DNA from: an uncultured Monoglobus sp.
GTDB lineage: Bacteria > Bacillota > Clostridia > Monoglobales > Monoglobaceae
Assembly: GCA_947624775.1 (NCBI GenBank)
Contig: CANQLT010000001.1
Coordinates: 2,184-66,183 of the forward strand
Length of the DNA stretch: 64,000 nucleotides
Direction: 5' to 3'
Part shown: piece after piece, positions 1 through 64,000 of the stretch
Position numbering within the stretch: position 1 is the stretch's first letter
How the letters are laid out: each line of letters opens with the position of its first letter
Translations under genes and position numbers: made by a program
Notes under the pieces: generated by a model
The model's input: the letters and a program-made list of their open reading frames with translations, nothing else
Told to the model about the DNA's origin: nothing
Databases searched by the model: none

Positions 1-240
1 AAAATCCTCATCCGGATAGAAATGCCCGTATCTGCAAAGGGATTCAAGACATTCAATAACTATCAGCGGCTCGTCAAGCCGCAGTCCGCCGTATGCGGTG
101 ATACGGTATTTAACAAGCTCTGACGCGGCTTCGCCGTAGGAACCATCACCGCCTTCGGCGGCGGACGCCGGCAGAACGCACAGCGCCAAAGCCGCCGCCA
201 AAAGCAAAGGGATCAGTTTTTGGTGCATAAATATTTTCAT
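1..240 (-). CDS. Hypothetical secreted protein, N-terminal fragment (gene continues past the left edge)
   Basis: ATG at 240-238 with AGGAGG (rc of 246-251) 5 nt upstream. Reads MKIFMHQKLIPLLLAAALALCVLPASAAEGG..., a signal peptide. The frame stays open to nt 1, so it is absent from the ORF track. Confidence 0.45.
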   Translation of the reverse strand, partial: MKIFMHQKLIPLLLAAALALCVLPASAAEGGDGSYGEAASELVKYRITAYGGLRLDEPLIVIECLESLCRYGHFYPDEDF

Positions 241-274
241 AATATCCTCCTAAGAAATATAGACCACTTACATA

Positions 275-1453
275 TTAATGGTGGAACAGACGGATGCCGG
301 TAAATGACATCGCTATGTCGTACTTGTTGCAGGCGGCGATAACGTTGTCGTCTCTTATCGAGCCGCCGGGCTGAGCGATCGCTGTCACGCCCGACTTGTG
401 GGCGCGTTCGATATTGTCGCCGAACGGGAAGAACGCATCGCTGCCCAGAGCCACGTCGGTGTTCTTTTTGAGCCATTCTTTCTGTTCCTCTTTGGTAAAC
501 ACGGGCGGCTTGGTCTTAAATATCTTCTGCCACTCGCCCTCTTTGAGCACGTCCATATACTCGTCCGAGATATAAACATCGATGGCGTTGTCGCGGTCGG
601 CTCTGCGTATGCCGTCAACAAACTCGAGCGCCAGCACCTGCGGCGACTGTCTGAGCCACCAGATGTCGGCCTTGTTGCCCGCGAGGCGTGTGCAGTGTAT
701 CCTGGACTGCTGGCCCGCGCCGATGCCTATCGCCTGACCGTCCTTGACGTAGCACACGCTGTTTGACTGGGTGTACTTGAGCGTGATCAGCGAGATCATC
801 AGATCGCGTTTCTGCGCCTCGGTCATATCGGTGTTTTGGGTAACCACATTCGACAAAAGCTCCTCGTTGATATCGAGCTCGTTTCTGCCCTGCTCGAATG
901 TCACGCCGAACACCTGCTTATGCTCGATCGGGTCGGGGGTGTAGTTTTTGTCGATTTGGATTATATTGTAGTTTCCGCCACGCTTGCCCTTTAATATTTC
1001 AAGCGCCTTTTCCTCATAGCCGGGAGCTATCACGCCATCGCTGACCTCTTTGGCGATGAGCTGCGCCGTGGGAATATCGCACACGTCGGACAGTGAGATA
1101 AAGTCGCCGAAGGACGACATTCTGTCCGCGCCTCTGGCTCTGGCATAGGCCGAGGCGAGAGGCGAGAGTTCGATAGATTCGTCGATGAAGTATATCTTTT
1201 TGAGCGTGTCCGAAAGTTCCAGACCGACAGCGGCGCCCGCGGGCGACACGTGCTTGAACGAGGTCGCGGCCGGGAGGCCGGTCGCCTTTTTGAGTTCCTT
1301 AACGAGCTGCCAGCCGTTCAGCGCGTCCAGCAGGTTGATGTAGCCGGGTTTGCCGCACAGCACGGTTATCGGCAGATCGCCGCCGTTTTCCATATAAACC
1401 CGCGAGGGTTTCTGATTAGGGTTGCAGCCGTATTTTAATTCCATTTCATTCAT
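275..1453 (-). CDS. purH: Phosphoribosylaminoimidazolecarboxamide (AICAR) formyltransferase, short single-domain form
   Basis: 392-aa ORF with KYGCNPNQ, FKHVSPAGAAVG and GIGAGQQSRIHC motifs of the AICARFT domain. It lacks the N-terminal MGS-like cyclohydrolase domain of bifunctional PurH. It is the last gene of the pur operon. Confidence 0.9.
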   Translation of the reverse strand: MNEMELKYGCNPNQKPSRVYMENGGDLPITVLCGKPGYINLLDALNGWQLVKELKKATGLPAATSFKHVSPAGAAVGLELSDTLKKIYFIDESIELSPLASAYARARGADRMSSFGDFISLSDVCDIPTAQLIAKEVSDGVIAPGYEEKALEILKGKRGGNYNIIQIDKNYTPDPIEHKQVFGVTFEQGRNELDINEELLSNVVTQNTDMTEAQKRDLMISLITLKYTQSNSVCYVKDGQAIGIGAGQQSRIHCTRLAGNKADIWWLRQSPQVLALEFVDGIRRADRDNAIDVYISDEYMDVLKEGEWQKIFKTKPPVFTKEEQKEWLKKNTDVALGSDAFFPFGDNIERAHKSGVTAIAQPGGSIRDDNVIAACNKYDIAMSFTGIRLFHH

Positions 1454-1465
1454 AACAATTCCTCC

Positions 1466-2179
1466 TTATTTGTTCTTATTAACTATTCGGGACTCGGTTT
1501 TGCCGGTTTGTATGTTTATGTATCTCACGAACAGCGAAACCTTGTTGTCCTCGTTGAGGCTTGTCCACAATGTGTCGGTGAACTCGTCTATAGAATTCGG
1601 GATCTCGACTTTCTTGGGCTCGCCCTCAAAGCTCGGCAGCGGATCGCCGTCTCCCTTGTAGGTGTGGATAAAATGTCCGTATCCGCTTTTCGGGTTTGAA
1701 TACGCGAACGTGAATCTTTGGCACGAGTCGGGGTCGCCGTCGGCGCTTTTTAATATCGACATCGCGTAGTTGTAGGTTCCGTCCGACACTTTCATGACCG
1801 CCGATATCCTCGGGGTGTAGTTGGGCGCGTCGGGCTCGAACTCGCGGCCGCGGAGCGACTGCTCGAACGTCATTTGCTTGTTCATCAAATCGTATATCGT
1901 ATCGGTCTGATCGCCGTTAGTGACGATCGTCTTGTTGCCCAATACCCGAACCGGCGCGTATATAATGAGCGACGGATCCTCGAGCTTTGACTCGTCAAAC
2001 GCCTTGGTCCTGATGCCGTCTCCATTTGCCACAAACACGCGGTTGCGGCTGTTTGAGCTTCTGCCCATGATAAAGTAGGCGCATACCGCACTCTTTCCGT
2101 CGGCCGATTTGCCGACGATAATTCCCCGTCCGGGGTATGAGTTGTTTTTCAGCTCATCGCTGATGTTTATTGTTTTCAT
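1466..2179 (-). CDS. IMP cyclohydrolase, PurO/archaeal-like family
   Basis: YPGRGIIVGKS...YFIMGRSSNSRNRVF N-terminus resembles PF07826-type IMP cyclohydrolases. Start placed at ATG 2179 (GGAGG upstream) rather than the ORF-track 2191. It lies 12 nt upstream of purH. Confidence 0.75.
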   Translation of the reverse strand: MKTINISDELKNNSYPGRGIIVGKSADGKSAVCAYFIMGRSSNSRNRVFVANGDGIRTKAFDESKLEDPSLIIYAPVRVLGNKTIVTNGDQTDTIYDLMNKQMTFEQSLRGREFEPDAPNYTPRISAVMKVSDGTYNYAMSILKSADGDPDSCQRFTFAYSNPKSGYGHFIHTYKGDGDPLPSFEGEPKKVEIPNSIDEFTDTLWTSLNEDNKVSLFVRYINIQTGKTESRIVNKNK

Positions 2180-2257
2180 GATTACCTCCATAAATTTTTA
2201 ATGCGGGCGGATGATATCCGCCCCTACATGCTATTCCCCCAAGGGGCGAGCCGATTT

Positions 2258-2851
2258 TTAGTCGCTGCACAGCATTTCAACGGCGCGGGGCAGGATTATC
2301 CATTCGGCCTGCTCCATAACGCGCTTTTGCAGAATTTCCGGGGTGTCGCCGTCCTTTATCTCGACCGCTTTCTGCAGCAGGATTTTTCCGCCGTCGACAA
2401 CCTCGTTGACAAGATGCGCGGTGGCTCCGGTCACTTTGACGCCGTAGTCAAGCGCCGCTTCGTGCACCTTAAGCCCGTACATGCCTTCGCCGCAGAACGA
2501 CGGTATAAGCGACGGATGAATGTTCACGATCCTGTCCGCGTATTCCTTTAGCAGTTCGCCTCCAAATATGGCTAAGAATCCCGCCAGCACTATTATATCA
2601 ACGCCCATCTCTTTCATATAAGCGCAGATCCTTCGGCTGAACTCGTCAATATCGCCGCCGCAATCCGCGTTCTTGCGGATAACCTTGGTCGGTATTCCGG
2701 CTTTTTCTGCTCTCGTCAGCCCGTACGCGCCCGCGCTGTTTGAGCAGACGCACACGATCCTGCCGCTCTTTATGATTCCGCTTTTCTCGGCGTCGATAAG
2801 CGCCTGAAGGTTAGTGCCGCCGCCCGAAATTAAAACTCCAATTTTTTTCAT
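2258..2851 (-). CDS. purN: Phosphoribosylglycinamide formyltransferase
   Basis: [13 protein letters not shown] and [12 protein letters not shown] formyltransferase motifs. 197 aa. Its start overlaps the purM stop (ATGA). Confidence 0.9.
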
Positions 2852-3885
2852 ACTATGTCCACGCCCTTCTCGCCCGAGACGATCTCGCCGACAACATAGG
2901 CCTTTTCGCCCTCGGAGTTTATCACCTCGACGGCTTTATCGGCCTGCTCCGCGGGCACCACAAACATCATGCCGATACCCATATTGTAGGTGTTGAACAT
3001 ATCGTGTTCCGAGATGCCGCCCAGCTTTTGGAGCTTTTTAAATATCGGCGGAGTGTCAAAGCTGTCTTTTTGAATAACAGCCCTTGCGCCGTCCTTGAGC
3101 ATGCGCGGAATGTTCTCGTAAAATCCGCCGCCCGTTATGTGGGACACCGCTTTCACGTCAACAGATTCGATAGCCTTTAGCATCGGCTTCACGTAAATTT
3201 TGGTCGGCTCAAGCAGCGTTTCTCCTATCGACGCGCCCAGTTCCTCATCATACTTTTTAAGAGCCTCGGCGCAGGCATCGCTGTCGTCAATATTAAATAT
3301 CTTTCTGACAAGCGAGTAGCCGTTGCTGTGAACGCCCGACGAGGCGATGCCGATTATTTTGTCTCCGACCTCGATCCTCTCTCCGTCGATGATCTTGTCC
3401 TTGTCAACTATACCCACCGAGAATCCCGCCAAGTCATACTCGTCGGGGTCATAGAATCCGGGCATCTCGGCAGTTTCACCGCCGACCAAAGCGCAGCCCG
3501 CCTTGACGCAGCCATCGGCAATTCCCTTTACTATGTCCGCGATTTTCTCGGGTGTGTTCTTTCCTGTCGCTATGTAGTCGAGGAAGAACAGCGGTTTCGC
3601 GCCGCCGCACACAATGTCGTTGACGCACATGGCCACGCAGTCCTGTCCGACCGTGTCGTGCTTGTCCATAATGAACGCCAGTTTCAGCTTGGTTCCAACG
3701 CCGTCGGTACCCGATACCAGAACGGGGTTTTTATAGCCTCCGCCAAGCTCGAATAGGCCGCCGAAGCCGCCTATTCCCGAAACGACTCCGGGTATGTTTG
3801 TCCTCTTTACGTGCTCTTTGATGAGCTCAACCGACCTGTAGCCGGCCTCCACATCAACGCCCGCGTTTTTATAAGCTTCGCTCAT
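2848..3885 (-). CDS. purM: Phosphoribosylformylglycinamidine cyclo-ligase (AIR synthetase)
   Basis: [22 protein letters not shown] and [10 protein letters not shown] motifs. 345 aa. Confidence 0.95.
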
Positions 3886-3897
3886 TACATCGCCTCC

Positions 3898-4398
3898 TTA
3901 TATATTGTCATAAAGCTCTTTTTGAAGTTTTTTATCTTTCTCGTCAACAGCCGCCGCCATGTCCGCTTTGAATTTTTCAAGCTTTTCGGAAAGTTTTTGA
4001 TCGCTGAGCGCCAGCATCTGCACGGCCAAAATGCCCGCGTTGTCCGAGCCGTTCACTCCGACCGTCGCCACAGGTATACCCGTCGGCATCTGCACCATCG
4101 AGAGCAGCGAGTCGAGACCGTCCATAAAAGACGACTTGATCGGCAGCGCTATGACAGGCAGCGTGGTGTACGCCGCGATAACACCGCCCAGATGAGCCGC
4201 TTTGCCCGCGGCCGCGATTATCACCTTAACGCCGTTTTCCTTGGCGTTTTTGGCGAATTCTTCAGCCTTGGCCGGTGTCCTGTGCGCCGAGATCACGTGC
4301 GCCTCAAAATCAACGCCGAACGACTTCAGCATGTCGATCGCGCCCTGTACCACGGGCAGATCAGAGTTGCTTCCCATTACAATTGCTACTTGTGCCAT
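3898..4398 (-). CDS. purE: 5-(carboxyamino)imidazole ribonucleotide mutase
   Basis: VAIVMGSNSDLPV...ISAHRTP...AAGKAAHLGGVIAA, a typical PurE. 166 aa. Confidence 0.95.
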   Translation of the reverse strand: MAQVAIVMGSNSDLPVVQGAIDMLKSFGVDFEAHVISAHRTPAKAEEFAKNAKENGVKVIIAAAGKAAHLGGVIAAYTTLPVIALPIKSSFMDGLDSLLSMVQMPTGIPVATVGVNGSDNAGILAVQMLALSDQKLSEKLEKFKADMAAAVDEKDKKLQKELYDNI

Positions 4399-4428
4399 AA
4401 TGTCCTCCTGAAATATATTTGAATTTTG

Positions 4429-5628
4429 TTATCTCTCGTATACTATATTGCCGTTTACCATTGTGTATTCAACGTCGCCGCATTTCGCCGAGTAGACCAG
4501 ACTTGAGATCGGGTCGTATATCGGCCTGAGGTGGGGCATGTCGAGATCAACGACGACCAGATCGGCCAGATAACCCTCTTTTATCATTCCCAGATTGTCA
4601 AAGCCCAGTGCTCTCGCGCCATTTATTGTCGCCATTTTGAGGGCGGTCTCGGCGGGCACCGCTGTGGGGTCAAGCCCCGCGCCCTTGTGTATCAGAGCCG
4701 CGGCCTTGATCTCCTCGAACATATCAAGGCTGTTGTTGCTCGACGCGCCGTCAGTGCCCAGCGCCACGTTTATCCCCATGTCCAGCATTTTCGGGACCGG
4801 GGCTATGCCCGACGCCAGTTTAAGATTGCTTATCGGATTGTGGGCGACCGAAACGTTATGCTTTTTGAGAATTTCAAGGTCGACGTCGGTCATAACCACG
4901 CAGTGAGCGGCTATCGTCGGATTTTCAAACAGCCCCGCGCTTTCCATATACGCGGTCGGCGTCATGTTGTGCTCAATCTCACAGTCCGAGAACTCGGTTC
5001 GGGTCTCGGCCAGATGAGTGTGTATCGGCATATTGTGCTCTTTGGCATACGCCGCGCATTTTTCCAGCAACTCAAAGGAACAGGTGTATATCGCATGCGG
5101 CGAGAAGGTGAAGGTTATCAGGTCGCAGTCACTAAATTCCTCGGCCATTTCCTCCATAAGCTTTACCTTGCGGTCGTATCCGTCAAAGTTCACGCAGTCG
5201 CTTAGAACTGCGCGAATGCCCTTTTGTATCGCCGCTCTGCCCGTCTCGGCCTGAAAGAAATACATATCGCTGAAACAGGTGGTTCCTCCCGCAAGCATCT
5301 CGTCTATCGCGATCTCGCTGCCGCGGCGCACATCCTCGGGCGTCATTTTGTCCTCAAACGGAAATATCTTGTTATACAGCCAGTCCTGCAGGTTCATGTC
5401 GTCGGCGTATCCGCGGAGCAGCGTCATAGCGGTGTGGGTATGCGCGTTTATAAGGCCCGGGATAAGCGCCTTGTTCTCGCCGTTTATCACTCGGTCAAAT
5501 TCTCCCTCGATCCTGCTTGTTCCCACGTATTTTATCTTATTCCCGTCGACCGCCACAAAGCCGTTTTTTATAACGCCCGCGCTATCGTCCATGGTTATGA
5601 CCGTTATGTTTTCAAATAAGGTTTTCAT
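4429..5628 (-). CDS. mtaD: Amidohydrolase, 5-methylthioadenosine/S-adenosylhomocysteine deaminase-like
   Basis: PGLINAHTHTAMTLLRGYADDMNLQDWL, HLAETRTE, HNPISNLKLASG and LGTDGASSNNSLDMFEE match the MtaD/TRZ-ATZ deaminase pattern. Confidence 0.75.
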   Translation of the reverse strand: MKTLFENITVITMDDSAGVIKNGFVAVDGNKIKYVGTSRIEGEFDRVINGENKALIPGLINAHTHTAMTLLRGYADDMNLQDWLYNKIFPFEDKMTPEDVRRGSEIAIDEMLAGGTTCFSDMYFFQAETGRAAIQKGIRAVLSDCVNFDGYDRKVKLMEEMAEEFSDCDLITFTFSPHAIYTCSFELLEKCAAYAKEHNMPIHTHLAETRTEFSDCEIEHNMTPTAYMESAGLFENPTIAAHCVVMTDVDLEILKKHNVSVAHNPISNLKLASGIAPVPKMLDMGINVALGTDGASSNNSLDMFEEIKAAALIHKGAGLDPTAVPAETALKMATINGARALGFDNLGMIKEGYLADLVVVDLDMPHLRPIYDPISSLVYSAKCGDVEYTMVNGNIVYER

Positions 5629-5663
5629 AATTTATTCTCCGATCGTATTGTTACACTTAAAAA

Positions 5664-6122
5664 TTACTTTTCGTACTCCAGATCGTTTTCGGTAAGGTTC
5701 TTTATCTTTTCGTAATAGTCCTCGGCCTCGCAATTCGCTTCCTCAACGCTGAGATTGCGGAAGTTTCCGCACTCGATCTCGCTCGCGCCGGGCATCTCGC
5801 CGTCATAGACCGCAATTTCTTTGAATATATTTTTTATTAAGTCGACGACCTTTTTGTTGTCCGCGTTTCTCATAAGCAGATAAAACCCGGTCTGGCAGCC
5901 CATAGGGCCGAAATATATCACGTCGTCTTTAAGCTCCGAGTTCCGCGCCATTGTGGCGAACAAATGCTCTATAGAGTGCATGGTTATGTTGTCAAGCAGA
6001 CGGCCGGTGTTGGGCTTTCTCATGCGTATGTCGTAGGTCGTGATGTCGCCGTCGATTCGGGATATGTACACCCACGGCCTGATTTTTCGGTGATCCACCA
6101 TAAAGCTCGCGATTTTTTCCAT
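5664..6122 (-). CDS. luxS: S-ribosylhomocysteine lyase
   Basis: SFMVDH..., HSIEHLFA metal-binding motif, GPMGCQTGFYL. 152 aa. Confidence 0.9.
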   Translation of the reverse strand: MEKIASFMVDHRKIRPWVYISRIDGDITTYDIRMRKPNTGRLLDNITMHSIEHLFATMARNSELKDDVIYFGPMGCQTGFYLLMRNADNKKVVDLIKNIFKEIAVYDGEMPGASEIECGNFRNLSVEEANCEAEDYYEKIKNLTENDLEYEK

Positions 6123-6637
6123 TTAACTCCCCCTTCTTTAATATAATAACGATCCTGTTCCCATTTAAACAAATTAGTATCTATATAATTCCATATCCGC
6201 TCATACTCTTTTTCATTGCGTATCACATGATCGTGATAAGAACGCTGCCATAATGATATTCCCGTCTTTTTATTCGTAAACCTTTTAAGCATTGACACAA
6301 ATGACGGCACTATCTCGTTCGTAGGGGACGGCGCCCTCGACGTCCCACTTTCATTATCATTTTCAACAATCAAAATCATATGAACATGATTCGGCATAAC
6401 TATGTATTTATCTATTTTCACGCTTTCATAAATCTCTCCGGACTTCTTTATTTCATCGTCAACAATTTTACCGAGCGGAGACGGATTCATTTTAGGGACG
6501 TCGAGGGCGCCGTCCCCTACAACAACTTTGCCTAAAATGCACTTTTTGTCTTTTGTGCATATAGTTATAAAATACGCGCCGCTTTGAGAATAACTATAAT
6601 ACCTAAGTCTGTTTCGCTTTCTTGATTTAAATTCCAT
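6020..6637 (-). CDS. IS200/IS605-like HUH (Y1) transposase homolog, RayT/REP-associated type
   Basis: YFITICT, MPNHVHMIL (HUH) and WQRSYHDHVIR (Tyr region) motifs. Its start abuts the punA stop (6637/6638). The last ~100 nt read on over the luxS start in another frame. Confidence 0.75.
   Translation of the reverse strand: MEFKSRKRNRLRYYSYSQSGAYFITICTKDKKCILGKVVVGDGALDVPKMNPSPLGKIVDDEIKKSGEIYESVKIDKYIVMPNHVHMILIVENDNESGTSRAPSPTNEIVPSFVSMLKRFTNKKTGISLWQRSYHDHVIRNEKEYERIWNYIDTNLFKWEQDRYYIKEGGVKWKKSRALWWITEKSGRGCTYPESTATSRPTTYA
6321..6346. repeat. 26-bp arm of a perfect inverted repeat inside the RayT-like CDS
   Basis: gtaggggacggcgccctcgacgtccc is the exact reverse complement of 6495-6520. Each arm is itself a gggacg/cgtccc hairpin. 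Confidence 0.9.
6495..6520. repeat. Partner arm of the 26-bp perfect inverted repeat
   Basis: gggacgtcgagggcgccgtcccctac. It encodes VGDGALDVP, while the other arm encodes GTSRAPSPT. Confidence 0.9.
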
Positions 6638-7450
6638 TTACAACTTATGTATAATAACTTTTAACAATCTCATCAATTTCTCGCGGATCACGGGCTCGGC
6701 GCTGTCTATCGCTTCGCGGTTGAAGCCGCCACCCTCGATGCCCGCCGCCATGTTGGAAACGCCCGAAAGCGCCAGAATTCGAACTCCGCAATGCGCCGCC
6801 GCTATGACCTCGGGCACGGTTGACATGCCTACCAGATCTGCGCCCAATATTTTAAGCATATTTATCTCCGCGGGCGTCTCGAACTGGGGCCCGGCCATAT
6901 AGGCGTACACGCCTTTCGGAAGGCTCATTCCGAGCTGATCCGCGCTTTTTTCGCAAAGCTCGATCAGGCCCTTGTCGTAGGCGTTTGTCATGTCGAAAAA
7001 CCGCTCGCCAAGCTCCTCGGGATTCTCGCCTCTCAGCGGCGATTCGGCGCACAGCTTTATATGGTCGCGTATTACCACAATATCTCCCGGAGCGTAATCC
7101 GGGTTGACGGCGCCCGAGGCGTTTGTGAGAATAACGGTCTCGATATCCATCGCCTTGAGCATACGGATAATAAACGCGGTTTCCTCCATAGTGTAGCCCT
7201 CGTAATAATGAAGTCTGCCCTGCATGAACACGACGGGTGTTCCGTCGAGCTCGCCGATTACCATGCGGCACCTGTGGTGGTTTTTGCCGATCAGAGGAAA
7301 GCCGGGTATATCCCCGTACGGTATTATCGTTTTGTTGTCGAGACTGTCCGCCAGTTCGGCCATGCCCGTGCCGAGCACCACGGCGATCTCGGGCACTATA
7401 TCAATTTTGGAATTAACATATTCCGCGGCTTGTGTGTATGATATTGACAT
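6638..7450 (-). CDS. punA: Purine nucleoside phosphorylase (PunA/PNP-I type)
   Basis: GPQFETPAEINMLKILGADLVGMSTVPEVIAAAHCG...SNMAAG, a trimeric PNP/MTAP family signature. Confidence 0.9.
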   Translation of the reverse strand: MSISYTQAAEYVNSKIDIVPEIAVVLGTGMAELADSLDNKTIIPYGDIPGFPLIGKNHHRCRMVIGELDGTPVVFMQGRLHYYEGYTMEETAFIIRMLKAMDIETVILTNASGAVNPDYAPGDIVVIRDHIKLCAESPLRGENPEELGERFFDMTNAYDKGLIELCEKSADQLGMSLPKGVYAYMAGPQFETPAEINMLKILGADLVGMSTVPEVIAAAHCGVRILALSGVSNMAAGIEGGGFNREAIDSAEPVIREKLMRLLKVIIHKL

Positions 7451-7605
7451 GGTGTTTTTCCTCTCTGTTTCCCGAATATGTTCGCCTCCCTCTCCGTCGC
7501 CTTCGGCTCATGTCCGCTCACGTTAATGATTTGTGGCCTCGTTTATTTGTGCGCTCGGAATACGATAGTACCTCGAACCCGCTGCGCGGCTCCGGCCACA
7601 GCCAC

Positions 7606-7690
7606 CTCTCCCTCCTAAAGGAGGGCGAGGCTGATATTTGGCTCGCCTCCTTTTAAGGGGGAGAGCTGTCAGCGCAGCTGACTGAGAGGG
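7606..7690. repeat. REP-like compound palindrome in the punA-purL intergenic region
   Basis: ctctccctcctaaaggagggcgaggc-tgatattt-ggctcgcctccttttaagggggagag forms a long imperfect hairpin. It is followed by a gtcagc-gca-gctgac hairpin. Confidence 0.6.
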
Positions 7691-7736
7691 AGTCACATCT
7701 TGCTTGCTCGGCCGGTTCGCGTTTTTGGAAGGCCGA

Positions 7737-10700
7737 TCACGAAAAATATTTTACTCCGCTTTCGAAGAGTTTTTGGTCTATGTTTCCTGTGATATTTTTG
7801 TATACGTGTCCGCCTATGCGCTCCGAGTGTCCCATCTTGCCCAGAACTCTTCCGTCGGGACTGGTGATTCCCTCGATCGCGTAATACGAGCCGTTGGGGT
7901 TGTATGGCATCTCGTAGGTCGGGTTGCCCGACAGGTCAACATACTGCGTGGCGATCTGTCCGTTCTTTTCCATTTCGGCTATCACCTCGGGGCTCGCCAC
8001 AAATCTTCCCTCGCCGTGGGAAACCGCGATTTGGTGGATGTCACCGAGATTTACGCCCGACATCCACGGCGATTTTACCGAGGATATTCTGGTCGAGACT
8101 ATCTGCGAAACATGCCTGCCGACCGTGTTGTATGTGAGTGTGGGGCAGGTGTCGTCGACTTTTCGTATCTCACCGTAGGGCACAAGGCCGAGCTTGACAA
8201 GCGCCTGGAACCCGTTGCATATTCCAAGTATCAGTCCGTCGCGCTTGTTTAAAAGCTCCATTACCGCCTCGCGCAGCTTCTCGTTCTCAAAGGCGGCCTT
8301 GATGAATTTGCCCGAGCCGTCGGGTTCGTCGCCGCCGCTGAATCCGCCGGGGATCATGATGATCTGCGCCTCGTTTACCGACTTGACAAATCTTTCTATT
8401 GATTCCTCAACATGAGACTGCTTCAGGTTCCTGAATATCCGAACGTCGGTCTCGGCTCCCGCCTGCTCGAAAACTCTCGCGGAGTCGTATTCGCAGTTGG
8501 TGCCGGGGAAAGCGGGGATAAACACCCTCGGCTTCGCGGTCTTTATCGCCGGTGCCTTTGTGTTTCTCTCGCCCCACTCAAACGCTTTCATTCCCACATC
8601 GTCATATTTCGCCTTGGTGGGATAAACGTTTTCGAGCGGTTTTTGCCATGCTTTGATTATTTCGTTTATATCTATTTCCTCGCCGCCGATGCGTATTATG
8701 CCGTCGTCGGTGGTCCTGCCGAGCTTGATCGTGTCAACATTGTCTCCCAAATATCCGGTCGCGTTGTTGCCCTCTATCTCAAGGACGATGCCACCGCTCA
8801 TCGCGCGGAACAGGTCCTCATTGCTTCCGCAGTGGGTGAACGCGAATCCCAGTTTGTTGCCCATCGCAGCCTTGAGGACCGCCTCCATAACACCGCCGCA
8901 GCCCACGGCATACGCGCTTCTGACAACGCTGTTTGGGTCAGATATCATCAGATTGAGCATACCGTAGAGCTGCTTTAAGCTCTCAAAATCGGGCAGGTTG
9001 TTCTCATCGTATTTGGGGCGTACCAGGAATACCATGTTGCCCGCGCCCTTGAACTCGCATGATACCGCCTTGCTCGCCTCAAGAGGCGCCACTGCGAACG
9101 AAACCAAAGTGGGCGGAACGTCTATATCATTAAACGAGCCTGACATCGAGTCCTTGCCGCCGATAGCCGCAAGGCCCAATTTCTCCTGCGCGTAGTAGCC
9201 GCCAAGCAATGCGGACAGCGGCTTGCCCCAGCGCTCCGGATCTGTGCCCAGTCTCTCAAAATATTCTTGGAACGTCAGATAAACGTCTTTATAATCGGCT
9301 CCGGCGCACACGGCGCGCGTCACCGACTCGACCACGGCGTACACAGCTCCCGCGAACGGATTGGCCTCAGAGACCTTCGGGTTATATCCGTACGCCATGA
9401 CTGTGGCCGTCTCGCTCTCCTTGCCGCCGTCCAGAACGGGTATTCTCGCCGCCATGCTCTGCTGAGGCGTCAGCTGATATTTTCCGCCATAGGGCATGAA
9501 TATCGAGGCGCCGCCTATTGTGCTGTCGAACCGCTCAACCAAGCCTTTCTGCGAGCAGACGTTAAGGTCGCCGACAAGCGACATGATCTTCTCTTTATAT
9601 GTGTCGCCTTTTGTTTTAAACTCGTATTTTTCGATGCCGAAATCGTCCGCCGCGACTGTGACGTCGGCGTTCTTTTCCGCGCCGTTGGTGTTTAGGAACT
9701 CCCTTGAAATGTCGCATATAACCTTGCCGCGCCATTTCATAACAAGGCGCGGACTCTCGGTCACGACTGCCACAACAACCGCGTCAAGGTTTTCCTTGTC
9801 GGCCTCGGCTATGAATTTTTCGGCGTCCCTCTCGCGTACGACTACCGCCATTCTTTCCTGAGACTCGGAAATGGCGAGCTCTGTGCCGTCCAGACCCTCG
9901 TATTTTTTCGGAACCTTGTCAAGGTTTATGTCAAGGCCGTCGGCCAGCTCTCCGATAGCGACCGAAACGCCGCCCGCGCCAAAATCGTTGCAGCGGCGGA
10001 TCATGGTCGTCACCTCGTTTTTGCGGAACAAGCGCTGCAGCTTTCTCTCAACGGGCGGATTGCCCTTTTGCACCTCGGCTCCGCAGGTCTCGAGCGACGA
10101 GCTGTCGTGAGCCTTGGAAGAGCCCGTGGCGCCGCCGCAGCCGTCGCGTCCGGTCATTCCGCCAAGCAGAATAACCACGTCGCCGGGCTCGGGCGTCTCG
10201 CGTATAACGTTCTTTTTGGGTGCCGCGGCGATGACCGCACCGATCTCCATGCGCTTTGCCACATAGCCCTCGTCGTATATCTCGTTTACCACGCCTGTGG
10301 CGAGGCCTATCTGATTTCCGTATGAGCTGTAGCCCTCAGCCGCGCCCAGAACCAGCTTGCGCTGCGACAGCTTGCCGGGCAGGGTCTCTTTAAGCGTCTT
10401 TCTCGGGTCACCCGCTCCGGTGACGCGCATCGCCTGATACACATACGAGCGTCCCGACAGCGGATCGCGTATAGCGCCGCCCAAACAGGTGGCCGCTCCG
10501 CCGAAGGGCTCGATCTCGGTGGGGTGGTTGTGGGTCTCGTTTTTGAACATTACGAGGTAATCCTCGGTCGTGCCGTCGGTCAGCTTGACCTCCACCTCGA
10601 TCGAGCAGGCGTTGATCTCCTCGCTCTCGTCAAGGGCGGTCAGCACTCCGCGCTTTTTGAGCTCCTTAACCGCTATTGTCGCCACGTCCATCAGACATAT

Positions 10701-11504
10701 ATTCTTTTTGTCAAGCCTTTCGCCGTACACGAATTTTCTGGACTCCAGATAGTCGCCGTACACGCTCTTTATAAACTCGTTCTTGATCTTAACGTTATTG
10801 AGCTTGGTCGCAAACGTGGTGTGGCGGCAGTGGTCCGACCAATATGTGTCGATCATTCTGATCTCGGTCAGTGACGGATCGCGCTTTTCGCCGTCGCGAA
10901 AGTATGCGCGGCAGAATTTTATATCGTCCTCGTCCATAGCGAGACCAAGCTCGCTTATCATGCCCGTAAGCTCGTCGTCCGACATTGAAATAAACCCGTC
11001 TATTATCTTAACGTCGGCGGGCTCCTCGAGCTTGTCGTTCAGCGTCTCAGGCTTTTCCATCGACGCGGGGCGCGACTCAACGGGATTTATGTAATAGTCC
11101 CTCGCCGCGATCAGCTCATCGTCGCTGATGTTTCCGCTCATGATAACGATTCTCGCCGTCCTGACAACCGGCCTCTCGCCGCCCGTCATGATCTGCGCGC
11201 ACTGCGCCGCACTGTCGGCCCTCTGGTCAAACTGGCCGGGCAGGTACTCGGACGCGAAAAATTTGCATCCCTCGGGAATATCTATTTTTTCAAAATACAC
11301 ATTGTCGACCTGGGGCTCGGCAAAAACCACGGGCAGCACAGTCTCAAGCTCGCCGTCGGTAAGACCGTCTATATCGTAGCGGTTAAGCACGCGGACCGAC
11401 TCAAGACCTGTGAGGCCCAGATTGTTCACAAAATCGTCCTTTAAGGCACCCGCCTCGATGTCAAATCCCTTTTTCTTTTCAACAAATAATCTTTTTATGC
11501 TCAT
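7737..11504 (-). CDS. purL: Phosphoribosylformylglycinamidine synthase, single-chain large form
   Basis: 1255 aa. Has FGAM synthase AIRS-like repeats and a C-terminal glutamine amidotransferase (GICNGFQ...HGEGRF). AAGGAGAG RBS. Confidence 0.95.
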   Translation of the reverse strand: MSIKRLFVEKKKGFDIEAGALKDDFVNNLGLTGLESVRVLNRYDIDGLTDGELETVLPVVFAEPQVDNVYFEKIDIPEGCKFFASEYLPGQFDQRADSAAQCAQIMTGGERPVVRTARIVIMSGNISDDELIAARDYYINPVESRPASMEKPETLNDKLEEPADVKIIDGFISMSDDELTGMISELGLAMDEDDIKFCRAYFRDGEKRDPSLTEIRMIDTYWSDHCRHTTFATKLNNVKIKNEFIKSVYGDYLESRKFVYGERLDKKNICLMDVATIAVKELKKRGVLTALDESEEINACSIEVEVKLTDGTTEDYLVMFKNETHNHPTEIEPFGGAATCLGGAIRDPLSGRSYVYQAMRVTGAGDPRKTLKETLPGKLSQRKLVLGAAEGYSSYGNQIGLATGVVNEIYDEGYVAKRMEIGAVIAAAPKKNVIRETPEPGDVVILLGGMTGRDGCGGATGSSKAHDSSSLETCGAEVQKGNPPVERKLQRLFRKNEVTTMIRRCNDFGAGGVSVAIGELADGLDINLDKVPKKYEGLDGTELAISESQERMAVVVRERDAEKFIAEADKENLDAVVVAVVTESPRLVMKWRGKVICDISREFLNTNGAEKNADVTVAADDFGIEKYEFKTKGDTYKEKIMSLVGDLNVCSQKGLVERFDSTIGGASIFMPYGGKYQLTPQQSMAARIPVLDGGKESETATVMAYGYNPKVSEANPFAGAVYAVVESVTRAVCAGADYKDVYLTFQEYFERLGTDPERWGKPLSALLGGYYAQEKLGLAAIGGKDSMSGSFNDIDVPPTLVSFAVAPLEASKAVSCEFKGAGNMVFLVRPKYDENNLPDFESLKQLYGMLNLMISDPNSVVRSAYAVGCGGVMEAVLKAAMGNKLGFAFTHCGSNEDLFRAMSGGIVLEIEGNNATGYLGDNVDTIKLGRTTDDGIIRIGGEEIDINEIIKAWQKPLENVYPTKAKYDDVGMKAFEWGERNTKAPAIKTAKPRVFIPAFPGTNCEYDSARVFEQAGAETDVRIFRNLKQSHVEESIERFVKSVNEAQIIMIPGGFSGGDEPDGSGKFIKAAFENEKLREAVMELLNKRDGLILGICNGFQALVKLGLVPYGEIRKVDDTCPTLTYNTVGRHVSQIVSTRISSVKSPWMSGVNLGDIHQIAVSHGEGRFVASPEVIAEMEKNGQIATQYVDLSGNPTYEMPYNPNGSYYAIEGITSPDGRVLGKMGHSERIGGHVYKNITGNIDQKLFESGVKYFS

Positions 11505-11586
11505 AACTGCTCTCCTTATGTGATAGAATTATGTTAATCTCAAGCCTGAATTCAATATGCCTCTAAAGGCATAATAAAACATTATT

Positions 11587-11615
11587 ATTATAATTAATAA
11601 AGAGCCTGTTGTCAA
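11587..11615 (-). promoter_or_regulatory. Sigma-A type promoter of purL
   Basis: On the minus strand, TTGACA (rc of 11610-11615), a 17-nt spacer, then TATAAT (rc of 11587-11592). About 80 nt upstream of the purL ATG. Confidence 0.6.
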
Positions 11616-11626
11616 CTGTTTATTAA

Positions 11627-11652
11627 GCAAAAAGAGCGGTTAAAAACCGCTC
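11627..11652 (-). terminator. Rho-independent terminator after the amidohydrolase gene
   Basis: Minus strand GAGCGGT-TTTTA-ACCGCTC followed by TTTTTGC. Confidence 0.55.
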
Positions 11653-11690
11653 CGACCGCGCTTTTTGACGCGCGGAAATATTCATTTGTT

Positions 11691-12479
11691 TTATAAATCA
11701 AGCAGCCTTTCGGCGTTCCCGTGAAGTATCATTTCTTTAACGGACGCATCGAGATCAAGCGCGTCAATATGCTTTAGCTCATCGACGGCGTTCCACATGG
11801 GATAGTCGGTGCCGAACATAACGTGATCCTCGCCGTAAAGTTTGATAAGCTCGCGCACGCGCTCGGGCGGCACCTCGTACATGGTGCTTGAGGTGTCAAC
11901 GTATATTTTGTTTTTGCAGCGGCTGAAAACCTCGGCCGCGTCGTCCCATTCCGACCAGCCTCCGAAATGCGCTCCGATGACCGTCAGGTTCGGAAAATCC
12001 TCCATGACCTTCGCCATCCTCGCGGGCTTGCTCCACTGGTAACGGAAATCTCCCGTGTGGACAAGAATAGGTATCCTGCCCTCGATAGCCTCGTATATGT
12101 CATACGCTTTTTTGTCGTCTATATGAAAGCGCTGAAAATCGGGGTGGATCTTGAGCCCCTTGAGCCCCATTTTAACGCAGCGATCTACCTCGCCTTCGAT
12201 GTCCTCAAAATCGGGGTGCATGGTCATGAAACCGATTATCCTGTCGGGATATTTTTGGGCGCATTCATGAATAAAATCATTTATCGAAGTCACCTGATGG
12301 GGCGTTGTCGCGGGGGAGTGGATTATCGCCTTGTCCACTCCGGCCTCGTCCTCCATTTTAAGCAGCCTGTCTAAAGTTCCGTTGTTCACAACGTCAAGAT
12401 CATAAAACACCTGTATCCCGTGAGACGCCTTTTCGGCTATCTTGTCGGGGAACACATGAGCGTGAGCGTCAATTATCAT
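11691..12479 (-). CDS. Amidohydrolase-family metal-dependent hydrolase (Amidohydro_2-like TIM barrel)
   Basis: MIIDAHAHVFPDKI..., HTGD, AHFGGW and FGTDYPMW motifs. 262 aa. Confidence 0.7.
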   Translation of the reverse strand: MIIDAHAHVFPDKIAEKASHGIQVFYDLDVVNNGTLDRLLKMEDEAGVDKAIIHSPATTPHQVTSINDFIHECAQKYPDRIIGFMTMHPDFEDIEGEVDRCVKMGLKGLKIHPDFQRFHIDDKKAYDIYEAIEGRIPILVHTGDFRYQWSKPARMAKVMEDFPNLTVIGAHFGGWSEWDDAAEVFSRCKNKIYVDTSSTMYEVPPERVRELIKLYGEDHVMFGTDYPMWNAVDELKHIDALDLDASVKEMILHGNAERLLDL

Positions 12480-12581
12480 ATTTATGTCTCCTGTCTGTCA
12501 GCATTTTTGTAAAAATATTCAACTGAATTATTATATCAATTAAATTATGTTTAGTCAATAAATATAACCTAAAAATTAGAC

Positions 12582-12610
12582 TTGACACCGAGCCCGAATT
12601 TGTGTATAAT
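12582..12610 (+). promoter_or_regulatory. Consensus sigma-A promoter of tRNA-Arg
   Basis: TTGACA (12582-12587), exactly 17 nt, then TATAAT (12605-12610). The tRNA starts 21 nt downstream. Confidence 0.65.
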
Positions 12611-12630
12611 TATTAAGCTTGATTAAACAC

Positions 12631-12705
12631 GCCCTCTTAGTTAAGTGGATATAACACGCCCCTCCTAAGGGTGGATCACGCGTTCGACTCGCGTAGAGGG
12701 TGCCA
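12631..12705 (+). tRNA. tRNA-Arg (anticodon CCT)
   Basis: A 75-nt cloverleaf folded by hand. Acceptor gccctct/agagggt (G1-U72 wobble), D-stem gtta/taac, anticodon stem cgccc/gggtg, loop CT-CCT-AA, T-arm acgcg-TTCGACT-cgcgt, encoded GCCA 3' end. Confidence 0.9.
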
Positions 12706-12711
12706 CTAAAC

Positions 12712-12751
12712 GCCGCGAAAACGTCACTTTTTGACTTTCGCGGCATTTTTT
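12712..12751 (+). terminator. Rho-independent terminator after the tRNA
   Basis: gccgcgaaa / tttcgcggc 9-bp stem followed by ATTTTTTATTTT. It overlaps the stop of the convergent gene. Confidence 0.55.
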
Positions 12752-13448
12752 ATTTTATCTCTAAATTTTGCGCGATTTTTATAAGCTCTTCCTTGTCGAT
12801 ACTGCTCTGAATTGTGCATATTGTTCCGTTATTATATACCACTAAAGACCTGTAACTTTCTTTTTCGATATAATAGCAGTCGTATGAGTTTATGGTCATA
12901 TACTCGACCTCGGCATTTTCGGTATCAATATAGCCGCTTGCGCTATCGGAGTCAACAAAAATATTGATACTCTGCCGATCGTCACTGAATTCCACATACG
13001 ATGCTCCGCGTTTCACCATGTGGAATCCGCGCGGTATATATCCGAGCGATATTTTGTCGTCGCTGTATGTTTCGGGATCATAGCTGTCGCTTATGCCGAA
13101 TTTGCTGTTTGTTTCCTCGGTATTATGGATAAAATTCAATATCCTGTTTCTGACCGCGCCGACACTCATGGCTGTTATTCCGAGAATCAAAATCAATACG
13201 GCGGCGCATATCGCTATACGTTTGGCGTTATTGCGAAATATCGGCTTTCTTTCGCGTTTCTTTGCCTGCCTGAAAATCTGCTCTATCTTATTCTTATGCT
13301 CTTGCGAAAGCTCAACCGGCTCGTCGTCGGGCAAATCCGGATTCGGCGTTCGGGCCATTTTAATGAGCGCGTCATCAAGCACATTGTCAAACACTTTTTC
13401 AAATAATTCTTTGTTATCATGTTGATTGTTGTTACTCATTTTTATCAC
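12750..13448 (-). CDS. Anti-sigma-factor-like membrane protein with DUF4367-like C-terminal domain
   Basis: One TM (ICAAVLILILGITAMSVGA) and a C-terminal GYIPRGFHMV...INSYDCYY...ELIKIAQNLE pattern. It overlaps the sigma gene stop. Confidence 0.6.
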   Translation of the reverse strand: MIKMSNNNQHDNKELFEKVFDNVLDDALIKMARTPNPDLPDDEPVELSQEHKNKIEQIFRQAKKRERKPIFRNNAKRIAICAAVLILILGITAMSVGAVRNRILNFIHNTEETNSKFGISDSYDPETYSDDKISLGYIPRGFHMVKRGASYVEFSDDRQSINIFVDSDSASGYIDTENAEVEYMTINSYDCYYIEKESYRSLVVYNNGTICTIQSSIDKEELIKIAQNLEIK

Positions 13449-13977
13449 CCTTTTTGAGCTTTGCTTTCAATTTTTCCGTTCCGCGTTTTATACGATGATT
13501 TATCGTGCGCTCGGGCACTCCCAATATATCCGAAATCTCTTTTATGCTGTATTTATAGACCCTGCTTAAAATCAACGGATCGCTGTATTTTTCGCCCAAG
13601 CTTTTTAATTCGGCGATTATCATATCCACACTTTCATTTGTTATAACATATTCATCGGGATTGGATGATACCGAAGCATCGGGGACTTCCTCGCTGTCCG
13701 CGTAGCTCTCATAAATTAATTTGTTATGTTTATTATATACATTAATCGCTGTATTCCTCGCAATTGCGGCGATATAATTTCTTTCCTCAACGCTGCTGAA
13801 TAATTTAACTTTATCACAATATTTCACGATTTTACATGCGGTTTCCTGCGTCGCGTCTTCGGCAAGATGCTTATCGCGTAAAATATCCAGAGAAATCTTA
13901 AATATCATATTTTCATATTTATAATATAATTTCTCAGCGAATATTCTGTTTTCATGCGGCGTATTTCTTTTAAACAT
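13432..13977 (-). CDS. RNA polymerase sigma-70/ECF-family sigma factor
   Basis: Region 2 (DATQETACKIVKY...YIAAIARNTAINVY) and region 4 HTH (YSIKEISDILGVPERTINHRIKRG). Start moved to ATG 13977 (AAGAGGA RBS). Confidence 0.8.
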   Translation of the reverse strand: MFKRNTPHENRIFAEKLYYKYENMIFKISLDILRDKHLAEDATQETACKIVKYCDKVKLFSSVEERNYIAAIARNTAINVYNKHNKLIYESYADSEEVPDASVSSNPDEYVITNESVDMIIAELKSLGEKYSDPLILSRVYKYSIKEISDILGVPERTINHRIKRGTEKLKAKLKKGDKNE

Positions 13978-14138
13978 AACTAATTGTCCTCTTATCCCGA
14001 TACATACTGACATTATACAATATAATTTAACAGTTTTCAAGATAATTTATAAACCGATTCATGTAAGGAATATAGGCACATTTACCTCTTAAATAAGTAA
14101 ACGAAAAATACAACGAACTGCCGCGCAAACGCGCGCAA

Positions 14139-14173
14139 GAAAAAAGGACGGTCGATTTCCGAGCCGGCCGCCC
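14139..14173 (-). terminator. Rho-independent terminator after the flavodoxin gene
   Basis: Minus strand GGGCGGCCGGCTCGGAAATCGACCGTCC hairpin followed by TTTTTTC. Confidence 0.45.
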
Positions 14174-14199
14174 TTTTCAAGCATCATCTTAGCTCCCGC

Positions 14200-14670
14200 T
14201 TATTTTGCTGCTTCTTTGTATTTTTGCATAACGCTTTCCATAAATATCCGCGCTTTATTATAATCATCTTCATTGGGGCGGCCTTTATTTATGCCGCCGA
14301 CCAGCTTGAACGGCCCGAATTTATCAAACGCCTTGCAGCCAAAAGAGCCCAGGACAATTTTATTTTTGCTTTTCAGCAAATCAATCAGGGGCTTGTTGTT
14401 TTTATCAAAATTTCCCGTGCCGCTTGTGGAAAATACAAACATATACGGCGCTGACTTGTCAGACAAATTTTCAGCAAATTCAATAATTTTGGCATCATGC
14501 TTTCCGAAATAAATACCGCTGCCAAGGCCCACAATGTCATAATCACGCAGATCAGGCTCCGACGCGCTGTCAATTTCCGCGATCGTAACAGGCGCGTTTT
14601 TTGCCATTGCCTCCGCGATTTTTCTCGTGTTCCCCACATGAGTGGAACTGATGATAAATAATATTTTCAT
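14200..14670 (-). CDS. Flavodoxin-family protein
   Basis: MKILFIISSTHVGNTRKIAEAM... flavodoxin-like fold N-terminus. Start at ATG 14670 with AAGGAAG RBS. Confidence 0.7.
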   Translation of the reverse strand: MKILFIISSTHVGNTRKIAEAMAKNAPVTIAEIDSASEPDLRDYDIVGLGSGIYFGKHDAKIIEFAENLSDKSAPYMFVFSTSGTGNFDKNNKPLIDLLKSKNKIVLGSFGCKAFDKFGPFKLVGGINKGRPNEDDYNKARIFMESVMQKYKEAAK

Positions 14671-14773
14671 GTCCGCACTTCCTTGTTTCAAAACTTTTTC
14701 ATTATTTTCACATATGCCAATAAAAGCATTATAAGCGATCTCTCAAAAATGTGCTTATATCATTTGTCGTCAC

Positions 14774-15583
14774 TTATTTTCTTACGTCTTTATACCAGAA
14801 ATTCTTGTCAACATTTCCGATTATACCGTTTATTTTGCCTTCGCTTGTGTATTGCCACATATCGTAGTTGCCTTTGTATGTGCAAGTCTTTGCATACTGC
14901 GCCACCCATTTGCTGATATTGGGATTGTTAAAGAAAGCGTCGGTGAGCTTCGTGTTCCACCAGGTTGTATTCGCGTAAACACCCACTTCGTATCCCGCGG
15001 CGGTTATAGTGTTACAGAAAGTCCTCGCGATAGCCGCCAAATGTTTATTAGTCAGCTTTCCCTGCGTTTTTTCGTCCTCCATATCATAGTAGATAGGGAA
15101 CCGGAACTTTCGCCCTTTAACAAGGCGCAAAACGTGGCGAGCCTCGCTTCTTGCGGCGATAGTTGTCTTTGCGTACGAATACAGGTATACGCCGAACGGT
15201 ATTTGATTTTGAGTACAGCCGTTTACATTGTTGATCCACTGCTGGTCGTCCTGCCTTGTAAAATTCTGTCCGAAACCACACCTAATGATCGCGAAATCAA
15301 CCTGACTTTTCACTAAACCCCAATTTATTTTGCCGTCATGCACACTTACGTCTATACCGTTCATTTTTGGCGTCTTTGGCGCTGTGTTCAGTACTTCCGA
15401 ACCTTCTGTCATGGGATCCGTTTCGTTGTCGGTAAGTTTTAGCCCCTCCGTAAATCTCCAGCTGTTTTCGACAAAGTTCATTTCCGGAGTTTTTTTGGCG
15501 TTAATGTTTTTGGAACGCGCAATCATAAAAAGCAGCACCGCCAAGATCAGGACTAAAGCCAAAATTAAAATATACTTTAACAT
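14774..15583 (-). CDS. GH25 family lysozyme (muramidase) with N-terminal membrane anchor
   Basis: GIDVSVHDGKINWGLVKSQVDFAIIRCGFG, YLYSYA and YDMEDE motifs are typical of GH25. N-terminal TM. GGAGG RBS. Confidence 0.85.
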   Translation of the reverse strand: MLKYILILALVLILAVLLFMIARSKNINAKKTPEMNFVENSWRFTEGLKLTDNETDPMTEGSEVLNTAPKTPKMNGIDVSVHDGKINWGLVKSQVDFAIIRCGFGQNFTRQDDQQWINNVNGCTQNQIPFGVYLYSYAKTTIAARSEARHVLRLVKGRKFRFPIYYDMEDEKTQGKLTNKHLAAIARTFCNTITAAGYEVGVYANTTWWNTKLTDAFFNNPNISKWVAQYAKTCTYKGNYDMWQYTSEGKINGIIGNVDKNFWYKDVRK

Positions 15584-15731
15584 GTAAATGACCTCCTAAC
15601 ACATCTTAAAATCATTACCTATAGAGTGACATAATTATACCATTGACTCCGCTTGTTGTCAATCTTAAATCTCAAAAAACATCTGTCACAGAGCGTGTTT
15701 TTCTTATATCCAAGTTATATTATATATGCCG

Positions 15732-16391
15732 TTATGTCCAGAGCGACGTAATAAACATTGGGCTTGAATCGTCCGCCTTTTCAAAGCCGCAGGCCTCGTA
15801 AAAGCCCGCCGCTTTCAGCACGGCTGTTTCGTGTTCCACGGTAAGCGGCGTGTCATAATGATAAAATGCGTCTTTAGCGATACCTTGTTCTTCTTTTAAT
15901 GTGCGAAGCCGCTTGAAATATTCCTGCTCCATCGCTTCGCTTTCCGCAAAATAATCTGTAAGAATAAAATATCCCTCGGGCTTCAAAGCAGCGTGAAGTT
16001 TTTGATAAAGAGTACGTTTCGCTTCAGCGGTAAAGTGGTGGAGCGATTCCACCGAAACGGCAGCGTCAAAGCAGTTCACATCAAAAGGAATATCAAAATA
16101 AGAGCCGCAAATCAGTTTTATTTTGCGATCCGAAAATTTCCGCTTTAATGCCGCCAGCATATCCGGCGACAAATCGATTCCCACCACCGACGCTTTCCCG
16201 TTCAAAGCGAAGTAATATTCAAGTTCAAGCCCTGTGCCGCAGCCCAAATCAAGCACATTGGCCCCATGTTTCATCGGCAGCTGCGCCGCCGTATAGGGAT
16301 AAAATTCCTTTGCGCCTTCAATCTCGCTTAGCATATGTTCATCGTAGCCCTCGAGACGGTTTTTAAAAAACTCATTCATTGTTTCCAGCAT
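15732..16391 (-). CDS. Class I SAM-dependent methyltransferase
   Basis: VLDLGCGTGLE motif I and a Rossmann-fold pattern. 219 aa. Confidence 0.85.
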   Translation of the reverse strand: MLETMNEFFKNRLEGYDEHMLSEIEGAKEFYPYTAAQLPMKHGANVLDLGCGTGLELEYYFALNGKASVVGIDLSPDMLAALKRKFSDRKIKLICGSYFDIPFDVNCFDAAVSVESLHHFTAEAKRTLYQKLHAALKPEGYFILTDYFAESEAMEQEYFKRLRTLKEEQGIAKDAFYHYDTPLTVEHETAVLKAAGFYEACGFEKADDSSPMFITSLWT

Positions 16392-16441
16392 AAATTTTGC
16401 TCCTTTGATAGGGAATCATTTCAGTAAACCCAAACGGATAT

Positions 16442-17224
16442 TTATGGTTTTCTTGCAAGCTGTAAATCAATAGTATCATATATTGTAATGGAACCGCCGT
16501 AATTGTTTATTGCCTCATCAATTTTTGAGAAAAACTTCTTTCTTATATTTTCTTCAATTGCAATATGGTCGGAATATGTTCCGAGCAACGCACAATATTC
16601 ATCTGCGGAAAAAGTACGTGTTCTGTGAAACAAGGCATATTTTATATCTGTAAAACCGTATTTTTCCGCGATTTTTGCCGTTTGCGCCGCCCGCTCCTCG
16701 GTATACTCTATCGGCGGTTTTTTGTTATGATAATATTCGCCGTAAATACTTTGAATTTTTTCAAAAAGAGGCAAATTGTCTTTAGCCGGATAAGGATGAT
16801 TTGCAAATCTCGCAAACGCTCCGCCGCTTTTCAGCATCGAAAACACTTTTTCATATCCGACACTCTCGGCAACCCAATGAAACGCCGACGCGGAATATAC
16901 CAAATCATATGTATCGTCCGAAAAAATCGCATCTTCAAATTTATTTGTCAAGACAGAAAATTTCGGATATTCTTTAAACTTTTTCTTACACAATTCAGAA
17001 AACTCTTTGCCATATTCAACTGCGGTCACATTGCATCCGGTCTTTAAAATCGGCAGCGTTGCCTGACCGCTGCCAATTCCCACTTCGACAGCATAACGGG
17101 ACTCATTTAGAGTGATATAATTAAATATCATTTCATAGAGTTCATCAGGGTACGAAGGGCGAAACTTATCATAAGCAGAAGCTACTGTATCAAATGCACA
17201 CCCCAAACCTTTTATTTCCGACAT
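16442..17224 (-). CDS. Class I SAM-dependent methyltransferase
   Basis: AVEVGIGSGQAT motif I, VYSASAFHW. 260 aa. Confidence 0.85.
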   Translation of the reverse strand: MSEIKGLGCAFDTVASAYDKFRPSYPDELYEMIFNYITLNESRYAVEVGIGSGQATLPILKTGCNVTAVEYGKEFSELCKKKFKEYPKFSVLTNKFEDAIFSDDTYDLVYSASAFHWVAESVGYEKVFSMLKSGGAFARFANHPYPAKDNLPLFEKIQSIYGEYYHNKKPPIEYTEERAAQTAKIAEKYGFTDIKYALFHRTRTFSADEYCALLGTYSDHIAIEENIRKKFFSKIDEAINNYGGSITIYDTIDLQLARKP

Positions 17225-17376
17225 GATATTGCTCCTATAAATTCCGATTTGTAACTTCGCTTTATTTAAAAATGATTATATCACAATCCGCCGGCTTTTT
17301 CAATCCCTCGCGGAGACCTCACGAAGCCGGAAAATTTTATGATAATTTATACAGCATATTAGTACCACGGACAAGC

Positions 17377-17422
17377 AAAAAATCCCTGAAAAGCACGTTT
17401 TCACGCACACTTCGGGGATTTT
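17377..17422 (-). terminator. Candidate terminator of the long minus-strand array
   Basis: Minus strand AAAATCCCC ... GGGATTTT stem with a nested tgaaaa/ttttca hairpin, followed by TTTTGC. About 100 nt after the stop at 17526. Confidence 0.4.
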
Positions 17423-17525
17423 GGGATCTATTCCGTCTCTGCCACTCATCTGTTTTAACATTTTCGACTTGAATACAAATGTTTTCAGAAGCCCTTGACA
17501 AATCAGAAACTTAATTTTAATTTTC

Positions 17526-18494
17526 TTACGTTGTTTTCTGTTTAACATTTGGCTTGTATTCTTTATTTAACAAAACGCTCCTGAGATCTTCTATTTTTTC
17601 AAACCTTTCGGAAGCGTGAATCGCCATACCCTTTTTAAGAGCTAATTTAACATTATCCGGTAAATTATCGGGAATAATTAATGTATCATTCATAAGGCGC
17701 TCTATAGGATTGGGCGGAACTTTGCCTGTTATCATTCTGTAAAAAGTAGCCGTCAGGGCGTAAACATCAGTCCAAGGACCTTGATTTCCGCTTTTTCTGT
17801 ATTCTTCCTCCGGTGTGTATCCCGTATTAAGCAAAATTGAAAGATTTTTTTCTCTCCCCATCGGCAGACTCGCCTCACTGAAACCAATAAGCTTAACCTG
17901 CGAATCATTGGTAATAAAAATATTATCCGGATTGATTTCTCGATGAATTATTCCCGCCTTGTGAATCCGGGACAAAGCGTCCATAATAGGCGACAAAATT
18001 TTCACCGCACTTTGATATGGTATAATGTTGTTGTTTTGTTTAATATAATCGTCTAGCGTTATTCCATCCAAAAACTGCATTATAATATATGCGGTCCCGT
18101 TTGCCTCGATACAGTCTCTAATCCCGGCTACGCCCGGTAATTCGGAAAATCTTGCAAGATTTCTTGCTTCCTCGATAAACCTAGCCTTTCCGCGTTTATA
18201 TTCCTTTTCAACGCTCTCGCTATATGGGATAACAAGGATTTCCTTGCGCTGAACAAAATTTAAAGGGTAGTATTCTTTAATTGCAATTTTTTGTTTCAGC
18301 GTATTATCATAACCTATATAAGTTATTCCGAAACCGCCCTGAGCTATTACGCTGCCTATAATAAAACGGTTATTCAACACGGTGCCGGGATTTAAATACA
18401 CAGGATTTTTAGGCTGTGCATTTTCGACATATCCGCAATGAGGACACTCCTTGCTGTCCCCTTTTTCATTCATACATCCAATACATATACTCAT
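17526..18494 (-). CDS. Zinc-ribbon + Hanks-type kinase-like protein, predicted pseudokinase
   Basis: CIGC...CPHCG ribbon, GGFGITY loop, AIKEY. The catalytic loop is HREINPDN (not HRD) and DFG is replaced by GFS. Start placed at ATG 18494 (GAGG RBS); the ORF-track start 18542 is GTG. Confidence 0.8.
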   Translation of the reverse strand: MSICIGCMNEKGDSKECPHCGYVENAQPKNPVYLNPGTVLNNRFIIGSVIAQGGFGITYIGYDNTLKQKIAIKEYYPLNFVQRKEILVIPYSESVEKEYKRGKARFIEEARNLARFSELPGVAGIRDCIEANGTAYIIMQFLDGITLDDYIKQNNNIIPYQSAVKILSPIMDALSRIHKAGIIHREINPDNIFITNDSQVKLIGFSEASLPMGREKNLSILLNTGYTPEEEYRKSGNQGPWTDVYALTATFYRMITGKVPPNPIERLMNDTLIIPDNLPDNVKLALKKGMAIHASERFEKIEDLRSVLLNKEYKPNVKQKTT

Positions 18495-18542
18495 TTTAAC
18501 CTCACATAAACCATCGGGAGATGTGCCGAAACACATTATCAC

Positions 18543-19940
18543 TTACTTACATTTTACAGCATATATATCATATGTTTTGTCGTCCTTTTTCGCGCAGACA
18601 TAATCTGTTCCGTCGGAATAAGCATAAGTATATTCAGTATAATCTTTAATCAAAGTCTCGCCTGAAATTGTGTCAATTAAGTTGTATTTATATTCTTCGG
18701 TGTTAGATTTAACTATCCACTTACCAAGGCTATAACCGTTTATCGTATAGTCTTTATCCTTTAAGCAGTAATATACGGTTTTATCTCCGTTCTTTTTACC
18801 AAAAACAAATCTTTTATTGTCGTTATCCGTTCCGTCAAGAGTGATTACATCTCCGTTTATTATCAGGTCCGCTCCGCCGCTTTCCTTTTCAAACAGTACG
18901 GCTGATTTTGTCATATTATCTATGTAAGCGTTTTCATAATTCCCTTCAAGAACAGAATTGCCCTCAAAATCGTACACCTTATTTTGTGACAGGATGTACT
19001 CATTAAATATTTTTATATTGTCGCTGAATTCGGCAGATATTTTTTTGCCGCTTCTGTCAAGGACAACATAATTATTCGATTTACCCGAATCTTTTTCGGA
19101 AGCTATAAAATATCCGGTATTAACATCACAACCCAATAAACTTAAAGTGTCATTCGAAAAAGTAAATAGTAAATCTCCTTTATCATCATATACGGATGAA
19201 GTGTCATTTTCCCTAACAGAATATGAACCGTCATCATACACGGTTGCATCTTTCGGCAGAACCGTGCCTTCGCTGTTCACATGTATTTTTTCTTCTGCGT
19301 CCGTCACATACGACAGTGTGTTTCCGTGGGCCGAAATGGTGTATGCTTTTGTACCGCTTGCGCCCTTGATCATACTTTTTTCTTTTCTGTCATAAACACA
19401 CCAGTTTCCGGTATATAATTTATCGCCATCACCCGGGCCAACACTAATCCAGTTGTCAGATTCATAAATAAGGGCATCATCTTTTGAATTCGTTTCTCCC
19501 GTCACCTTGCACGCTTTGATATACCTATCATTCAAAACATTAAAAGATGCATATTCTTCCGGCAATATAACGTTTCCGGAGGAATCAACAAGACCTCCTA
19601 AATTATGCTCAGATTTATCATCGGGTATATCAGTTATGACTTCAAATAAATTATCGTTCTGCTTACAGTAGTCATAAACCGCGCCGCTATCGTGCTTTCC
19701 GTCGAAGCTCATAATACCATACTTATCTCCGACCTTATAGATAATGCCGCCTGAGGCTAAATCTATCTTATCAAAATCGGCTGTAATCTCATTTATTTTT
19801 TCGGCTGAAAGAGCAGTTGCCGAAAGAGCGCTTGTGCCCTCCTTGGGCTGCGTGACCGTTTGGGTCGCAGTATTGCTGCCGCAAGAAACCAAAAGCAGCA
19901 TAGTGAAAATTAAACACATTCCAATAATAATTTTTTTCAT
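18543..19940 (-). CDS. Lipoprotein with WG/KWG-like beta repeats
   Basis: Lipobox LLLVSC-GS. Repeated ...KYGIMSFDGK... / GLVDSSGNVILPEEY type repeats. Confidence 0.65.
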   Translation of the reverse strand: MKKIIIGMCLIFTMLLLVSCGSNTATQTVTQPKEGTSALSATALSAEKINEITADFDKIDLASGGIIYKVGDKYGIMSFDGKHDSGAVYDYCKQNDNLFEVITDIPDDKSEHNLGGLVDSSGNVILPEEYASFNVLNDRYIKACKVTGETNSKDDALIYESDNWISVGPGDGDKLYTGNWCVYDRKEKSMIKGASGTKAYTISAHGNTLSYVTDAEEKIHVNSEGTVLPKDATVYDDGSYSVRENDTSSVYDDKGDLLFTFSNDTLSLLGCDVNTGYFIASEKDSGKSNNYVVLDRSGKKISAEFSDNIKIFNEYILSQNKVYDFEGNSVLEGNYENAYIDNMTKSAVLFEKESGGADLIINGDVITLDGTDNDNKRFVFGKKNGDKTVYYCLKDKDYTINGYSLGKWIVKSNTEEYKYNLIDTISGETLIKDYTEYTYAYSDGTDYVCAKKDDKTYDIYAVKCK

Positions 19941-19972
19941 AATAGACCCTCCTTGTTAATATGCCTGTTACA

Positions 19973-22297
19973 CTATATACTCCAATTTTCAAATGAGTTA
20001 ATTATATTTTTTATTTCGTTTTTATCCTCATATGTCGGCCATCCGACTCTGATCTGAATTGCAACATCTTTTTGTAATTCATTATATAAACAAACCATAT
20101 CATATTCGCCATTAGAATAACCGGACGAAGAAGTATATTCCTGAACAGTAAAGTTTTTTCCGGCAATATTCATCGAAAACGGCTTGCCGCTTTTCTGAAG
20201 CCCCGAAGTTACTCCCGCGCTCATAACTTCCAACCACTCGTCAACAGTCGCGTGTTCTTCCGCGGGTTCAACCACTATTCTGATTGTATTTTTAAAATAG
20301 GGGTCCTGCTCACCTACTTGTTCAAGGATCATTTCATAGTTAATTCTAAAATCTTCGGGTATCTCATAACTAAATCGATCATAAAACTCTTCATTCGTCA
20401 AGAACACGTATCCATCAGGCGGATCAAGCTGCCAATTCAGACTAAGGTTTTTATATTTTCCGTTTATTATTTCGCCCGGACTGAACGCAAGCTCAATTGT
20501 TCCGGTGAGTCCGTCGTTTTCTGAATCGACAGTATTATCTCCGTTATTTGCACTTGACTCCTCATTAGTCGTTTTATCGGAGGTGACTGACTCATCTATA
20601 ACTGACATGCTTTGAGAATTCGACGCGCTCTGCGGTTTCAGTGCGCTTTTAAAATCAGCAAAAACGCATGTATAAATCAATGAAATGACACAAAACAACA
20701 CACAAAGAATAATTCCAACAGTTGCCATGAGCATATCACTCTGTTTTTTCTGCTTACGCTTCTTATAAACCTTTATGCCGGAAATACCGGACAATATACC
20801 CGCTATAGGAACAACAATATATTGAATTATCATTGTCTGCAGATTTAACTCGGTTTTAACGATAAAACTCAATGCTATATTTACAATTAAATTCAAGCAC
20901 GTCACTATTCCGAAAATAAGTGCCGCCATACAAGTCCTATCCGCTCCGACATTATCTTTTTTTATAATAGAGTTTACGGAATTTTGAACCGGAGGAGCCG
21001 GCTTATTTGTCTTAAGAGGGTAGTCTGAAACATATATATCAAAATATTTCGGACTCTTTCCGTACTGATTTACCCTTTTCTCACTGTCAAATAACTCCAT
21101 TATAAAAATCGCCAATGAGCCGACAAGTGTTAAGTTTAATATCAACACCGCGGCCGAAAATCCCATGTCATGCAGTCTCCTGAACCGCAGCGAGATAGAC
21201 GGAATTATCGTGGCAAAAAACCAGCCGACCATAGCTAATAATGAGGCTATAACACAAAAAGTCGAGAGCGAACGAGCACCGCCGGAAAGCCCGGCAAGCA
21301 ACATTCCACAGAGCATCGGCAAAGAGCATACGAAATAAACAATAATATGTGCCAATACCATAAAAAAATACTCGCTTCGGCGCGCTCTTCCGGAAAAATT
21401 CGTATAATTTTTAAATGCTGATTTTATCGCTTCGATAAATCCGACCGCAGGCCTTTCACCGTTGATTTCTCGTTTTTCCCCGATTGAATATTTTAGAAAT
21501 TCCCTAAAATCAGGGATTTCCTTTTCGATTTGCTTTACATATCGATCAATAATCTCCGAAATTTCAGCTCGGCCATTATAATTAATTTTTAAAGCCGTAA
21601 TAACAATGTGATAAAACATCGGTAAATTGTCGACATTCATAGTAAGCCTATATAAATCATCAGCAAGTCTTAGACTTTTTCCGTCAAAAACCATCATTGA
21701 ATCGCGTCCATTGTCATTCCCGTAAACAGATTTTACGTATACCGTCGTCTTAACACCTGAAAACGGCGATATAACGTCATAAATCTCTCGGTCATTTTCA
21801 ACTCTTTTCTCGGGTTGAAACGCGATCTCAATGATTTTTTTAATATTATCCTGCATGCTAGCGTAAGCATCTCCGTAGTTCATATGCGTAAATTTGGAAT
21901 CCGGAGCGACCGAGCCGATACAGGTTGTTTCAGCAACGCTTTCTTCAACTGTGAAGAATTGCATTTTGTCCATTCCGTACTCATTTTCGATATAAGTAAA
22001 CGCATAGGCTGTGCAATACACGAGAGAACCACTGTGCTCATGCGGCAACGCCGCATACAGAAGATGTTTTTCTTTAGTGATATCAAATTTTATTATGTGG
22101 AAATCCTCACTCCTGAACTTTAACGACATTGCTTCCTCAAAAGATTTTGCGTTTCGTATATAGTGTTTATTGAAAGTGTTAAACAAGAAATTCTCTTTTT
22201 CAACAAGCAATCTCCTTATAAAAGCCTCTCTATTCTGATAGAACAATTGAGGAATTACGTAAAAATCCAAGCTGTATCTTATATTGTCTTGCTGCAT
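19973..22297 (-). CDS. Large multi-pass membrane protein with central DUF805 module
   Basis: GRARRSEYFF...RRLHDMGFS DUF805 signature. Has a ~290-aa cytoplasmic N-domain, at least 8 hydrophobic helices and a ~230-aa C-terminal ectodomain. GAGGGAG RBS. Confidence 0.65.
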   Translation of the reverse strand: MQQDNIRYSLDFYVIPQLFYQNREAFIRRLLVEKENFLFNTFNKHYIRNAKSFEEAMSLKFRSEDFHIIKFDITKEKHLLYAALPHEHSGSLVYCTAYAFTYIENEYGMDKMQFFTVEESVAETTCIGSVAPDSKFTHMNYGDAYASMQDNIKKIIEIAFQPEKRVENDREIYDVISPFSGVKTTVYVKSVYGNDNGRDSMMVFDGKSLRLADDLYRLTMNVDNLPMFYHIVITALKINYNGRAEISEIIDRYVKQIEKEIPDFREFLKYSIGEKREINGERPAVGFIEAIKSAFKNYTNFSGRARRSEYFFMVLAHIIVYFVCSLPMLCGMLLAGLSGGARSLSTFCVIASLLAMVGWFFATIIPSISLRFRRLHDMGFSAAVLILNLTLVGSLAIFIMELFDSEKRVNQYGKSPKYFDIYVSDYPLKTNKPAPPVQNSVNSIIKKDNVGADRTCMAALIFGIVTCLNLIVNIALSFIVKTELNLQTMIIQYIVVPIAGILSGISGIKVYKKRKQKKQSDMLMATVGIILCVLFCVISLIYTCVFADFKSALKPQSASNSQSMSVIDESVTSDKTTNEESSANNGDNTVDSENDGLTGTIELAFSPGEIINGKYKNLSLNWQLDPPDGYVFLTNEEFYDRFSYEIPEDFRINYEMILEQVGEQDPYFKNTIRIVVEPAEEHATVDEWLEVMSAGVTSGLQKSGKPFSMNIAGKNFTVQEYTSSSGYSNGEYDMVCLYNELQKDVAIQIRVGWPTYEDKNEIKNIINSFENWSI

Positions 22298-22362
22298 AAT
22301 ATTTCTCCCTCATTTTAACGCCGCAAGAAGGTGCGAGCATTTTAACTATATACCGAGCTCAT

Positions 22363-23355
22363 CTAATAGGAAATATAAACCGTCTGGGTCAGATCATCCC
22401 AGCTTACGTTCGCGCCGAAAGCCTCCGCAGCAGCTCGCAACGGAATATATGTGCGGTCGCCGATCACAGTCGGCACCACGTCCATTTCAAACATATCATA
22501 ATTATGGAAACAATACTTTCCCCCAATGTACATGGCAACTCTGTCTGTGCCACTGCCGTTCAGCATGGTTACAGACTCGTTTTCCTCATTCCAAACAACG
22601 GTATATCCCATTTTTTCGGCCACGGCTCTTATCGGAACCAAGACCCTGTCATTTTGCATTATCGGCGGGCTGTCGGGATAAATATATTCGCCGTTCATAA
22701 CTATGCTTATTACGCCGGGCACGGACGGGGATACATAAGAGATGTTATTTTGCGGGAAAGATATGCTCTGCATCATCGCGTTAACATCCGAAAAATGATT
22801 GCTGTTGTCTGTGCGTATATAAGCTACCACGACCGTCATTCCGTTATGAATAGTCTTATACAGCGTAATGTATCCGCCGTACGGATAATACCCGCTCACC
22901 GTTGCAGTAAAGGCTTTTTCAACTCTGAAATATTCGATCCCGTTTATCGTCTCGCGGCTTGTCAGCTCGGACTCGCTTTTTACATACGGATTACCTAATA
23001 AAATATTCGAAATTGATTCATTGCTTATAGAAGCTTCACAGCCCGAATATAAGAGATCGTCACTCAAATTCTCCGTATTATACGTGCTGTCTTTTCCGTA
23101 CGCACTGCTCGTATCAACTATTGCGACAGCAACACTCTCGTTATCTCCGTATTCATACCGGTACTCGATCGCACTGCCGACAACTCCGTCTATACCGGTG
23201 CTTTCATAGTATCTCCAGTTATCCGACATGACCAGTGAGATACCCGTCGCGTCGTCCTTATAATACTGCGCGAAAACGCATGTGTTAAGCATAAGCATAA
23301 GCATAACAACCATCATAGCCGTGATTTTCACTATCATTTTTGTTCCACGTTTCAT
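22363..23355 (-). CDS. Secreted protein with C-terminal copper-amine-oxidase N-terminal-like (stalk) domain
   Basis: Signal peptide MKRGTKMIVKITAMMVVMLMLMLNTCVFA. C-terminus NDRVLVPIRAVAEKMGYTVVWNE...DRTYIPLRAAAEAFGANVSWD. Start at ATG 23355 with GGAGGAAG RBS. Confidence 0.75.
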   Translation of the reverse strand: MKRGTKMIVKITAMMVVMLMLMLNTCVFAQYYKDDATGISLVMSDNWRYYESTGIDGVVGSAIEYRYEYGDNESVAVAIVDTSSAYGKDSTYNTENLSDDLLYSGCEASISNESISNILLGNPYVKSESELTSRETINGIEYFRVEKAFTATVSGYYPYGGYITLYKTIHNGMTVVVAYIRTDNSNHFSDVNAMMQSISFPQNNISYVSPSVPGVISIVMNGEYIYPDSPPIMQNDRVLVPIRAVAEKMGYTVVWNEENESVTMLNGSGTDRVAMYIGGKYCFHNYDMFEMDVVPTVIGDRTYIPLRAAAEAFGANVSWDDLTQTVYISY

Positions 23356-23424
23356 TTTAAACTTCCTCCTTTTTATTGTCACATCTTTTATTACTAATCC
23401 CCTATTGACAAAAATCACAATATT

Positions 23425-24210
23425 TTAGCCGGTGGTGCTCCAGCCCATTTTTTTCTCATAATCGACCAAAACTTTGAGGTTGTTTCCGTCTTTTTCGTTC
23501 ATCAAGCCACGAACATAATCCTGATCGTCATACAAAGGCTCATACCAGGTCTTTTGAGAAAAATAATCTTTATATTCTTCAACATTGAATATGTATCCGT
23601 ATCTCGCGTAAATTTCGTTTACCATAAGGCGAACTGTTTTCTTAGTCTTTTCGGCGCCGTTTTCAGAATAAAAATCCGTAAGGTCTTTTTCGGTCAACAC
23701 AGTGCCGGGGTTTAAAATATAACCGTTTCTTCCGGGATTCGCGTTTATTACTCCGTTCGAGATCGGAGGATCCTGAGGCGGAGTCGGCACCGGGGTTGGC
23801 TTTGGAGTCGGCTCCGGAGTGAGCTTTGGGGGTGGTTGCGGCGGTTTATCGGGTTCATCCGGCTGCGGAGTGACAATCGGCGGCACTCCGCCCGGAGGCA
23901 AACCTCCGCCTCCGCCGCCACCGCCAAATGATGGAGCAGTTTTTTTGTTGCTTCCAAATATTGCCGGATGCGGCACGTACCCTGTCAAATAGCTGTTATC
24001 GGCCAACACATACGCGATAAATCCCGCCAAGCATGCCGCTGTAACCGATAACAACGTAATAAGTATAATAAACGCCCTGCTGTTGTATATTGGCTTTTTA
24101 GTATTGTGCGCGGCTTCGTTGGCTTTTTTAAGAGTTGATACTCTGGTTTTGCATTTATCGCAAAACACAGCGTCATCCGGAAGCTGCTTCTTGCATTTTG
24201 GGCATATCAT
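23425..24210 (-). CDS. Zinc-ribbon / TM / proline-rich / YARHG-domain protein
   Basis: MICPKCKK...CDKCK ribbon, one TM, a PPQPPPKLTPEPTPKPTPVPTPP linker and an EIYARYGYIF YARHG signature. Confidence 0.75.
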   Translation of the reverse strand: MICPKCKKQLPDDAVFCDKCKTRVSTLKKANEAAHNTKKPIYNSRAFIILITLLSVTAACLAGFIAYVLADNSYLTGYVPHPAIFGSNKKTAPSFGGGGGGGGLPPGGVPPIVTPQPDEPDKPPQPPPKLTPEPTPKPTPVPTPPQDPPISNGVINANPGRNGYILNPGTVLTEKDLTDFYSENGAEKTKKTVRLMVNEIYARYGYIFNVEEYKDYFSQKTWYEPLYDDQDYVRGLMNEKDGNNLKVLVDYEKKMGWSTTG

Positions 24211-24236
24211 AATAACTCCTCCTGTGTTAAATAGTC

Positions 24237-25289
24237 TTACTTAATAATTATTTCAGGCTTATCCGCCTCGTAATTAAAAGACAACTTAGCTTCTCTATCG
24301 GCTTCGCAGTATTGCTGTATCTGGACATAAATCATCATGGTTCCGTTATTATTAACAATACAAATCCCGCTTAAATCAATAGGTGACGAATGTTCCTTAT
24401 CGGTATACATTTTTCGTTCTTTAACATCAATATACCGATAAACTCTTTTATCACTATTTGGAATCTGCGCGTCAAGCTGAGCGTATTCGGGAATCTCGTT
24501 TTCAGTGTCATAGGTATATTGTCCGTATTTATCACCATTCTCATCGCTTTGATCGAACATATAGTACTCATTCCATAAATCTCTCAAACGGATGTAATGC
24601 TGACTGTTAATGATACGAACCAGCATACTTTTGTCAACATCATCAACATTTGACTCTCTGCCATTTATATTGATTATCTTGACAGTGCCGGGAAATTCGA
24701 CAGTTTCGCTCAACTGAACAACCGAAATAACTTGATTGTCGCCCGTGTCCGAAGGCGAACCGTCAATGATATTTGAATCGCCGTCCGGTGATTTGCCGCC
24801 GTTTCTACCGGAAGCCAGCCAAAAAGTAAGAAATGCTATAACCACTATCGCAGCGGCTCCCGCTATAATAATCTTCAATTTTATACTTTCGCGCTTTTTT
24901 CGAGCGAGACGCGCCTCGCGCCGTTTTATAGCCTCACCGTCCGGCCGTGGCGGCGGCGAAGCATTATAAGCAGACGGCGTCACTAACGGTGCCGCTGGAT
25001 ATGCCTCAAAATCTTGAACCTTGTTGGCAGAGTCGGATTTTTTAAGAATGTCTTCCTCCTCCAGGTTTTCCGTTTTGGGAACGCTGTCGCCCTCGGGTAT
25101 CATATTGGGATACTCTGTCAGTGGGGTGTTTAAATTAACACCTGTCTCAAAAGCGCCGCTGATCAGCCATTTATCCGAAGAATCAACGGCCTCGAAATAA
25201 TATCCGTCATCCTTATCAATCTGGCATCCGCATACGGGACAAACTGTTGCATTATCATCAATTATTCTTCCGCAATATTTACATTTCAT
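24237..25289 (-). CDS. Zinc-ribbon / TM protein with uncharacterised ectodomain
   Basis: MKCKYCG...CPVCG ribbon and TM IIIAGAAAIVVIAFLTFWLA. The remainder was not recognised. Confidence 0.6.
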   Translation of the reverse strand: MKCKYCGRIIDDNATVCPVCGCQIDKDDGYYFEAVDSSDKWLISGAFETGVNLNTPLTEYPNMIPEGDSVPKTENLEEEDILKKSDSANKVQDFEAYPAAPLVTPSAYNASPPPRPDGEAIKRREARLARKKRESIKLKIIIAGAAAIVVIAFLTFWLASGRNGGKSPDGDSNIIDGSPSDTGDNQVISVVQLSETVEFPGTVKIININGRESNVDDVDKSMLVRIINSQHYIRLRDLWNEYYMFDQSDENGDKYGQYTYDTENEIPEYAQLDAQIPNSDKRVYRYIDVKERKMYTDKEHSSPIDLSGICIVNNNGTMMIYVQIQQYCEADREAKLSFNYEADKPEIIIK

Positions 25290-25310
25290 AAAATCACTCC
25301 AAAGCTTAAA

Positions 25311-26039
25311 TTATTCTATTGAGCCTGCTATTAATGAATAATTATCATTATCATTGCTCATTCTCAGCATCATTCTTACAAGCATAAACTCCACCCATTC
25401 GCTCACAGTGAAGGATTTTGCCCAATCAATTTCCATTTCGGTTTCATAAACATACTCCCAAAATCCGTCGCTGCATATCAGAAAGGCATCGCCGGGATCA
25501 ATTTTAAAAATGGGTAGCTCGGATACTAAATTCGGCAAATCAACATTTCCGAGCACTTTTGTTAAACGATTTCTGTCAGCGTTGAATCTGAGCGATCCAA
25601 ACGACTCCTGCTTCAAATCAATTGACATCTGCGGCACGCTGTGGTCTTTTGAAATATATTTCAATCTGCCGTTTTTAAAATAATAAACCCTCGAATCTCC
25701 AACATTAAAGCATTTTAACAAGCCTTTGTTTATAACGCAGCCCGCCAAAGTAGTTCGCATGTTTACCAACAGCGGATCAGTTTTTTGTTTTTCAACTACA
25801 GCTTTATTGGCGTTTTCGATGAGCTGCTTTATTTCAACGTCCGAGAATACAGCATTTTCTTTTACGGTATTTTCAAAACATTCCAAAGCTGTCTGCGAGG
25901 CAATATCGCCTCCGCCATGGCCGCCAAGCCCATCACATAACGCCGCAAGGCAATAATCGTCGTTTTTGTATGTTAAAATGCTGTCTTCATTGTCTTTTCT
26001 GCTTCCTATATTGGTGTATGAGTATAATTGTATTTCCAT
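25311..26039 (-). CDS. PP2C-family Ser/Thr phosphatase (PP2C-1)
   Basis: GSRKDNEDS, DGLGGHGGGD, VGDSR and CSDGFW motifs. Confidence 0.85.
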   Translation of the reverse strand: MEIQLYSYTNIGSRKDNEDSILTYKNDDYCLAALCDGLGGHGGGDIASQTALECFENTVKENAVFSDVEIKQLIENANKAVVEKQKTDPLLVNMRTTLAGCVINKGLLKCFNVGDSRVYYFKNGRLKYISKDHSVPQMSIDLKQESFGSLRFNADRNRLTKVLGNVDLPNLVSELPIFKIDPGDAFLICSDGFWEYVYETEMEIDWAKSFTVSEWVEFMLVRMMLRMSNDNDNYSLIAGSIE

Positions 26040-26050
26040 ATTTACCTCCG

Positions 26051-27193
26051 TTACACTATTTCAAACATATTTTTTTCTGTTGCAAGGTAAAATTTATCAC
26101 CGGATGATAACCGTTCAGGCTTAGAAGGGTCCACAATAGTTCCGTCTTTCAGAAATGATCCGTATTTTGAATGTAAATCCTCGATGATAATATCTTCGCC
26201 GTCAGGAACGAGAGCACAGTGAACCGAGCTTATGCCGCTTTCGTTCAGAGGATATACGATTGCGCAGCGTTTATAATCACGTCCGATCAGTGTTCTTTCC
26301 TCCACGTCAAAGGTTTTACCGCTTAGAATTCCCCCGATCACTCTAACCGCCGGAACTTTTTTCTCAACTCTCTCATCCTTCTTACCCTTATCATCCTCAG
26401 GCAAGACCTTATTTTTAGCTAATAAATATATTATAATTCCCAATGACAGTAATACTATCAGGGCGCTTATTATCAAAATCCAAAAGATATATAATCTTAT
26501 TTTCTGCTCTCCGTGCAGCAGATATTGCACATTGTTATATCTCAAAAATGAAATCACGGAGTCTACTGTTACTGAATAACAATAATCGTCTGCTTTGGAA
26601 TAATTAACCATTCCATATATGCCGTCTCCGGCAGTCAGCGGGCCGCCAATGATGCCGGTGCTGTAAGGAATATCTATATTGTACACATCCATGCCTTTGT
26701 AACGCGATATGTTTTTAATATCAGCGTTGAAAAACTGAACCGTGTTTCCAATCAAATCTCCGGCACCGTTATCTGTGTAGCCGAATCCCAATGCTGTGTA
26801 TGTATCATTTAAATCTACGTCTTTTTCCTCATATAATATCGCGCCGATGAGATCATCTGTATATTCCGGCAGTCTCAGCAGCGCCAAATCTTTTTCGGTA
26901 TTATAATCCACAACTTGAGCAGTCATTGTTCTGTTTGCCGCAGCATTAAAAATCACTTGTACGGTTTTGGGCACAGAACCGTTTCTATTCAAAATGTTTG
27001 AACACGCGGTTAAAATATCTTTCGTTTTTTCACCGGGCATACCGACCGCAATACCGGCGGAATAACGCGACGTATCCTCCCCGGCAACAATAACAACCGT
27101 TTTTTCAAAATCACTTCTGTCTTTCGCGAATACATTACACATACATAAAAGCATTATGATAAGACTCGCGCAAACCAATTTAGTATGCCTCAT
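26051..27193 (-). CDS. Degenerate trypsin-like domain / TM / FHA-domain protein
   Basis: Signal peptide plus an S1-like fold that lacks His (TACSNIL) and Ser (TGIIGGP). TM IFWILIISALIVLLSLGIIIYLL. FHA: LIGRD...GISSVHC...SKYGSFL. Start at ATG 27193 with GGAGGA RBS. Confidence 0.8.
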   Translation of the reverse strand: MRHTKLVCASLIIMLLCMCNVFAKDRSDFEKTVVIVAGEDTSRYSAGIAVGMPGEKTKDILTACSNILNRNGSVPKTVQVIFNAAANRTMTAQVVDYNTEKDLALLRLPEYTDDLIGAILYEEKDVDLNDTYTALGFGYTDNGAGDLIGNTVQFFNADIKNISRYKGMDVYNIDIPYSTGIIGGPLTAGDGIYGMVNYSKADDYCYSVTVDSVISFLRYNNVQYLLHGEQKIRLYIFWILIISALIVLLSLGIIIYLLAKNKVLPEDDKGKKDERVEKKVPAVRVIGGILSGKTFDVEERTLIGRDYKRCAIVYPLNESGISSVHCALVPDGEDIIIEDLHSKYGSFLKDGTIVDPSKPERLSSGDKFYLATEKNMFEIV

Positions 27194-27253
27194 ATTTTTT
27201 CCTCCGCCGCCGCGATTTTTAGCGGGCTGTTTTTCGAATATTAGAGTGGCGCC

Positions 27254-27282
27254 GGACTTCCGCACATATTGCGCGGAAGTCC
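27254..27282 (-). other. 10-bp perfect stem-loop in an intra-operon gap
   Basis: ggacttccgc (27254-27263) / gcggaagtcc (27273-27282) with a 9-nt loop. No U-tract follows. Confidence 0.5.
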
Positions 27283-27347
27283 TGAGCTGTTTAGGCTTAA
27301 CGCTAAAACCGTCAATGCGTCTCTCCTAATTTCATTTTACGGTGTTT

Positions 27348-27938
27348 TTACTTCTTCTCTTGCTTATCGTCATTCTTGTCCCAGTTAAAGCTTTCGTTGC
27401 AGAATGATCTGAAAATCATCTTTGTCTGACCTATTTCGATAATATCATACTCCTTAAGCTCCACCGGGGACAACAACAGGTTGTTGTTTATATACATATT
27501 GTTTTTCGACTCACTGGGAGCCAGGAAAAACTTGTTATTTCTGTTATCGTAGGCGAGCAAGGCATTTGTACCTTTTGACACGGTTTTGTCAAAATCAATA
27601 TTAATCTCAACCTCGCCGCCTCTGCCAATACGGTTCTTCTCGGAATGAATACGGAAATCCATACCTTTTTTCTCTCCGTCCAAGCAAACGAGCCATCCTC
27701 TGACCGGATCTATTCCCTTGTCGTTTATAACATCCGGCTTATACATTGTGGGATTCCAATCCGGATTATCGTAAGGCTGCGTTTCGGGGATATCCTGCTC
27801 ATGCATTACGGTAGGAGGTATTTCCTCGACGTTGTCAAGCGGAATTGTCTTTCCCATTTCATTACCGCCGCAGTATGGGCACTGCGCATTTTTGCTATCA
27901 TCATAAATATGACCGTTAGGGCACTGTTGCATTGCCAT
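27348..27938 (-). CDS. Zinc-ribbon + FHA-domain protein (cytoplasmic)
   Basis: CPNGH...CPYCG at the N-terminus. Divergent FHA at the C-terminus (RIGRGGEVEI...YINNNLL). Confidence 0.7.
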   Translation of the reverse strand: MAMQQCPNGHIYDDSKNAQCPYCGGNEMGKTIPLDNVEEIPPTVMHEQDIPETQPYDNPDWNPTMYKPDVINDKGIDPVRGWLVCLDGEKKGMDFRIHSEKNRIGRGGEVEINIDFDKTVSKGTNALLAYDNRNNKFFLAPSESKNNMYINNNLLLSPVELKEYDIIEIGQTKMIFRSFCNESFNWDKNDDKQEKK

Positions 27939-27983
27939 AAATTATTCCTTCTTTCTTAAATATTTTAACCGTTTCAAGTTTAA

Positions 27984-28817
27984 TTATTGTTGCGGAGGCT
28001 GACCGGCTCCACCATCTTGAGGAGGCTGACCGGCCGCACCGCCTTGCTGCGGAGGTGCGCCATAACCGCCGCCCTGAGGGGGAGGTCCGCCATAGCCGCC
28101 ACCCTGAGGCGGAGGCGGCGGAGGTCCTCCGGGACCACCCATACCAACATTAATTTCAACAATTTGCATCTGCGGATTATATGTAACGTATGCGTTTTTC
28201 AGGAACAACGCCACGTCTCTTGAATAGATATACACCTTATCGCCATTTCTGAACGGCTCTGTTGTAATCGAAACGCTTGTCTCGGTTCCGACGGTCTGAT
28301 CTTCCAGATTTACTTTTGTGGAGCCGATCTCAAGCGTGGAGATCTCCGTCGGGGCGATAATTTTAATTGTGTCGCCGTCTATAACACAATCATAATTAAC
28401 AGCCTTCGCAAAATCATCGACAGGCAAAAAGGTTTTTCCGTCTTCCTGAATAACATCAAAGGTTACAGTCTGTCCGTTCAGTAAAACACTTCCCGGCGTC
28501 GCGTTCATCGGCGGCGGCGGTGGCGGCATCATGCCCATCTGATTGTTGTTGCGCATCAAAAACAATACTGCCATAACCGCTACAATAACCACAACTCCCG
28601 CCGCGATAGCAATCGGCACCGCAAGACTCTTTTTCTTTTCCTGAACAAAATACCCGGAGCCCGGATATGCCGAATTGGGATATCCGGAATTGGGATATCC
28701 GGAATTGGGATATGCCGAATTGGGATATCCGGTATTTGGCGTCTGCTGCGGGCTTTGAACCGGTTCTTCGATCGCCTGAGTCATTGGCGGAACATTTTTA
28801 TTCTTTTTCTTAGCCAT
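27984..28817 (-). CDS. Single-pass membrane protein: YPNS repeats / TM / CuAO-N-like stalk domain / Pro-Gly-rich tail
   Basis: (G/A)YPNS x5, TM VPIAIAAGVVVIVAVMAVLFL, PPPPPP, GKTFLPVDDFAKAVNYD, and a C-terminal GGPGGPPPPPPQGGGYGGPPPQ... Confidence 0.65.
   Translation of the reverse strand: MAKKKNKNVPPMTQAIEEPVQSPQQTPNTGYPNSAYPNSGYPNSGYPNSAYPGSGYFVQEKKKSLAVPIAIAAGVVVIVAVMAVLFLMRNNNQMGMMPPPPPPMNATPGSVLLNGQTVTFDVIQEDGKTFLPVDDFAKAVNYDCVIDGDTIKIIAPTEISTLEIGSTKVNLEDQTVGTETSVSITTEPFRNGDKVYIYSRDVALFLKNAYVTYNPQMQIVEINVGMGGPGGPPPPPPQGGGYGGPPPQGGGYGAPPQQGGAAGQPPQDGGAGQPPQQ
28665..28739. repeat. 15-bp tandem repeat x5 (coding, YPNSG/A)
   Basis: atatgccgaattggg / atatccggaattggg units read directly from the sequence. 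Confidence 0.85.
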
Positions 28818-28833
28818 ATTCTCCTCCTTTTAA

Positions 28834-29574
28834 TTATTTAAAATTTCTAACCTCAAACATATTCTTTGCTGACGCGATGTAAAATCTTTCGCCGCTGCCC
28901 AAAACCGCGGGCGAGCCGGGCGTGATTCTTCGACCGTTTTCCTTGAATGTTCCACAGGTGGAATTTCTGTCATTCACGACAAACATACGCGAAGAAGGAT
29001 TATAAGTTACAAGGCAGTGGGATCTGCTTATGCCTGCTTCCGATGACGGAAAAACAATTCCGCAGGTCTGTGAGTCGCGGCCGATTAAAACGCCGCCGCT
29101 GCCGACCGGATAAGTTTTTCCGGCGTTTACACCACCAAGACATATTATTTGCTGTTTCGCGCTGTCACGCGCCTCACTGGTGTTAACCACATATGTATGG
29201 GCAAGCATATCATGAAGGGTTTGTTTTTTATCGCTAAAGAACGCCAGAAGATATCCGATTCCTAAAGTAATCGCGCTCAGTATTTTACCCAAATATCTGA
29301 GCATTGAAGTGCTGTAGTTTATTCCTCTGCCGTATTCATCAACAATTGTCAGTCCCAATATATGTTTTCCTATTGTCGCGTGCCACGGACCGCCCTCAAA
29401 ACCAACATAATACGCCAGATTTATCAAAATCAATATCAGGTACCATATTGGTCCAAGCACGCCAATAGTGCGCACAATAAGCAGATATGTAAGAAGATAT
29501 TCAACCACAAACAATATGATTCGATCAATTATCATTGCCAAAAAGCGAATACCAATATCCGCGTAGCCTTTCAC
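28834..29574 (-). CDS. RDD-family membrane module + FHA domain protein
   Basis: GIRFLAMIIDRIILF...ATIGKHILGL (RDD). C-terminal FHA: LIGRDSQTC...GISRSHC...STCGTF. Confidence 0.8.
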   Translation of the reverse strand: MKGYADIGIRFLAMIIDRIILFVVEYLLTYLLIVRTIGVLGPIWYLILILINLAYYVGFEGGPWHATIGKHILGLTIVDEYGRGINYSTSMLRYLGKILSAITLGIGYLLAFFSDKKQTLHDMLAHTYVVNTSEARDSAKQQIICLGGVNAGKTYPVGSGGVLIGRDSQTCGIVFPSSEAGISRSHCLVTYNPSSRMFVVNDRNSTCGTFKENGRRITPGSPAVLGSGERFYIASAKNMFEVRNFK

Positions 29575-29589
29575 CTAAATCACCTCCGT

Positions 29590-31014
29590 CTATTTGAAAT
29601 AAATTTTACTGTTTGTAATTCTGTCATGCATAGGTTTATCTCCGTTAATCAGCATAGAGATGCTGCCGGGAAATTTCAGGATGTTTCGTTGAAGTGTTTT
29701 AAGCGCGGATATACGCCTTCCGTATATGTCGCCGACGTATATGCCGCACACACACTTTCCCGGGGTTGCCTTGAGCGGTGAAATCTCAAACAAACAGTCC
29801 ATGACAAACACAAACAATGGAAAAGCCGCCACACAAACAATCCCCGCCGCTAAACTTATAATTTTGCCGAAATACAGCAGTGTTGCAGCTATAATGAAGT
29901 AAAGCAACCCATAGATGACCAGATCAATCGAGGCTGCGAGCCATCGCTGCTTAGTGATTTTGCTCATTGGAGCTTTGTGTTGTTTGCTGATATTTTTTGG
30001 TTTCGGCGCTTTTACCGGGGGTTTAGGAACAGGTTCAACTATTATCGAAGCCGAAGGCTCGTATATGTATTTATACATTTGGTCAACATTTTCAAACCTG
30101 TTTCTGATTTGCACTGCCATCGCCTTGTCCACAGCCTCGGTCAGTCTCCTGGGTAAATCCGACCTTATCTTTCTAATCGGGACAAGTGTATCATTTGTGA
30201 TCCTGTCAATCGACTGAATCGGCGGCTTACCGGCAAGCAAATGATAAAATGTGGCCCCAAGACTGTAAATGTCGCTGTAGGCTCCTTGTTTCACTGAGGT
30301 TCCATACTGTTCAACGGGAGCGTAACCCGCTTTGACAATCATAGACAAATTCCTTTCGTTTTGCTCAATTTCATATCTTGCAGAACCAAAATCAAGAATT
30401 TTTATGTGATTGTTTTTGGTAATATAAATATTATCCGGAGCGATGTCGCGATGCAGTATACCATGACTGTGTATTACTTTAAGAGCTTCGAGCATCTGCC
30501 GCATATATCTCATGGCCTCATCAGCTGTCAAAGTTCGCGTAAAACCTTTTGTGTATCTTCTGAAATCAACACCGTCGCAATACTCCATGACATAATACGC
30601 CGTGCCATTTGCAGCAAAAGAGTCATACACATTTACTATGCTCTGATGATTAAATTGCTTTAATATCTCGGCTTCCTCGCGGAACCGTTTTATGCCGTAC
30701 TGAAACAAGCCGACTTTTTCCGCCAAAACTTGTATATGTGATCTTCCGTTGCCTCGATAAACCGCTTTATTGGGCATGAATTCCTTTACGGCGCAAATTC
30801 CGCCGACAGAGATATCAAAACACTTGTATGTTATTCCGAAACCTCCGATTCCCAAAGGCAAACCCACTATGTAATTCTGATACAGCAGTGTGCCCGGCGC
30901 CAGGCAATTGCCGCGCGGCTTGTACGCCGCCATGGAAAAACCGCACTTTGAGCATTTAACTTCGTTTGGTTTTTTCTCACAAAAGCAATTCAAACACAAA
31001 TTGTTATACTGCAT
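29590..31014 (-). CDS. Ser/Thr protein kinase (zinc ribbon / Hanks kinase / C-terminal RDD membrane module)
   Basis: CLNC...CSKCG, GGFGITY, AVKEF, HRDIAPDN, DFGSA and APVEQ motifs. C-terminus WLAASIDLVIYGLL...TPGKCVCG (RDD). Confidence 0.9.
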   Translation of the reverse strand: MQYNNLCLNCFCEKKPNEVKCSKCGFSMAAYKPRGNCLAPGTLLYQNYIVGLPLGIGGFGITYKCFDISVGGICAVKEFMPNKAVYRGNGRSHIQVLAEKVGLFQYGIKRFREEAEILKQFNHQSIVNVYDSFAANGTAYYVMEYCDGVDFRRYTKGFTRTLTADEAMRYMRQMLEALKVIHSHGILHRDIAPDNIYITKNNHIKILDFGSARYEIEQNERNLSMIVKAGYAPVEQYGTSVKQGAYSDIYSLGATFYHLLAGKPPIQSIDRITNDTLVPIRKIRSDLPRRLTEAVDKAMAVQIRNRFENVDQMYKYIYEPSASIIVEPVPKPPVKAPKPKNISKQHKAPMSKITKQRWLAASIDLVIYGLLYFIIAATLLYFGKIISLAAGIVCVAAFPLFVFVMDCLFEISPLKATPGKCVCGIYVGDIYGRRISALKTLQRNILKFPGSISMLINGDKPMHDRITNSKIYFK

Positions 31015-31043
31015 TTCCGCAACACCTCATCCTTGCATCGCAA

Positions 31044-32312
31044 TTAATATCTGATTTCAAACATATTTTCGGGCGCAGCAAGATAAAACTTATCGCCTGA
31101 TTTAAGCACCTGCGGCGAATTAGCGGCCAGTTTGCTGCCGTTAACAAATGTTCCGTAGCTTGAGCCGAGGTCCGTAATGGTGCAGACCTTTCCGTCAAAC
31201 GAGATTTCACAATGTCTCGCGCTTATACCCTTGGAATTAACAGGAAATGCGATATTGCATTTTGATGAATCGCGGCCGATCCTGCTTGTTCCGTTTACGG
31301 CAAATGTTTTGCCGTTTAAATAACCGTTCATCGCGACCAATCTCGCCTGTTTTGGCGACGGGCTCGGAGCAGTCTTGGGTGGTGCGGTACCCCCTGCGGT
31401 TCCTGCCGTGGTTCCTGTTACCAAGGGATATGTTGCTCCGGTGGGCTGAGTTCCGCCCTCTCCGCCTTTGCCGCCTTTATTCTTGCGAACCATAACCAGC
31501 ACAACGATCAATATCGCTATCAATACGAGAGCCGCAGCCAAAATCGCGATAAGCAGCGGACTAATATTAGATGATGTCGCAACTGTAATCGGAATCGTGT
31601 TGGTGTCTATCGAGCCGATAAGCTCGTCGATAGCTATCGCGTAACTGGGCGCAATTGTTACGTCTGCCATATTAATTCCGAATGATGATATGCCGACAAC
31701 CTGGCCCTTTGAATTAACTACCGGACCTCCCGAGTTTCCGTTTTCAATAGTCATATCAAGAAGATATACTTCCTCGCTGTTGATTCTGTCGGCCTTTTTA
31801 ATTCCTCCGCGCGTAACAACGATATCCGAAACGTCAAATTTTGCATAGTCGGTGTTCTCCGAACCGATATTGGGATAACCCAGAGCAGCAAAATCATCGC
31901 TGAGATCTATGGCGTCGGCCGGGCATAAAGTCAAAGCCTCTCTCATGGTTGTGGGTTCGGGTAATTTCAGGACCGCAATGTCCTTTTCCTCATTGTAATA
32001 ATACACGTTTGCCACCATAAAGTTATTGGCGGCCGCCGAAAAATAAACATAAGCGGTATCGGGTGTATAGCCCTTCCACTCCTCGACCACATGATTGTTG
32101 GTTACGATAAACTGCACCGGCTCACCCGGCTTTCCGATGGCAAAACCGGAACCCTGCGATGTTTGACTGTTGTTTACAACGCATACAACTCCGTTCTTGG
32201 CGCTTGTGATATCCGTTACCTCAGCGGATACAGTCATTGTCACAAATGACATAACAATCATCGCGATAAGACAAACGCTAAGTATTCTTGATACCGTTTT
32301 CAAATTTCTCAT
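31044..32312 (-). CDS. Trypsin-like serine protease (intact triad) / TM / FHA-domain protein
   Basis: Signal peptide, TNNHVV (His), EKDIAVLKL (Asp), GNSGGPV (Ser), TM LLIAILAAALVLIAILIVVLVMV. FHA: RIGRDSSKC...GISARHC...SSYGTFVNG. Confidence 0.85.
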   Translation of the reverse strand: MRNLKTVSRILSVCLIAMIVMSFVTMTVSAEVTDITSAKNGVVCVVNNSQTSQGSGFAIGKPGEPVQFIVTNNHVVEEWKGYTPDTAYVYFSAAANNFMVANVYYYNEEKDIAVLKLPEPTTMREALTLCPADAIDLSDDFAALGYPNIGSENTDYAKFDVSDIVVTRGGIKKADRINSEEVYLLDMTIENGNSGGPVVNSKGQVVGISSFGINMADVTIAPSYAIAIDELIGSIDTNTIPITVATSSNISPLLIAILAAALVLIAILIVVLVMVRKNKGGKGGEGGTQPTGATYPLVTGTTAGTAGGTAPPKTAPSPSPKQARLVAMNGYLNGKTFAVNGTSRIGRDSSKCNIAFPVNSKGISARHCEISFDGKVCTITDLGSSYGTFVNGSKLAANSPQVLKSGDKFYLAAPENMFEIRY

Positions 32313-32355
32313 TTTGATCTTCCTTCCTTTGTTTTTATTTTAATTTATTTTTTTC

Positions 32356-33261
32356 TTAATTTATTCTGCCGCAGTGTATAAGCATAGCGGTAAGATTGTC
32401 CTGTCCCGGGAGCGATGCCCGCAGGACAGCGTCCGCGATCATTTCGACAGCTTTTTGAGGAGCGGCTGACAAGATAATATCTTTCAGGTGCTCGGATGAG
32501 ACCGCGTTATATACTCCGTCTGAACACAGCATAAATGTGTCTCCCGGAATAATATCAAACTCATGCTTTGAATAATCCACAAGCGAAAGCTCTTCCTTTC
32601 CGACAAACGCTGTAAGGCTTGCTTTCTGCGGATCGGTTCGCGCGTCCTCGATGGTATTTTCGTCTTTGAGAACACCTCGAAGCATCGTGTTCATATAATC
32701 ATGATCCTCGTTTATCTGATAGATTCCGTTATTTCGTATGACATACAATCTGCTGTCGCCCACACATGCCCAGCTTAATTTGTTTTTATAAATATGAATA
32801 ACAATTGCTGTGGCTCCCGCGGTGCTTCTTGCCCCGTCAGCAAATTTTTCGCTGATGGTTTTGTTTATCGCGAGAATAATATTCGCCAGCTGCATTCCCA
32901 TATTTGCCGAGGGCGTCAGTTCGGAGGTCAAGGAAATCGCATTACTCACCACATATTCCGAAACAGCCTTGCCGTTGCTCAGGCCGCCCATTCCATCCGA
33001 TAAAACGGCCGTTATGCCGCGGCTGCTGACTATATCGCCATTTGTGATATTTGAATATCCGAAAGAATCCTCCTGATAAGGACGAGCTCCCTGATCCTGG
33101 GCGTTGCCCATCCTTATGCGCATGGCATGATTCTCATCAAACTTCAAATCAACGTAATTATCCTCAAAACCCGTCTCAGTCACAGGCTCGGGCGGCTGCT
33201 CTCGATTTTTGCCGCTTTTACTGTCGTGCGAGAAAATACTGCTTATATTTTTCAATGTCAT
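32356..33261 (-). CDS. PP2C-family Ser/Thr phosphatase (PP2C-2)
   Basis: GARPYQEDS, SDGMGG, VGDSR and CSDGVY motifs. Has a ~50-aa N-terminal extension. Confidence 0.85.
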   Translation of the reverse strand: MTLKNISSIFSHDSKSGKNREQPPEPVTETGFEDNYVDLKFDENHAMRIRMGNAQDQGARPYQEDSFGYSNITNGDIVSSRGITAVLSDGMGGLSNGKAVSEYVVSNAISLTSELTPSANMGMQLANIILAINKTISEKFADGARSTAGATAIVIHIYKNKLSWACVGDSRLYVIRNNGIYQINEDHDYMNTMLRGVLKDENTIEDARTDPQKASLTAFVGKEELSLVDYSKHEFDIIPGDTFMLCSDGVYNAVSSEHLKDIILSAAPQKAVEMIADAVLRASLPGQDNLTAMLIHCGRIN

Positions 33262-33299
33262 ACCCCATTTCTGAAAATATTATGTATTCCGGCGGCAGC

Positions 33300-34676
33300 T
33301 TACTGCATGGGCGGCTGACCCATCGGAGGCGGTCCTCCCTGTCCCATCGGCGGCGGTCCCGGAGGCGGTCCCATTGGCGGCGGACCCGGGTTCATAGCTT
33401 TGAATATCAGAACCATAACAAGTATTATGATAATCACAGCACCGGCTACAAGAGCAATTGCAAGCAAATTCTTTTTATGCTTTTCCTCCGAATCCTCAAC
33501 CAAAACAGACGGCGGAAAGCCGGAGGGAGCGTAACCCGAGTTGGGAAAACTTGACGGACCGTAGCCCGAATTGGGAAATCCGGACGGCGGTATTGGCTGA
33601 TTGCCGATTACGGTCTCGAAAGGCTGGGAACCCAAATGGGTTTCTTCTCCGCCAACCTTCGACTGTATAACATTATCAAAAGATTTAAACGCCGGACGCA
33701 TAACAGGAAGCTTTTTCAGCTCCTGCTGAACCTCGTAGCTGCTCTTGTATCTGTTTTGATATTCGAGCTGCATACATTTGTTGAGTATGTTTCTAAACTG
33801 CTCCGAAACCCCCAGCTCCGCGGCGCTCTTGATCTCATACTCCTTGTTTTCTATGCGGCTCATTGCGTCATCGGGAATCGCTCCCGTGAGAGCGTAATAA
33901 ACCGTGGCACCCAACGAGTAAATATCCGTCCACATACCGTGTTTTCCGTTTTTCTGATACTGCTCGATCGGTGCGAATCCACGCTTTAAGATAACCGAAA
34001 GGCTCTGAGACTCCTCGCCTACAAACTGCTTCGCGGCACCAAAGTCTATTAGCTTTGCGGTATTGTTTTTGCACACGAAAATATTATCGGGAGAAATGTC
34101 CCTGTGTATGGTTCCGGTACTGTGGATAACAATAAGAGCCTTGCAGATGTTTTCCATAATAGAAACAGCTTCGCCTTCAGTGATCCTTCCTCCGCATTTC
34201 TTTACATAATGCTTTAAATCAACACCGTTTAAGTATTCCATGGAATAATAGGCCGTGTTGTTCTCGTAAAAGAATTCATACACGGTGGCGACATTGGGAG
34301 CGTCATTAAATGTGGAAATTATTTTTGCTTCCTCGTAGAACCTGTTCGCGCCTTTCTGGAACAGATTCTCTTTATCAGAGGAAAGCACCGTTATCTTGCT
34401 TTCTCCCTCATTTCTGTGCGCTATGCCTATCGGATAGTATTCCTTAATAGCGACTACACTGTTGTTTTTGATGGAAAACGCCAGATATGTGGCTCCAAAC
34501 CCGCCGCGTCCGATTGTTCTTCCAATAACATATTTGCCCGCAAGAACGGTTCCCGGCATTAAAAGTCCGGGCTCGGTCTTATATTTTGCGGGTGTCAGAT
34601 GACAATGCGGACACTCGGTATTGGGAGCGATCTGCTCAAAACAGTAATCACAATAATGCCTGCCGTTATAATCCAT
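33300..34676 (-). CDS. Ser/Thr protein kinase (zinc ribbon / Hanks kinase / FPNSGY repeats / TM / polyproline tail)
   Basis: CDYC...CPHC, GGFGATY, AIKEYYP, HRDISPDN, DFGAA and APIEQ motifs. TM LLAIALVAGAVIIIILVMVLIF. C-terminal PGPPPMGPPPGPPPMG. Confidence 0.9.
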   Translation of the reverse strand: MDYNGRHYCDYCFEQIAPNTECPHCHLTPAKYKTEPGLLMPGTVLAGKYVIGRTIGRGGFGATYLAFSIKNNSVVAIKEYYPIGIAHRNEGESKITVLSSDKENLFQKGANRFYEEAKIISTFNDAPNVATVYEFFYENNTAYYSMEYLNGVDLKHYVKKCGGRITEGEAVSIMENICKALIVIHSTGTIHRDISPDNIFVCKNNTAKLIDFGAAKQFVGEESQSLSVILKRGFAPIEQYQKNGKHGMWTDIYSLGATVYYALTGAIPDDAMSRIENKEYEIKSAAELGVSEQFRNILNKCMQLEYQNRYKSSYEVQQELKKLPVMRPAFKSFDNVIQSKVGGEETHLGSQPFETVIGNQPIPPSGFPNSGYGPSSFPNSGYAPSGFPPSVLVEDSEEKHKKNLLAIALVAGAVIIIILVMVLIFKAMNPGPPPMGPPPGPPPMGQGGPPPMGQPPMQ

Positions 34677-34695
34677 TATATTTCCTCCTTTTTGT

Positions 34696-35436
34696 TTATT
34701 TTTGAAGCCGCATAATGCACACGGCTGAATAATTGTCTTTCACTCGTTTATCGCTATGCTCTATAATATCAAGCATTTTGCGGTTCCAACTGCCCGCGTC
34801 AAATGACGCTTTCAATGTTGACTCCATCTCTTTTTCGGTCACGTTTTCCCAAAAACCGTCAGAGCAAATCAGAAACGCATCGTATTTTCTTATATCTTTT
34901 ATTAGCTTTACGCCGCAATAATTTATCTGCTCAATACCCAACGCAGATAAAAGCGTGTGTCTGTCAAGACAGTTCCTTATATCTTCAAAGCCTATTTCTC
35001 CGTGCTTATATTTTTTGAAAGCCAAACTGTGGTCAACGCTTATGCTGCAAATTTCTTTGTTTTTAAAAGAATATATCCGCGTGTCTCCGACGTTACACAA
35101 AAAGGCTTTTTTACCTTGTCTGAATATACCGGAAAAAGTGGTTTTCATTTGGGTCTCTTCGGTTTGTATTTTATTAACAGCGTCGTTCGCGCAGTCAATA
35201 ATTTTAAGCAGCGTTTTCTTATTTAGCTTGACACACTTTTCAAACTCGCCATCAACAGCGGCAACGGCCGCCTTTGAAGCGAGATCCCCGCCTCCGTGCG
35301 CCCCCAAACCGTCCGCAATGCAAAACAATTCCTTGTCGCTGTCGTATATCCGCGTAAAAACCGTATCCTCATTTATTGGTCTGTCGCCGATATCAGTGCT
35401 ATGTACCTCATCGGTAATCCAAAAATTTTTACTCAT
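34696..35436 (-). CDS. PP2C-family Ser/Thr phosphatase (PP2C-3)
   Basis: GDRPINEDT, DGLGAHGGGD, VGDTR and CSDGFW motifs. Its start overlaps the upstream stop (ATGA). Confidence 0.85.
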   Translation of the reverse strand: MSKNFWITDEVHSTDIGDRPINEDTVFTRIYDSDKELFCIADGLGAHGGGDLASKAAVAAVDGEFEKCVKLNKKTLLKIIDCANDAVNKIQTEETQMKTTFSGIFRQGKKAFLCNVGDTRIYSFKNKEICSISVDHSLAFKKYKHGEIGFEDIRNCLDRHTLLSALGIEQINYCGVKLIKDIRKYDAFLICSDGFWENVTEKEMESTLKASFDAGSWNRKMLDIIEHSDKRVKDNYSAVCIMRLQK

Positions 35437-36968
35437 TTTTTATCAACAACTGTCCGCCTTTTTTTCAAAAACAAAATAACCAAGGCAATCGCAATTACAT
35501 CGATCAAACCTGCAACGACTGTCACGATTGCGGCATTTCGTTTTGTCCAAAAGCTTTCACCGATCTGTTCGCCGCCTATATTGGGCATAGCCTCATCGGG
35601 CGTATTGTACAAAGTGTTAAACAGACGATAAAGCACTGTTGCTGCCTCGGCTCTCGAAATAGGACGCGACAAATCACCGCCTCTGAAAATTCTCTCTCTG
35701 TACGCCAGAGCTATTTCGTTTTTAGCCCAGCCACTCATTGTGTCAACACCTATGAAGTTCATATAACGATCCGGATCGGCAGGATAACTGTAACCCAGCT
35801 TGTCAGAGATGGTACGCGCCGCAAGAACAGCTACCTGCTCAACAGTGGCGTAAGTGTCGCCCCGAAACGTACCGTCCTCAAAACCTTCAACGATATTGCT
35901 GTTTTGAGAAGAGGCGACAAAGCGGTAAAACCTGCTTGAGCGCGGCACATCGGAAAACGTCGTTTTCGCGTCGTTGTCAATTGCAAAAAACATCCTCACC
36001 AACGCCTCGGTATAATCATATCTGGTAAGCGGCATATCAGGCTTGAACTCACCGTTTTCAGCGGTGAAATAATTCCTTGCCGTCATAAATCCTATTGCAA
36101 TTTTTTGTTCCTCATCAAGATTAGAAATGTCCGTTATGCTTACCGCCGTCTCACGAATATCATACTCTCCCGAGTAAACCGTGTCGAAATCCAGGGTTCT
36201 GTCAACGGCGTTGTACTGCCCTCCCCAGTTATCCGCCGCGTTGCCGTAAGCGGCATACACGCTCATATCCGCGTTTTCCGCCGGTAAAGATACTCTGACC
36301 GGCGCAGCAATTCGTTCAACAGTTTCTTGTTTTTGATTCTTAAATTCTATTTTATACTTATCCTCATTGGCATCTCTTTTAATATACGCTCCGAAGGGCA
36401 CACCACTCGACGAAAAGGCTGTCAAAGTACTTGAGCGAAGCGCAATTGAAACGTCCATTCTCTTTAATATTATTCTGAGATTGGTGTTTTCAGGTATGGC
36501 TCTCATCGATTCTGCCGGAACGATCAAGCTGATACCGTTATTAATCGAGGTTTTTTCACAAAAAACCATTAAATCAGAGAATATTTCCCGATTCAGAGTA
36601 ATATTCCGCTCTGAAAGGATCTCCTCAAAAGCGCGTTTTGTCTCAGTGCATAGATTAATTCCGTATCCGGTTATTCCGGGCTCTACAACAACTCCCGAGC
36701 TTCCGTCAATAAATATGCTGCCTTTAAGCCTGATAACATATTCAATATAATTTGTGATATCCTCTAAATCGCCGTCGGTAAGTGCGTCTTGTGAAATTCC
36801 CGAAAGCGCGCCGCTCAAATAGGCGACATAGTCTCCATTTTCGGCGGCCTCGCGATAATTAATGCTGAATTGCTTTGCGTCCGCCTTGATATCAAAGAAT
36901 TGCACGAGACTCAAAGCAATCAGAAACATCGCTGCGCATAATTTAAATCCTTTTTTCACCCGTCTCAT
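35433..36968 (-). CDS. Secreted protein with SLH-like repeats and a C-terminal TM anchor
   Basis: Signal peptide from MRRVKKGFKLCAAMFLIALSLVQFF (start set at ATG 36968; ORF-track start is 37043). FSDVPRSS...VEGFEDGTFRGD...TVEQVAVLAAR and SRAEAATVLYRLF are SLH-like. Confidence 0.6.
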   Translation of the reverse strand: MRRVKKGFKLCAAMFLIALSLVQFFDIKADAKQFSINYREAAENGDYVAYLSGALSGISQDALTDGDLEDITNYIEYVIRLKGSIFIDGSSGVVVEPGITGYGINLCTETKRAFEEILSERNITLNREIFSDLMVFCEKTSINNGISLIVPAESMRAIPENTNLRIILKRMDVSIALRSSTLTAFSSSGVPFGAYIKRDANEDKYKIEFKNQKQETVERIAAPVRVSLPAENADMSVYAAYGNAADNWGGQYNAVDRTLDFDTVYSGEYDIRETAVSITDISNLDEEQKIAIGFMTARNYFTAENGEFKPDMPLTRYDYTEALVRMFFAIDNDAKTTFSDVPRSSRFYRFVASSQNSNIVEGFEDGTFRGDTYATVEQVAVLAARTISDKLGYSYPADPDRYMNFIGVDTMSGWAKNEIALAYRERIFRGGDLSRPISRAEAATVLYRLFNTLYNTPDEAMPNIGGEQIGESFWTKRNAAIVTVVAGLIDVIAIALVILFLKKRRTVVDKK

Positions 36969-37725
36969 CTTCGGAACTGCAATTAGCACATTTCTTCTCT
37001 CCTTTTTCAAGCGGTCTGCCGCAATAAACGCAATAATTTTCATAGCTTTTTTGCATACCTTGCGGTATATATGACTGAAATATTACATTGCTGACTTTCC
37101 GTTTAAGTATATAGCTGCTTGTGTAAACGCTGTCAATGTGAATTATTGAAATATGTATCAAAAATCCTACCGCGCTAACCATGAGCCACAAGCATACAAA
37201 CACCGCGGTTCCGAGCGAATTGCCAAGCGCATACGACACCGCCCACAAAGAAACGGCAATCATGCCTCCGCCGCTCAAAGCGGTGGAAATCATGGACACA
37301 TAATCAGCAAAAAGATAAAGGTATAGCAGCATAATTATGCTTATGAGCAGACCAACTATAAACCCTTTTTCGCTGAACCCCGCGTTTGGGAATCCTGTCT
37401 TGCCGATTAAATAATACAGCGAAATCAGAAGTAATATGCCCGATATAATTATTTCTCTTGCAGTCTTAAAGCGATACGACACAATAGCGGCTGCAATTCC
37501 TACAATAACCGTGCCGGCCGCCGTTACAAGAGGCATGTCAAATTGTCTCAAAATTTCGAAAGCCATTACTGATCCCGCGTAAAATCCGCACGCAATAATT
37601 ATCAGCATATTTGATTTATAGCCTTTAAAGCACAATATACCGCCAATAATTATCGAAAACATCGCCGCGAACAAAATTATCAACTGTATGTGCAGGGCCG
37701 GAAGTAAGTTAAACATGTATACCAC
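36943..37725 (-). CDS. Multi-pass membrane protein with C-terminal zinc ribbon
   Basis: About 7 hydrophobic helices. Ends CVYCGRPLEKGEKKCANC. Confidence 0.6.
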   Translation of the reverse strand: MVYMFNLLPALHIQLIILFAAMFSIIIGGILCFKGYKSNMLIIIACGFYAGSVMAFEILRQFDMPLVTAAGTVIVGIAAAIVSYRFKTAREIIISGILLLISLYYLIGKTGFPNAGFSEKGFIVGLLISIIMLLYLYLFADYVSMISTALSGGGMIAVSLWAVSYALGNSLGTAVFVCLWLMVSAVGFLIHISIIHIDSVYTSSYILKRKVSNVIFQSYIPQGMQKSYENYCVYCGRPLEKGEKKCANCSSEDETGEKRI

Positions 37726-37731
37726 ACACCT

Positions 37732-38298
37732 TTATTTAAGTTTTGTTCCGCATTTTTTGCAATAATTCCACGTTTTATCATTAACGTAACCGCATACACA
37801 TCTAATACCGTCAATCGGTATAGGCTCCCAATGAAAATCACCATCAACGTCATCAACAGCATCAGCGGCATCGGCTGCATCGGCAAATTTGAAAGGCTCG
37901 TCAAGGTTTTCGGGTGAAAAATGTTCTTCATTTGTCGAATAATCCTCAACCGTACCTTCATTTTCGGAAGACGTGAAAGCCGTTTCACTCAATTCTCTCA
38001 TTTTGGCAAATGATTTGAGTAAGCTTTTAGAAGGCAGCTTCCCTTCAATTCCGAGGTTGTAACATATGTATCCAAGCTCTTTCATTTTGTCGTCAATACG
38101 CTTTTTTATCTCTGCCTCGCTGTCGCTTTCGCCTATGTTGCGATAGCCAAACATTATGCTAAAAAGATTTTTGATGTATTCGATTTTATCCTTGGGAACA
38201 CCGCAGTTCTCATTGCCAACACTGATGTTATAGCAGCCGTAACCCATTTCCACGGCAGCTTGATCTATATCAATGTCTTTTTCCAATGACACATTCAT
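37732..38298 (-). CDS. Hypothetical protein with C-terminal zinc ribbon
   Basis: Ends RCVCGYVNDKTWNYCKKCG. The N-domain was not recognised. The coding frame is clean and tightly packed. Confidence 0.55.
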   Translation of the reverse strand: MNVSLEKDIDIDQAAVEMGYGCYNISVGNENCGVPKDKIEYIKNLFSIMFGYRNIGESDSEAEIKKRIDDKMKELGYICYNLGIEGKLPSKSLLKSFAKMRELSETAFTSSENEGTVEDYSTNEEHFSPENLDEPFKFADAADAADAVDDVDGDFHWEPIPIDGIRCVCGYVNDKTWNYCKKCGTKLK

Positions 38299-38309
38299 GC
38301 GAGCACCTC

Positions 38310-40877
38310 CTAATATCTGCGTTTATACAACGTGACAAACAGCAACGCCAGCAGCATTCCGACAGTCGAAATAACAATTTTATTTCTAAACAATCCGAAA
38401 AACCATATCAAGATTGCTGAAAATCCGTTATAGTTCATATTTTGAAAATCAGGCGGCTGAGGCATCCCGCCGTTTTGTCCATCCATACCGGGAGGAGGTC
38501 CGGGAGGCATACCGCCGTTTTGTCCGTCCGTTCCCGGCGGTGGTCCGGGAGGCATACCGCCGTTTTGTCCGTCCATTCCCGGCGGTGGTCCGGGAGGCAT
38601 CATTCCGCCACCCACGGATTCGCCGACTTGAGTAAGAACGCTGCTGACAGTGAAATGAGCGGCGTTTTCGTCGTTAATATAGACGTCATACTCTCCTCCG
38701 GTTTGGATCTTATCTCCGCTCAACAGCAATAAGCTGAAGTTGTTATCGGCATTGAAAGCGTATAATTCATCATCGCCTGAACGAACAGAAATACGAGAAC
38801 CCGCTTCACCATAAGTATTAAGCCATATGCAATTCTGGGCCGAATCCTCGGAAGGCATCTCATTCATTCCGCTGCAGCCGGCTGTCAGCAATACTCCGCC
38901 GTTCATCAAAAATACACCGTCAAAGTCTATCGCCGAATCCGGACCCGACCCCGGGCCTGTGGCGATAACATTTCCTCCGTTGATTTCTATATTTCCGTTT
39001 GAATCAACGCCGTCTCCGCCGTATAATATCCATATATCACCGCCGTTTATTCTGATGTTTGTATCGAGATCTCCCGACATCATTCCCGGCGGCGGTCCCG
39101 GAGGCATGCCTCCGTTTTGTCCGCCCATTCCCGGCGGCGGTGGTGGGGGCATACCGCCATTTTGTCCGTTCATTCCTGGCGGCGGTCCCGGGGGCATACC
39201 GCCGTTTTGTCCGTTCATTCCCGGCGGCGGTCCCGGGGGCATACCGCCGTTTTGTCCGTTCATTCCCGGCGGCGGTGGCGGTGGACCGCCCGCTCCACCG
39301 GGAGGAGGCATCATCATACCTGTACCGGAATTTATACCGTCATCCTTGGCGATAATATCAATTTTTCCGTCATTAATTTCAACATATTTCGTCGCTTCCA
39401 TACCTTCATAGCTGGTAGCGATCTTTATCTCTCCGCCGTTCATTTTTAATTCATTATCAGCGTGAACTCCGTCATCGCCGGTACTGATTTTAAAATTACC
39501 GCCCGAAATAACAATGTTACCGTCGGAATGAACCGCGTCATCTCTTGAATTTATATTGTATTCGCCGGATTTTATCTCCATCAAATCTCCTGCCTTCAAC
39601 GCTTTTGCACTGGGCAGTTCCGGCTGCTCGGTTTGCGCTGCGTCGGGAGCTGTATCGGGAGGTGTGTCAGGAGCTGTATCGGGACGTGTATCGGGAGGTG
39701 TGTCAGGAGCTGTGTCGGGAGGTGTCTCGTTCATTTGATTCGCATCCGCGTTTGCGGGATCGTTTTGATCCGCCTCAGCGGTTGAGTCCCCTTCGTTCGC
39801 AGCGCCTCCCGGACCGCCGGGACCTCCAAATCCCTGGGTTCCGCCGGGGCCGCCCGGACCTCCGGGACCGCCCGGGCCGCCGAATCCGGGCGGCATATCG
39901 GCCGGGGTTTTAATCGGAGCCGATTCATAACCGCCTCCGGTTTTTATTTCATACTTCGTTTCTCCGTTTAAATACAAACCTCCCGCGGAGGCGATACCGT
40001 CACCTGCGGAATCGATATTAAGCGTTCCGCCTTCAATCGCTATGAAACAATGAGTTTGCTCTGATTTTGAAGACTCTTTTTTTATTGTATTCAAATCCGT
40101 TGCATCAACAGGGTCGGCCTGAGCAACAACATCATCAGCTGTTTTCGGAAGACTGCCGGATTTTATTCCGTCTCCCACTGATGTGGTAACATTTATTTTC
40201 GCGTTTTCTATATATACGGATTTATTTCCGGTCACAGCGTCATCTTCAGCCTCAACGCTGACAGTTCCCGACATAATTTTAAGATTACCCGGTGTTTTTA
40301 TGCCGTCTTTCCTGTTTCCATTCACCGAAAGAGTTCCCTCACCGTTGATTGTGATGTCAGAAGCGCTGTATATAACTGAGTCTATTGTATCGGTTGACAG
40401 TTTGTTGCGATGATATTCCGAAGAATCAGAAAATTTGTTAACCGTACCCTTTAACGCAGATAAGGTTAACTTTTGAACTTTATATGCACAAACTGCGGCA
40501 AAATTCGGAGATTCAATAACTGCATTGTCAAGATATATCTTAACGTCTCTTGAATCACCCGTCGATATTATAAGACCGCCTTTGCTCCAGCGCCCTTTTA
40601 ATATATATTCTCCGCCGTTTAAAATGTAAATATCATTATCTCGCACGGCAACACTGCCGCTGTCGCATTTAACGCTATCTTCTTGCATTTCAATGGTCGT
40701 CGCGTTTCTCGGCTCTATATAGTCGTCGCCCGACAGCTGCACAACATGTTTTTCGCTGTATCTGACGATTTTACTTTCGTTGGCCTTATAATGGGTAATT
40801 CCCAAATAAACCGATAAAATCAATGCCGCGCTGATTAAAATAAATGATATTACTTGTGTTATTTTAGACTCTGTCAT
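38310..40877 (-). CDS. Carbohydrate-binding beta-helix protein (PF14262/Cthe_2159-like) with proline-rich repeat inserts
   Basis: Repeated DDA(V/I)xS.GN..I.GG / DDGI(N/K)S beta-helix rungs. N- and C-terminal TM segments. PPGPPPGM(N/D)GQNGGM x7 and PDT(A/P) x7 repeats. Confidence 0.75.
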   Translation of the reverse strand: MTESKITQVISFILISAALILSVYLGITHYKANESKIVRYSEKHVVQLSGDDYIEPRNATTIEMQEDSVKCDSGSVAVRDNDIYILNGGEYILKGRWSKGGLIISTGDSRDVKIYLDNAVIESPNFAAVCAYKVQKLTLSALKGTVNKFSDSSEYHRNKLSTDTIDSVIYSASDITINGEGTLSVNGNRKDGIKTPGNLKIMSGTVSVEAEDDAVTGNKSVYIENAKINVTTSVGDGIKSGSLPKTADDVVAQADPVDATDLNTIKKESSKSEQTHCFIAIEGGTLNIDSAGDGIASAGGLYLNGETKYEIKTGGGYESAPIKTPADMPPGFGGPGGPGGPGGPGGTQGFGGPGGPGGAANEGDSTAEADQNDPANADANQMNETPPDTAPDTPPDTRPDTAPDTPPDTAPDAAQTEQPELPSAKALKAGDLMEIKSGEYNINSRDDAVHSDGNIVISGGNFKISTGDDGVHADNELKMNGGEIKIATSYEGMEATKYVEINDGKIDIIAKDDGINSGTGMMMPPPGGAGGPPPPPPGMNGQNGGMPPGPPPGMNGQNGGMPPGPPPGMNGQNGGMPPPPPPGMGGQNGGMPPGPPPGMMSGDLDTNIRINGGDIWILYGGDGVDSNGNIEINGGNVIATGPGSGPDSAIDFDGVFLMNGGVLLTAGCSGMNEMPSEDSAQNCIWLNTYGEAGSRISVRSGDDELYAFNADNNFSLLLLSGDKIQTGGEYDVYINDENAAHFTVSSVLTQVGESVGGGMMPPGPPPGMDGQNGGMPPGPPPGTDGQNGGMPPGPPPGMDGQNGGMPQPPDFQNMNYNGFSAILIWFFGLFRNKIVISTVGMLLALLFVTLYKRRY
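38461..38599. repeat. 45-bp tandem repeat, 3 units (coding)
   Basis: The unit ggcataccgccgttttgtccgtcc(a/g)ttcccggcggtggtccggga starts at 38461, 38506 and 38551. Confidence 0.9.
39081..39290. repeat. 45-bp tandem repeat, ~4.6 units (coding), same family as 38461-38599
   Basis: The unit cattcccggcggcggtcccgggggcataccgccgttttgtccgtt starts at 39081, 39126, 39171 and 39216, plus a partial unit. Confidence 0.9.
39643..39729. repeat. 12-bp periodic repeat (coding, PDTA/PDTP)
   Basis: gctgtatcggga / ggtgtgtcagga alternating units. Confidence 0.8.
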
Positions 40878-40886
40878 AATTTAACC

Positions 40887-41558
40887 TCAAGACATATATT
40901 CTCCGTTATAACTTACGAGGCATACATTCGAAACACCCGGGCAATTTGCCAAAGTGTTTACTATTTCTGATTCGCCTTTTTTTACTCTGACTTCATAGGT
41001 CAACTCTATGCCGTGCTTAGTAATATTTTTTGATTTAAGAGAATGTTTTTTGGTTCTTTTGCCAATCATTCCCGCAACCGCTTTTTCCGCTTGCTTGTCA
41101 GCGCAATTCGCCATTAGAATATACGGTGTATCAAATCCTTTTCTGTTTGCAAATATAAGAATAATCAATCCGATACAAACAGAGCCTATGACCGCGAGGG
41201 GAATAAATCCGGCTCCGACAACAATACCTACTCCGATTGACCAGAACAGAAATACAATGTCCATCGGGTCTTTAATCGCTGTTCGGAATCTCACGATTGA
41301 CAGAGCGCCGACCATACCAAGCGATAAAACGACATTTGCCGTTACCGCGAGAATAATAAGAGCTGTAACCATTGCCATGGTTATAAGTGATAATCCGAAA
41401 GAAGAGCTATACATAACGCCCGAAAAAGACTTTTTATATATCACAAAAATAAACAAACCAATCACAAAAGAAATTGCAAGTGCAATTAGAATATCAGCGA
41501 TAGTTAATGAAACTACCTGATCCAGAAAATTGGACTTAAAAATATCATTAAAAGTCAT
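40887..41558 (-). CDS. DUF4956-domain membrane protein
   Basis: VGALSIVRFRTAIKDPMDIVFLFWSIGVGIVVGAG is the DUF4956 core. It is the usual partner of VTC-domain genes. Confidence 0.8.
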   Translation of the reverse strand: MTFNDIFKSNFLDQVVSLTIADILIALAISFVIGLFIFVIYKKSFSGVMYSSSFGLSLITMAMVTALIILAVTANVVLSLGMVGALSIVRFRTAIKDPMDIVFLFWSIGVGIVVGAGFIPLAVIGSVCIGLIILIFANRKGFDTPYILMANCADKQAEKAVAGMIGKRTKKHSLKSKNITKHGIELTYEVRVKKGESEIVNTLANCPGVSNVCLVSYNGEYMS

Positions 41559-41608
41559 TATTTTCCCACCCTTTTCTTATAATTTAATATGTAAAATTTA
41601 TTTTTTTC

Positions 41609-42274
41609 CTATGCAAAACGCGTAGCCGCGTACTTTGAAAAAGAGGAAATACTCCTGCAGTTTGTTTGAACCGCGTGTCTTACAATCTGCGGAAGAAACT
41701 CATCCCACTTTACCTCGAGAATGGTGTTCTCATCGGCATAATCAAAGCCTGTGTCTTCCTTGAGAAAATTATACACATTTGCGCTGCCTTTAAGATTTTT
41801 GTCCAGCGTTACTCTGCAATTACCGGGTTCATACACAAACGCCTCTCGGTCATATATAACAATGCTAACCGGTCTGAGCTGCTGAAAATACATTTTAGAG
41901 TAAAGTTCCCGGATCAAATCATCCTCGCTTTCGCGCATCCAATCAATCTCTCCCCCGATAATCATTTCACATTTGTCAGAACTGATCTCAGTGGACTGTT
42001 TAAGGCATAAGCCCTTAATCTTACTCTTTTTTTCAAGCCGAATAAAACTTAAATCATCATTATAATATCTTATTCTGAACTTCTCACGTTTATCAACGCC
42101 ATACAGCTTTTCTTTGAGAGCCTTATTATTATAGTTATCAAAATAAAGACTTTTTATCGTATAATCTCCCAAGGGCCCGCAATGCTCGTCGCGTTTAAAA
42201 AGCACACTTAATTTACGCGATAAAACCAACGCGTCCCCTCTATTGATCATATATTTGCACTCGTGTCGAAACAT
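41609..42274 (-). CDS. VTC-domain (polyphosphate-polymerase-like) protein
   Basis: MFRHECKYMI...IKSLYFDN...REKFRIRYY...LEKKSK, the bacterial VTC (PF09359) pattern. Confidence 0.8.
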   Translation of the reverse strand: MFRHECKYMINRGDALVLSRKLSVLFKRDEHCGPLGDYTIKSLYFDNYNNKALKEKLYGVDKREKFRIRYYNDDLSFIRLEKKSKIKGLCLKQSTEISSDKCEMIIGGEIDWMRESEDDLIRELYSKMYFQQLRPVSIVIYDREAFVYEPGNCRVTLDKNLKGSANVYNFLKEDTGFDYADENTILEVKWDEFLPQIVRHAVQTNCRSISSFSKYAATRFA

Positions 42275-42330
42275 ATTTGCGTCTCCTAAATAATTCTGTT
42301 TTTTTCATATATTAATATATTAAGTATATA

Positions 42331-42360
42331 TTTCTCGCAAAACTATAATGTTTTACGAAA
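42331..42360. repeat. Left inverted repeat / recombinase core-site candidate
   Basis: tttctcgcaaaactataatgttttacgaaa, laid out arm-spacer-arm (cgcaaaac TATAAT gttttacg). Confidence 0.85.
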
Positions 42361-42385
42361 GGCAAAATTCACCATATTTTGTTTT

Positions 42386-42414
42386 ATTATAGCATAAATG
42401 AACAAAAAGTACAA
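42386..42414 (-). promoter_or_regulatory. Near-consensus extended -10 promoter reading leftward out of the cassette into the VTC gene
   Basis: On the minus strand, TTGTAC (rc of 42409-42414), 17 nt, then TGcTATAAT (rc of 42386-42394). Confidence 0.5.
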
Positions 42415-42549
42415 TATTTTTTTGGTAATTTTGTTTGTTTAAAATACATAATTTTGCCAAAACAATTTTGTGCAAAACGCAGAATTATTTGTATTTATTG
42501 ATATAATTAACTTATTTACCGTCAAATTTTTGGTACAGGAGGATAAGAT

Positions 42550-43623
42550 ATGTCGAGAAAAGGCGAAAACATTTATAAAAGAAAGGATAAACGATGGGAA
42601 GGACGATATATAGCAGCGTATGATGCCATGGGCAAAGCTGTGTATAAATCACTATATGGCAAAACTTATACCGAGGTCAAACTAAAGATGAAAAATCATG
42701 TTGAGCCGGAAAAAATTAATCCTGTAGCTATATCTTTTGTATCGTGGACAGAGGAATATCTTAAATCACAGGGTGACAGATTAAAGATAGGAACGTACAA
42801 GATTTATGAAAGATATATTGAAAACTACTTTAAACCGTTTTTTGGGAATACATCATTGCGCAAGATGAACAGTACAATTGTACAGGCCTTTGTTAATTCT
42901 TTGTCCGATTTGGCTCCTTCCACGGTCAAGGGCATTTTTTCCTTCATGCGCAAAGCCCTTAAAAAAGCTGACAAAGAAAATTATATCGTTCCTATATACC
43001 TTGATATAAACTTACCTAAAATTAAGCGCGGCAATGTTACGGTGTTCTCGCGAGAAGAACAGAAGCAGATTGAAAATACACTTAACATTGAGGAAAATCC
43101 AAATGATATAGGGATTTTGATATGTCTTTATACCGGGCTTCGCATAGGTGAGGTATGCGGTTTGAAATGGAGCGACATTGACTTTAAAAACGAGGATATG
43201 TATATAAACAGAACATTACAGCGATTGACTATAGATGGCAGATCCGTCTTGCGTGAACTGCCGCCTAAGAGCGAAACCTCGAAACGCAAGATCCCTATAC
43301 CGCCGTGTCTGCTTGTTAAACTAAAAACAGCGTGGAAATTGCGGCAGTCAGTATATGTACTTCAAACCAATTATCACGCAATGGATACAAGAACATTTCA
43401 ATATCAATACAAGAAAATATTAGAGTGCGCCGGTGTACGGTATGCCAACGCGCACACTTTGCGCCACACATTCAGTGTCCGCGCGCTGGAGCTTGGATTT
43501 GATATTAAAACATTAAGCGAAATACTGGGTCACGCTGACGCGACCGTTACGCTAAAGATTTACGCTCATTCTCTCGATGAACACAAAAGGAACAGCATGG
43601 CAAAGTTTGAAGAAATAATTTAA
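42550..43623 (+). CDS. Tyrosine-type site-specific recombinase/integrase
   Basis: SAM-like N-domain, GLRIGEVCGLKW (Arg I), HTLRHTFSVRALE (H-x-x-R), LGHADATVTLKIYAHS (catalytic Tyr). AGGAGG RBS. Confidence 0.9.
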   Translation: MSRKGENIYKRKDKRWEGRYIAAYDAMGKAVYKSLYGKTYTEVKLKMKNHVEPEKINPVAISFVSWTEEYLKSQGDRLKIGTYKIYERYIENYFKPFFGNTSLRKMNSTIVQAFVNSLSDLAPSTVKGIFSFMRKALKKADKENYIVPIYLDINLPKIKRGNVTVFSREEQKQIENTLNIEENPNDIGILICLYTGLRIGEVCGLKWSDIDFKNEDMYINRTLQRLTIDGRSVLRELPPKSETSKRKIPIPPCLLVKLKTAWKLRQSVYVLQTNYHAMDTRTFQYQYKKILECAGVRYANAHTLRHTFSVRALELGFDIKTLSEILGHADATVTLKIYAHSLDEHKRNSMAKFEEII

Positions 43624-43687
43624 TCACCGTATAAATTTTGGTCAAATTTTTATAGAAAGTCCGAGCCTATTTGACTTTTGGGGTTTA

Positions 43688-43717
43688 TTTCATAAAACAT
43701 TATAGTTTTGCGAAATA
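43688..43717. repeat. Right inverted repeat / recombinase core-site candidate
   Basis: tttcataaaacattatagttttgcgaaata. The spacer ATTATA is inverted relative to the left site. Confidence 0.85.
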
Positions 43718-43732
43718 GAAATCCGGATATTA

Positions 43733-43770
43733 AACCGCTGATTTCAGAAATATGAAATTAGCGGTTTTTT
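43733..43770 (+). terminator. Rho-independent terminator just outside the right repeat
   Basis: aaccgctgatttca / tgaaattagcggtt 14-bp stem (one G-U) followed by TTTTTT. Confidence 0.55.
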
Positions 43771-44052
43771 GCTTTTTCAGCTAATATCCCATTTAAAACA
43801 AAGCACAAACAATGTCATTTTTCAATTTAATGCTGTTTTATTTTTATGCAATTATATCAAATATATTCTATTATTGCGATATTTTTGAGAATTTATTCTA
43901 ATATTTATATAAATTTTATCGTGTATAATATAATAAAAAAACATGCAGCCATCCTTATCCGAACAAGCAAATCGAAATCGCAGACAAACCGGGCAGCATT
44001 GCGGGCGCAGATTACTTAGCGAATACATCCAATTTGTAGCCGCCTAAATGAC

Positions 44053-44093
44053 AAAATCCCGAAAAGATAACGCAAAACCGTTACTTTTCGGGA
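44053..44093 (-). terminator. Rho-independent terminator downstream of the vWA gene
   Basis: Minus strand TCCCGAAAAG ... CTTTTCGGGA 10-bp stem followed by TTTTGTC. Confidence 0.5.
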
Positions 44094-44227
44094 AAGAAGC
44101 GCAAAATCAATTGACAGGTATCCTTCCTCTTGCCTTTTCATCCACAACATCAAACCTTGTCAGAGCGCTGTTATGCTTAAGATACGCAAGTTTAACCGCT
44201 CTTGCAATTGGATTTTTCTTATACCTC

Positions 44228-44875
44228 CTATTTTTCTCTTTTAAACCTCTCCTCGATCCGTTTTTTCCAGCTTTTGTCGATAGGCGCGGCGCAGCAGCGC
44301 GCTTGTGTGATCGTTTCGCACATCACATCGTAGTTCAGCATGGTTCCTTCTTCATCGCTTTTGTAGTTAACGGCAAAATCGCGGTCGATGCCGATCATCG
44401 CGCCCATTTCGGCGGAGTCGATATTAGCGCCCAGAAACAAAAACTCCCAGCCGTATTTTTTCTTCTGCCGCTCGATCATCTTCTTCACTCTGTCATAGCT
44501 GTACTCGCGGCTGGCGTTTTCCATGCCGTCGGTCGTGATTATGAACAGCGTCTTTTCCGGCACGTCTTCATTTACGGCGTATTTGTGTATATTGCCGATA
44601 TGGCTGATCGTGCCGCCCACCGCATCCAAAAGCGCCGTGCAGCCGCGGGTGAAATATTCGCGGTCGGTCATGTCCTTTACGTCTTTGATCGGCGCGCGGT
44701 CACAGATCGTTTCGACCTCGTCGTCAAACAGCACCGTTGTGACATAGGCCTCACCATCGACCTTACGCTGCTTTTCAAGCATTGAGTTGTAGCCGCCTAT
44801 CGTGTCGCGTTCAAGGCCGTGCATCGATCCGCTGCGGTCCAGGATAAACACTATCTCCGTTAAATTCTTTTTCAT
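44228..44875 (-). CDS. von Willebrand factor A (vWA) domain protein
   Basis: IVFILDRSGSM MIDAS motif and a TTDGMEN vWA fold pattern. Start at ATG 44875 (AGAGAGG RBS) rather than the ORF-track 44956. Confidence 0.8.
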   Translation of the reverse strand: MKKNLTEIVFILDRSGSMHGLERDTIGGYNSMLEKQRKVDGEAYVTTVLFDDEVETICDRAPIKDVKDMTDREYFTRGCTALLDAVGGTISHIGNIHKYAVNEDVPEKTLFIITTDGMENASREYSYDRVKKMIERQKKKYGWEFLFLGANIDSAEMGAMIGIDRDFAVNYKSDEEGTMLNYDVMCETITQARCCAAPIDKSWKKRIEERFKREK

Positions 44876-45034
44876 TTGAAAAACCTCTCTTTCATTTAAT
44901 TGATGAGTTAATTTTACATCAATAAAAAGAGATTTTGGTCGCTTCATAAACGACATTTTTCAGTAAGGGAATACGATCCCCTCCCGAAAAAGTCCAACAA
45001 CAGGGCTTTATCCTTTATTGATATATCTGATTCT

Positions 45035-47377
45035 TTATTGCAATCTTATATAATCCTTATACGAATAGCCGCATGCGCCGTTATATTCAACCCAATACCA
45101 GTTGCCGAATGTTTTGTCGGTATACACGGTCATCGACGCGCCTTCGGGTATCTCTCCGATCGGATAGCCCTTCTGCGGCTTGCTGTTTATCGCCAGCACC
45201 CTGCCGCCGGTGCCGTAAACAACTCCTGTGAGCTTGTTTGAATTCGGGTCTGCCGAAATATAGTCCCTGTACGAATATCCGCTTACGCCGTTATATTCAA
45301 CCCGGTACCAGTTGCCGGATGTTTTGTCGGTATACACGGTCATCGACGCGCCCTCGGGTATCTCTCCGATCTGATGATTTTTATTGGGCTCACTGTTGAT
45401 AGCCAGCGCCCTGCCGCCCGTGTTTACCACATAGGCGGTATAGGTATTTTCCGAGCCTCCGTTATCGGGAGGCGGAACAGATGGCGTCGCCGTAGTGAAC
45501 GAGCTGATTTCGCCGCGATACTCGTTTCCGTCTAAGACAGCGTAGAACTGATAATAGTAGGTCGAGCCTGCCGACAGATATTGTCCCGCCTCGGCGTTTA
45601 AGTCATACCACACATCAAACGGGTTTTTGCTGAAATCTATAACATCATGCGCGACTTTGCTTAAGCCATCGGGAGATGTGCCGAAATACAGTCCCGCCTC
45701 GCTCGGACGGCTGCCGGAGTACGACACACTGCCATAGACCGTGGCATTTGTGCTTGACACATTTCTCGCGTCCAGCGTATTGACCGTTATGCTGCTCTTG
45801 GGCGGCTCGGGAGGCGTGTATGGTACAAGATTTCCGAGATTCGCAATGCCCGCTCCGTAATATGCGGAATTGCCGAGACCCGACGCGGAGCTTTTAAGCG
45901 CGTTCACAGCCTCGCCGGATGAATATCCGGGATTGGCACTCCTGATAAGCGCCATCGCGCCGGAGATATGCGGGGCCGACATAGATGTGCCCTGGAGGCT
46001 CTGTTCACCTCCGCCGATAGCCGCGCCGTTTATTCCGACGCCCGGAGCCGCTATATCTATCACGCCGCTGCCATAGTTGCTGAAATATGCTTTCTCATTG
46101 TTTGAATCAACCGCCGAGACTGTGACCACTCCCGGCACACTTGCCGGAATATAGGGAGTTGCCGAAATATCAATATTATCGTTTCCGGCAGATGCCACGA
46201 CTGTTACACCTTTTGAGACAGCACTTGTTACTCCTCTGTCCTTTGCACTCTCGCTTCGACCGCCGAGGCTGAGATTTATCACATCCGCCCCTGCTTTTAC
46301 CGCATAATCGATGCCTTGGTCAACGACGAGTGACGTTGTTTTTCCCTCATTTCCAAACACCTTTATCGGCATTATTTTCACTCGGCTGAAGCCGGCGGTC
46401 ACGTCAGCGATCGTGCTTGCCACGTGAGTACCATGACCGTCTATATCTTCGGGAGTACTGTCATTATTGTATATGTCATAACCGGATACGATTTTGCCGT
46501 TAAAGCAGCTATGTGTGCTGTCAAGTCCGGTGTCGATGACCGCGACAACAACATCCGACTGCCGCGAGCCGAAGGCGTTACAGAAACTCGGGGCGTTGAT
46601 CTTATCCGTTCCCCACGAAAGCGATGTTTCTTTGAGTATGTAATCAGGCTCCGCATCATACCCGCGAGCGGTGTTGCGCTTTTCGCCCTGTATTGCTTCC
46701 TTTTCGGTGGTATACTGCATTACCGTCATGCCTTCGCCTTTGATAACGGTCGTCGCACCCGAAGTGTCGGCGTTTTCGGAATACACAATTATCCTTTTGG
46801 TCTGATACGGCTTTGTGAGAGAAATGCTCTGATCATTCTCGTTCCAGTCAACATCGCACCCGAGAGCCTCTGCGGCCGCTCTGAGCGGTATCAGTGTTCG
46901 GTCGTTCACGGTTTGAGCCGCGACTGCCATCTCCTGTGCCTCGCCGTTAATCTCGATCAAAGTGCTGCCTATCTGCATTGACACCTCGTTCTCATCATCC
47001 GAAAGTGAAACGGTCTGCGTCGGCTCGTCATAAACGACCTCCGCTCCTATCGCCTCGGCGACGCCGCGAATCGGCAAAAGCGTCGTGTCATTCTCTATTA
47101 TCGGAACGCTGCCTTCGTTGTCGATCTTGATGCGCTCACCGTCAAGGCTCATTGTGTCAGAGCCTATTTTCAGATTAAGCGAACTGATATAATCGTCACT
47201 CATTGTCGATGACACAAGCTCGGATATTTGAGCCATAAAATCATCGCTATTTGTTTCAAACGGTTCCTCGGCCGAGACCCCGACAATCGAAAACAGCATG
47301 ATTGCTGATGTGAGTATTGATATCATTTTTTTCATAATTTTTTTCATAATTATTACCATTCCTTTCGTTATGCTCAC
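45035..47377 (-). CDS. Secreted S8 subtilisin-like peptidase with CuAO-N stalk, Ig/Fn3-like and two SH3b-like domains
   Basis: VAVIDTGLD (Asp), HGTHVAST (His), GTSMSAPHISG (Ser). Signal peptide. The likely true start is ATG 47347 (MKKIMKKM...). Confidence 0.85.
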   Translation of the reverse strand: MSITKGMVIIMKKIMKKMISILTSAIMLFSIVGVSAEEPFETNSDDFMAQISELVSSTMSDDYISSLNLKIGSDTMSLDGERIKIDNEGSVPIIENDTTLLPIRGVAEAIGAEVVYDEPTQTVSLSDDENEVSMQIGSTLIEINGEAQEMAVAAQTVNDRTLIPLRAAAEALGCDVDWNENDQSISLTKPYQTKRIIVYSENADTSGATTVIKGEGMTVMQYTTEKEAIQGEKRNTARGYDAEPDYILKETSLSWGTDKINAPSFCNAFGSRQSDVVVAVIDTGLDSTHSCFNGKIVSGYDIYNNDSTPEDIDGHGTHVASTIADVTAGFSRVKIMPIKVFGNEGKTTSLVVDQGIDYAVKAGADVINLSLGGRSESAKDRGVTSAVSKGVTVVASAGNDNIDISATPYIPASVPGVVTVSAVDSNNEKAYFSNYGSGVIDIAAPGVGINGAAIGGGEQSLQGTSMSAPHISGAMALIRSANPGYSSGEAVNALKSSASGLGNSAYYGAGIANLGNLVPYTPPEPPKSSITVNTLDARNVSSTNATVYGSVSYSGSRPSEAGLYFGTSPDGLSKVAHDVIDFSKNPFDVWYDLNAEAGQYLSAGSTYYYQFYAVLDGNEYRGEISSFTTATPSVPPPDNGGSENTYTAYVVNTGGRALAINSEPNKNHQIGEIPEGASMTVYTDKTSGNWYRVEYNGVSGYSYRDYISADPNSNKLTGVVYGTGGRVLAINSKPQKGYPIGEIPEGASMTVYTDKTFGNWYWVEYNGACGYSYKDYIRLQ
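45053..45435. repeat. 210-bp tandem duplication (two SH3b-like modules)
   Basis: 45061 and following versus 45271 and following. Includes an identical 32-bp run, gttttgtcggtatacacggtcatcgacgcgcc, in both copies. Confidence 0.85.
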
Positions 47378-47454
47378 AACACATAAGATTTAATTCATAG
47401 TGAATATGAAACTGCGGATTTGAGACGTAATACCCTAAATCACTCGGCAGCGTT

Positions 47455-50400
47455 TCAATTGACTTTTCCTGTTTCTAAATCTGCGATTAATTTTTTGCCT
47501 CGCTCGATCAGCTCATCCGTAGTCAAATAATTATAGTATACAAAATTGTGTCCGTCCGCGGTGTATCCGTCGCACAAGATCTTCTTATCGTTCTTCATGA
47601 AGTATTCGTAGGAGTCATTTACAACGAATTTTAATTGCATACTGTCAAAGTCAAATATATTCAGTTTACTTACGTCTTTCACAAAGAAAGAGCTGTCATC
47701 CGCGAACTCGCAGTCAGTATAAGAAGCAACAACAAGTTCCGTATTCAAACGCATAACCTCTTCAAGCGTAGCAACCGAATATTTTATTAACTCACCATTC
47801 GCGCACATCGCCAATATGTATTTCGAATCCGGAGAAAACTTTATTTTACTCGGCACCGCCTCATCTCTCGGAATCACAATTCTTGAAATATTCTCATCAC
47901 CGGCTTTATATATTCCTATATATCCCTCATTTCCCTCTTTGCCGAGAAAAGCGATCAGATCGCCATCCGATGAGTTTATCAAGGATGTCACCTTTCCGTC
48001 TTCATAAACAAAATCGCTATTATTGTCCTGCACGCACGGTATATTATTATCGCCTAATTTAAAATATCTTATTTTGTGTCCGGCATTTTCGCTTGTGGTA
48101 AACGTTATAAATTCGTTTGATACGCTGTAGTCATATATATAATCATATGATCGCTCTCTACGGTACATTATGCTGCGTATATCCGTGCCGTTGGACAAAT
48201 TTATATAAAGTATGCCGTCCTGCGTACAAAACAGTATAGAGTCGCCGACCGGAAATATATCCGCCCTTTCAAAATATAAAAACTCTTTGGCGAGAATATT
48301 ATTAAGTTCTCTGAATCTCTGTTTCAAATCAATTTTTTCGCACAAATTTCCATTGTAATCAAATATTTCCGCTTTCCCGTTATCGTCAACAACAAACAGT
48401 TTATCGCCGACAAACGCCATATTTGATACGTCCATATCAATTTCTTTGTATGCAAGCAGCGTATCGCTGTTTACATCGTAAATAATAATATAATCCTTTC
48501 TTTCCTTATTATTCAACTCAAACACATCTTGATAGTGATATTTATATGCGGCAAATACGCCTTTTCCGTTGTCCGAAAACTTATCAAAGACACCCGTTTC
48601 GGTCGGCATATTATTTAGCCTGACAGAGTTATTAAATGAAATCTTTTGGTACAGCTTTATCTCCGAAGAGTCTCTCGAGGCAATGGCAAAATCACTTTCG
48701 TTAGCATGGGCCATATATTCTATTTCTTCATCAAAAGTATAATATCTATCCGCGAAAAGCAATGAATCCTTATTATATCTGGTTTCACCCTCGTAATAAC
48801 GCATCAACATGTATGTTCCAAATACTTTTCTTCCTCCGATCTGCACGGTGTTTTTTTCATTCGGCTTGCAATATATTACTTGATTGTCGTAATCCGTTGC
48901 CGTTTGAAAGTATTTCTCGCCGCTCTGCCTGTCAAATGCCAATATATTTGTTCCACTTATAACGATAACGCCGTTTCTGGGATTAAATACACCATTATCA
49001 TCAGGGACATTATGCGTCAGTTCAAAAACACAATTATACATATACGCTGATAAATAGTTCCCCTCATATTTAGTTTTCCACTTTACGGACATGTCATTTT
49101 TAGCAAAACAAACGAGTTCAGCGTTATACGATGATAAGATATCCTCACTTCTTATTCGTAAATTTAAAAACACACATTCCTCGCTCTCTCCTATAGCCAA
49201 AACCTCGTCATAATCTTCAGTGGGTAAATCAAACCACTGCCAATTGTTTTCGCTCGAATTGAGAACCCCTATTTTGCCGTCTTTGATATCGGTCACATAT
49301 ACGCGCCCGCCGCGATCCATATATGTTTTATCATCAATTCCACATTTATAATTGTTGTTTTCTTCGGAAGCGCTATTTATAACAGCGCCGTCTTTACCTA
49401 TAAGCCGATAAGTCGAATATGATGTTATTAATATCTTATCGGTTTTTTCGTTCATTTCAATATCGTCAAACGAAATACTTTCGCTATCATATCTCCAATT
49501 CAAATCACCGCTTTGCAAATCAATCGAGACCAGCACTCCGTTTGACAGCACATAACCTGTATTTTTGTCAACACAAATGTCCCTTGCGGAAGTGTCTTGC
49601 GATTGGTCAAACAATTCATTCGGAGAATATGTTTTTATAATTTGAGCGGTCGCGTAATCAATAATATATACATTGCCGGTCGAATCTCCGGCAAGAATAT
49701 GCGCGCCATCCTCGGCAAATTCCAAAAAATTAACATATCCGGACAAGTTAACAGTTTTGCGAAACATCTTATTATCCGAACTGTACGCGCCTATGGATTC
49801 GATCAACACTCTTTCGGCAAGCGGATTTTGGGGTATATCATCGTCATTATCGTTTGGAAGAGCCTCGATCGCTGTCTGTATAGCGGAAGTTATATCATCA
49901 TTTTTGTAATAAGTTTCCGACTGGTTAGCAAGTATTTCCGAGTTTTTTATCCTTACGGTTCTATTCGCCTCATTTGCCAAAGCCTCATTTTCCAACGCGG
50001 TTTGCATATTGGCCTCGGCTATCTCTTTCTGCTTGTTTGCCTCATCCATATTGGCTTCGGCAATTTCTCTTTGTCGAGTAGCCTCCTCAAGATTTGCCTC
50101 CGCGGCTTGCCGCTGAATATTCGCCTCCGCATAATTATTATTTGCTTCCTCGGTTTTTTGGGCCAGATCGGCGTTGCTTTTCGTCAGCGCCGTATTGGCG
50201 CTGTCCAGATCACCGTTAGCTTTTTGCAGCTGCTCGTTACTTTGGTCGAGCTGCGTGTTGGTTTGCTGCAGCTTGCTGTTGGTTTGCTGCAAGGCGTTAT
50301 TGGCGCTGTCCAGATCCGTATTACTCTTTGTCAGCGCCAAGTTCGCGCTGTCAAGTTTGTTGTTTGTTTCGGTCAGAGAGATGTTCGCGCTGTCCAATTG

Positions 50401-51228
50401 AGTATTTGTATCTTCGAGCTTGGTATTTGTTTCATCCAGCTCTTTATTTGTCTTGTCCAATTCTTTATTTGTTGATTCAAGATTGGAATTGCTTGTATTC
50501 AATTCTTCCGTCCTGAGCCGGAGTTCTTCGTTTTTGGCCTGCAATTCATTTCTTTGCTCGCTGATCTGCATAAGCATAATGCTGCTGTATATCATAAAAA
50601 GCGACATAAGAAGGAATGCGGCGACAACGGCAAATGTTATTTTTCTGACTTTGCGTCTATGATTTCTGTTAAATAAATCATCATATCCGCATCCCAATAA
50701 CGGCGCAACAATACGCAAGAACTCATTGTTTAATTTTTTAAGCGTCTGCTTTTGTGTGCCCGAAACAATATTCGCGGCTAAAGGTTCAACCCACTTTTCC
50801 TCACGCACAACAGAGCCGTCAGGCAGCACACGCGTTTCTATCGTGGTGCAAAGCTCTTTTGGGAAAACCTCATCCGGCTCACCTTCCGCCAGAAGGGTTA
50901 TTATATTTTCGGTCGTGCCGTTATGCAGCTTCTTAAATTGCGTGATTTCTTCAAGACACCATCTTGATTTCGCTGTGTCTTTTGAACAAATAACAATAAG
51001 ATACTCTGAATTGGCGAGCGCGCTTTTTATATCTTCGCTTAAATCGCTGCTTGACGGAAGCTCGGTTTCATCTCTGAAAACCTTCCATTTTTCCTTTGAG
51101 TTTCGCATTCCCTTTGGCGCCTTGTAAGTCTCAAGCATTTTCTGAAGTTTTTGGGCAATCTTTTTATCAAGCTCCGTATGTCGGTAACTTATAAACGCCT
51201 TATATGAATATTCTTTCATCGCAAACAC
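47455..51228 (-). CDS. TIR-domain membrane protein (TIR / TM / heptad coiled coil / beta-propeller-like ectodomain)
   Basis: YKAFISYRH...LIVICSKDTAKSRWCLEEI TIR motifs, TM at aa ~198-220, 16 NxxLxxx heptads, then ~800 aa of beta-rich repeats. Start is GTG 51228 or ATG 51219. Confidence 0.8.
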   Translation of the reverse strand: MFAMKEYSYKAFISYRHTELDKKIAQKLQKMLETYKAPKGMRNSKEKWKVFRDETELPSSSDLSEDIKSALANSEYLIVICSKDTAKSRWCLEEITQFKKLHNGTTENIITLLAEGEPDEVFPKELCTTIETRVLPDGSVVREEKWVEPLAANIVSGTQKQTLKKLNNEFLRIVAPLLGCGYDDLFNRNHRRKVRKITFAVVAAFLLMSLFMIYSSIMLMQISEQRNELQAKNEELRLRTEELNTSNSNLESTNKELDKTNKELDETNTKLEDTNTQLDSANISLTETNNKLDSANLALTKSNTDLDSANNALQQTNSKLQQTNTQLDQSNEQLQKANGDLDSANTALTKSNADLAQKTEEANNNYAEANIQRQAAEANLEEATRQREIAEANMDEANKQKEIAEANMQTALENEALANEANRTVRIKNSEILANQSETYYKNDDITSAIQTAIEALPNDNDDDIPQNPLAERVLIESIGAYSSDNKMFRKTVNLSGYVNFLEFAEDGAHILAGDSTGNVYIIDYATAQIIKTYSPNELFDQSQDTSARDICVDKNTGYVLSNGVLVSIDLQSGDLNWRYDSESISFDDIEMNEKTDKILITSYSTYRLIGKDGAVINSASEENNNYKCGIDDKTYMDRGGRVYVTDIKDGKIGVLNSSENNWQWFDLPTEDYDEVLAIGESEECVFLNLRIRSEDILSSYNAELVCFAKNDMSVKWKTKYEGNYLSAYMYNCVFELTHNVPDDNGVFNPRNGVIVISGTNILAFDRQSGEKYFQTATDYDNQVIYCKPNEKNTVQIGGRKVFGTYMLMRYYEGETRYNKDSLLFADRYYTFDEEIEYMAHANESDFAIASRDSSEIKLYQKISFNNSVRLNNMPTETGVFDKFSDNGKGVFAAYKYHYQDVFELNNKERKDYIIIYDVNSDTLLAYKEIDMDVSNMAFVGDKLFVVDDNGKAEIFDYNGNLCEKIDLKQRFRELNNILAKEFLYFERADIFPVGDSILFCTQDGILYINLSNGTDIRSIMYRRERSYDYIYDYSVSNEFITFTTSENAGHKIRYFKLGDNNIPCVQDNNSDFVYEDGKVTSLINSSDGDLIAFLGKEGNEGYIGIYKAGDENISRIVIPRDEAVPSKIKFSPDSKYILAMCANGELIKYSVATLEEVMRLNTELVVASYTDCEFADDSSFFVKDVSKLNIFDFDSMQLKFVVNDSYEYFMKNDKKILCDGYTADGHNFVYYNYLTTDELIERGKKLIADLETGKVN
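50164..50490. repeat. 21-bp periodic coding repeat (16 consecutive N-x-x-L-x-x-x heptads)
   Basis: Asn at aa 247, 254 ... 352 and Leu at aa 250, 257 ... 355 of the TIR protein, with no phase break. Confidence 0.85.
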
Positions 51229-51239
51229 ACCCGCCTTAG

Positions 51240-51614
51240 CTAATCAATTACATTTAATATATTTATAAAACCGGTACTTTCAAAAACATCACGGATCTCG
51301 CTGTTAATATTGGTGATTTCCATATCTTTGCTGTTATCAATATCGTCAATATATTGCTGAGCGGTCAGGAGCGCCCTGAGTCCCGCGCTTGCCATATATG
51401 CCACATCGGAAAAATCCAGGATCAATTTGTCGGAATTATGCAGCTGCTCCATTAAATTTTTTGAAAAAGCCTCAGCGACATTTGTCTTTATCGGCCCCGA
51501 TAACACCAAAATTCTTTTGTCATTATCCATATTTACAGTTATTTTAAGCAAAATCGAGTTATCTTCATCGTTAATAATATCGGTTACGTTTTTATTTAAA
51601 ACAGTTTTAATCAT
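51240..51614 (-). CDS. STAS-domain anti-sigma-factor antagonist (SpoIIAA/RsbV-like)
   Basis: LILDFSDVAYMASAGLRALL carries the phosphorylatable Ser context. ATG 51614 overlaps the upstream stop (ATGATTAA). Confidence 0.8.
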   Translation of the reverse strand: MIKTVLNKNVTDIINDEDNSILLKITVNMDNDKRILVLSGPIKTNVAEAFSKNLMEQLHNSDKLILDFSDVAYMASAGLRALLTAQQYIDDIDNSKDMEITNINSEIRDVFESTGFINILNVID

Positions 51615-52047
51615 ATATTTCAAGTCCTTTCCTTTTTGTATCGGAGAAATTTTTAATTAATTTCAATTTATTGCTGTTATTTTTGTATTCATAAAGCATT
51701 TCGTCAGTCTTTGAACGGGAGATAAATATACCGAGACCTCCCGGTTTTCTTTTACTGCGCGGCGCCCGAATATCCGGCGGATCAATTTCAAGCGGATTAA
51801 ATTTTTTGCCCTTGTCCGTAAAACCGACCGTCACCATGTTATCCTCAACGTTCATTTCAATTTTTACATTCCCGATATCAGGCGCGTAAGCATAATTTGA
51901 AATGTTAATAAATATTTCTTCGAGCGCGACAAGAAACGAAATGATCTCGCTATGTTCAAAGCCGTGATCCGTTAACTCGTTAAATATTATATCATATATT
52001 TTGTCCCACTCATCAAGCGTCGCTCGCCCCGTCCAATGCACTTTCAA
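51607..52047 (-). CDS. Anti-sigma regulatory factor / Ser-protein kinase (RsbW/SpoIIAB-like, HATPase_c)
   Basis: N-box ALEEIFINISNYAY and G-box PGGLGIFI. 146 aa. Start is TTG 52047 or GTG 52041. Confidence 0.75.
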   Translation of the reverse strand: MKVHWTGRATLDEWDKIYDIIFNELTDHGFEHSEIISFLVALEEIFINISNYAYAPDIGNVKIEMNVEDNMVTVGFTDKGKKFNPLEIDPPDIRAPRSKRKPGGLGIFISRSKTDEMLYEYKNNSNKLKLIKNFSDTKRKGLEIYD

Positions 52048-52196
52048 ATCTCCTTATACATTTTAATTTTCAAATGTTAATACACAACTGTCTTGATTAT
52101 GTTACAACATTATTATTAATAATGCAAATCGTGTAACAAAACACGCGGATATGTGTATAATCATGTGAAAAAATATAACGAACACGGAGTGATCTG

Positions 52197-53594
52197 ATGT
52201 TACAGCAAAATTTTCAGAATAAAAATCCATATATTATTAATTTATTGAATAAAAACTCTCTGTTTCTGGCAGAAAGCATTTGTCGCGCGGATAAAAACGC
52301 CTGTATAATTATTGCGGGCGATATTGATCCGGCAGATTCGAAACAAGTTACTGACGCGCAAAACTCAGGCTATCTTGTCACCTCGGAGTCAGTGTTGACC
52401 GTGGCTTTAAAAAATTTAAGATCCTCTAAAAAGGTTCGATTTGTTCTGATGCACCCCGAAGAGGAAATCAACCTTGATCAGGCGCTTAAATTGACAAATA
52501 TGCTGCGCGGAAAAATGTACGCTGAAATATATACTGTCAACACGTCAAAAGTATCGGAATGTCTGATCGACAGCATTGATAAGGGTTCTCCCGACAGCGA
52601 AGTTCCGCCCATAAAACTTCGTAGAGTAAACCTGGTCCGCAATCAGGTTTATCTTGACATTCTGAATAACTCTATTTTCGAAAATCCGGTTTTAGAATAC
52701 AATGAAAAAATTATATGCGTGCTCATTGCCGGTCTGGGACAATACGGTATGGAAATGCTCAAAGCCATTCTTTGGTGCGCTCAAATGGACGGGTATGTGC
52801 TGAGGGCGCACATCATTGACAAAAATCCGGATATAGAATCTGTTTTTTATCGGCACTGTCCCGGAATCCGACAGCGCGGCACGCAGCCCAAAAGCGGCGA
52901 AGATTATTACGAGCTGAATTTCCACGGAGGAATTGATGTAAACTCCATAGATTTTGATGACTGCGTCAGATCTATCGCCTCGGTTTCTTTGGCGTTTGTA
53001 GCTTTGGGCAACGAAAATATTAACCTTGAAACGGCGATCAGGCTTCGCTCTCTGTTTTCCGGGATAAAGATTGACAATGGGGAGATGCCGGAACACTCGC
53101 GGGAAACCAAGCAAAATCCGCGAATTTTGACTGTTATACAACATCCCGAAAAGGCATCGTTGATAAAAGAAAACCGACTTTCAAATTTCAAAAACGAGTA
53201 TTATCAGCTTGATTGTATAGGGTCGGCGTCCGATATGTTTTCATACGAGAACATATTCATGCCTCAATTGGAAGCTATGGCTCTCAAGTCGCATCTTCAA
53301 TTGGGCTCGGAAACGGACTTCAACAACTACGAATATAACAGACGCTCGTCTATGGCAAGTGTGATACACAAAAAATACAGAGATATGCTGATGCCGGATA
53401 ACGAGACCAAAGATATAGTTGAACACAGGCGCTGGAACGCTTATATGCGGGGAACCGAGGGATATTCTTTCGGATTTATAAGAGACGATCTGGCGCTCCG
53501 ACATCCGCTTTTGGTAAAATACGATAACCTCGGCCGAGTAGAAAAGGACAAGGACCTTAACATGAACTCCGACAATATTTCCACGATTTTCTGA
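52197..53594 (+). CDS. RyR-domain protein with Rossmann-like N-terminal modules
   Basis: C-terminus EHRRWNAYMRGTEGYSFG...RHPLLVKYDNL...EKDKD resembles the bacterial RyR domain. VLIAGLGQYGME is a glycine-rich loop. GGAG RBS. Confidence 0.55.
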   Translation: MLQQNFQNKNPYIINLLNKNSLFLAESICRADKNACIIIAGDIDPADSKQVTDAQNSGYLVTSESVLTVALKNLRSSKKVRFVLMHPEEEINLDQALKLTNMLRGKMYAEIYTVNTSKVSECLIDSIDKGSPDSEVPPIKLRRVNLVRNQVYLDILNNSIFENPVLEYNEKIICVLIAGLGQYGMEMLKAILWCAQMDGYVLRAHIIDKNPDIESVFYRHCPGIRQRGTQPKSGEDYYELNFHGGIDVNSIDFDDCVRSIASVSLAFVALGNENINLETAIRLRSLFSGIKIDNGEMPEHSRETKQNPRILTVIQHPEKASLIKENRLSNFKNEYYQLDCIGSASDMFSYENIFMPQLEAMALKSHLQLGSETDFNNYEYNRRSSMASVIHKKYRDMLMPDNETKDIVEHRRWNAYMRGTEGYSFGFIRDDLALRHPLLVKYDNLGRVEKDKDLNMNSDNISTIF

Positions 53595-53607
53595 TAAAAC
53601 GCAATAC

Positions 53608-53638
53608 AGGCGGTCATATTACAAATGACCGCCTTTTA
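53608..53638 (+). terminator. Rho-independent terminator after the RyR-domain gene
   Basis: aggcggtcat / atgaccgcct 10-bp stem followed by TTTT. Confidence 0.55.
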
Positions 53639-54523
53639 TTATTTGTATTTCAGCGCCAGCAATGTGATGTCATCGTCTTGGCCGGCGTGATCCATAAACG
53701 CTATGACCTGTCTGCGTATGTACGCCGTCAGCTCTCGCATATTATGGCTGCCGTCCATGTAGGCCCTTATTACTTCGGCCAATCGGTCTGACCCGAACAG
53801 CTCATCAAAACGGTTGTGCGCCTCGGTCACGCCGTCGGTATACAAAACAAGCGCATCGCCCTTATCCAGCTTTAAATCAAATCCTTTGTATTCCATAAAT
53901 CTTTTTTTTGAGAAATATGACGCCAAAGGAATGCCGGATGTATGCTTAACAAACTCAGCCATTCCGTCCGCTTTGAGCAAAATCGGATAATTGTGCCCGG
54001 CGTTGACGCAGCGCATAACGCCTGTTTCCACATCAAATACGGCGCTCCAGGATGTAATGAATCTCTTCTGCATAGTGGACAAGCAAAGCTGCTTATTCAC
54101 CGCGTTATATGCCGTCTCTATGTCCTCGCCGGACTGCATACGCAGCTTTAACATTGATTTTGTTATCGCCATATACATCGCCGCCGGTATACCTTTTCCC
54201 TCTATATCCGATATTCCGAAATATATGTGGGATTCGTCGATTTTAAAATAGTCATAAAAATCCCCGCCAACCTCACATGCGGAATCCATATCCGCGTACA
54301 GATCAATATTCGGAAGCTCCGGGAAAGCAGGATAATCAGTCGGCAGCATACTGCGCTGAATCTGCTCCGCCACCACCTGCTCCGCTCTCATAGCCCGATT
54401 TTCTGCTATGTATTGCTCGTAAGATTTCAGTTTTTGTTTGAGAATATTATTCTCACATTTTAGAGTTTTTATTATACTGTTTTGTCTGACATTAATATTA
54501 TCACTCATTGTTTTTTCCGCCAA
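53639..54523 (-). CDS. SpoIIE/RsbU-type PP2C phosphatase
   Basis: EVGGDFYDYF, LVLYTDGVTEA and QDDDITLLAL motifs. N-terminal coiled coil. Start is ambiguous (TTG 54523 or ATG 54508). Confidence 0.85.
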   Translation of the reverse strand: MAEKTMSDNINVRQNSIIKTLKCENNILKQKLKSYEQYIAENRAMRAEQVVAEQIQRSMLPTDYPAFPELPNIDLYADMDSACEVGGDFYDYFKIDESHIYFGISDIEGKGIPAAMYMAITKSMLKLRMQSGEDIETAYNAVNKQLCLSTMQKRFITSWSAVFDVETGVMRCVNAGHNYPILLKADGMAEFVKHTSGIPLASYFSKKRFMEYKGFDLKLDKGDALVLYTDGVTEAHNRFDELFGSDRLAEVIRAYMDGSHNMRELTAYIRRQVIAFMDHAGQDDDITLLALKYK

Positions 54524-54634
54524 TCATAAATTCCAATACCTCCTCACAATTGAGAAGGTATTGATAATTAACTAAAATATTTTCCTCAACCGGCGGCATC
54601 CGCCGCTTTCTTTAGTTCTTCGTTTGACCATGTT

Positions 54635-56203
54635 CTATTCCCACAAAACGGTCATTCCGAGCGCCTCGGCAACATATCTCAGCGGCAGGTAAGTTCTGTC
54701 GTTCATCGTCACGGCGAATGTATCCATACGCGATTCAACGCCGTTAACCTCTATCGTCCTTGAGCCTATCGTAAGCGCTATAGTCGTTCCGTCTTTGTAG
54801 ATCGTCACTCTTTGAGTGGCTTCGTTCCAGTCAACATAAGCACCCAAGAATTCGGCTAAAGCTCTGACGGGCACCACTGTTCTGTCGCTAAAATCGATAT
54901 ACGGCTGAGCATCTGTAAAATTGACTTTTTCACCGTTTACGAAAATCATCACCGTGTTTCCCACCTGAGTTACCTTAACTTCTCCTCGGCCTCCCGAACT
55001 GTATGAGCCGTTCGATCCGGCTGACGAAGAATTATTCGGTTCAGGCGTGGGAGTTGATTGCAGAACGGGTGAAACAAAAGATTTGGTTTCTCCGCAGACT
55101 TCAACTCCGTTTTCTTCCACATACATCTTGTAATAATATGTTTCACCGGGTGTTAAATATATTCCCGCATCTTTATTAAAATTATATGATGGAGTGATCA
55201 TGCTTCTTCCGTATTCAATTTTATCAGAAATAACTTTGACCATATTATCCGGAGATGTTCCAAAATACAAACCTGCCTCCGCCAGACCATTACCGGAACA
55301 AGTAACAAGACCCGCTACATAACCGTCGGTTCCTGTAAAAGCGTAAGCGTCAACGGTAACTGCCTTAAGATTTGTAGTCGGAGCTTCAGGCGCAGGCTGA
55401 GGTCCCACGGTCGTGAACGACTTTGTCTCGCCGCACACCTCCACGCCGTTTTGTATCGCGTACATCTTGTAGTAATACGTTGTGCCCGGCGACAAATATT
55501 GGTTGGCCTCGCCGTTTAAGTCGTACCACAGATTAAACGGGTTTTTGCTGAAGTTAATCGCGTCATGTGCAACCTTGCTCATATTATCGGCAGAATATCC
55601 GAAATACAATCCCGCCTCAGTTGGACGATTGCCCGAATATCCCACGGAGCCGCGCACGGTTGCGTTTGTCTCCGTAATGGTATCGGCGCCGTCCGTTGAC
55701 ACCCATATATTCGATGACGGCTGCGCGGGCGCCGATCCGCCATCCGAACCCGAAGGGGCAACGCCGCCTTGCCAGCCCCATCCAACATAAGAGTTCCACA
55801 GCCACTGAGGGATCTGCTCTTTAACAACGCCCTTTTTCGCGTTTCGCGAATCAATAATGGTATTGTTGCCGGCGTAGATTCCCACGTGACCGTATGTCGC
55901 ATCAACTTCTCCGCCTATGAAATACATACACGCGCCGACCGGTATATTGTCTCTGCTGTTTGAGACGCACCACAAATTATATGCTTCTTTCGCGCTACCC
56001 GGAGATGCCGAGGCATACAGTCCCGCATATTCATAGCACGACCTTACAAATGCCTGACACTTATTCGGGAAGGCATTTGTTCCAACCTTGCTGTTCGCGT
56101 ATTCAAGGATCATATCAACTTGAGACGCGGCCGCAACCGGCGTGATCGATATAATTGGCAGTAATAAAGCAAGCAATAATGCAAAACATATAACTCTTTT
56201 CAT
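54635..56203 (-). CDS. Secreted NlpC/P60-family cell-wall hydrolase with two Ig/Fn3-like modules and a CuAO-N stalk domain
   Basis: Signal peptide, NKCQAFVRS (Cys), YGHVGIYAG (His). C-terminus DRTVVPVRALAEFLGAYVDWNE...DRTYLPLRYVAEALG. Confidence 0.8.
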   Translation of the reverse strand: MKRVICFALLLALLLPIISITPVAAASQVDMILEYANSKVGTNAFPNKCQAFVRSCYEYAGLYASASPGSAKEAYNLWCVSNSRDNIPVGACMYFIGGEVDATYGHVGIYAGNNTIIDSRNAKKGVVKEQIPQWLWNSYVGWGWQGGVAPSGSDGGSAPAQPSSNIWVSTDGADTITETNATVRGSVGYSGNRPTEAGLYFGYSADNMSKVAHDAINFSKNPFNLWYDLNGEANQYLSPGTTYYYKMYAIQNGVEVCGETKSFTTVGPQPAPEAPTTNLKAVTVDAYAFTGTDGYVAGLVTCSGNGLAEAGLYFGTSPDNMVKVISDKIEYGRSMITPSYNFNKDAGIYLTPGETYYYKMYVEENGVEVCGETKSFVSPVLQSTPTPEPNNSSSAGSNGSYSSGGRGEVKVTQVGNTVMIFVNGEKVNFTDAQPYIDFSDRTVVPVRALAEFLGAYVDWNEATQRVTIYKDGTTIALTIGSRTIEVNGVESRMDTFAVTMNDRTYLPLRYVAEALGMTVLWE

Positions 56204-56238
56204 TTTAATAACCTCTCTGCTGTATTGTTTCGATATGA

Positions 56239-57057
56239 TTACAGTTTTTCAAATGTCAAACTTTCCACTGTTTCGTCGCCTATAATTATCTTGAATCCGA
56301 TCGTGTTGGCGTCTATTGCGGTAAACTTGTATGTTCGATCTTCTCCGCTTACCTCATATGTTCCGTCTTCTTGTATATTTGCCGTCACGTTTCCGAGATC
56401 ATACTCATGGCCGTTACGTCTGGTATAACTAAAAGTAATGGAGCTTCCGTCCGCCGCAGTAATATCAAGATTCGCTATACCCTCTCTTGCGGCATCATTG
56501 GTATAGGCACGGTAGCTGCCTGCCGCAATAGTGTTAGATGCGCCGATTGTGCTTGTATTATTGATATCGCCGTTTATATACACGGTTCTCGCGCCTGCGT
56601 CCCACGTGATACTAAGTCCCGTCATGTCACAGAATGCCCTGATAGGAATGTAGAAAACATCAAAATACTGCAATGTGGCCGGCACTTCCAAAGGATACAA
56701 ATCTCCACCGCCGGTACCAACTATCGCGTTAGCGCTTTCCGCTACAAACGTGAAGGTAGCATTTGAACCGTTTTTAGTAAATGAAATTGATTTCGTTTCC
56801 GGAGAGTATGAATAATACGCCGCCTCAGCCGAACCGTCGCCTGCCGTGAAACCCAAGGCCTCAATAACAGGAACAAATCTTACCATTGTTCTGTCGTTAA
56901 CAATAATCGGCTTATATTGACCGTTATCCACAACCATACCGTTTACACAAACCGTCAAATCCTCCGAATACGACCACTGCTCAAACGCCGACGCATTCAA
57001 CGCGAAGCTCATAAGCATAGCCGCAGCTAACATGATTGAAATAATTTTTCTCTTCAT
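56239..57057 (-). CDS. Secreted protein with CuAO-N stalk domain
   Basis: Signal peptide MKRKIISIMLAAAMLMSFALNASA. NDRTMVRFVPVIEALGF and YIPIRAFCDMTGLSITWD motifs. Confidence 0.7.
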   Translation of the reverse strand: MKRKIISIMLAAAMLMSFALNASAFEQWSYSEDLTVCVNGMVVDNGQYKPIIVNDRTMVRFVPVIEALGFTAGDGSAEAAYYSYSPETKSISFTKNGSNATFTFVAESANAIVGTGGGDLYPLEVPATLQYFDVFYIPIRAFCDMTGLSITWDAGARTVYINGDINNTSTIGASNTIAAGSYRAYTNDAAREGIANLDITAADGSSITFSYTRRNGHEYDLGNVTANIQEDGTYEVSGEDRTYKFTAIDANTIGFKIIIGDETVESLTFEKL

Positions 57058-57081
57058 TTTGATAATCCCCCTTGTTAATTT

Positions 57082-57354
57082 TTATATTCTATTTAACAGT
57101 ATTTTAAACCACTTATAATTCGCCAAGGTCATTGAGGGCGCGCCTCCGGAAACATCATTCAGCTGCTTGTCGCTGAGTTCCGTATCCGTATTAGCGCTCC
57201 TAATGGCTTCACGCAGTTCATCGGACGTGATCTCCACACCGTTATCCATAAACACCTTAATTGTTTCCTCGATAGACGATACGTTTTCAAGGATCTTTAA
57301 AAACGCCTCATCTTTGTCAAGCTTTCGCAATTTTTCTTCTGTTTTCTTATCCAT
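57082..57354 (-). CDS. Bacteriocin-like precursor, Nif11/TIGR03798-type leader with double-glycine site
   Basis: Leader ...GVEITSDELREAI...ELSDKQLNDVSGG | core APSMTLANYKWFKILLNRI. GGAGG RBS. Confidence 0.75.
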   Translation of the reverse strand: MDKKTEEKLRKLDKDEAFLKILENVSSIEETIKVFMDNGVEITSDELREAIRSANTDTELSDKQLNDVSGGAPSMTLANYKWFKILLNRI

Positions 57355-57388
57355 TTTAACCTCCTGTTATCCTTCGCCGAATTGTTGA

Positions 57389-57673
57389 TCAGAATAATTT
57401 AATTTTTCTGATTTTTTCTTTGGGGCTCTTCACTTTAATTCTTATGAATCTGTCTCCATCTTTGATTAATCTCCATATACTATGGAGCGGCGCGCCTCCT
57501 GTTATGTCCCCAAGTTCGCTTTCGTCAAGCTCGCTCTTGTCCAATATTTCAACATCGGCTTCGATGCCGCTTTCAGAAAGAACAGTCGCTATTTCGGCGT
57601 CGCTCAAACCGGCAATCTTTTTTATAAAAGACGGATCCGCAAGAACTGCTTCAGTTTTACTATTATTATTCAT
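57389..57673 (-). CDS. Bacteriocin-like precursor, Nif11/TIGR03798-type leader with double-glycine site
   Basis: Leader ...DPSFIKKIAGLSDAEI...ELDESELGDITGG | core APLHSIWRLIKDGDRFIRIKVKSPKEKIRKIKLF (cationic). AGGAGGTG RBS. Confidence 0.75.
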   Translation of the reverse strand: MNNNSKTEAVLADPSFIKKIAGLSDAEIATVLSESGIEADVEILDKSELDESELGDITGGAPLHSIWRLIKDGDRFIRIKVKSPKEKIRKIKLF

Positions 57674-57715
57674 TATTTCACCTCCTAAAATAAATTCACA
57701 CGCGTTTTCAATGCG

Positions 57716-57940
57716 TTACATTTTTTTCTTCCGATTTTTCAAGTATTCCGGAAGTTCAACTTCCTTAACGGCGGCTGCGGCAAAGGAAAGCTCATCCTCG
57801 GTCAATTCACCGTTTTCGGGCTCATAAGCGTTTATTATCATATCAAGCCTGTCTTCGGTTTTGTTTCCTCTAAATTTTTGTAGTTCCGCCGCTCTTTTCA
57901 GCGCCGCAATGATATTAGGATAATCTTTTAAATTAATCAT
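57716..57940 (-). CDS. Small acidic/basic protein, possibly a degenerate third precursor or accessory factor
   Basis: 74 aa with a GGAGG RBS. ELTEDELSFAAAA aligns with the ELSxxxLxxVxGG motif of its neighbours, but with AA in place of GG. Confidence 0.5.
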   Translation of the reverse strand: MINLKDYPNIIAALKRAAELQKFRGNKTEDRLDMIINAYEPENGELTEDELSFAAAAVKEVELPEYLKNRKKKM

Positions 57941-58009
57941 TTGATATATCCTCCAAATTTTAATTTCAACGACGTATACACTTATATTTAAAAAGTGTTA
58001 CAACTTTAT

Positions 58010-60553
58010 TTATGCGATTTGTCTGCTTGCTAATTTATAAAAATAACCATGTTTATTCATCAATTCGTTGTAAGTGCCTTCTTCCGCTATTCTGCCGTTA
58101 TCCAAAACAATGATTCTGTCACAGTTTATAATAGTACTCAGTCTGTGAGCTATTACAACACGAGTTGAATTTAATTTATCAAGGCTTTGACAGATCATCG
58201 ATTGGGTCACATTATCAAGAGCGCTGGTCGCCTCGTCAAAAAACAATATCTTGGGCTTTCCGACGATCGCTCTGGCAATCAATATTCTCTGCTGCTGGCC
58301 ACCCGATATTGTTCCGCTCGATTCGCTGACTATTGTGTGCAGACCCATGGGCATCGCGTCAATATCGTCTTTAAGACCTACCTCGTCAACTGTTTCAAGC
58401 ACTCTTTTTATATCTATACCCGGAGCTGTTATGGTTATATTCTCATAAATGCTTCCGGATATCAGCTTGCCGTCCTGTAAAACAACACCCAATTTCTTGC
58501 GAAGCTCGCGCTTATCAAGGCTTTCAATATCCTTTCGATCATAATATATCTTACCGTTTTGGGGCTTTTCGAATCCTAATAAAAGCTTTAGCAAGGTAGA
58601 CTTGCCACAACCGGATGCCCCCACTATTCCCACATATTCACCCTCGGATATGTGTAAAGACAGATCTTTCAAAACCGGAGCTTTTTCATCATATCCGAAT
58701 GTTATATTGCTTATTTCAATATCGCCGCTTAAATCGCCCGGTAATTCAGTATACGTCTCAAGCTCAGGCGGCACCTCAAATATCGGTCTTATGCGTTTGT
58801 AAAACGGTTTAAGGCGGCTGACATTCAGTGTGTTGTTTACAATATCAAGAAAAGCGCCCGAAAAAGCTCCAAACGCTGAAACAAACGCTATAAACGAGCC
58901 CATAGATATGTCTATACGGCTGTGTATCATAAGATAGTAAAGCACAAGCGAAAACAAACCGTTTGCAGCAACAGAAATTGTGTTTACAATAATCCCGATT
59001 TTACCGCTTTTTATATCGACTCCACATTCCTCTGTATAAGGCTTTAAATACTCGTATAACGCCCTGTCCTCCACTCCGGCAATTCTTATTTTCGATATAC
59101 CGCTTATAAACTGATATATTATCGAACCGGTTTTTCCGCTCAATTCCATGCTCCTTTTCGCGTATTTCATAGACCTTAAGGAGAAAAGCACAATTATTAC
59201 CGCATAAACCATAAGCATAATAACAGAGGCAATCGACAGCGGCTTTGAATATCCCAACATTCTCAACAGATATACAACTGAAAAAACACATGATAATCCG
59301 GACCCCAATAATATGCTCAATATGCTGCTCACAAATCCGTTTACGCTCATTACCCTTTGAGCCAGATCGCCGCTGTCGTAGTTTCTGAAAAAACATTCGG
59401 GCAAATTAAATAATCTACTGTATGCGGCACTTTGCGCATCATATTGAATACGGCTTTGTATCCTGAAAGCGCATAAACTTTTCACCACCGAAAAAGCTAT
59501 ATTGCCAACGGAACACGCGAGTATGACACAGCATACCTGAATCACTGTATCCGAAACTCCAATCGGAATATATTCATCATATAGTTTTTGATTGAGTATA
59601 GGCGTTAATAATCCTATAAGCGATCCAATCAGCGTCATAAACAACAATAGTATTAAATCATTTATCTTAATGCTTCTGAGCGCGTATGCGACGATATCTT
59701 TAAAAGTCATTTTTTTATCGCTAAACGGCCTGTATATCATATATGCCTCAGGCGACATTTTCATTGCTTTATCTTTTTTTAACACTTCACGTTTATCTGT
59801 CGCAGGGTCATAAATATAGTATTTTGAGGGCCATTTTGTTTCGCATGAATAAGGCTCTCCTGTTTCCCTGTCAAAGACAATAAGGGGCCCTGAGTCACTT
59901 TTATGCCAATCATCGGGCAACACGACCTTGCGGCAAATAAAATGCGACAGCCGCGCTATGTCCGAAACATCGGCTTTATCCCCGCAAGACTCAGCGATTC
60001 TTTCATGCGGGGCTATGTTGATATGATTTGATTTGCATAAATGCGCCACCGCATCATATAAATTATTTTTCCTTTCACTTTTATTATCAGCTTTGTTTTT
60101 CTTGTTGAACACGTCATAAATCACATTTAAACTGTTTTCATATGCCTGCTTCTGCTCCTGCCGTGTTTTATGAATAAATCCCTGTTCTTTTATAATATTA
60201 AGTTTATAATATTCCACAAGCCCGTCATTATAGCCTTCGTTTTTATAGCTGCGTAGTTTGATTTTTTTGGCAAAATTATCTTGAATGTCGGAACTAATAC
60301 TGTTTGGATTTATTTGAATCTCTGCTCTTTCCAGCGCAACAAGACAAAAAACCCATTTTTGGCCGTCAAAATCCGTATAATTGAATGACGGTATAACGTC
60401 TCCGTGAACGGCCTCGCATATAAACAAACGTCTGCCCGGTCCTTTATTCGACACAGGCGCAATGTACACAAGCACGTTGCCGTCTTTGACCGTGTATGTT
60501 TCGGAAGCGTTTTTGCTTAAATATATTTCTCCGCCGTATAAATATTTTTTCAT
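58010..60553 (-). CDS. NHLP/NHLM-type bacteriocin ABC transporter, permease/ATPase subunit without peptidase domain
   Basis: ~280-aa N-terminal extension, 6-TM ABC exporter domain, GASGCGKSTLLKLL, ISGGQQQR. Confidence 0.85.
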   Translation of the reverse strand: MKKYLYGGEIYLSKNASETYTVKDGNVLVYIAPVSNKGPGRRLFICEAVHGDVIPSFNYTDFDGQKWVFCLVALERAEIQINPNSISSDIQDNFAKKIKLRSYKNEGYNDGLVEYYKLNIIKEQGFIHKTRQEQKQAYENSLNVIYDVFNKKNKADNKSERKNNLYDAVAHLCKSNHINIAPHERIAESCGDKADVSDIARLSHFICRKVVLPDDWHKSDSGPLIVFDRETGEPYSCETKWPSKYYIYDPATDKREVLKKDKAMKMSPEAYMIYRPFSDKKMTFKDIVAYALRSIKINDLILLLFMTLIGSLIGLLTPILNQKLYDEYIPIGVSDTVIQVCCVILACSVGNIAFSVVKSLCAFRIQSRIQYDAQSAAYSRLFNLPECFFRNYDSGDLAQRVMSVNGFVSSILSILLGSGLSCVFSVVYLLRMLGYSKPLSIASVIMLMVYAVIIVLFSLRSMKYAKRSMELSGKTGSIIYQFISGISKIRIAGVEDRALYEYLKPYTEECGVDIKSGKIGIIVNTISVAANGLFSLVLYYLMIHSRIDISMGSFIAFVSAFGAFSGAFLDIVNNTLNVSRLKPFYKRIRPIFEVPPELETYTELPGDLSGDIEISNITFGYDEKAPVLKDLSLHISEGEYVGIVGASGCGKSTLLKLLLGFEKPQNGKIYYDRKDIESLDKRELRKKLGVVLQDGKLISGSIYENITITAPGIDIKRVLETVDEVGLKDDIDAMPMGLHTIVSESSGTISGGQQQRILIARAIVGKPKILFFDEATSALDNVTQSMICQSLDKLNSTRVVIAHRLSTIINCDRIIVLDNGRIAEEGTYNELMNKHGYFYKLASRQIA

Positions 60554-60567
60554 TATTTCATTATCTC

Positions 60568-62712
60568 CTAAAGATTTTTAATAAGTCTTTGATATAAGCC
60601 GTCAACCAACGCCAACTCCTCATGCGTCCCGCGCTGTTCTATTTTTCCTCTGTTCATTACCAAAATTTGATCACAGTCCCTGATTGCGCTTAAACGATGA
60701 GCCACAATAATACATGTGCAGCCTCTGCGCTTAATGTTGTCGAGTATGCGCTTTTCGACTAACGGATCAAGCGCACTGGTCGCCTCATCCATGATTAATA
60801 TTGACGGGTTTGTCGTGAGCGCGCGTGCTATTTCAAGCCTTTGCCTCTGTCCTCCGGAAAGATTCGCAGCCCCTTCGGCAAGATAAAAATCATACGCTCC
60901 GGGCTTTGCGGTTATTACATCATGAATACACGCATCTTTTGCCGCTCTTATCATGTCGGATTCAAGAACTCCTTTGTTCCACATCGTAAGATTATCTCGT
61001 ATAGTCCCGGAAAACAGCGTAATATCTTGACTGACCGTTGAAATGCTGGCGCTGATAACGCTCTTGGGGATTTTTTCCAAACTGACTCCATCCATAAGTA
61101 TCTGCCCATCCCACGGCTGATATAAGCCGCTTATCATTTTCGACACGGTTGATTTGCCGCAGCCGGAAGCTCCCACCAAAGCAATGGAGCCGCCGCTGCT
61201 GAGCTTAAACCCGAAGTTTTTTACCAGCGGATCAGATAAGCGGCTATATCCGAACGACACATTTTTGAGCTCGACATTTCCGGAAAGTTTAGTTTGAATC
61301 ATGATTTGATCCCGATTTTCAAATTTGGAGTCAAGCGGATAATTCATGATATCTTCCACTCTGCCCATATCAGCCTTTAATGTCTGTACTTTTCTGACAA
61401 TGCCGACTAATTCGGTTACGGGTTGTGTGAATGAATTAAGGAGTGTGCCAAAGGCCACAAGCATTCCTATTGTCATTTTGCCGTTGATAACAAAGATTCC
61501 GCCTATCATAAGAACAAGGATCGTTGAGATCGACCCGGATATCTGCGGAATGATATTCAGTAGATTTTGCAGTTTATTCAATTTTTGCTCGATCATAATA
61601 TTTTTCGCGTAATTACCGAGGATCCTGCTCACATACTCATTTTCCGTTCCCGAAGCCTTTAGCGTACTCGTGATACTTATCCCGGCGCATACCGTTCCCA
61701 TAGTTTTACCTTGATCCTGCTGAAGTTTCACAGTAATATCGGAAATAGTTTTTGAACTGCATTGGAGCACAATCATCTCCACAGCAACATTAACAACTCC
61801 GATACAAGTCAGTATCGGATTATAAAGCAACAGCAAAATCAAATAAAACCCGGCAACCGTTATATTAAGAATAGTTTCTGCCAAATCTCCTGCGAGAAAA
61901 GAGCTTATATTATTATTGTTCACTACTCGTCCTGACAAATCACCGGCATAACGCTGGTCAAAAAAGCCAACCGGCAGCCTGAATAAATGTGACAAAAACT
62001 TATGCGCCGAAATCAATGTCATTTTGTTTTGCAATTTCTGTAAAATAATGCTTCTATAAAACGTCAAACCGCAATTCAAAATAATAACCGACAACATTAA
62101 AATAACAAAGCTCGAAAACCACTCAACATTGCCGCCAGAAAGAATATCATCCAAAAAAAATTGCGACAGCAGCGGAAGCATCACCCCGGGAACAACAAGC
62201 AATATTCCTAAACATACTAACTTAGCAATAGCCGAATATTGCCCTTTTAAACGAGACGTAATATTCCGCAAAAACAAATTTTTCTTTTTTTCTTTTTCAA
62301 AACTCTCCGTTGCCGAAAACGTAAGAACGATACCCGTAAAACCCTCGTCAAGCTCTTCAATGGTAAGTCTGCGTCTGCCTACAGCGGGATCGTTTAAATA
62401 CGCGTAACCGTGTTTTATTCCCTCATACACAACGAAATGATTAAAATTCCAGTGTATAATGCATGGCGGATTCAATTTCATCAAGCCGTCAAGTTCTTTT
62501 CTGTAGCCGTGACATTCAAGCCCGTATTTTTTCGCGGCGCGCATTATATTGGCGGCGTTGCATCCGTCTCTTGACACCCCGGTTTCGATCCTCATTTGCT
62601 CTAAAGCAAGATTTTTGCCGAAATATGCGAATATCATTGATAAAGAAGCCGCACCGCATTCCGTTGCTTCCATTTGATAAATTGTGGGTGTTTTGATATA
62701 ATTTGATTTCAT
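60568..62712 (-). CDS. Bacteriocin ABC transporter with N-terminal C39 peptidase domain (peptidase/permease/ATPase)
   Basis: QMEATECGAASLSMIFAYFG (Cys) and HWNFNHFVV (His) C39 motifs. GASGCGKSTVSKMI, LSGGQRQR. Confidence 0.9.
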   Translation of the reverse strand: MKSNYIKTPTIYQMEATECGAASLSMIFAYFGKNLALEQMRIETGVSRDGCNAANIMRAAKKYGLECHGYRKELDGLMKLNPPCIIHWNFNHFVVYEGIKHGYAYLNDPAVGRRRLTIEELDEGFTGIVLTFSATESFEKEKKKNLFLRNITSRLKGQYSAIAKLVCLGILLVVPGVMLPLLSQFFLDDILSGGNVEWFSSFVILMLSVIILNCGLTFYRSIILQKLQNKMTLISAHKFLSHLFRLPVGFFDQRYAGDLSGRVVNNNNISSFLAGDLAETILNITVAGFYLILLLLYNPILTCIGVVNVAVEMIVLQCSSKTISDITVKLQQDQGKTMGTVCAGISITSTLKASGTENEYVSRILGNYAKNIMIEQKLNKLQNLLNIIPQISGSISTILVLMIGGIFVINGKMTIGMLVAFGTLLNSFTQPVTELVGIVRKVQTLKADMGRVEDIMNYPLDSKFENRDQIMIQTKLSGNVELKNVSFGYSRLSDPLVKNFGFKLSSGGSIALVGASGCGKSTVSKMISGLYQPWDGQILMDGVSLEKIPKSVISASISTVSQDITLFSGTIRDNLTMWNKGVLESDMIRAAKDACIHDVITAKPGAYDFYLAEGAANLSGGQRQRLEIARALTTNPSILIMDEATSALDPLVEKRILDNIKRRGCTCIIVAHRLSAIRDCDQILVMNRGKIEQRGTHEELALVDGLYQRLIKNL

Positions 62713-62715
62713 TGA

Positions 62716-63546
62716 TTAGTTCTCCGCTTCCAAAGCAGGCAATAATTTTGTGATAGGCGCACTTTCGCTTGCTATTATTTTTATATCCATTAACTCGCCT
62801 TCGCTTATCTCAAGCTGTTTTCCTCTTTCGGACGACCAACTGTATCCGTTGACTGCGCTTTCGTCTGTTTTCATTGATAACGCCACAGTTACCATCGGAT
62901 CATCGGTCGAAATATATTTCAAAAGACTTTCATTTGATCCGATTACCCGCATGGCTTCGGACCCGGTGGTTATATAATCATCCACGCTTACGACCGCCGC
63001 CTCCATATGCCCGTAGTTTTGAGCGTCAAACGACGCCGGCGTAACAATCGCTTTCATTCCGACTTGTATCTTCTTTCCGTCCTCGATCGGCAAATATGCT
63101 ATCACAATATCGTCACTTTCCACATCCGGCGTAACTCTGGCAATCAAATCATATTTATTTATTTTGTCGCCAACATTGAAATTAACCGATGTGACAGTGC
63201 CTGTTTGCGTAGAAATAATTTTCGATTCGCTCCCGCTCTCGTTTTTTATCGCGCCGATTACATCACCTTTTACAAGCTTTTTATCCAACACCAATTCGCT
63301 CTCGGTAATTTTTCCGGCATACATCGAATGTATCGGGATCGTGTCATAACCGTTTACAACAATGCCCGTAGCCGTCATGGTCGTCGGCAGGTTTCCGCTA
63401 ACAGACCAAAAAATAAAAGCCGAAATTATCACTGCGACTCCCAAAATCACCAGCCACGACAAAGGCGATGTTATTTTTATTGTTTTATCCAACTGTTCCG
63501 GCGACGAAAGTCTTTCCAGCGCTGATTTTCTAAAAATGCTTCCCAT
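62716..63546 (-). CDS. HlyD-family NHLP bacteriocin-system secretion protein
   Basis: FRKSALERLSSPEQLDK N-terminus, one TM, barrel-sandwich hybrid region. Confidence 0.8.
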   Translation of the reverse strand: MGSIFRKSALERLSSPEQLDKTIKITSPLSWLVILGVAVIISAFIFWSVSGNLPTTMTATGIVVNGYDTIPIHSMYAGKITESELVLDKKLVKGDVIGAIKNESGSESKIISTQTGTVTSVNFNVGDKINKYDLIARVTPDVESDDIVIAYLPIEDGKKIQVGMKAIVTPASFDAQNYGHMEAAVVSVDDYITTGSEAMRVIGSNESLLKYISTDDPMVTVALSMKTDESAVNGYSWSSERGKQLEISEGELMDIKIIASESAPITKLLPALEAEN

Positions 63547-64000
63547 TATATGTAATCCTCCGGTTTAATTTTTTTATTTTTAAAAAAATCAGATAATCTT
63601 TCAAGAGCTCTCTTTGAAATAATGCGCACATTTCCGGCGGTTGTATTTAAAGTGACCGCAATTTCATTGGACTTTTTGTTATAAAAATATTTTAATATTA
63701 TTACTCTTCGCTGTTTTTCGGACAAATACTCGAAAGCGTCCGCGAGAATGTCTCGAAATTCCTGAAGCAGTGCAGCTTGCAGCATCAGATCCTCGTTTTC
63801 GCCTTCTGTTATTGATTCATCATTAATATCGGAAAAAACTTTTCTGTCTCTATAATAATTTTTTAAATGGTTTTCCGTAATCCTAAAAAGCCACGTCTTG
63901 ACCGAGGCCTTTTCAGGATCATATCTATCATAATTTTTAAACGCTTTAAAAAATATATCACTCGTCAGATCCTCGGCAAGACTGTAATTATTAACTTTTT
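63546..64000 (-). CDS. Sigma-70/ECF-family sigma factor, C-terminal part (gene continues past the right edge)
   Basis: The frame is open from nt 64000: ...DLTSDIFFKAFKNYDRYD...WLFRITENHLKNYYR (region 2) ... LSEKQRRVIILKYF...EIAVTLNTTAGNVRIISKRALERL (region 4). Its stop overlaps the HlyD start (TAATG). Confidence 0.8.
   Translation of the reverse strand, partial: KVNNYSLAEDLTSDIFFKAFKNYDRYDPEKASVKTWLFRITENHLKNYYRDRKVFSDINDESITEGENEDLMLQAALLQEFRDILADAFEYLSEKQRRVIILKYFYNKKSNEIAVTLNTTAGNVRIISKRALERLSDFFKNKKIKPEDYI

Follow-up and report, generated by a model that had tools for sequence, protein, structure and literature searches.

A 20-kb kinase, phosphatase and FHA gene cluster in an uncultured Monoglobus expands a gene module widespread in Firmicutes

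Introduction

Within a 64,000-nucleotide stretch of DNA from an uncultured Monoglobus sp. (the window), positions 17526-38298 bring together genes for Ser/Thr kinases, PP2C phosphatases, FHA proteins and surface proteins. Does this concentration reflect a working signalling system, and of what kind, or a chance assembly of genes? The 20-kb cluster is a lineage-specific expansion of a 5-6-gene module widespread in Firmicutes, not a one-off. With a probability of roughly 0.55, it represents a paralog-expanded, lineage-specific version of a conserved, self-contained trans-membrane phospho-threonine signalling module of Firmicutes whose role would be surface sensing.

Organization of the cluster

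The cluster comprises 19 ORFs, not the approximately 21 genes of the original prediction, with intergenic distances of -101 to +82 nt. Its description as a single-strand cluster holds for these ORFs, all 19 of which lie co-directionally on the minus strand, but the same strand carries nearly all long ORFs from 275 to 42274, a bias that is not specific to the cluster. The genes are assumed, from the small gaps only, to form one transcript; promoter and terminator scans of the cluster performed no better than on shuffles. Low GC3 likewise spans 50 kb and is not cluster-specific, the GC3 of the cluster being below that of the pur block. Its neighbours in the window include genes for a TIR-WD40 protein, a vWA protein and an integrase, and a GH25 gene lies outside the cluster. 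A search for an att repeat of a tRNA 3ʹ end found none.

Kinases, phosphatases and FHA proteins

Pfam scans bear out the predicted three kinases, three PP2Cs and four FHA proteins, together with two RDD and two trypsin-like modules. Membrane topology was predicted from hydropathy.

17526-18542, minus strand: zinc-ribbon Hanks kinase, degenerate and truncated (Pkinase E 3e-23)
25311-26039, minus strand: short soluble phosphatase, PP2C_2 type (PP2C_2 E 1.4e-15)
26051-27265, minus strand: signal peptide, trypsin-like domain, TM, cytoplasmic FHA (Trypsin_2 E 2.5e-7, FHA E 2.4e-11)
27348-27938, minus strand: soluble zinc ribbon, disordered linker, FHA (ZnR-FHA); core marker (FHA E 8e-8)
28834-29574, minus strand: RDD membrane domain, cytoplasmic FHA (RDD E 6e-25, FHA E 2e-11)
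29590-31014, minus strand: N-terminal zinc ribbon, Hanks kinase, C-terminal RDD membrane domain (Pkinase E 1.4e-41, RDD E 6e-10)
31044-32312, minus strand: signal peptide, outside trypsin-like protease, TM, Thr-rich linker, cytoplasmic FHA; core component (Trypsin_2 E 1e-21, FHA E 2e-17)
32356-33261, minus strand: long soluble PP2C with N-terminal extension of ~55 aa; core component (PP2C E 2e-12)
33300-34676, minus strand: N-terminal zinc ribbon, Hanks kinase, linker, one TM (Pkinase E 7e-38)
34696-35436, minus strand: second short phosphatase (PP2C_2 E 2e-12)

Catalytic motifs are intact in two kinases, all three PP2Cs and one protease, and missing from one kinase and one protease. The kinase at 29590 retains HRD, DFG and the catalytic Lys (CAVK), and that at 33300 retains HRD, DFG and VAIK; the latter has a TM segment at residues 407-425 followed by a Pro/Gly-rich outside tail of 33 aa, and its kinase domain shares 96% and 79% identity with those of two relatives, L001 and L003. 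None of the cluster kinases has an ectodomain. In the kinase at 17526, which likely starts at the ATG at 18494 and has no TM segment, HRE and GFS replace HRD and DFG. These changes are unique among its 120 nearest homologs, which are mostly ~550 aa long, and no ortholog was found in L003; the product is probably a pseudokinase.

The three PP2Cs are soluble by hydropathy. The translation of 25311-26039 contains the metal-binding motifs DGLGGH, GDSR, SDG and DN; its paralog at 34696 (37% identity) has no counterpart in L003. The long PP2C resembles Stp1/IreP at 127 bits, below the cut-off of 230.

The protease-FHA protein at 31044 has 363 homologs at E<=0.001, and all 120 matches listed share the Trypsin+FHA architecture. 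Its catalytic triad (H74, D111, S194) and FHA residues G346, R347, S364 and H367 are invariant across 13 homologs, and 9 of 57 linker residues are Thr, including a TYPL motif. The nearest named protease family is MarP (E 1e-21, below cut-off), and the TM-linker-FHA part is weakly FhaB/FipA-like (E 2e-9, below cut-off). The protein at 26051 keeps the FHA residues GR and SxxH, and its triad carries His-to-Ser and Ser-to-Ile substitutions that recur in the L001 and L003 orthologs; judged by these residues, it is a catalytically dead pseudoprotease reader.

The ZnR-FHA protein belongs to a large family, whose representatives number 4542 (E<=1e-3), 3015 (E<=1e-10) or 94 (E<=1e-30) depending on the cut-off, and in which the zinc ribbon and GWLVC motifs are invariant. 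A TxP[LIVMFA] motif, here in the conserved site GKT31IPLD, occurs in the linker of 191 of 241 members versus 48±6 in shuffles, mostly 7-9 residues past the zinc ribbon. In the AF2 model, the FHA domain has pLDDT >90, the linker is disordered, and the TxPL segment is not docked onto the FHA domain. GarA, OdhI, FhaA and DgcB are the nearest structures, and GarA, OdhI and DgcB are closest to the FHA domain in both sequence and fold. GarA, OdhI and DgcB each bind their own N-terminal tail when phosphorylated. ZnR-FHA resembles a switch of the GarA/EsrG type whose TxPL site is conserved. Phospho-threonine binding may be weakened in this lineage, because Asn replaces the canonical FHA His (SKGTN versus SRxxH).

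Surface and accessory proteins

The remaining nine products are as follows.

18543-19940, minus strand: predicted lipoprotein, lipobox LLVSC, one N-terminal hydrophobic segment
19973-22297, minus strand: DUF805 protein with six TM segments, extended by large regions at both the N- and C-terminus (DUF805 E 3e-18, TM prediction)
22363-23418, minus strand: signal-anchored surface protein, C-terminal Cu_amine_oxidN1 "stalk" domain (PF07833 E 2e-31, one TM)
23425-24210, minus strand: cytoplasmic zinc ribbon, TM, Pro-rich stalk, extracellular YARHG (YARHG E 1.5e-13, TM 47-65)
24237-25289, minus strand: cytoplasmic zinc ribbon, TM, extracellular domain of ~190 aa (Zn_Ribbon_1 E 4e-4, TM 140-158)
27984-28817, minus strand: low-complexity cytoplasmic tail, TM, extracellular Cu_amine_oxidN1, Pro/Gly tail (PF07833 E 5.5e-7, TM 69-87)
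35433-37043, minus strand: signal peptide, ectodomain, SLH, C-terminal TM anchor (SLH E 1e-9, TM 506-524)
36943-37725, minus strand: six- to seven-TM protein with C-terminal zinc ribbon (Zn_ribbon_3 E 1.6e-3, TM prediction)
37732-38298, minus strand: soluble 188-aa protein with C-terminal zinc ribbon and no TM (Zn_Ribbon_1 E 6e-4)

Among the extracytoplasmic modules predicted, DUF805, YARHG, SLH and two Cu_amine_oxidN1 domains were recovered by Pfam, but the WG-repeat lipoprotein was not: at 18543-19940, WG_beta_rep (PF14903) scores E=0.69, Pfam and NCBIfam searches gave no family, and the lipoprotein signal is the only one visible. Cu_amine_oxidN1 proteins are dispersed throughout the window. 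It was an overstatement that an outside domain is linked with an inside reader, writer or eraser in most products; in five of 19, a reader or writer is fused to a membrane or outside module (two trypsin-TM-FHA proteins, RDD-FHA, kinase-RDD and kinase-TM).

Eight zinc ribbons of CxxC...CxxC type had been proposed. All eight Cys motifs were located by regular expression, but the strict form occurs in six, the others being CxxxH...CxxC (27348) and CxC...CxxC (37732). Four of the eight have sub-threshold Pfam zinc-ribbon matches, among them the DZR/Zn_Ribbon_1 matches at 23425; for those of the three kinases and of ZnR-FHA, the call is based on family-wide conservation. The protein at 36943 also has a TM7S3_TM198 match below cut-off.

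Conservation in close relatives

Gene order is kept from 42274 to 24237 in L001 and L003, a block of 16-17 genes conserved in order and content at 55-80% protein identity; for the seed trypsin-FHA protein, identity in the two genomes is 79% and 55%. HMMs failing to bear out the domain calls, or scattered homologs as a sign of accidental accretion, had been named beforehand as refuting outcomes; the HMM scans support the calls, the homologs are syntenic instead, and the conserved gene order across genomes argues that the cluster is not such an accretion. Signalling parts are better conserved than accessory surface proteins. The proteins at 35433 and 37732 have orthologs in L001 and L003, and that at 36943 has orthologs in relatives. 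Identity is 55% (L001) and 25% (L003) for 24237-25289, 35% (L003) for 23425-24210, and merely 26-32% among orthologs for the ectodomain of 27984-28817. L003, the sole relative whose contig extends past the cluster, yielded no match to the distal third (17526-23418), and the L001 contig stops short of this region; these distal genes may be functionally outside the cluster. A resolvase gene adjoins the cluster in L003.

The syntenic block includes three genes upstream of the cluster and contiguous with it, in identical order in both relatives:

38310-40877, minus strand: Cthe_2159 (Pfam; 11 nt gap to cluster)
40887-41558, minus strand: DUF4956 (Pfam; 9 nt gap)
41609-42274, minus strand: VTC (Pfam; 50 nt gap)

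The trio was not found beside the core module in distant loci. Because its synteny with the cluster is confined to close relatives, the trio probably forms a functional unit of its own, which may share a transcript with the cluster.

A conserved core module in Firmicutes

In distant genomes, a core recurs that consists of ZnR-FHA, the long PP2C, trypsin-TM-FHA, the short PP2C and kinases with an N-terminal zinc ribbon, often with a vWA-TM-FHA protein. It is seen in Ruminococcus, Oscillibacter, Lachnospiraceae, Paludicola, Cohnella and a likely diderm Firmicute, and is present in the eight loci examined from the genome scan (Ruminococcus to Cohnella) as well as in Paludicola (L005) and L088, where housekeeping genes flank it. 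One locus (L012) ends without the short PP2C, L011 and L013 match the protease-FHA protein only in its FHA portion, and the diderm locus (L087) has a reduced core without protease-FHA and short PP2C. The cluster protein at 25311 is the top BLAST match of the core short PP2C in 8/9 other core loci, orthologs of the long PP2C adjoin ZnR-FHA in all core loci, and an RDD-FHA architecture adjoins the core in four loci (L090, L093, L127, L132).

Among 33 metagenome loci seeded on ZnR-FHA alone, the long PP2C is present in 28, the short PP2C in 25, another FHA protein in 30 and a kinase in 26; 18 have all four together. All five ~500-aa FHA partners scanned are signal-vWA-TM-FHA proteins. Core kinases often have LRR or PASTA ectodomains: in the four large ones scanned, the kinase domain is followed by LRR, PASTA+FG-GAP or DUF5050 (LRR or BspA-LRR/DUF5050 in three, PASTA only in that of Cohnella), and the Paludicola kinase has Big_2. 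Core copy number and composition differ strongly between loci. Pfam searches of 68 further neighbours found no recurrent family besides FHA, vWA, Big_2 and TPR, and no conserved output gene (transcription factor or enzyme). The Monoglobus cluster is best read as having expanded by old duplications and the addition of lineage-specific surface proteins.

Comparison with known systems

As originally predicted, the cluster lacks the partners that accompany the FhaAB-PstP-RodA-PbpA-PknAB locus, T6SS Fha1/PpkA/PppA and TerY-P, and the tested defining features of FhaAB-PstP, T6SS TPP, TerY-P and actinobacterial Esr are absent from it. The view that this is not a described system stands insofar as full-text literature searches found no paper describing the arrangement or its 5-6-gene module, but a functional analogue is now known. 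In the functionally characterised actinobacterial Esr threat-sensing pathway, the output is an FHA protein whose disordered region is phosphorylated on Thr under the control of a kinase/phosphatase pair, and zinc fingers occur in some variants of this protein (PMC13622651). This kind of system therefore has a precedent, the cluster itself not being an Esr member.

Proposed mechanism

We infer the following scheme. The writers would be Hanks kinases with an N-terminal zinc ribbon, which elsewhere bear variable large ectodomains (LRR, PASTA, FG-GAP, Big_2), and the erasers two soluble PP2Cs, long and short. One type of reader would be an FHA domain joined through one TM helix to a trypsin-like protease, elsewhere also to vWA and here also to RDD; the other would be the soluble ZnR-linker-FHA protein. 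An envelope or surface cue would activate the membrane kinases, whose targets would be Thr residues of disordered cytoplasmic linkers; the ZnR-FHA TxPL and, in the active protease-FHA protein, the Thr-rich juxtamembrane linker are candidate sites. FHA domains would bind the phospho-threonine in cis or trans, assembling or releasing a membrane complex that would switch ZnR-FHA as a cytoplasmic output (like GarA, OdhI or EsrG), position or gate the ecto-protease, or both; resetting the state would fall to the PP2Cs. In this lineage, which would have lost the kinase ectodomains, the SLH, Cu_amine_oxidN1, YARHG and ZnR-TM-X proteins may provide outside contacts. A role in sensing and responding to cell-surface events (envelope damage or a biotic threat) is favoured over one in core cell division.

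Alternative explanations

The module could instead be an anti-phage or anti-competitor immunity system of TerY-P or conflict-system type in a mobile defence island. It shares the vWA, PP2C_2 and kinase vocabulary of TerY-P (PMC11090510), but the core vWA is extracellular and FHA-fused as opposed to the cytoplasmic TerY, the cluster has no vWA, and the zinc ribbon of the kinases lies at the N-terminus instead of the C-terminus. Weak matches link the short PP2Cs to the PADLOC candidate PDC-M21C (E 1e-10), although the PADLOC kinase matches are generic. Mobility is suggested by the integrase, vWA and TIR-WD40 neighbours, the L003 resolvase and the GC3 difference from the pur block; against it stand the 50-kb extent of low GC3, the lack of an att repeat and the housekeeping flanks in Paludicola and L088. 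Variable LRR-type ectodomains and rapidly diverging surface proteins would also suit immunity, yet no nuclease, toxin or NTPase effector recurs among the 68 neighbours, and 2.9 million viral contigs yielded only one ZnR-FHA relative. Immunity is unlikely. A housekeeping module for wall or division control, the Firmicute counterpart of FhaA/FhaB-PstP-PknA/PknB or PrkC/PrpC with a MarP-like ecto-protease acting on wall hydrolases, is decidedly doubtful. It would account for the Cohnella PASTA domain, the FhaB/FipA, MarP and Stp1/IreP resemblances, the housekeeping surroundings of several core loci and the nearby wall-related domains (YARHG within the cluster, GH25 outside). However, no NCBIfam equivalog cut-off is attained, LRR-type and Big_2 ectodomains outnumber PASTA, and locus-to-locus variation is unusually strong for an essential division module. 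Moreover, genes for FtsW/RodA and PBPs are missing from the cluster, from the Pfam-annotated loci and from the surroundings of both, and neither recurs in the 68 neighbours.

Accidental accretion of signalling and surface genes without joint function is very improbable. The absence of the distal genes from L003, the dispersal of Cu_amine_oxidN1 proteins and the resemblance of the 17526 kinase to a decaying copy are in its favour, and it could apply solely to the distal third. Synteny rejects it for the core, which is kept across Firmicute classes and in most of the independently seeded metagenome loci, and the pseudoprotease persists with identical substitutions in three genomes.

Gene content and topology of the cluster

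The cluster at 17526-38298 consists of 19 minus-strand ORFs separated by intergenic gaps of -101 to +82 nt. Pfam scans of the products bore out nearly all of the domains that had been called from the sequence alone. Genes are named here by their left coordinate.

Pfam domains of the cluster and the genes upstream of it
17526-18542, minus strand: Pkinase (degenerate)
25311-26039, minus strand: PP2C or PP2C_2
26051-27265, minus strand: FHA, with a weaker Trypsin_2 match
27348-27938, minus strand: FHA (soluble zinc ribbon-linker-FHA protein, ZnR-FHA)
28834-29574, minus strand: RDD and FHA
29590-31014, minus strand: Pkinase, with RDD at the C-terminus
31044-32312, minus strand: Trypsin_2 and FHA
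32356-33261, minus strand: PP2C or PP2C_2
33300-34676, minus strand: Pkinase
34696-35436, minus strand: PP2C or PP2C_2
Elsewhere within the cluster, minus strand: one each of DUF805, YARHG, and SLH, and two Cu_amine_oxidN1
Upstream of the cluster, to 42274: a Cthe_2159, DUF4956, and VTC trio with gaps of 9-50 nt

All eight of the Cys-rich motifs predicted to be zinc ribbons (ZnR) are present. The role of the RDD domain is not known (PMC12419801). The WG-repeat label given to 18543-19940 found no support (E=0.69), and the identification of this product as a WG-repeat lipoprotein was dropped.

Topology was taken from hydropathy analysis. Two cluster proteins have the layout signal peptide, trypsin-like domain, transmembrane (TM) segment, and FHA domain; one places an RDD domain before FHA; and two carry a cytoplasmic ZnR followed by a TM segment and an ectodomain. 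One kinase terminates in RDD and the other in a single TM segment with a 33-residue outside tail. The phosphatases, ZnR-FHA, the degenerate kinase, and a 188-aa ZnR protein are soluble. Most products had been described as membrane proteins that join an outside domain to an inside phospho-module; 13 of the 19 are indeed membrane or secreted proteins, but in only five of them is a membrane or outside module tied to a reader or writer. Co-orientation is not peculiar to the cluster because nearly every long ORF from 275 to 42274 lies on the minus strand. Scans for promoters and terminators performed no better than shuffles.

A conserved core module in Firmicutes

The observation of the cluster is confirmed, and it represents a real conserved system. 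Homologs of the trypsin-TM-FHA protein number 363 at E<=0.001; each of the 120 listed shares its architecture, and the named organisms among those listed are Clostridia. Gene order from VTC to the ZnR-TM proteins is kept in GCA_964442605.1 and GCA_964579875.1, where the trypsin-TM-FHA protein is 79% and 55% identical, respectively, to that of the window.

All more distant loci examined carry a compact, co-directional core in nearly the same order: ZnR-FHA, a long PP2C, trypsin-TM-FHA, a short PP2C, and one or two kinases with an N-terminal ZnR. Carriers include Paludicola sp. MB14-C6, Ruminococcus, Oscillibacter, Scybalocola, a Lachnospiraceae MAG, other Clostridia MAGs or contigs, and, from the bacillus class, Cohnella yongneupensis. 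In two loci (L011 and L013), the genes in the TM-FHA position match the window protein through the FHA part only, and the short contig of a third (L012) has no short PP2C before its end. The core is reduced to FHA, PP2C, ZnR-FHA, and kinase in a likely diderm Firmicute. In the window, the long PP2C, the secreted domain-TM-FHA protein, the short PP2C_2, and the Hanks kinase with an N-terminal ZnR are all present as adjacent, co-directional genes.

When genome collections were scanned with the trypsin-FHA alignment as seed, generic HtrA-type GNSGGP proteases dominated the 80 loci recovered, of which 8 were analyzed. A metagenome scan was seeded on ZnR-FHA alone (9-sequence alignment); 33 of its loci span at least 6 kb and have a ZnR-FHA gene call, and in these, neighbors were counted within six co-directional genes. 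These counts are lower bounds because many of the contigs are truncated.

Neighbors of ZnR-FHA in 33 metagenome loci (lower bounds)
Long PP2C: 28
Short PP2C: 25
Another FHA protein: 30, of which 19 have trypsin
Kinase: 26
All four types: 18

The extracellular parts vary. Each of the five FHA partners of about 500 aa that were scanned has the layout signal-vWA-TM-FHA, and in one locus (L103:4906-6186) the usual TM-FHA partner is replaced by a PrsW intramembrane protease-FHA protein. In the four large core kinases scanned, the kinase domain is followed by LRR, by BspA-LRR and DUF5050, or by PASTA and FG-GAP; the Paludicola core kinase has Big_2. Core kinases elsewhere (among L009, L010, L011, and L013) reach 880-1126 aa, with a receptor-kinase-like architecture. 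Among 68 other neighbors searched with Pfam, the only recurrent families were FHA, vWA, Big_2, and TPR, and the flanks were unrelated housekeeping genes. With no further recurrent neighbor family, the module is therefore self-contained.

Two outcomes had been named in advance as refuting the finding: failure of the HMM calls, or homologs scattered among related genomes, the latter as a sign of accidental accretion. The domains hold and the homologs are syntenic, which argues against accretion. The original prediction is partly supported: the cluster is not a unique assembly but an enlarged form of a phospho-threonine module that is widespread in Firmicutes.

The window cluster as an expanded form of the core

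Paralogs within the cluster are only 30-39% identical; the duplications are therefore old, and recent tandem duplication is excluded. The canonical short PP2C usually finds its best match in 25311. The best match of the protease-FHA protein is divided between 31044 and 26051, either of which may be the ortholog of the canonical gene. Four genes (34696, 26051, 28834, and 29590) look like additional or diverged copies. Large kinase ectodomains have been lost in the window lineage, and several surface proteins encoded by separate genes have been recruited. Conservation between orthologs is high for the kinase domains, ZnR-FHA, and the active protease; the accessory ectodomains diverge fast (Cu_amine_oxidN1 at 27984 and the ZnR-TM protein at 24237). 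The distal genes at 17526-23418 were not found in L003, a relative with a syntenic block. The cytoplasmic N-tail of 27984-28817 has GYPNS-type repeats and, over 59 residues, shares 42% identity with the linker that adjoins the TM segment of the 33300 kinase.

Catalytic state of the enzymes

The 29590 and 33300 kinases retain the catalytic Lys, HRD, and DFG, and the usual metal-binding motifs are visible in the translations of all three PP2Cs. The 17526 kinase has HRE and GFS in place of HRD and DFG, is truncated (322-338 aa), and has no TM segment. Since it stands alone in these changes among its 120 nearest homologs, most of which are about 550 aa, its sequence marks it as a probable pseudokinase or decaying copy. 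A conserved pseudokinase was ruled out, as no ortholog shares the degenerate motifs.

The protease triad of 31044 (H74, D111, and S194) is invariant in 13 homologs. In the 26051 copy, Ser occupies the His position and Ile the Ser position; orthologs in two other genomes have identical substitutions, and the protein is therefore a retained pseudoprotease. All three membrane-tethered FHA domains keep GR and SxxH.

The ZnR-FHA protein and a predicted phospho-linker

ZnR-FHA is the marker of the core, and the 27348-27938 product carries all invariant residues of its CxxGH...CPxC and GWLVC signatures. Among 1.84 billion 50%-identity representatives, it has 4542 homologs at E<=1e-3, 3015 at E<=1e-10, and 94 at E<=1e-30, of which the less stringent counts may take in FHA proteins that are not related. 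In 2.9 million viral contigs there was a single relative, and on that ground the idea that the cluster is prophage cargo was dismissed.

The linker of ZnR-FHA contains the motif TxP[LIVMFA] in 191 of 241 family members, as compared with 48±6 in shuffled linkers. The motif mostly lies 7-9 residues C-terminal of the zinc ribbon, and the window copy reads GKT31IPLD. Many FHA domains prefer ligands of the type pT-x-x-L. In the AF2 model of ZnR-FHA, the linker is disordered and the TxPL segment is not docked on the FHA domain. By both profile search and fold search, that domain is closest to GarA, OdhI, FhaA, and DgcB, and its confident AF2 model matches GarA/OdhI-type structures with TM scores of 0.84-0.92. 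The FHA domains of GarA, OdhI, and DgcB bind their own phosphorylated N-terminal tails. The window ZnR-FHA has the Gly-Arg and Ser of the pThr site; in its clade Asn replaces the canonical FHA His, and SRxxH is kept by most family members. In the active protease-FHA protein, the juxtamembrane linker is rich in Thr (9 Thr in 57 residues, with TYPL among them), and the pseudoprotease linker has zero Thr.

These features of linkers and FHA domains, drawn from sequences and models, support a scheme of phospho-linker reading. Disordered linkers would serve as kinase substrates, the phosphorylated linkers would be read by FHA domains in cis or in trans, and the PP2Cs would reset the state.

Relation to known phospho-signaling systems

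The closest functional precedent, by analogy, is Esr, the EsrA-G threat-sensing pathway of Actinobacteria (Wang et al., bioRxiv Sept 2026; PMC13622651). In Esr, a surface sensor, MoxR, vWA, transglutaminase, kinase, and phosphatase control Thr phosphorylation in a disordered region of EsrG, an FHA output protein that has zinc fingers in some variants (PMC13622651). The Firmicute module likewise encodes a kinase/phosphatase pair alongside FHA proteins and vWA, and its greatest divergence also falls in surface-exposed parts. EsrG consists of an N-terminal domain, a disordered region with a regulatory pThr, and a C-terminal FHA; ZnR-FHA has a like architecture, with a disordered linker and a conserved TxPL Thr as the predicted site. 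However, Esr depends on EsrA, a filamentous sensor of the beta-propeller type, as well as on a MoxR ATPase, a transglutaminase, and a vWA that stands alone, and is reported as effectively restricted to Actinomycetes (PMC13622651). Pfam found no MoxR AAA+ ATPase, stand-alone vWA, EsrD transglutaminase, or EsrA beta-propeller in the cluster, and none is recurrent among the 68 neighbors. The Firmicute module instead has TM-tethered FHA with an ecto-protease or vWA, two PP2Cs, and ZnR-kinases. Lacking MoxR, the beta-propeller sensor, and the transglutaminase, the cluster is therefore best treated as an analogue of Esr and not a member.

TerY-P combines the TerY vWA with a PP2C and a Ser/Thr kinase (Anantharaman 2012 and Gao 2020, as cited in PMC11090510). 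The systems share a PP2C_2-type phosphatase, a Hanks kinase, and a zinc ribbon, along with a vWA in many core loci elsewhere. They differ in that the core loci with a vWA have it as a secreted domain joined to TM-FHA, the module includes FHA readers and a protease as integral parts, and the zinc ribbon or OB fold of the TerY-P kinase is C-terminal, whereas the ribbon here is N-terminal. All three window kinases and 95 of 120 homologs have the N-terminal ribbon. Pfam found no vWA among the products of 17526-42274; a vWA gene at 44228-44956 lies beyond a divergent integrase gene and has no PADLOC match.

Another, partial analogue is the Deinococcus operon DRA0331-DRA0334, which encodes a vWA, a kinase, an FHA protein, and an FHA-PP2C (bioRxiv 10.64898/2026.01.23.701218). 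Likeness lies in the combination of vWA, kinase, FHA, and PP2C in one operon and in push-pull control by FHA docking. The Deinococcus operon, however, is described without an ecto-protease or TM-tethered FHA and is tied to DNA-damage kinases; it contains neither a protease nor zinc ribbons, and its PP2C has an FHA of its own.

GarA and OdhI, together with DgcB, are the nearest sequence and fold relatives of the ZnR-FHA FHA domain, and are similarly small proteins in which an N-terminal disordered segment with a conserved Thr precedes FHA. Unlike ZnR-FHA, GarA and OdhI lack a zinc ribbon and carry an ETTS motif that is distinct from TxPL; the window protein, in turn, has no canonical FHA His. 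Their targets (KGD, GDH, and GltS) are not implied for ZnR-FHA.

The actinobacterial locus fhaA-fhaB-pstP-rodA-pbpA-pknA-pknB resembles the cluster in having two FHA proteins (one TM-anchored), a PP2C, and two membrane kinases per operon. It differs in that PstP is membrane-anchored, whereas the window PP2Cs are soluble, with no TM segment, and in having no ecto-protease, RDD, or ZnR modules. Neither SEDS (RodA/FtsW) nor class B PBP had a Pfam match in the 22 products of 17526-42274, and PASTA had none in the window kinases. The 17526 kinase, the sole kinase submitted to NCBIfam, scored 123 bits against PknB_PASTA_kin (cut-off 450). The T6SS threonine phosphorylation pathway (PpkA/PppA/Fha1-TagH) shares the vocabulary of kinase, PP2C, FHA, and vWA, and in its logic, too, a signal sensed outside leads to pThr-FHA assembly inside. 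Its vWA, however, is on the kinase and not on the FHA protein, and the host here is a Firmicute. No T6SS structural genes (TssA-M, Hcp, or VgrG) are found in the window, and the TagH model VI_FHA gave 20-28 bits (cut-off 120). The MarP model scored 77 bits on the 31044 protease (cut-off 250, NCBIfam); MarP has an N-terminal four-TM anchor, as opposed to the signal peptide and single TM segment after the protease domain here. No product submitted to NCBIfam exceeded a curated cut-off, and PADLOC returned generic kinase matches and a weak PDC-M21C match only, with no specific assignment. The original prediction that the defining partners of FhaAB-PstP, T6SS, and TerY-P are absent from the cluster is supported.

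Proposed role and significance

A literature search found no paper describing the module, which appears to be undescribed in the searchable literature. We infer that surface or threat sensing is the favored role, with wall homeostasis and defense as rivals. More specifically, but tentatively (probability about 0.25), the core could be a Firmicute-wide surface threat-sensing pathway, a functional counterpart of actinobacterial Esr for the detection of epibionts, phages, competitor proteins, or similar attackers at the cell surface. Its parts would be ZnR-kinases with variable ectodomains (LRR or other), two PP2Cs, FHA proteins tethered to a secreted protease and to vWA, and the ZnR-disordered linker-FHA output. 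The response would proceed via phospho-switching of ZnR-FHA and an ecto-protease controlled from inside out, and the 20-kb window cluster would be a diversified, multi-receptor version.

To our knowledge, Ser/Thr kinase-PP2C-FHA signaling in Firmicutes has been almost solely that of the single PASTA kinase/Stp pair. The module indicates a second modular, widely conserved phospho-threonine system in Firmicutes, with a marker family numbering thousands of 50%-identity clusters. Its FHA readers are physically joined to extracellular protease and vWA domains, and its kinases bear receptor-like LRR ectodomains. These proteins are candidates for surface sensing in Gram-positive gut and soil anaerobes, and the Esr anti-epibiont pathway may have its Firmicute analogue in this module. 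Entry points for study include the predicted TxPL phospho-site, the retained pseudoprotease, and the degenerate kinase.

Genomic surroundings

The purine-biosynthesis block at the start of the window (275-12479) has a GC3 of 0.64-0.75, and all genes from tRNA-Arg(CCT) (12631-12705) rightward have a GC3 of 0.35-0.57. GC3 is low throughout this stretch, so composition does not set the cluster apart from the surrounding 50 kb. A search for an att-type repeat of the tRNA-Arg 3ʹ end gave no match elsewhere in the window. Past the VTC gene there is an integrase gene in divergent orientation (42550-43623, plus strand), followed by the genes at 44228-51228, and a resolvase follows the cluster in L003; the core of Paludicola and of one further locus (L088) has housekeeping genes around it. 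The expanded block may therefore be mobile, but mobility does not characterize the core.

Other genes in the window
12750-14040, minus strand: sigma-70 family (ECF-like) factor overlapping a DUF4367 protein, a probable sigma/anti-sigma pair
Between this pair and the cluster: flavodoxin, GH25 lysozyme, and two methyltransferases
17300-17548, minus strand: 82-aa ORF with no family match, sharing 23 nt with the degenerate kinase gene at the 3ʹ end of the latter
44228-51228, minus strand: vWA protein (weak CoxE/TerF-like matches), then a subtilase (Cu_amine_oxidN1 and SH3_3 domains), then a 1257-aa TIR and WD40 beta-propeller protein
51240-54523: partner-switching set of STAS (51240-51623), HATPase_c_2 anti-sigma-type kinase (51607-52047), and SpoIIE-type PP2C (53639-54523)
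58010-63546, minus strand: two ABC exporters, one with a C39 peptidase domain, adjoining an HlyD-like protein

The genes at 44228-51228 look like a conflict or immunity-type neighborhood, those at 51240-54523 form a further Ser-phospho module, and those at 58010-63546 are a bacteriocin-type export set. The Cu_amine_oxidN1 "stalk" occurs in five window proteins (22363, 27984, 45035, 54635, and 56239) with varying partners, among them S8 protease, NlpC/P60, and domains without a known family; it appears to be a general surface-anchoring module of the organism and not specific to the cluster. A strong, TG-extended promoter-like site with 11 of 12 matches is located at 17303-17275 on the minus strand.

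Follow-up and report, generated by a model that had tools for sequence, protein, structure and literature searches.

Organization of the locus

The window (the whole 64-kb stretch of DNA that was analysed) contains a tyrosine recombinase gene enclosed by two inverted repeats, a long gene array that starts just outside the left repeat and runs away from it, and a strong terminator on the other flank (Table 1). All sequence features first described for the locus were confirmed. The products of the array are VTC, DUF4956, Cthe_2159, a Zn-ribbon protein, TM and SLH proteins, three PP2C phosphatases, three Ser/Thr kinases, trypsin-FHA, RDD-FHA and FHA proteins, Cu_amine_oxidN1, YARHG and DUF805. 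PADLOC recognised no defence system among ten neighbouring proteins and returned only generic kinase, protease and subtilase domains, and Rfam gave no match on 41500-45000.

Table 1. Features of the recombinase segment and of the gene array facing it, in window coordinates
Feature	Position	Strand	Description
22-gene co-directional array	17526-42274	-	24.7 kb; all intergenic gaps ≤82 nt
VTC gene, head of the array	41609-42274	-	start 57 nt from left repeat
Left inverted repeat	42326-42360		22-bp core 42336-42357, CGCAAAAC-TATAAT-GTTTTACG; repeat and pattern searches
P_out, predicted outward promoter	42386-42414	-	TTGTAC, 17 nt, TGcTATAAT (extended -10)
Lone half-site-like GCAAAAC	42472-42478	+	~25 nt upstream of the P_int -10
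P_int, candidate integrase promoter	42499-42507	+	TGATATAAT, extended -10
Left CCGT-N8-TGGT copy	42519-42534	+	between P_int and the integrase ribosome-binding site
Tyrosine recombinase gene, 357 aa	42550-43623	+	PF00589, PF14659; between the two inverted core sites
Right CCGT-N8-TGGT copy	43627-43642	+	4 nt past the integrase stop; direct orientation with the left copy
Right inverted repeat	43688-43722		core 43691-43712, on the minus strand CGCAAAAC-TATAAT-GTTTTATG; repeat and pattern searches
Strong intrinsic terminator	43732-43777	+	just beyond the right repeat; terminator scan and folding

The inverted-repeat search returned arms of 35 nt that are 86% complementary and have 1327 nt between them. 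The pairing originally read by eye, 42331-42360 against the reverse complement of 43688-43717, holds at 27 of 30 positions, and the perfect 21-bp core at 42335-42355 and 43693-43713 was likewise recovered. The repeat is real and non-random: CGCAAAACTATAATGTTTTAYG with up to 3 mismatches has two matches in the 64-kb window, in opposite orientations, where 0.01 are expected from shuffles, and two matches were reached in 0/100 shuffles. Each site has the layout of a tyrosine-recombinase target, as had been proposed, with one 8-bp arm on either side of the asymmetric 6-bp spacer TATAAT, and the 22-bp consensus of both ends is CGCAAAAC-TATAAT-GTTTTAYG.

The predicted minus-strand promoter P_out is present as described, with TTGTAC at 42414-42409, a 17-nt spacer and TGCTATAAT at 42394-42386. 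It lies 30-58 nt inside the left core and points through this core toward the VTC gene, with a predicted transcription start at ~42379. The strict P_out pattern occurs five times in the 64-kb window, four times in intergenic gaps upstream of minus-strand genes, and P_out is presumably active as a promoter. There is no strict promoter of this class inside the array, the next being at 17275 in the 301-nt gap that ends it. With no gap above 82 nt and no second promoter of the same class before the 301-nt gap, it is plausible that P_out controls the entire 25-kb array, as had been suggested. The candidate integrase promoter P_int is a weaker match, an extended -10 without a TTG -35 at proper spacing; TGnTATAAT is conserved in 6/9 aligned loci and the remaining loci have close variants. 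The hairpin and T-run reported on the far flank were recovered by the terminator scan at 43732-43767 and fold at -36.5 kcal/mol (z = -7.2). This terminator would be expected to end integrase transcripts in the present orientation, and those of P_out once the segment is inverted.

The recombinase

The encoded protein matches Phage_integrase (PF00589) with 88.4 bits against a cut-off of 27.1, in addition to its match to the SAM-like N-domain PF14659. Its domains follow the order N-terminal beta3-alpha, SAM-like core-binding and catalytic, and among solved structures Tn1549 Int is the nearest match (6EMY, E = 3e-15). Alignment to Tn1549 Int identifies the catalytic signature in TGLRIGE (Arg I), PPKSETSKRKIPIP (beta-hairpin Lys), HTLRHTF (His/Arg II), LGHAD (His) and KIYAHS (Tyr), and the catalytic residues are nearly invariant over 47 homologs. 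By sequence, the protein is a member of the tyrosine recombinase superfamily with the full catalytic signature, and it is the probable catalyst of inversion. The N-terminal 63 aa have no Pfam match at E ≤ 5. The model of this domain is beta-beta-beta-alpha (pLDDT 86-92), with which Foldseek found nothing significant, the AP2/ERF domain 1gcc reaching TM 0.47 at E = 1.1.

Several other assignments were tried and rejected. A FimB/FimE-type invertase does not fit a 357-aa protein encoded inside the segment, for which the NCBIfam tyrosine-type DNA invertase model NF007370 gives 30.2 bits against a cut-off of 221. Xer-dif was discarded on scores of 58.8 bits for XerD (cut-off 329.6), 57 for XerC (335) and 35 for XerS (267), and on the core sites, which are paired, inverted and flank the gene, as opposed to a single dif at the terminus. 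A serine invertase of the Hin/Gin type (PF00239) was dismissed, as the protein matches tyrosine-recombinase families only.

A family of related cassettes

The comparison covered 13 complete related cassettes, at 13 loci in other genomes and in metagenomes. All of them keep the arms CGCAAAAC/GTTTTGCG. The 6-bp spacers have nine different sequences among the 13 complete cassettes (ten counting the surviving right site of L004), yet the left spacer equals the right spacer within each cassette (13/13), which is the signature of a predicted strand-exchange (overlap) region. The original prediction that the inverted sites lead to inversion and not to excision has gained independent comparative support. 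A promoter of the P_out type (TTGnnn, 17 nt, TGnTAnnnT) is found at cassette coordinate ~50 on the minus strand in 13/13, which supports the enclosure of both recombinase and outward promoter within one segment that was first pointed out for the window.

Homology between cassettes stops exactly at the repeats. At nearly every locus, the 5' end of an operon lies ~50-290 nt from a core on one flank, and a convergent 3' end or a terminator hairpin occupies the opposite flank. At least 11 unrelated genomic contexts contain the cassette; two MAGs hold two copies each, the same-genome copies sharing 67-86% protein identity. Cargo elsewhere in the family includes a Tad pilus, cohesin/dockerin surface proteins, a DGR-like bAvd-RT pair, kinase-NACHT genes, dynamin-like GTPases and an FtsK/HerA-like ATPase. 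The cassette belongs to a previously undescribed family in uncultured gut Clostridia, made up of paralogous cassettes in rabbit/animal-gut Clostridia, each with its own spacer and each fronting a different operon. The distinct spacers would keep paralogs of the same genome from recombining with each other.

A metagenome scan with the core pattern gave 102 matches, essentially all of them single palindromic hairpins from unrelated environments; the sole double match, L042, was rejected as a 260-bp tandem repeat. The relative P0099 (46% identity, 73 index blocks) was rejected as a switch, since it is an ordinary integrase at an ICE end and no inverted cores flank it.

Orientation of the cassette

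Both orientations are seen at orthologous loci and, for paralogs, within samples; the window's own strain shows one orientation. The orthologous locus is L003, in which the first six operon genes are syntenic with those of the window and amino acid identity is 75% for VTC, 92% for DUF4956 and 82% for the integrase. The VTC flank of L003 aligns in the direction opposite to the cassette, and the alignment breaks exactly at the repeats (window 42331 and 43715); L003 is, on this evidence, the flipped state of the window cassette relative to the VTC operon. The window and L003 come from related organisms, so inversion happened at least once, the comparison giving no frequency. The equivalent non-operon flank of L003 also has a strong hairpin, flush with the core, and between core and VTC gene L003 may have its own promoter (TTGAAT, 17 nt, CATAAT).

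The evidence from within samples concerns two paralogous cassettes, whose integrases P0003 and P0020 were assembled into long contigs in some samples and into isolated contigs of 1385-1413 bp in others. A de Bruijn-graph simulation with the parental sequence alone produced no contig break, since repeats of 23-26 nt fall short of k-1. When the inverted junctions were added, the simulation reproduced the observed contig ends to the base in four samples and for both cassettes, namely 3791-5178 (L021), 305-1693 (L015) and 305-1689 (L016) at k=31 and 305-1717 (L014) at k=55. From the simulation and the contig ends we infer that inverted junctions are present in the reads for the two paralogous cassettes. 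A further repeat-bounded contig, L041, is 6 nt shorter per end than the simulation from L040, which is of a different sample, and is consistent with the simulation but not an exact match. The strain of the window has one orientation in the window and in three further samples; the integrase was found on one contig and the VTC protein on three, all at low coverage, and the single orientation is uninformative on switching there.

L036, a Logan contig of the study that also yielded the L003 MAG, has the orientation of L003 and adds no independent evidence. The pair L007 and L008 was considered as one locus in two orientations and rejected, as the two share a single inverted flank piece and their genes on the other side are non-homologous. 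In L007 and L018, a 95%-identical flank is joined to opposite ends of two cassettes with just 72% identity between them, and this pair was left unused.

Proposed mechanism and alternative explanations

The best explanation is that 42336-43712 forms a self-contained invertible promoter cassette (inverton), most likely flipping to switch the 22-gene operon, to which a probability of about 0.8 is assigned; the reading as an invertible promoter switch is well supported overall by the comparative evidence. According to this model, the recombinase would bind the 8-9-bp palindromic arms of both 22-bp core sites and exchange strands within the identical asymmetric 6-bp spacers, and since the sites are inverted the 1.38-kb segment would flip. 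P_out would fire outward from inside the left core, and in the present orientation it would read across this core into the VTC gene and probably on through the 24.7-kb array. In the flipped orientation, P_out would meet the terminator at 43732-43777, and the operon would lie downstream of the integrase gene, where read-through from the weaker integrase promoter would be the most it could receive.

Rather than acting as an ON/OFF switch, the cassette might flip as a promoter swap or rheostat, with the operon driven by P_out in one orientation and by P_int, as an integrase-operon message, in the other; inversion would then alter the level of expression and couple the operon to the expression of the recombinase. 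This possible but unlikely variant draws on the lack, in the cassette family, of any conserved terminator that separates the integrase stop from the right core. Under the best explanation too, the OFF state may for this reason be leaky, and inversion may put the operon behind the integrase promoter, co-transcribed with the integrase. The integrase is also co-directional with the adjacent operon in 9 of the 13 reference assemblies, and its stop is as little as ~108 nt from the next start (L037). On the other hand, P_int is the poorer promoter, the core-site palindrome and the leader could cut read-through, and costly phase-variable operons are expected to be mostly OFF in populations. What had been described as an ON/OFF switch stands as regards the outward promoter and the far-flank terminator, and a strict OFF state is uncertain.

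That the cassette is instead a small mobile element, i.e. an IS-like tyrosine-recombinase transposon whose repeats are terminal inverted repeats for transposition, is very improbable. Its behaviour as a discrete unit with sharp ends in many unrelated contexts, and the double copies of two MAGs, would suit such an element. However, the hallmarks of transposition that the original prediction had named, many identical copies with target-site duplications, were looked for and were not found: there are no direct repeats outside the cores at the 13 loci, the same-genome copies are far from near-identical, and spacers differ among copies. The position of the cassette is kept between the window and L003 despite their diverged neighbours, inverted core sites cannot give rise to an excised circle, and the assembly-graph data require the same flanks on a flipped interior, that is, inversion in place.

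Least probable of all is a remnant or integration module of a prophage, ICE or IMEX with degenerate att or dif-like repeats and no switching: its closest solved relative is a conjugative-transposon integrase and P0099 is a genuine ICE-end integrase beside TraG and NlpC/P60 genes, but neither the cassette nor its immediate neighbourhood has further mobile-element genes, the inverted sites flank the integrase only, architecture, promoter and spacer co-variation are kept across 13 loci, no integrase relatives were found in the viral contigs searched, and the XerC, XerD and XerS models score far below their cut-offs.

Comparison with known switches

As an invertible promoter cassette, the segment resembles in function the Salmonella Hin H-segment (also Gin, Cin and Pin), a ~1-kb invertible segment with short inverted sites whose inversion connects or disconnects a promoter and an adjacent operon. 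Hin is cited as the example of a recombinase encoded inside the DNA that it inverts (PMC5903667). The likeness to the H-segment, claimed from the start with a tyrosine enzyme in place of the serine one, is borne out by the recombinase and promoter inside the segment and by the PF00589 match. Hin is a functional analogue and not of the same family, as it is a serine recombinase that works with a Fis-bound enhancer, whereas the cassette has a tyrosine recombinase and dif/lox-like arm-spacer-arm sites.

Likewise, fimS of E. coli (FimB/FimE; related IpuA/B, HbiF and MrpI) is a promoter element flanked by inverted repeats that is inverted by tyrosine recombinases and controls a phase-variable surface-structure operon. 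FimB/E are ~200-aa proteins encoded outside a 314-bp switch, whereas the enzyme of the cassette is of the Int type, has 357 aa and two additional N-terminal domains, and is encoded inside a 1.38-kb switch. Clostridioides difficile RecV and Bacteroides Tsr/Mpi also invert promoters in gut anaerobes, at surface or signalling genes and between repeats of 20-40 bp. There, one trans-acting or neighbouring recombinase serves several switches of 150-400 bp, while each cassette here has its own recombinase and its own spacer.

In ivr/SpnD39III of Streptococcus pneumoniae and in other hsdS shufflons (CreX/IvrR), the tyrosine recombinase gene lies within the inverting region. A related survey is available for these shufflons (PMC7672463). 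They reshuffle coding sequence (target-recognition domains), in contrast to the cassette, whose repeats are intergenic and whose payload is a promoter. The Tn916/Tn1549 integrases are closest to the cassette enzyme in the sequence and structure of the catalytic domain, and share a small N-terminal beta-sheet-plus-helix domain, here predicted, before the SAM-like domain. Unlike these elements, the cassette has no excisionase, conjugation genes or direct att repeats, and its inverted sites flank the integrase only.

Implications and internal motifs

Invertible promoters are a main route to phase variation in gut bacteria. Those known are mostly from Bacteroidales, Enterobacteriaceae and C. difficile, and are short with the recombinase outside. 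The cassette is of a known switch kind, the inverton, in a new portable configuration with the recombinase inside. Common inverton callers accept only repeats that lie well under 1.4 kb apart; if this limit holds, the 1.38-kb class with an internal recombinase would be systematically missed by surveys. The assembly-graph signature, an isolated contig with ends matching the k-mer simulation, offers a cheap, read-free detection of active inversion in public assemblies. The cargo of the family consists of large signalling or conflict-type arrays and surface structures, which suggests heterogeneous expression, within these populations, of whole 25-kb kinase/phosphatase/FHA systems, of Tad pili and even of a DGR. 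With their shared arms and different spacers, the cassettes also form a ready natural panel of recombinase/site pairs that are potentially orthogonal and could be used in synthetic biology.

Two copies of CCGT-N8-TGGT lie inside the segment, one on either side of the integrase gene. The right copy is present at the same place in 13/13 cassettes, and the left copy has the strict form in 8/13 and the relaxed form GTCAAA-N5-TGGT in 9/9 aligned loci. The left copy is a candidate accessory (arm-type) or operator site. A joint reading of these features is tentative and falls short of an even chance. It would see the cassettes as portable 'plug-in' modules, in the order core site, outward promoter, Int-type recombinase and core site, that have spread before many unrelated operons in Monoglobales/Oscillospiraceae-like gut Clostridia. 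Paralogs of the same genome would be orthogonal through their diversified 6-bp spacers while sharing their arms, and the N-terminal domain would bind the two CCGT-N8-TGGT sites as arm sites and assemble the inversion synapse with them. If so, a heterobivalent integrase would be serving as an invertase, and the family would be a natural set of ~10 mutually orthogonal inversion switches.

The recurrence of GCAAAAC upstream of the integrase gene, for which an autoregulatory role had been proposed, was confirmed. As TGCAAAA(C/T)G, the motif is conserved in 6/9 aligned loci and degenerate in 3, and with this moderate conservation it is a weak candidate for an autoregulatory half-site.

Core sites and contents of the cassette

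The inverted core sites, integrase gene, outward promoter and hairpin described in the original prediction are all found in the window, and the cassette spans 42336-43712. The inverted-repeat search gives arms of 35 nt (86%). On direct reading, 27 of the 30 positions of 42331-42360 match the reverse complement of 43688-43717, and the perfect core is 21 bp long. The 22-bp pattern CGCAAAAC-TATAAT-GTTTTAYG (<=3 mismatches) has exactly two matches in the 64-kb window, in opposite orientation, the expectation in the shuffled window being 0.01. The single ORF between the sites encodes a tyrosine recombinase with PF00589 (88 bits) and SAM-like PF14659 domains and all catalytic motifs (TGLRIGE, HTLRHTF, LGHAD, KIYAHS); among solved structures the Tn1549 integrase is nearest (6EMY, E = 3e-15). 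The predicted promoter P_out points across the left site toward VTC, the ATG of which (42274) lies 57 nt past the repeat.

Features of the cassette and the adjoining array (window coordinates)
Feature	Position	Strand	Details
Co-directional array	17526-42274	minus	22 genes
Inverted arms	42326-42360 / 43688-43722		
P_out, predicted extended -10 promoter	42414-42386	minus	TTGTAC 42414-42409, 17-nt spacer, TGCTATAAT 42394-42386; from sequence
GCAAAAC half-site	42472-42478		over P_int -35 region; conserved in 6/9 loci
Candidate integrase promoter P_int	42499-42507	plus	TGATATAAT
CCGT-N8-TGGT, left copy	42519-42534		direct orientation; ~30 nt before ATG, ahead of integrase ribosome-binding site
Integrase ORF	42550-43623		357 aa
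CCGT-N8-TGGT, right copy	43627-43642		4-6 nt past integrase stop in 13/13 cassettes
Hairpin + T-run	43732-43777		just beyond right repeat; terminator scan, -36.5 kcal/mol, z = -7.2

A cassette family with matched spacers

The homolog search finds dozens of integrases that are 50-86% identical, almost all of them in animal-gut metagenomes. Nine loci were taken from GTDB genomes (rabbit 'Lapin' MAGs labelled Clostridia, Monoglobus or Oscillospiraceae) and additional cassette contigs were obtained via exact-protein look-up. In all 13 complete cassettes, which measure 1369-1386 bp from core to core, the integrase lies between the same kind of arm-spacer-arm sites, with conserved arms CGCAAAAC / GTTTTGCG and 6-bp spacers of the forms TATAAT, TCTAAT, TTTATG, TATAGT, TCTATG, TCTATA, TATAAG, TGTAAT and AACAAT; a tenth, TACAAT, is found in the surviving right site of locus L004. 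The left spacer equals the right one in 13/13 cassettes. Fixed arms with a variable, pairwise-matched spacer are, on sequence grounds, the pattern expected of the strand-exchange region of a tyrosine recombinase. Two MAGs each hold two paralogous cassettes with the same arms, namely Lapin-012__bin102 (L002 and L007, spacers TCTAAT/TCTATG) and Lapin-030__bin80 (L006 and L009, TATAGT/TCTATA), and such different spacers would fit insulation of the paralogs from each other.

Both orientations, and inversion within samples implied by assembly topology

Many integrase homologs lie on contigs of ~1.3-1.45 kb. The homolog P0003 (82% identity) is part of long contigs from three samples, and in another three samples the same protein is found on isolated contigs of 1413, 1389 and 1385 bp; P0020 (71%) is likewise on long and on isolated short contigs in different samples; these short contigs begin and finish within core sites. 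Canonical de Bruijn graphs were simulated from the long reference contigs, with and without in-silico inverted junctions. The parental sequence alone gives no graph break, as the repeats (23-26 nt) are shorter than k-1. With inverted junctions added, the predicted unitig on reference L018 is 3791-5178, and the observed contig L021 has identical coordinates. On reference L011 the predictions are 305-1693, 305-1689 (k=31) and 305-1717 (k=55), and the observed contigs L015, L016 and L014 are exactly 305-1693, 305-1689 and 305-1717. The agreement is to the base in four samples and two assemblers, which implies that reads in those samples connected the same flank with the interior in its flipped orientation. 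A sixth isolated contig, L041, is also repeat-bounded, and is 6 nt shorter per end than predicted from a reference of another sample.

The orthologous locus L003 (Oscillospiraceae MAG contig CAYTZR010000036.1) carries VTC, DUF4956, Cthe_2159, Zn-ribbon and two more genes in the same order as the window (60-92% protein identity), and the integrases of the two loci are 82% identical. In the DNA alignment the VTC flank is plus/minus and the cassette plus/plus (window 42331-43715 = L003 647-2032); hence the L003 cassette is inverted with respect to the operon, and the breakpoints fall at the repeats. Its conserved P_out points away from VTC and meets a strong hairpin that directly abuts the core, and a possible promoter of L003's own lies between core and VTC gene. 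In the window and in three other samples of the same strain the promoter always faces VTC; switching in this strain is inferred.

A transposon-like element, the alternative raised with the original prediction, would leave identical copies and target-site duplications. It is disfavoured: neither duplications nor near-identical copies were found among the 13 complete cassettes, cassette position is conserved between orthologs, and inverted sites do not permit excision. Similarity between cassettes ends exactly at the repeats. A remnant of a prophage, ICE or dif element is likewise disfavoured, as there are no further mobile genes and the inverted architecture and promoter are conserved.

Relation to known systems

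The Salmonella H segment is functionally closest to the cassette: there, too, a recombinase gene and an outward promoter lie within the segment that inverts, but its enzyme is a serine recombinase. By family-model search the protein is neither a FimB/FimE-type invertase (30 bits, cut-off 221) nor a Xer protein. Its more distant relatives (46%) are ordinary ICE integrases. Recombinases typically lie 'near or inside' the DNA that inverts, Hin being cited for the inside case (PMC5903667, PMC9881135), and in a gut inverton survey the nearby invertases were mostly outside and non-regulatable (PMC11892184). No account of this cassette family was found. What sets the family apart is a portable inverton of 1.38 kb that holds an Int-type tyrosine recombinase, together with paralogs that have diversified spacers.

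The left CCGT-N8-TGGT copy is present in strict form in 8/13 cassettes, and all nine aligned loci have a relaxed form of it. The motif, which L002-L038 carry at the positions it has in the window, is a candidate arm-type or operator site. The unannotated N-terminal 50 residues of the integrase are confidently predicted to form a three-stranded sheet and a helix (pLDDT 86-92), a topology shared with the arm-binding domains that lambda and Tn916 integrases have. Pfam gave no match for this region and Foldseek nothing significant for the model (AP2/ERF domain 1gcc, TM 0.47, E = 1.1), so that an arm-site role is only hypothesized. The GCAAAAC motif, a possible autoregulatory site in the original prediction, is indeed present, and such a role is tentatively possible.

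Promoters and the operon

All 13 cassettes carry the P_out pattern TTGnnn, 17 nt, TGnTAnnnT on the minus strand, near cassette coordinate 50. Its strict form, TTGnnn-17-TGnTATAAT, occurs only five times in the whole window. Four of these matches (12530, 15634, 17275 and P_out) each fall in an intergenic gap just ahead of a minus-strand gene, so that the pattern looks like a true promoter class of the organism. It appears to be a strong-promoter signature that could delimit operons across the window. The array has no strict match and no gap above 82 nt, which makes one promoter for all ~25 kb, as originally predicted, plausible, with weaker internal promoters possible; the next strict match after P_out is in the 301-nt gap ending the array, and minus-strand terminator-like matches within the array are at chance level. 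The array encodes VTC, DUF4956, Cthe_2159, wall-associated SLH and Cu_amine_oxidN1 proteins, three Ser/Thr kinases, three PP2C phosphatases, and several FHA, trypsin-FHA and RDD-FHA proteins. Directly upstream of the cassette (44228-51228, minus strand) are genes for a vWA protein, an S8 subtilase with Cu_amine_oxidN1 and SH3, and a 1257-aa TIR-WD40 protein, separated from it by a terminator-like hairpin (~44058-44095); together with the kinase/PP2C/FHA array they look like a large signalling or conflict-type island.

Among the cassettes compared, no conserved terminator lies between integrase stop and right core, where only the core palindrome folds. In the flipped state the operon would follow the integrase gene directly and could be reached by read-through from the candidate P_int, so the switch may be high/low rather than strictly ON/OFF.

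Cargo across loci

At almost every locus one flank holds an operon 5' end, 50-290 nt from a core, and the opposite flank a convergent 3' end or terminator hairpin. P_out is toward the operon in the window, L005, L007 and L038, and away from it in L002, L003, L004, L006, L008, L009, L011, L018 and L037. The cargo operons are very diverse and include an FtsK/HerA-like 1657-aa ATPase, a STAS-kinase, a bAvd and reverse-transcriptase (DGR-like) pair, NPCBM and cohesin/dockerin surface proteins, a radical-SAM cluster, a PP2C gene, an acetyltransferase and EamA pair, Tad-type pilus operons (three loci), and DUF445 with dynamin-like GTPases. For example, P_out of the L005 cassette (5795-7163) faces a bAvd-like gene followed by a reverse transcriptase (3193-5685, minus strand), which suggests a phase-variable diversity-generating retroelement.

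In L004 (Monoglobus MAG CANQKC010000039.1), the 3' end of a transposase-like ORF (...HWHLDVTFREDANK...) at 5264-5870 replaces the left core and P_out; similarity to the L006 cassette (78% identity) starts only at 5871, and the right core is intact. This looks like a natural phase-locked derivative formed via IS insertion or deletion. L007 (7145-10169) and L018 (798-3817) share a 3-kb flank, 95% identical, with two large serine recombinases (420 and 526 aa), which adjoins the right core in L007 but the left core in L018; the cassette interiors are just 72% identical and the remaining flanks unrelated. The shared flank may reflect exchange via core sites of different cassettes, or a core-targeting mobile element.

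Follow-up and report, generated by a model that had tools for sequence, protein, structure and literature searches.

A predicted membrane-anchored TIR receptor of a gut Clostridia bacterium, encoded beside a RyR-domain protein, a partner switch and an ECF sigma factor

Thoeris, animal Toll-like receptors (TLRs) and sigma-B/sigma-F partner switches each resemble part of a gene cluster found in the 64-kb stretch of DNA analyzed here (the window; Table 1). As in Thoeris, a TIR protein with a catalytic Glu adjoins a variable partner with a domain for nucleotide sensing and, in the majority of clades, transmembrane (TM) helices. Unlike in Thoeris, the TIR protein is a predicted transmembrane receptor with a ~1000-aa extracytoplasmic sensor, and in one subclade (the STAS subclade) a partner switch and a sigma factor stand downstream in place of a toxin. 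Animal TLRs likewise span the membrane once and combine a large, repeat-built ectodomain with a TIR domain in the cytoplasm, but the window receptor is reversed (N-terminal TIR, no signal peptide, type II) and its ectodomain consists of propellers on a coiled-coil stalk rather than an LRR horseshoe. Sigma-B and sigma-F modules (RsbU/RsbV/RsbW and SpoIIE/SpoIIAA/SpoIIAB) share with the cluster a PP2C phosphatase, a STAS protein with a phosphorylatable Ser and a GHKL Ser kinase/anti-sigma factor, and the sigB operon also places rsbW and rsbV behind a promoter of alternative-sigma type. They differ in that the window has no adjacent group 3 sigma gene, the cluster's sole sigma factor being ECF-type and ~11 kb away, and in that its gene order is W-V, not V-W, with the operon running on into the TIR receptor gene. 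Phage RyDEP, of the ryanodine-receptor-type RyR R12 family (PF02026), shares its domain and its H-x-x-W ... H ... D residues with P465, the product of the gene divergent to this operon, whereas P465 is cellular and fused to tandem RCK domains, plus TM helices in other clades. Blp/Com class II bacteriocin loci, which are under peptide-pheromone control, also encode their own regulation together with double-glycine leaders and a C39-peptidase ABC exporter, but the only regulators of the window block are the ECF sigma factor, partner switch, RyR protein and TIR receptor.

Table 1. Features of the cluster in window coordinates
Feature	Position	Strand	Basis or remark
TIR receptor gene	47455..51228	-	ORF; 1257 aa from GTG start
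Two tandem beta-propellers + C-terminal helix, aa 441-1257	47458..49908	-	AF2, Foldseek
Predicted extracytoplasmic coiled-coil stalk, aa 223-440	49909..50562	-	heptad repeats
Predicted single transmembrane helix, ~aa 197-221, N-in	50566..50640	-	hydropathy + charge bias
Cytoplasmic TIR domain, aa 9-135	50824..51204	-	Pfam TIR_2, ThsB_TIR, TIR; PDB matches
E94 codon, Glu of WCLEE at catalytic position	50947..50949	-	Roq1 alignment
STAS / RsbV-like anti-anti-sigma gene	51240..51623	-	Pfam STAS E 1.6e-12; likely start ATG 51614
RsbW-like Ser kinase / anti-sigma gene	51607..52047	-	HATPase_c_2 E 8e-15; likely start GTG 52041
TGTAAC-N15-GTGTA motif, 5' of RsbW-STAS-TIR operon	52081..52106	-	motif search
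TGTAAC-N15-GTGTA motif, 5' of divergent RCK-RyR gene	52132..52157	+	motif search
P465, soluble tandem-RCK (TrkA-like) protein	52197..53594	+	AF2 pLDDT 92.5; divergent to RsbW-STAS-TIR operon
C-terminal RyR (R12) domain of P465, aa ~372-460	53310-53576	+	family-profile match
GC-rich hairpin with flanking T and A runs	53608..53634	.	between convergent P465 and PP2C gene ends
PP2C (SpoIIE-type) phosphatase, third partner-switch component	53639..54523	-	Pfam SpoIIE E 3.1e-40
Three small genes	57082..57940	-	57082-57354, 57389-57673, 57716-57940; translations
One-mismatch copy of motif, 5' of second peptide gene	57695-57720
TGTAAC-N15-GTGTA motif, 5' of first peptide gene	57977..58002	-	motif search
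Two ABC exporter genes	58010..62712	-	58010-60553; C39-peptidase exporter 60568-62712; Pfam
NHLP bacteriocin system secretion protein (HlyD type)	62716..63546	-	TIGR03794 187.9 bits, cut-off 156.2
ECF sigma factor gene, 5'-truncated by window end	63546..64000	-	partial ORF, translation; orthologs

Architecture of the TIR receptor

Comparison with models and relatives bears out most of the receptor architecture that a first-pass annotation had read from the sequence. Its TIR domain matches TIR_2 (E 3.9e-11), ThsB_TIR (E 1.3e-10) and TIR (E 7.4e-10), all above gathering score, and it has PDB matches to plant TIR NADases. The proposed catalytic glutamate, E94, lies in a WCLEE motif that aligns with WCLEEL of Roq1, a plant NADase TIR, and is unchanged across 41 family members. 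In sequence the domain comes nearest to enzymatic TIRs of plants and bacteria, not to the adaptor-type TIRs of TLRs, and we infer that it is of the enzymatic type and would act on NAD+. A conserved juxtamembrane module (aa 136-193) follows directly, then the protein's only hydrophobic segment (aa 194-223 window; Kyte-Doolittle maximum 2.31), flanked on its N side by RNHRRKVRK. One TM helix with a positive N flank is kept in 113/120 homologs, and hydropathy and charge, the two properties used, predict a type II (N-in) single-pass surface protein, as first proposed. The database copy of the receptor, P0001 (100% identity), starts at M4 and has 1254 aa.

Beyond the membrane, 17 perfect xxxNxxL heptads (aa 244-362; nt 50143-50499) are followed by an EAN-rich segment. 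The coiled coil described earlier stands, with a length of 119 aa rather than ~110, and the stalk-coding DNA shows a 21-nt periodicity. If it formed one continuous helix, the stalk would be ~32 nm long and would span a Gram-positive wall. The beta-rich, propeller-like remainder was also correctly recognized: an AF2 model of aa 431-1257 (pLDDT 87.5, pTM 0.80) matches tandem WD40 double propellers in Foldseek (E 1e-17 to 2e-21). Mean pairwise identity among receptors is 0.58 in the TIR domain and 0.56 in the juxtamembrane module but only 0.18 in the propellers, suggesting a divergent, fast-evolving sensor part joined to a highly conserved cytoplasmic TIR.

The likeness to animal TLRs drawn in the first-pass annotation holds for a membrane TIR with a large ectodomain, but not for chain order or for the propellers, which take the place of LRRs. 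The Toll-like idea is strengthened by two related loci (L095 and L097), because the gene after STAS, in the same operon slot, there encodes a TIR_2-TM-LRR protein. We find no evidence for common descent of the whole TLR-like architecture.

Neighbors of the receptor gene

The receptor family is large and Clostridia-specific, comprising 1,827 clusters at 50% identity (E<=1e-30) in at least 582 species. Its commonest adjoining gene, in 33/85 receptor loci examined, belongs to the RCK-RyR family of P465, and is placed divergently (as in the window), downstream and overlapping, or upstream on the same strand. A DHH/DHHA1 phosphoesterase is the neighbor instead in 27 loci, and many loci have neither. 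This RCK-RyR protein, the partner across several clades, had been left uninterpreted. P465 matches TrkA 4g65 (E 1.3e-6), and its family profile matches RyR R12 domains (E 2.7e-23). Four residues invariant in the family (H410, W413, H436, D453) have the spacing of the ligand and catalytic residues of phage RyDEP (H75, W78, H100, D117), which is reported to bind or cleave TIR-made 2'/3'cADPR (2026 preprint, PMC13232231); Ruminococcus TM forms carry N instead of H436. Since the RyR domain is encoded beside a TIR gene, a receptor or built-in signal terminator is suggested rather than an immune-evasion factor, and the residues alone cannot tell a receptor from a signal-degrading enzyme.

RCK-RyR genes also adjoin unrelated short TIR genes (L084, L001, L089), and in four loci (L042, L048, L053, L059) the receptor gene is directly preceded by a standalone RyR ORF. 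No TIR receptor gene adjoins the P465 homolog of L085 or the commonest of the standalone RyR proteins (L091-L094). An RCK-RCK-RyR partner is absent from the main text and part of the supplements of the 2025 TIR survey.

RsbW/STAS genes, in contrast, adjoin the receptor gene in only one subclade of 12 independent loci (including the window, L001, L002, L004, L005, L086, L088, L089/090, L095 and L097; receptor identity 26-56%). HATPase_c_2 and STAS genes lie immediately 5' of the TIR receptor gene in 12/12 of these, a linkage that is not fortuitous. Soluble P465 co-occurs with RsbW/RsbV in all 12, TM-bearing forms in none, and in L097 P465, RsbW, RsbV, a GG-leader peptide, TIR-LRR and TIR-propeller genes form one same-strand operon. 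In the window the HATPase stop overlaps the STAS start within ATGATTAA and 11 nt (GTG start) or 20 nt (ATG start) separate the STAS stop from the TIR gene. Both Pfam matches exceed gathering scores. RsbW equivalog models match the HATPase product weakly; its Asn box, D.G..F.P and GG(L/F)GI are kept, and the STAS Ser aligned with SpoIIAA S58 is unchanged in 8 orthologs. The PP2C gene is kept in L001, L002, L005, L086 and L095.

The tight operon and its higher AT content (36-44% GC vs 51-53% in the S8 gene) agree with the first-pass annotation. The S8 and vWA genes it had noted after the block are not conserved parts of the TIR unit: the S8 gene recurs only in the closest related locus, L004, and no related locus has a vWA counterpart. 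The RsbW/STAS pair, taken there as the receptor's candidate partner, has this position in the STAS subclade but is lacking from most of the family, whereas RCK-RyR spans several clades. Macro-domain genes lie close to the module in L001 and L088, and an integrase gene lies at 42550-43623.

These neighborhoods bear on an unlikely, though not negligible, reading of the locus as a Thoeris-like system for anti-phage defense or abortive infection. Its propellers would detect phage particles or surface envelope damage; TIR would make a signal or simply deplete NAD+; RCK-RyR would be a killing effector (membrane form) or a buffer degrading stray signal; and the partner switch and peptide locus would be mere neighbors or expression regulators. 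Thoeris systems pair a TIR gene with an adjoining effector that varies and often has TM helices (10.64898/2025.12.03.692087), and phage RyR proteins are known to work against them; the catalytic Glu, weak ThsB matches, a hypervariable sensor suited to an arms race and nearby macro, NAD-salvage and integrase genes fit as well. However, no PADLOC model matches P465 or the switch proteins and the receptor has only weak ThsB/PDC matches, window P465 lacks any membrane or other killing domain, and in the Lachnospiraceae clade the receptor gene sits among apparent housekeeping genes (a tRNA-synthetase-like neighbor, judged from sequence), not on an island. We also know of no extracellular sensor among TIR defense systems, which counts against this reading. 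The finding of no relatives on 2.9 million viral contigs is neutral.

An ECF sigma factor and a shared promoter motif

The first-pass annotation saw no sigma factor and made the TIR protein the output of the switch; that argument fails because the cluster does contain a conserved ECF sigma gene. It heads a Nif11/NHLP peptide-export operon and has orthologs in L005, L086 and L088 (the last matching TIGR02937 at 106 bits vs a cut-off of 42.9). No anti-sigma gene adjoins it, and the cluster (44-64 kb) contains no histidine kinase or response regulator. A double-glycine site is present in small genes 57082-57354 and 57389-57673; the former scores 29.7 bits against the Nif11-type leader model TIGR03798, below its cut-off of 32.3. 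Small-gene homologs occur in L001, L002 and L005. ECF sigma, NHLP HlyD, PCAT, ABC and peptide genes remain linked to the module despite rearrangement (window, L001, L002, L005, L086, L088, L095).

A TGTAAC-N15-GTGTA motif occurs three times in the window against 0.01 expected, always 25-40 nt 5' of the RsbW, P465 or peptide starts. Among 97 loci it is confined to 12 STAS-subclade records, and in L090 it also precedes NAD-salvage genes. AAC in the -35 element marks ECF promoters (PMC8103513) and is present in TGTAAC; the -10 part, GTGTA, differs from textbook CGT. Since the region upstream of the ECF sigma gene itself lacks the motif, this factor is a candidate recognizer only. With an ECF-type motif common to the RsbW-STAS-TIR operon, RyR gene and peptide genes, the sigma factor fits more naturally as output and the TIR receptor as input.

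The same evidence weighs on a direct action of the RsbW/RsbV switch on the receptor, with TIR NADase activity as output, in which RsbW would sequester or phosphorylate TIR and dephosphorylated RsbV would free it. We consider this quite unlikely: the conserved ECF sigma factor lacks its own anti-sigma gene, the operon's ECF-type promoter recurs at the peptide genes, the switch genes adjoin the receptor gene in the STAS subclade only among the 85 receptor loci examined, the cytoplasmic module is ~57% identical across clades with no switch-specific surface evident, and the RCK-RyR protein is left unexplained. Partner switches with non-sigma outputs do exist, and in its favor the tight operon is constant throughout the subclade and loci with an LRR ectodomain keep RsbW and RsbV in front of the TIR gene.

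A possible signaling pathway

Many animal TIR domains are adaptors, the ectodomain resembles generic WD40 scaffolds and the receptor gene is often followed by secreted enzymes (S8, GH26) that bind the wall and carry a Cu_amine_oxidN1 domain, but a non-enzymatic surface or wall scaffold with a TIR-like interaction or oligomerization module and functionally unrelated neighbors is improbable given the invariant catalytic-position Glu, a TIR far more conserved than the ectodomain, repeated linkage to a nucleotide-binding RyR protein whatever the arrangement, and the promoter motif shared among cluster genes.

We tentatively prefer a pathway from surface TIR receptor through RyR sensor and partner switch to ECF sigma factor, which we regard as possible rather than probable. 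A ligand would cluster the ectodomains and bring TIR domains together, and these would turn NAD+ into a nucleotide derived from ADP-ribose, which the RyR domain of the neighboring tandem-RCK protein may sense. In other clades the RCK-RyR protein is membrane-anchored in its own right and probably acts as the effector. In the STAS subclade, where it is soluble, the added PP2C/RsbW/RsbV switch would pass the signal to the cluster's ECF sigma factor and release it. The sigma factor would then transcribe the Nif11/NHLP peptide genes and the RyR gene from TGTAAC-N15-GTGTA promoters, and the RsbW-RsbV-TIR operon as feedback. We propose the RsbW-ECF sigma pairing from gene linkage; the classical partners of RsbW-type anti-sigma factors are group 3 rather than ECF sigma factors. 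We found no comparable pathway in the searchable literature, and this cluster in a gut Clostridia bacterium suggests an undescribed bacterial route from an outside signal to gene expression.

Architecture and spread of the receptor family

The three minus-strand ORFs that the first-pass annotation had described (TIR receptor, STAS and HATPase) are borne out, as are their gene junctions and the lower G+C of the block. The 1257-aa receptor has an exact copy in the database that begins at M4. Three TIR Pfam models score above cut-off over aa 9–121 (PF13676, 43.9 against 28 bits; PF01582, 39.3 against 21.3; PF08937, 42.0 against 21.2), which agrees with the proposed TIR fold, and the best solved-structure matches are the plant NADase TIR domains of Roq1, RPP1 and SNC1. 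WCLEE of the receptor aligns on WCLEEL of plant NADase TIRs such as Roq1, whose Glu in this motif we take to be its catalytic Glu, and this alignment puts E94 at the catalytic-Glu position. E94, four residues after the Trp of a W-x-x-x-E stretch, is invariant in a 41-member alignment.

The receptor has a single hydrophobic segment (aa 194–223, helix ~aa 197–221) preceded by RNHRRKVRK, and its N-terminus has neither a signal sequence nor a hydrophobic segment. One helix, a positive N flank and no N-terminal signal sequence predict an N-in topology with ~1035 aa outside; the single TM helix with its positive N side is kept in 113/120 homologs. The ectodomain starts with 17 perfect xxxNxxL heptads (aa 244–362), followed by an EAN-rich helical stretch, and the remainder is an all-beta fold in an AlphaFold2 model (pLDDT 87.5, pTM 0.80) that matches tandem WD40 double propellers with E down to 2e-21 over ~800 columns. 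Structure models were run on database homologs instead of locus-derived sequences.

This layout had been equated with that of an animal Toll-like receptor (TLR). The single pass and the predicted cytoplasmic TIR domain stand, but the TIR domain is N-terminal (aa 9–135), the TM helix follows (aa 197–221) and the propellers are C-terminal, with no signal peptide, whereas an animal TLR is a type I protein with a signal peptide, an N-terminal LRR, a single TM and a C-terminal TIR. In two more distant loci, L095 and L097, the position after STAS is taken by a TIR_2 protein with a single TM and an LRR region at its C-terminus (LRR_5 at E 4.7e-56 in L095; LRR_4 and LRR_8 above cut-off in L097); different ectodomains are thus accepted by the module. 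All three building blocks of a TLR are present in these TIR-TM-LRR proteins, with the chain order reversed.

A word-indexed search returned at least 938 matches to the receptor, all of them TIR proteins of ~900–1300 aa from Clostridia, and an exhaustive HMMER search with aa 1–225 returned 1,827 50%-identity clusters at E ≤ 1e-30. Judged from its homologs, the window comes from a member of the Clostridia that is probably Oscillospiraceae-like. Relatives are encoded in at least 582 species-representative genomes, and the viral contigs searched contained none. Mean pairwise identity across the family is 56–58% in the cytoplasmic TIR and juxtamembrane part and 18% in the propellers, a sequence pattern indicating a conserved signaling end and a fast-evolving sensing end.

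Genes linked to the receptor

Neighborhoods were compared by calling ORFs in 80 genome loci and in loci from exact protein look-up, and by searching these ORFs with iterated profiles made from the window's proteins. The commonest gene adjoining the receptor gene encodes homologs of P465, the product of the gene divergent from the window's receptor operon (33/85 loci). Its placement takes three forms: it is divergent in the window's subclade, lies downstream with an overlap in Ruminococcus, and elsewhere lies upstream with both genes on one strand. As a single sequence, P465 has a RyR match below the Pfam cut-off (21.6 vs 27.4 bits); a profile built from 26 members of the family finds RyR R12 domains (E 2.7e-23) and 3nrt, a bacterial protein with a RyR domain (E 3.7e-11), and the H-x-x-W, H and D residues conserved in RyR (PF02026) are invariant as H410, W413, H436 and D453. 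The AF2 model of P465 (pLDDT 92.5, pTM 0.92) has the tandem-RCK protein TrkA (4g65) as its Foldseek top match (E 1.3e-6 over 429 columns, TM-score 0.43), and its second RCK domain carries a GxGxxG-like IAGLGQYG. Because the profile matches RyR R12 and the fold matches tandem-RCK TrkA, P465 is an RCK-RCK-RyR protein. [quoted passage not shown]

Linkage of TIR and RyR genes takes further forms. Standalone RyR ORFs lie directly upstream of some receptor genes, in L048 and L059 besides a TM-RCK-RyR gene, and a second short soluble TIR gene can directly follow the RCK-RyR gene (Table). In L084, an unrelated TIR gene (341 aa) precedes the gene of a P465 homolog. Some P465/RyR family members do not adjoin a TIR gene, the commonest standalone RyR protein does not adjoin the receptor gene, and a RyR-domain profile search for TIR-RyR fusions returned only standalone ~94-aa RyR proteins. 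P465 relatives of 590–670 aa have one to three added N-terminal TM helices, which the window's subclade lacks. We saw no association of P465 with a TrkH/KtrB-type channel gene, and a K+ channel identity for the TM forms was rejected, their alignment having no TVGYG-type filter. Loss of the TM anchor correlates perfectly with gain of the partner switch, a correlation suggesting that a membrane-acting output gave way to the switch.

A DHH/DHHA1 phosphoesterase (510–530 aa), which a Lachnospiraceae clade has in place of the P465 partner, neighbors the receptor gene in 27 loci (L017–L079), most of whose named records are Lachnospiraceae. Its gene mostly precedes the receptor gene in the same orientation, the L061 copy (8412–9995) overlaps the receptor gene's start, and in ~10 of the 27 loci the neighbors resemble housekeeping genes. 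NAD-salvage genes (PnuC, NadR-like, nicotinamidase, NAPRTase) and Macro-domain genes adjoin the module in L090 (12025–14284), L089 (19500–21194), L001 (13215–14303) and L088 (11571–12623).

The receptor gene is directly preceded by RsbW and STAS genes in the window and in L001, L002, L004, L005, L086, L088, L089/L090, L095/L096 and L097. Both the STAS and the HATPase_c_2 assignments are above Pfam cut-off, and the STAS Ser aligned with SpoIIAA S58 and the kinase ATP-binding boxes are conserved in eight orthologs. A phosphorylatable STAS Ser, a HATPase_c_2 protein with intact ATP boxes and a PP2C gene are the predicted components of an RsbU/V/W-type switch. A single transcript for PP2C and RsbW is unlikely, since P465, in divergent orientation, and a strong hairpin separate the two genes. 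In L089 the STAS gene is split into ORFs of 68 and 39 aa (9598–9962), though L090, with an identical receptor, has it intact (368–733); the split reflects either a frameshift or faulty assembly.

On the 3′ side, the S8 protease and vWA genes follow the receptor gene, but comparison does not make them part of the unit: vWA is present in no related locus and S8 in L004 alone. The gap from the TIR stop to the S8 start is 78 nt to a GTG and ~108 nt to the likely ATG, and it has no clear terminator, so that read-through into S8 is possible. S8 is one of three secreted Cu_amine_oxidN1 (wall-binding-type) proteins of the window, with an NlpC/P60 and a 272-aa protein (54635–57057 and 45035–47377, minus strand), all interspersed among the cluster's genes; related loci have GH26 or S8 proteins with a Cu_amine_oxidN1 domain after the receptor gene. 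A tyrosine recombinase gene of the phage integrase family (42550–43623, plus strand) lies ~600 nt beyond vWA, at the block's low-GC edge. Upstream of it are a Ser/Thr protein kinase gene and a Cthe_2159/DUF4956/VTC-domain trio (33300–34676 and 38310–42274, minus strand), as far as examined unrelated to the TIR finding.

An ECF sigma gene, peptide export and a shared promoter motif

The first-pass annotation had found no sigma factor gene in the operon; the cluster as a whole does contain one, an ECF sigma gene at the window end. Its orthologs are complete in L005 and L088 and partial in L086, and the L088 ortholog scores 106 bits against the ECF model (cut-off 42.9). The gene heads an operon that continues with an NHLP-type HlyD, a C39-peptidase ABC exporter, a second ABC and small genes with GG-leader sites. 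The HlyD-type protein is above the cut-off of TIGR03794 (NHLP system), and the precursor peptide has a GG site and a Nif11/NHLP leader match just below cut-off (29.7 vs 32.3 bits), which completes the composition of an NHLP/Nif11 export system: NHLM HlyD-type protein, Peptidase_C39 plus ABC, second ABC and leader-type precursor. The GG-site cores of two small genes are APSMTLANYKWFKILLNRI and APLHSIWRLIKDGDRF...; the third (57716–57940) is without a GG site. The sigma-export block is linked to the TIR module in 7/8 subclade loci with enough flank, lying upstream of the module in the window, L001, L002, L086 and L095 and on the receptor's other side in L005 and L088. No anti-sigma gene follows the ECF sigma gene, no two-component system is encoded between positions 44 and 64 kb of the window, and the cluster has no group 3 sigma gene as a cognate of the RsbW-like kinase; the ECF sigma gene is the one conserved there.

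Comparison of intergenic regions of orthologous loci yielded a motif, TGTAAC-N15-GTGTA, upstream of RsbW in 9/9 loci examined and also upstream of P465 (as an inverted copy) and of the peptide genes. The exact motif occurs 3 times in the window against 0.01 expected, copies sit ~25–40 nt upstream of start codons, and among the 97 fetched loci it is found only in 12 records of the STAS subclade, the receptor clade closest to the window. In this subclade it is also present ahead of a secreted GH26/wall-binding gene in L086 and of the NAD-salvage genes in L090. With its spacing and an AAC in its −35 element, the motif conforms to the ECF promoter pattern (PMC8103513); its −10 element differs from the textbook CGT. 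Because the motif is common to all, the RsbW-RsbV-TIR operon, P465 and the peptide genes look like one regulon, and the cluster's ECF sigma is its obvious, though unproven, driver. An Rfam search of 42–64 kb of the window gave no match, and hence no riboswitch, whether for NAD+ or for another ligand. A single operon of L097 comprises, all on one strand, DUF7005, P465, RsbW, RsbV, a GG-leader peptide, TIR-TM-LRR, TIR-TM-propeller and HD genes, and its peptide looks like a pheromone-type product.

Table. Features of the TIR module and its relatives
Feature	Locus	Position	Strand	Remarks
TIR receptor gene	window	47455–51228	−	1257 aa
STAS (RsbV-like) gene	window	51240–51623	−	
RsbW-like HATPase gene	window	51607–52047	−	
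P465 gene	window	52197–53594	+	465 aa
PP2C gene	window	53639–54523	−	
NHLP/Nif11-type export set and three small genes	window	57082–63546	−	HlyD-type, C39 ABC exporter, second ABC
ECF sigma gene, 3′ part	window	63546–64000	−	~450 nt at window end, C-terminal two thirds
TGTAAC-N15-GTGTA	window	52081–52106	−	exact
TGTAAC-N15-GTGTA	window	52132–52157	+	exact
TGTAAC-N15-GTGTA	window	57977–58002	−	exact
Fourth motif copy	window	57695–57720	−	one mismatch
Standalone RyR ORF	L048	9641–9961		87–110 aa (range of the four), directly upstream of receptor gene
Standalone RyR ORF	L059	9634–9966		as for L048
Standalone RyR ORF	L042	6825–7088		as for L048
Standalone RyR ORF	L053	6614–6907		as for L048
Second short soluble TIR gene	L001	4595–5593	−	332 aa, directly after RCK-RyR gene, same strand
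Second short soluble TIR gene	L089	7148–7591	−	147 aa, directly after RCK-RyR gene, same strand
TIR_2-TM-LRR gene	L095	4906–6981	−	691 aa, after RsbW/STAS
TIR_2-TM-LRR gene	L097	3062–5443	+	793 aa, after RsbW/STAS
GG-leader peptide ORF	L097	2907–3077	+	56 aa, nine-residue core IKIPAWKPE, between STAS and TIR-LRR genes

A possible signaling pathway and its alternatives

Beyond architecture, linkage and motif, we infer, as our preferred reading, a mechanism in which the ectodomain would sense a surface cue, the TIR domains would cluster and cleave NAD+, the RCK-RyR protein would read the nucleotide product, the PP2C/RsbW/RsbV switch would respond, and the ECF sigma would be released to express the regulon, with feedback onto the module itself. 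A secreted GG peptide is an attractive candidate for the ligand, given the linkage in L097 and no other regulator in the locus. We tentatively propose, as one possibility, that gut Clostridia have a transmembrane TIR pathway that controls gene expression and not killing, running from propeller or LRR receptors through an NAD+-derived messenger, a RyR protein, the partner switch and an ECF sigma to secreted peptides.

To our knowledge, the TIR proteins described in bacteria are cytoplasmic and act in defense systems as sensors or effectors. Thoeris pairs a TIR gene with an adjacent product-sensing effector, and the conserved adjacent gene here encodes an RCK-RyR protein that may sense a product by analogy. 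A Thoeris-like defense role is nonetheless unlikely in our estimate; no PADLOC model matches P465, STAS, RsbW or PP2C, and the receptor has only a weak ThsB match (E 2.4e-4). We consider it still less probable that the partner switch controls the TIR protein, as the first-pass annotation had suggested: the RsbW/STAS pair is upstream-adjacent in all STAS-subclade loci but, among the loci compared, is absent beside the receptor outside the subclade. A non-enzymatic scaffold is very improbable for a TIR domain that its Glu position would assign to the enzymatic (NADase/cyclase) type.

In a literature search outside which most subscription journals fell, and in which absence is not proof, we found no bacterial transmembrane TIR receptor, cellular TIR-RyR pairing or TIR gene in a partner-switching operon; the text and some supplements of a 2025 survey of TIR systems do not mention RyR, TrkA, WD40 or STAS. 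What is new is a variant within TIR-based signaling, everything mechanistic in it being a prediction. The promoter motif and the ECF/partner-switch wiring provide directly testable predictions and suggest a new regulatory principle for bacteriocin or pheromone peptides in abundant rumen and gut bacteria. The pairing of P465 with TIR offers a cellular context for the 2026 report on RyR domains and cADPR isomers, and lets the old cADPR-ryanodine-receptor question be approached in a simple system. If true, the proposed pathway would give bacteria an equivalent of receptor-to-TIR-to-transcription logic; it would also be the first cellular TIR-to-RyR-domain axis, an echo of the proposed cADPR-ryanodine-receptor link in animals. 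Outside-in TIR signaling would not be an invention of animals if a large family of bacterial surface receptors has enzymatic-type TIR domains in the cytoplasm.
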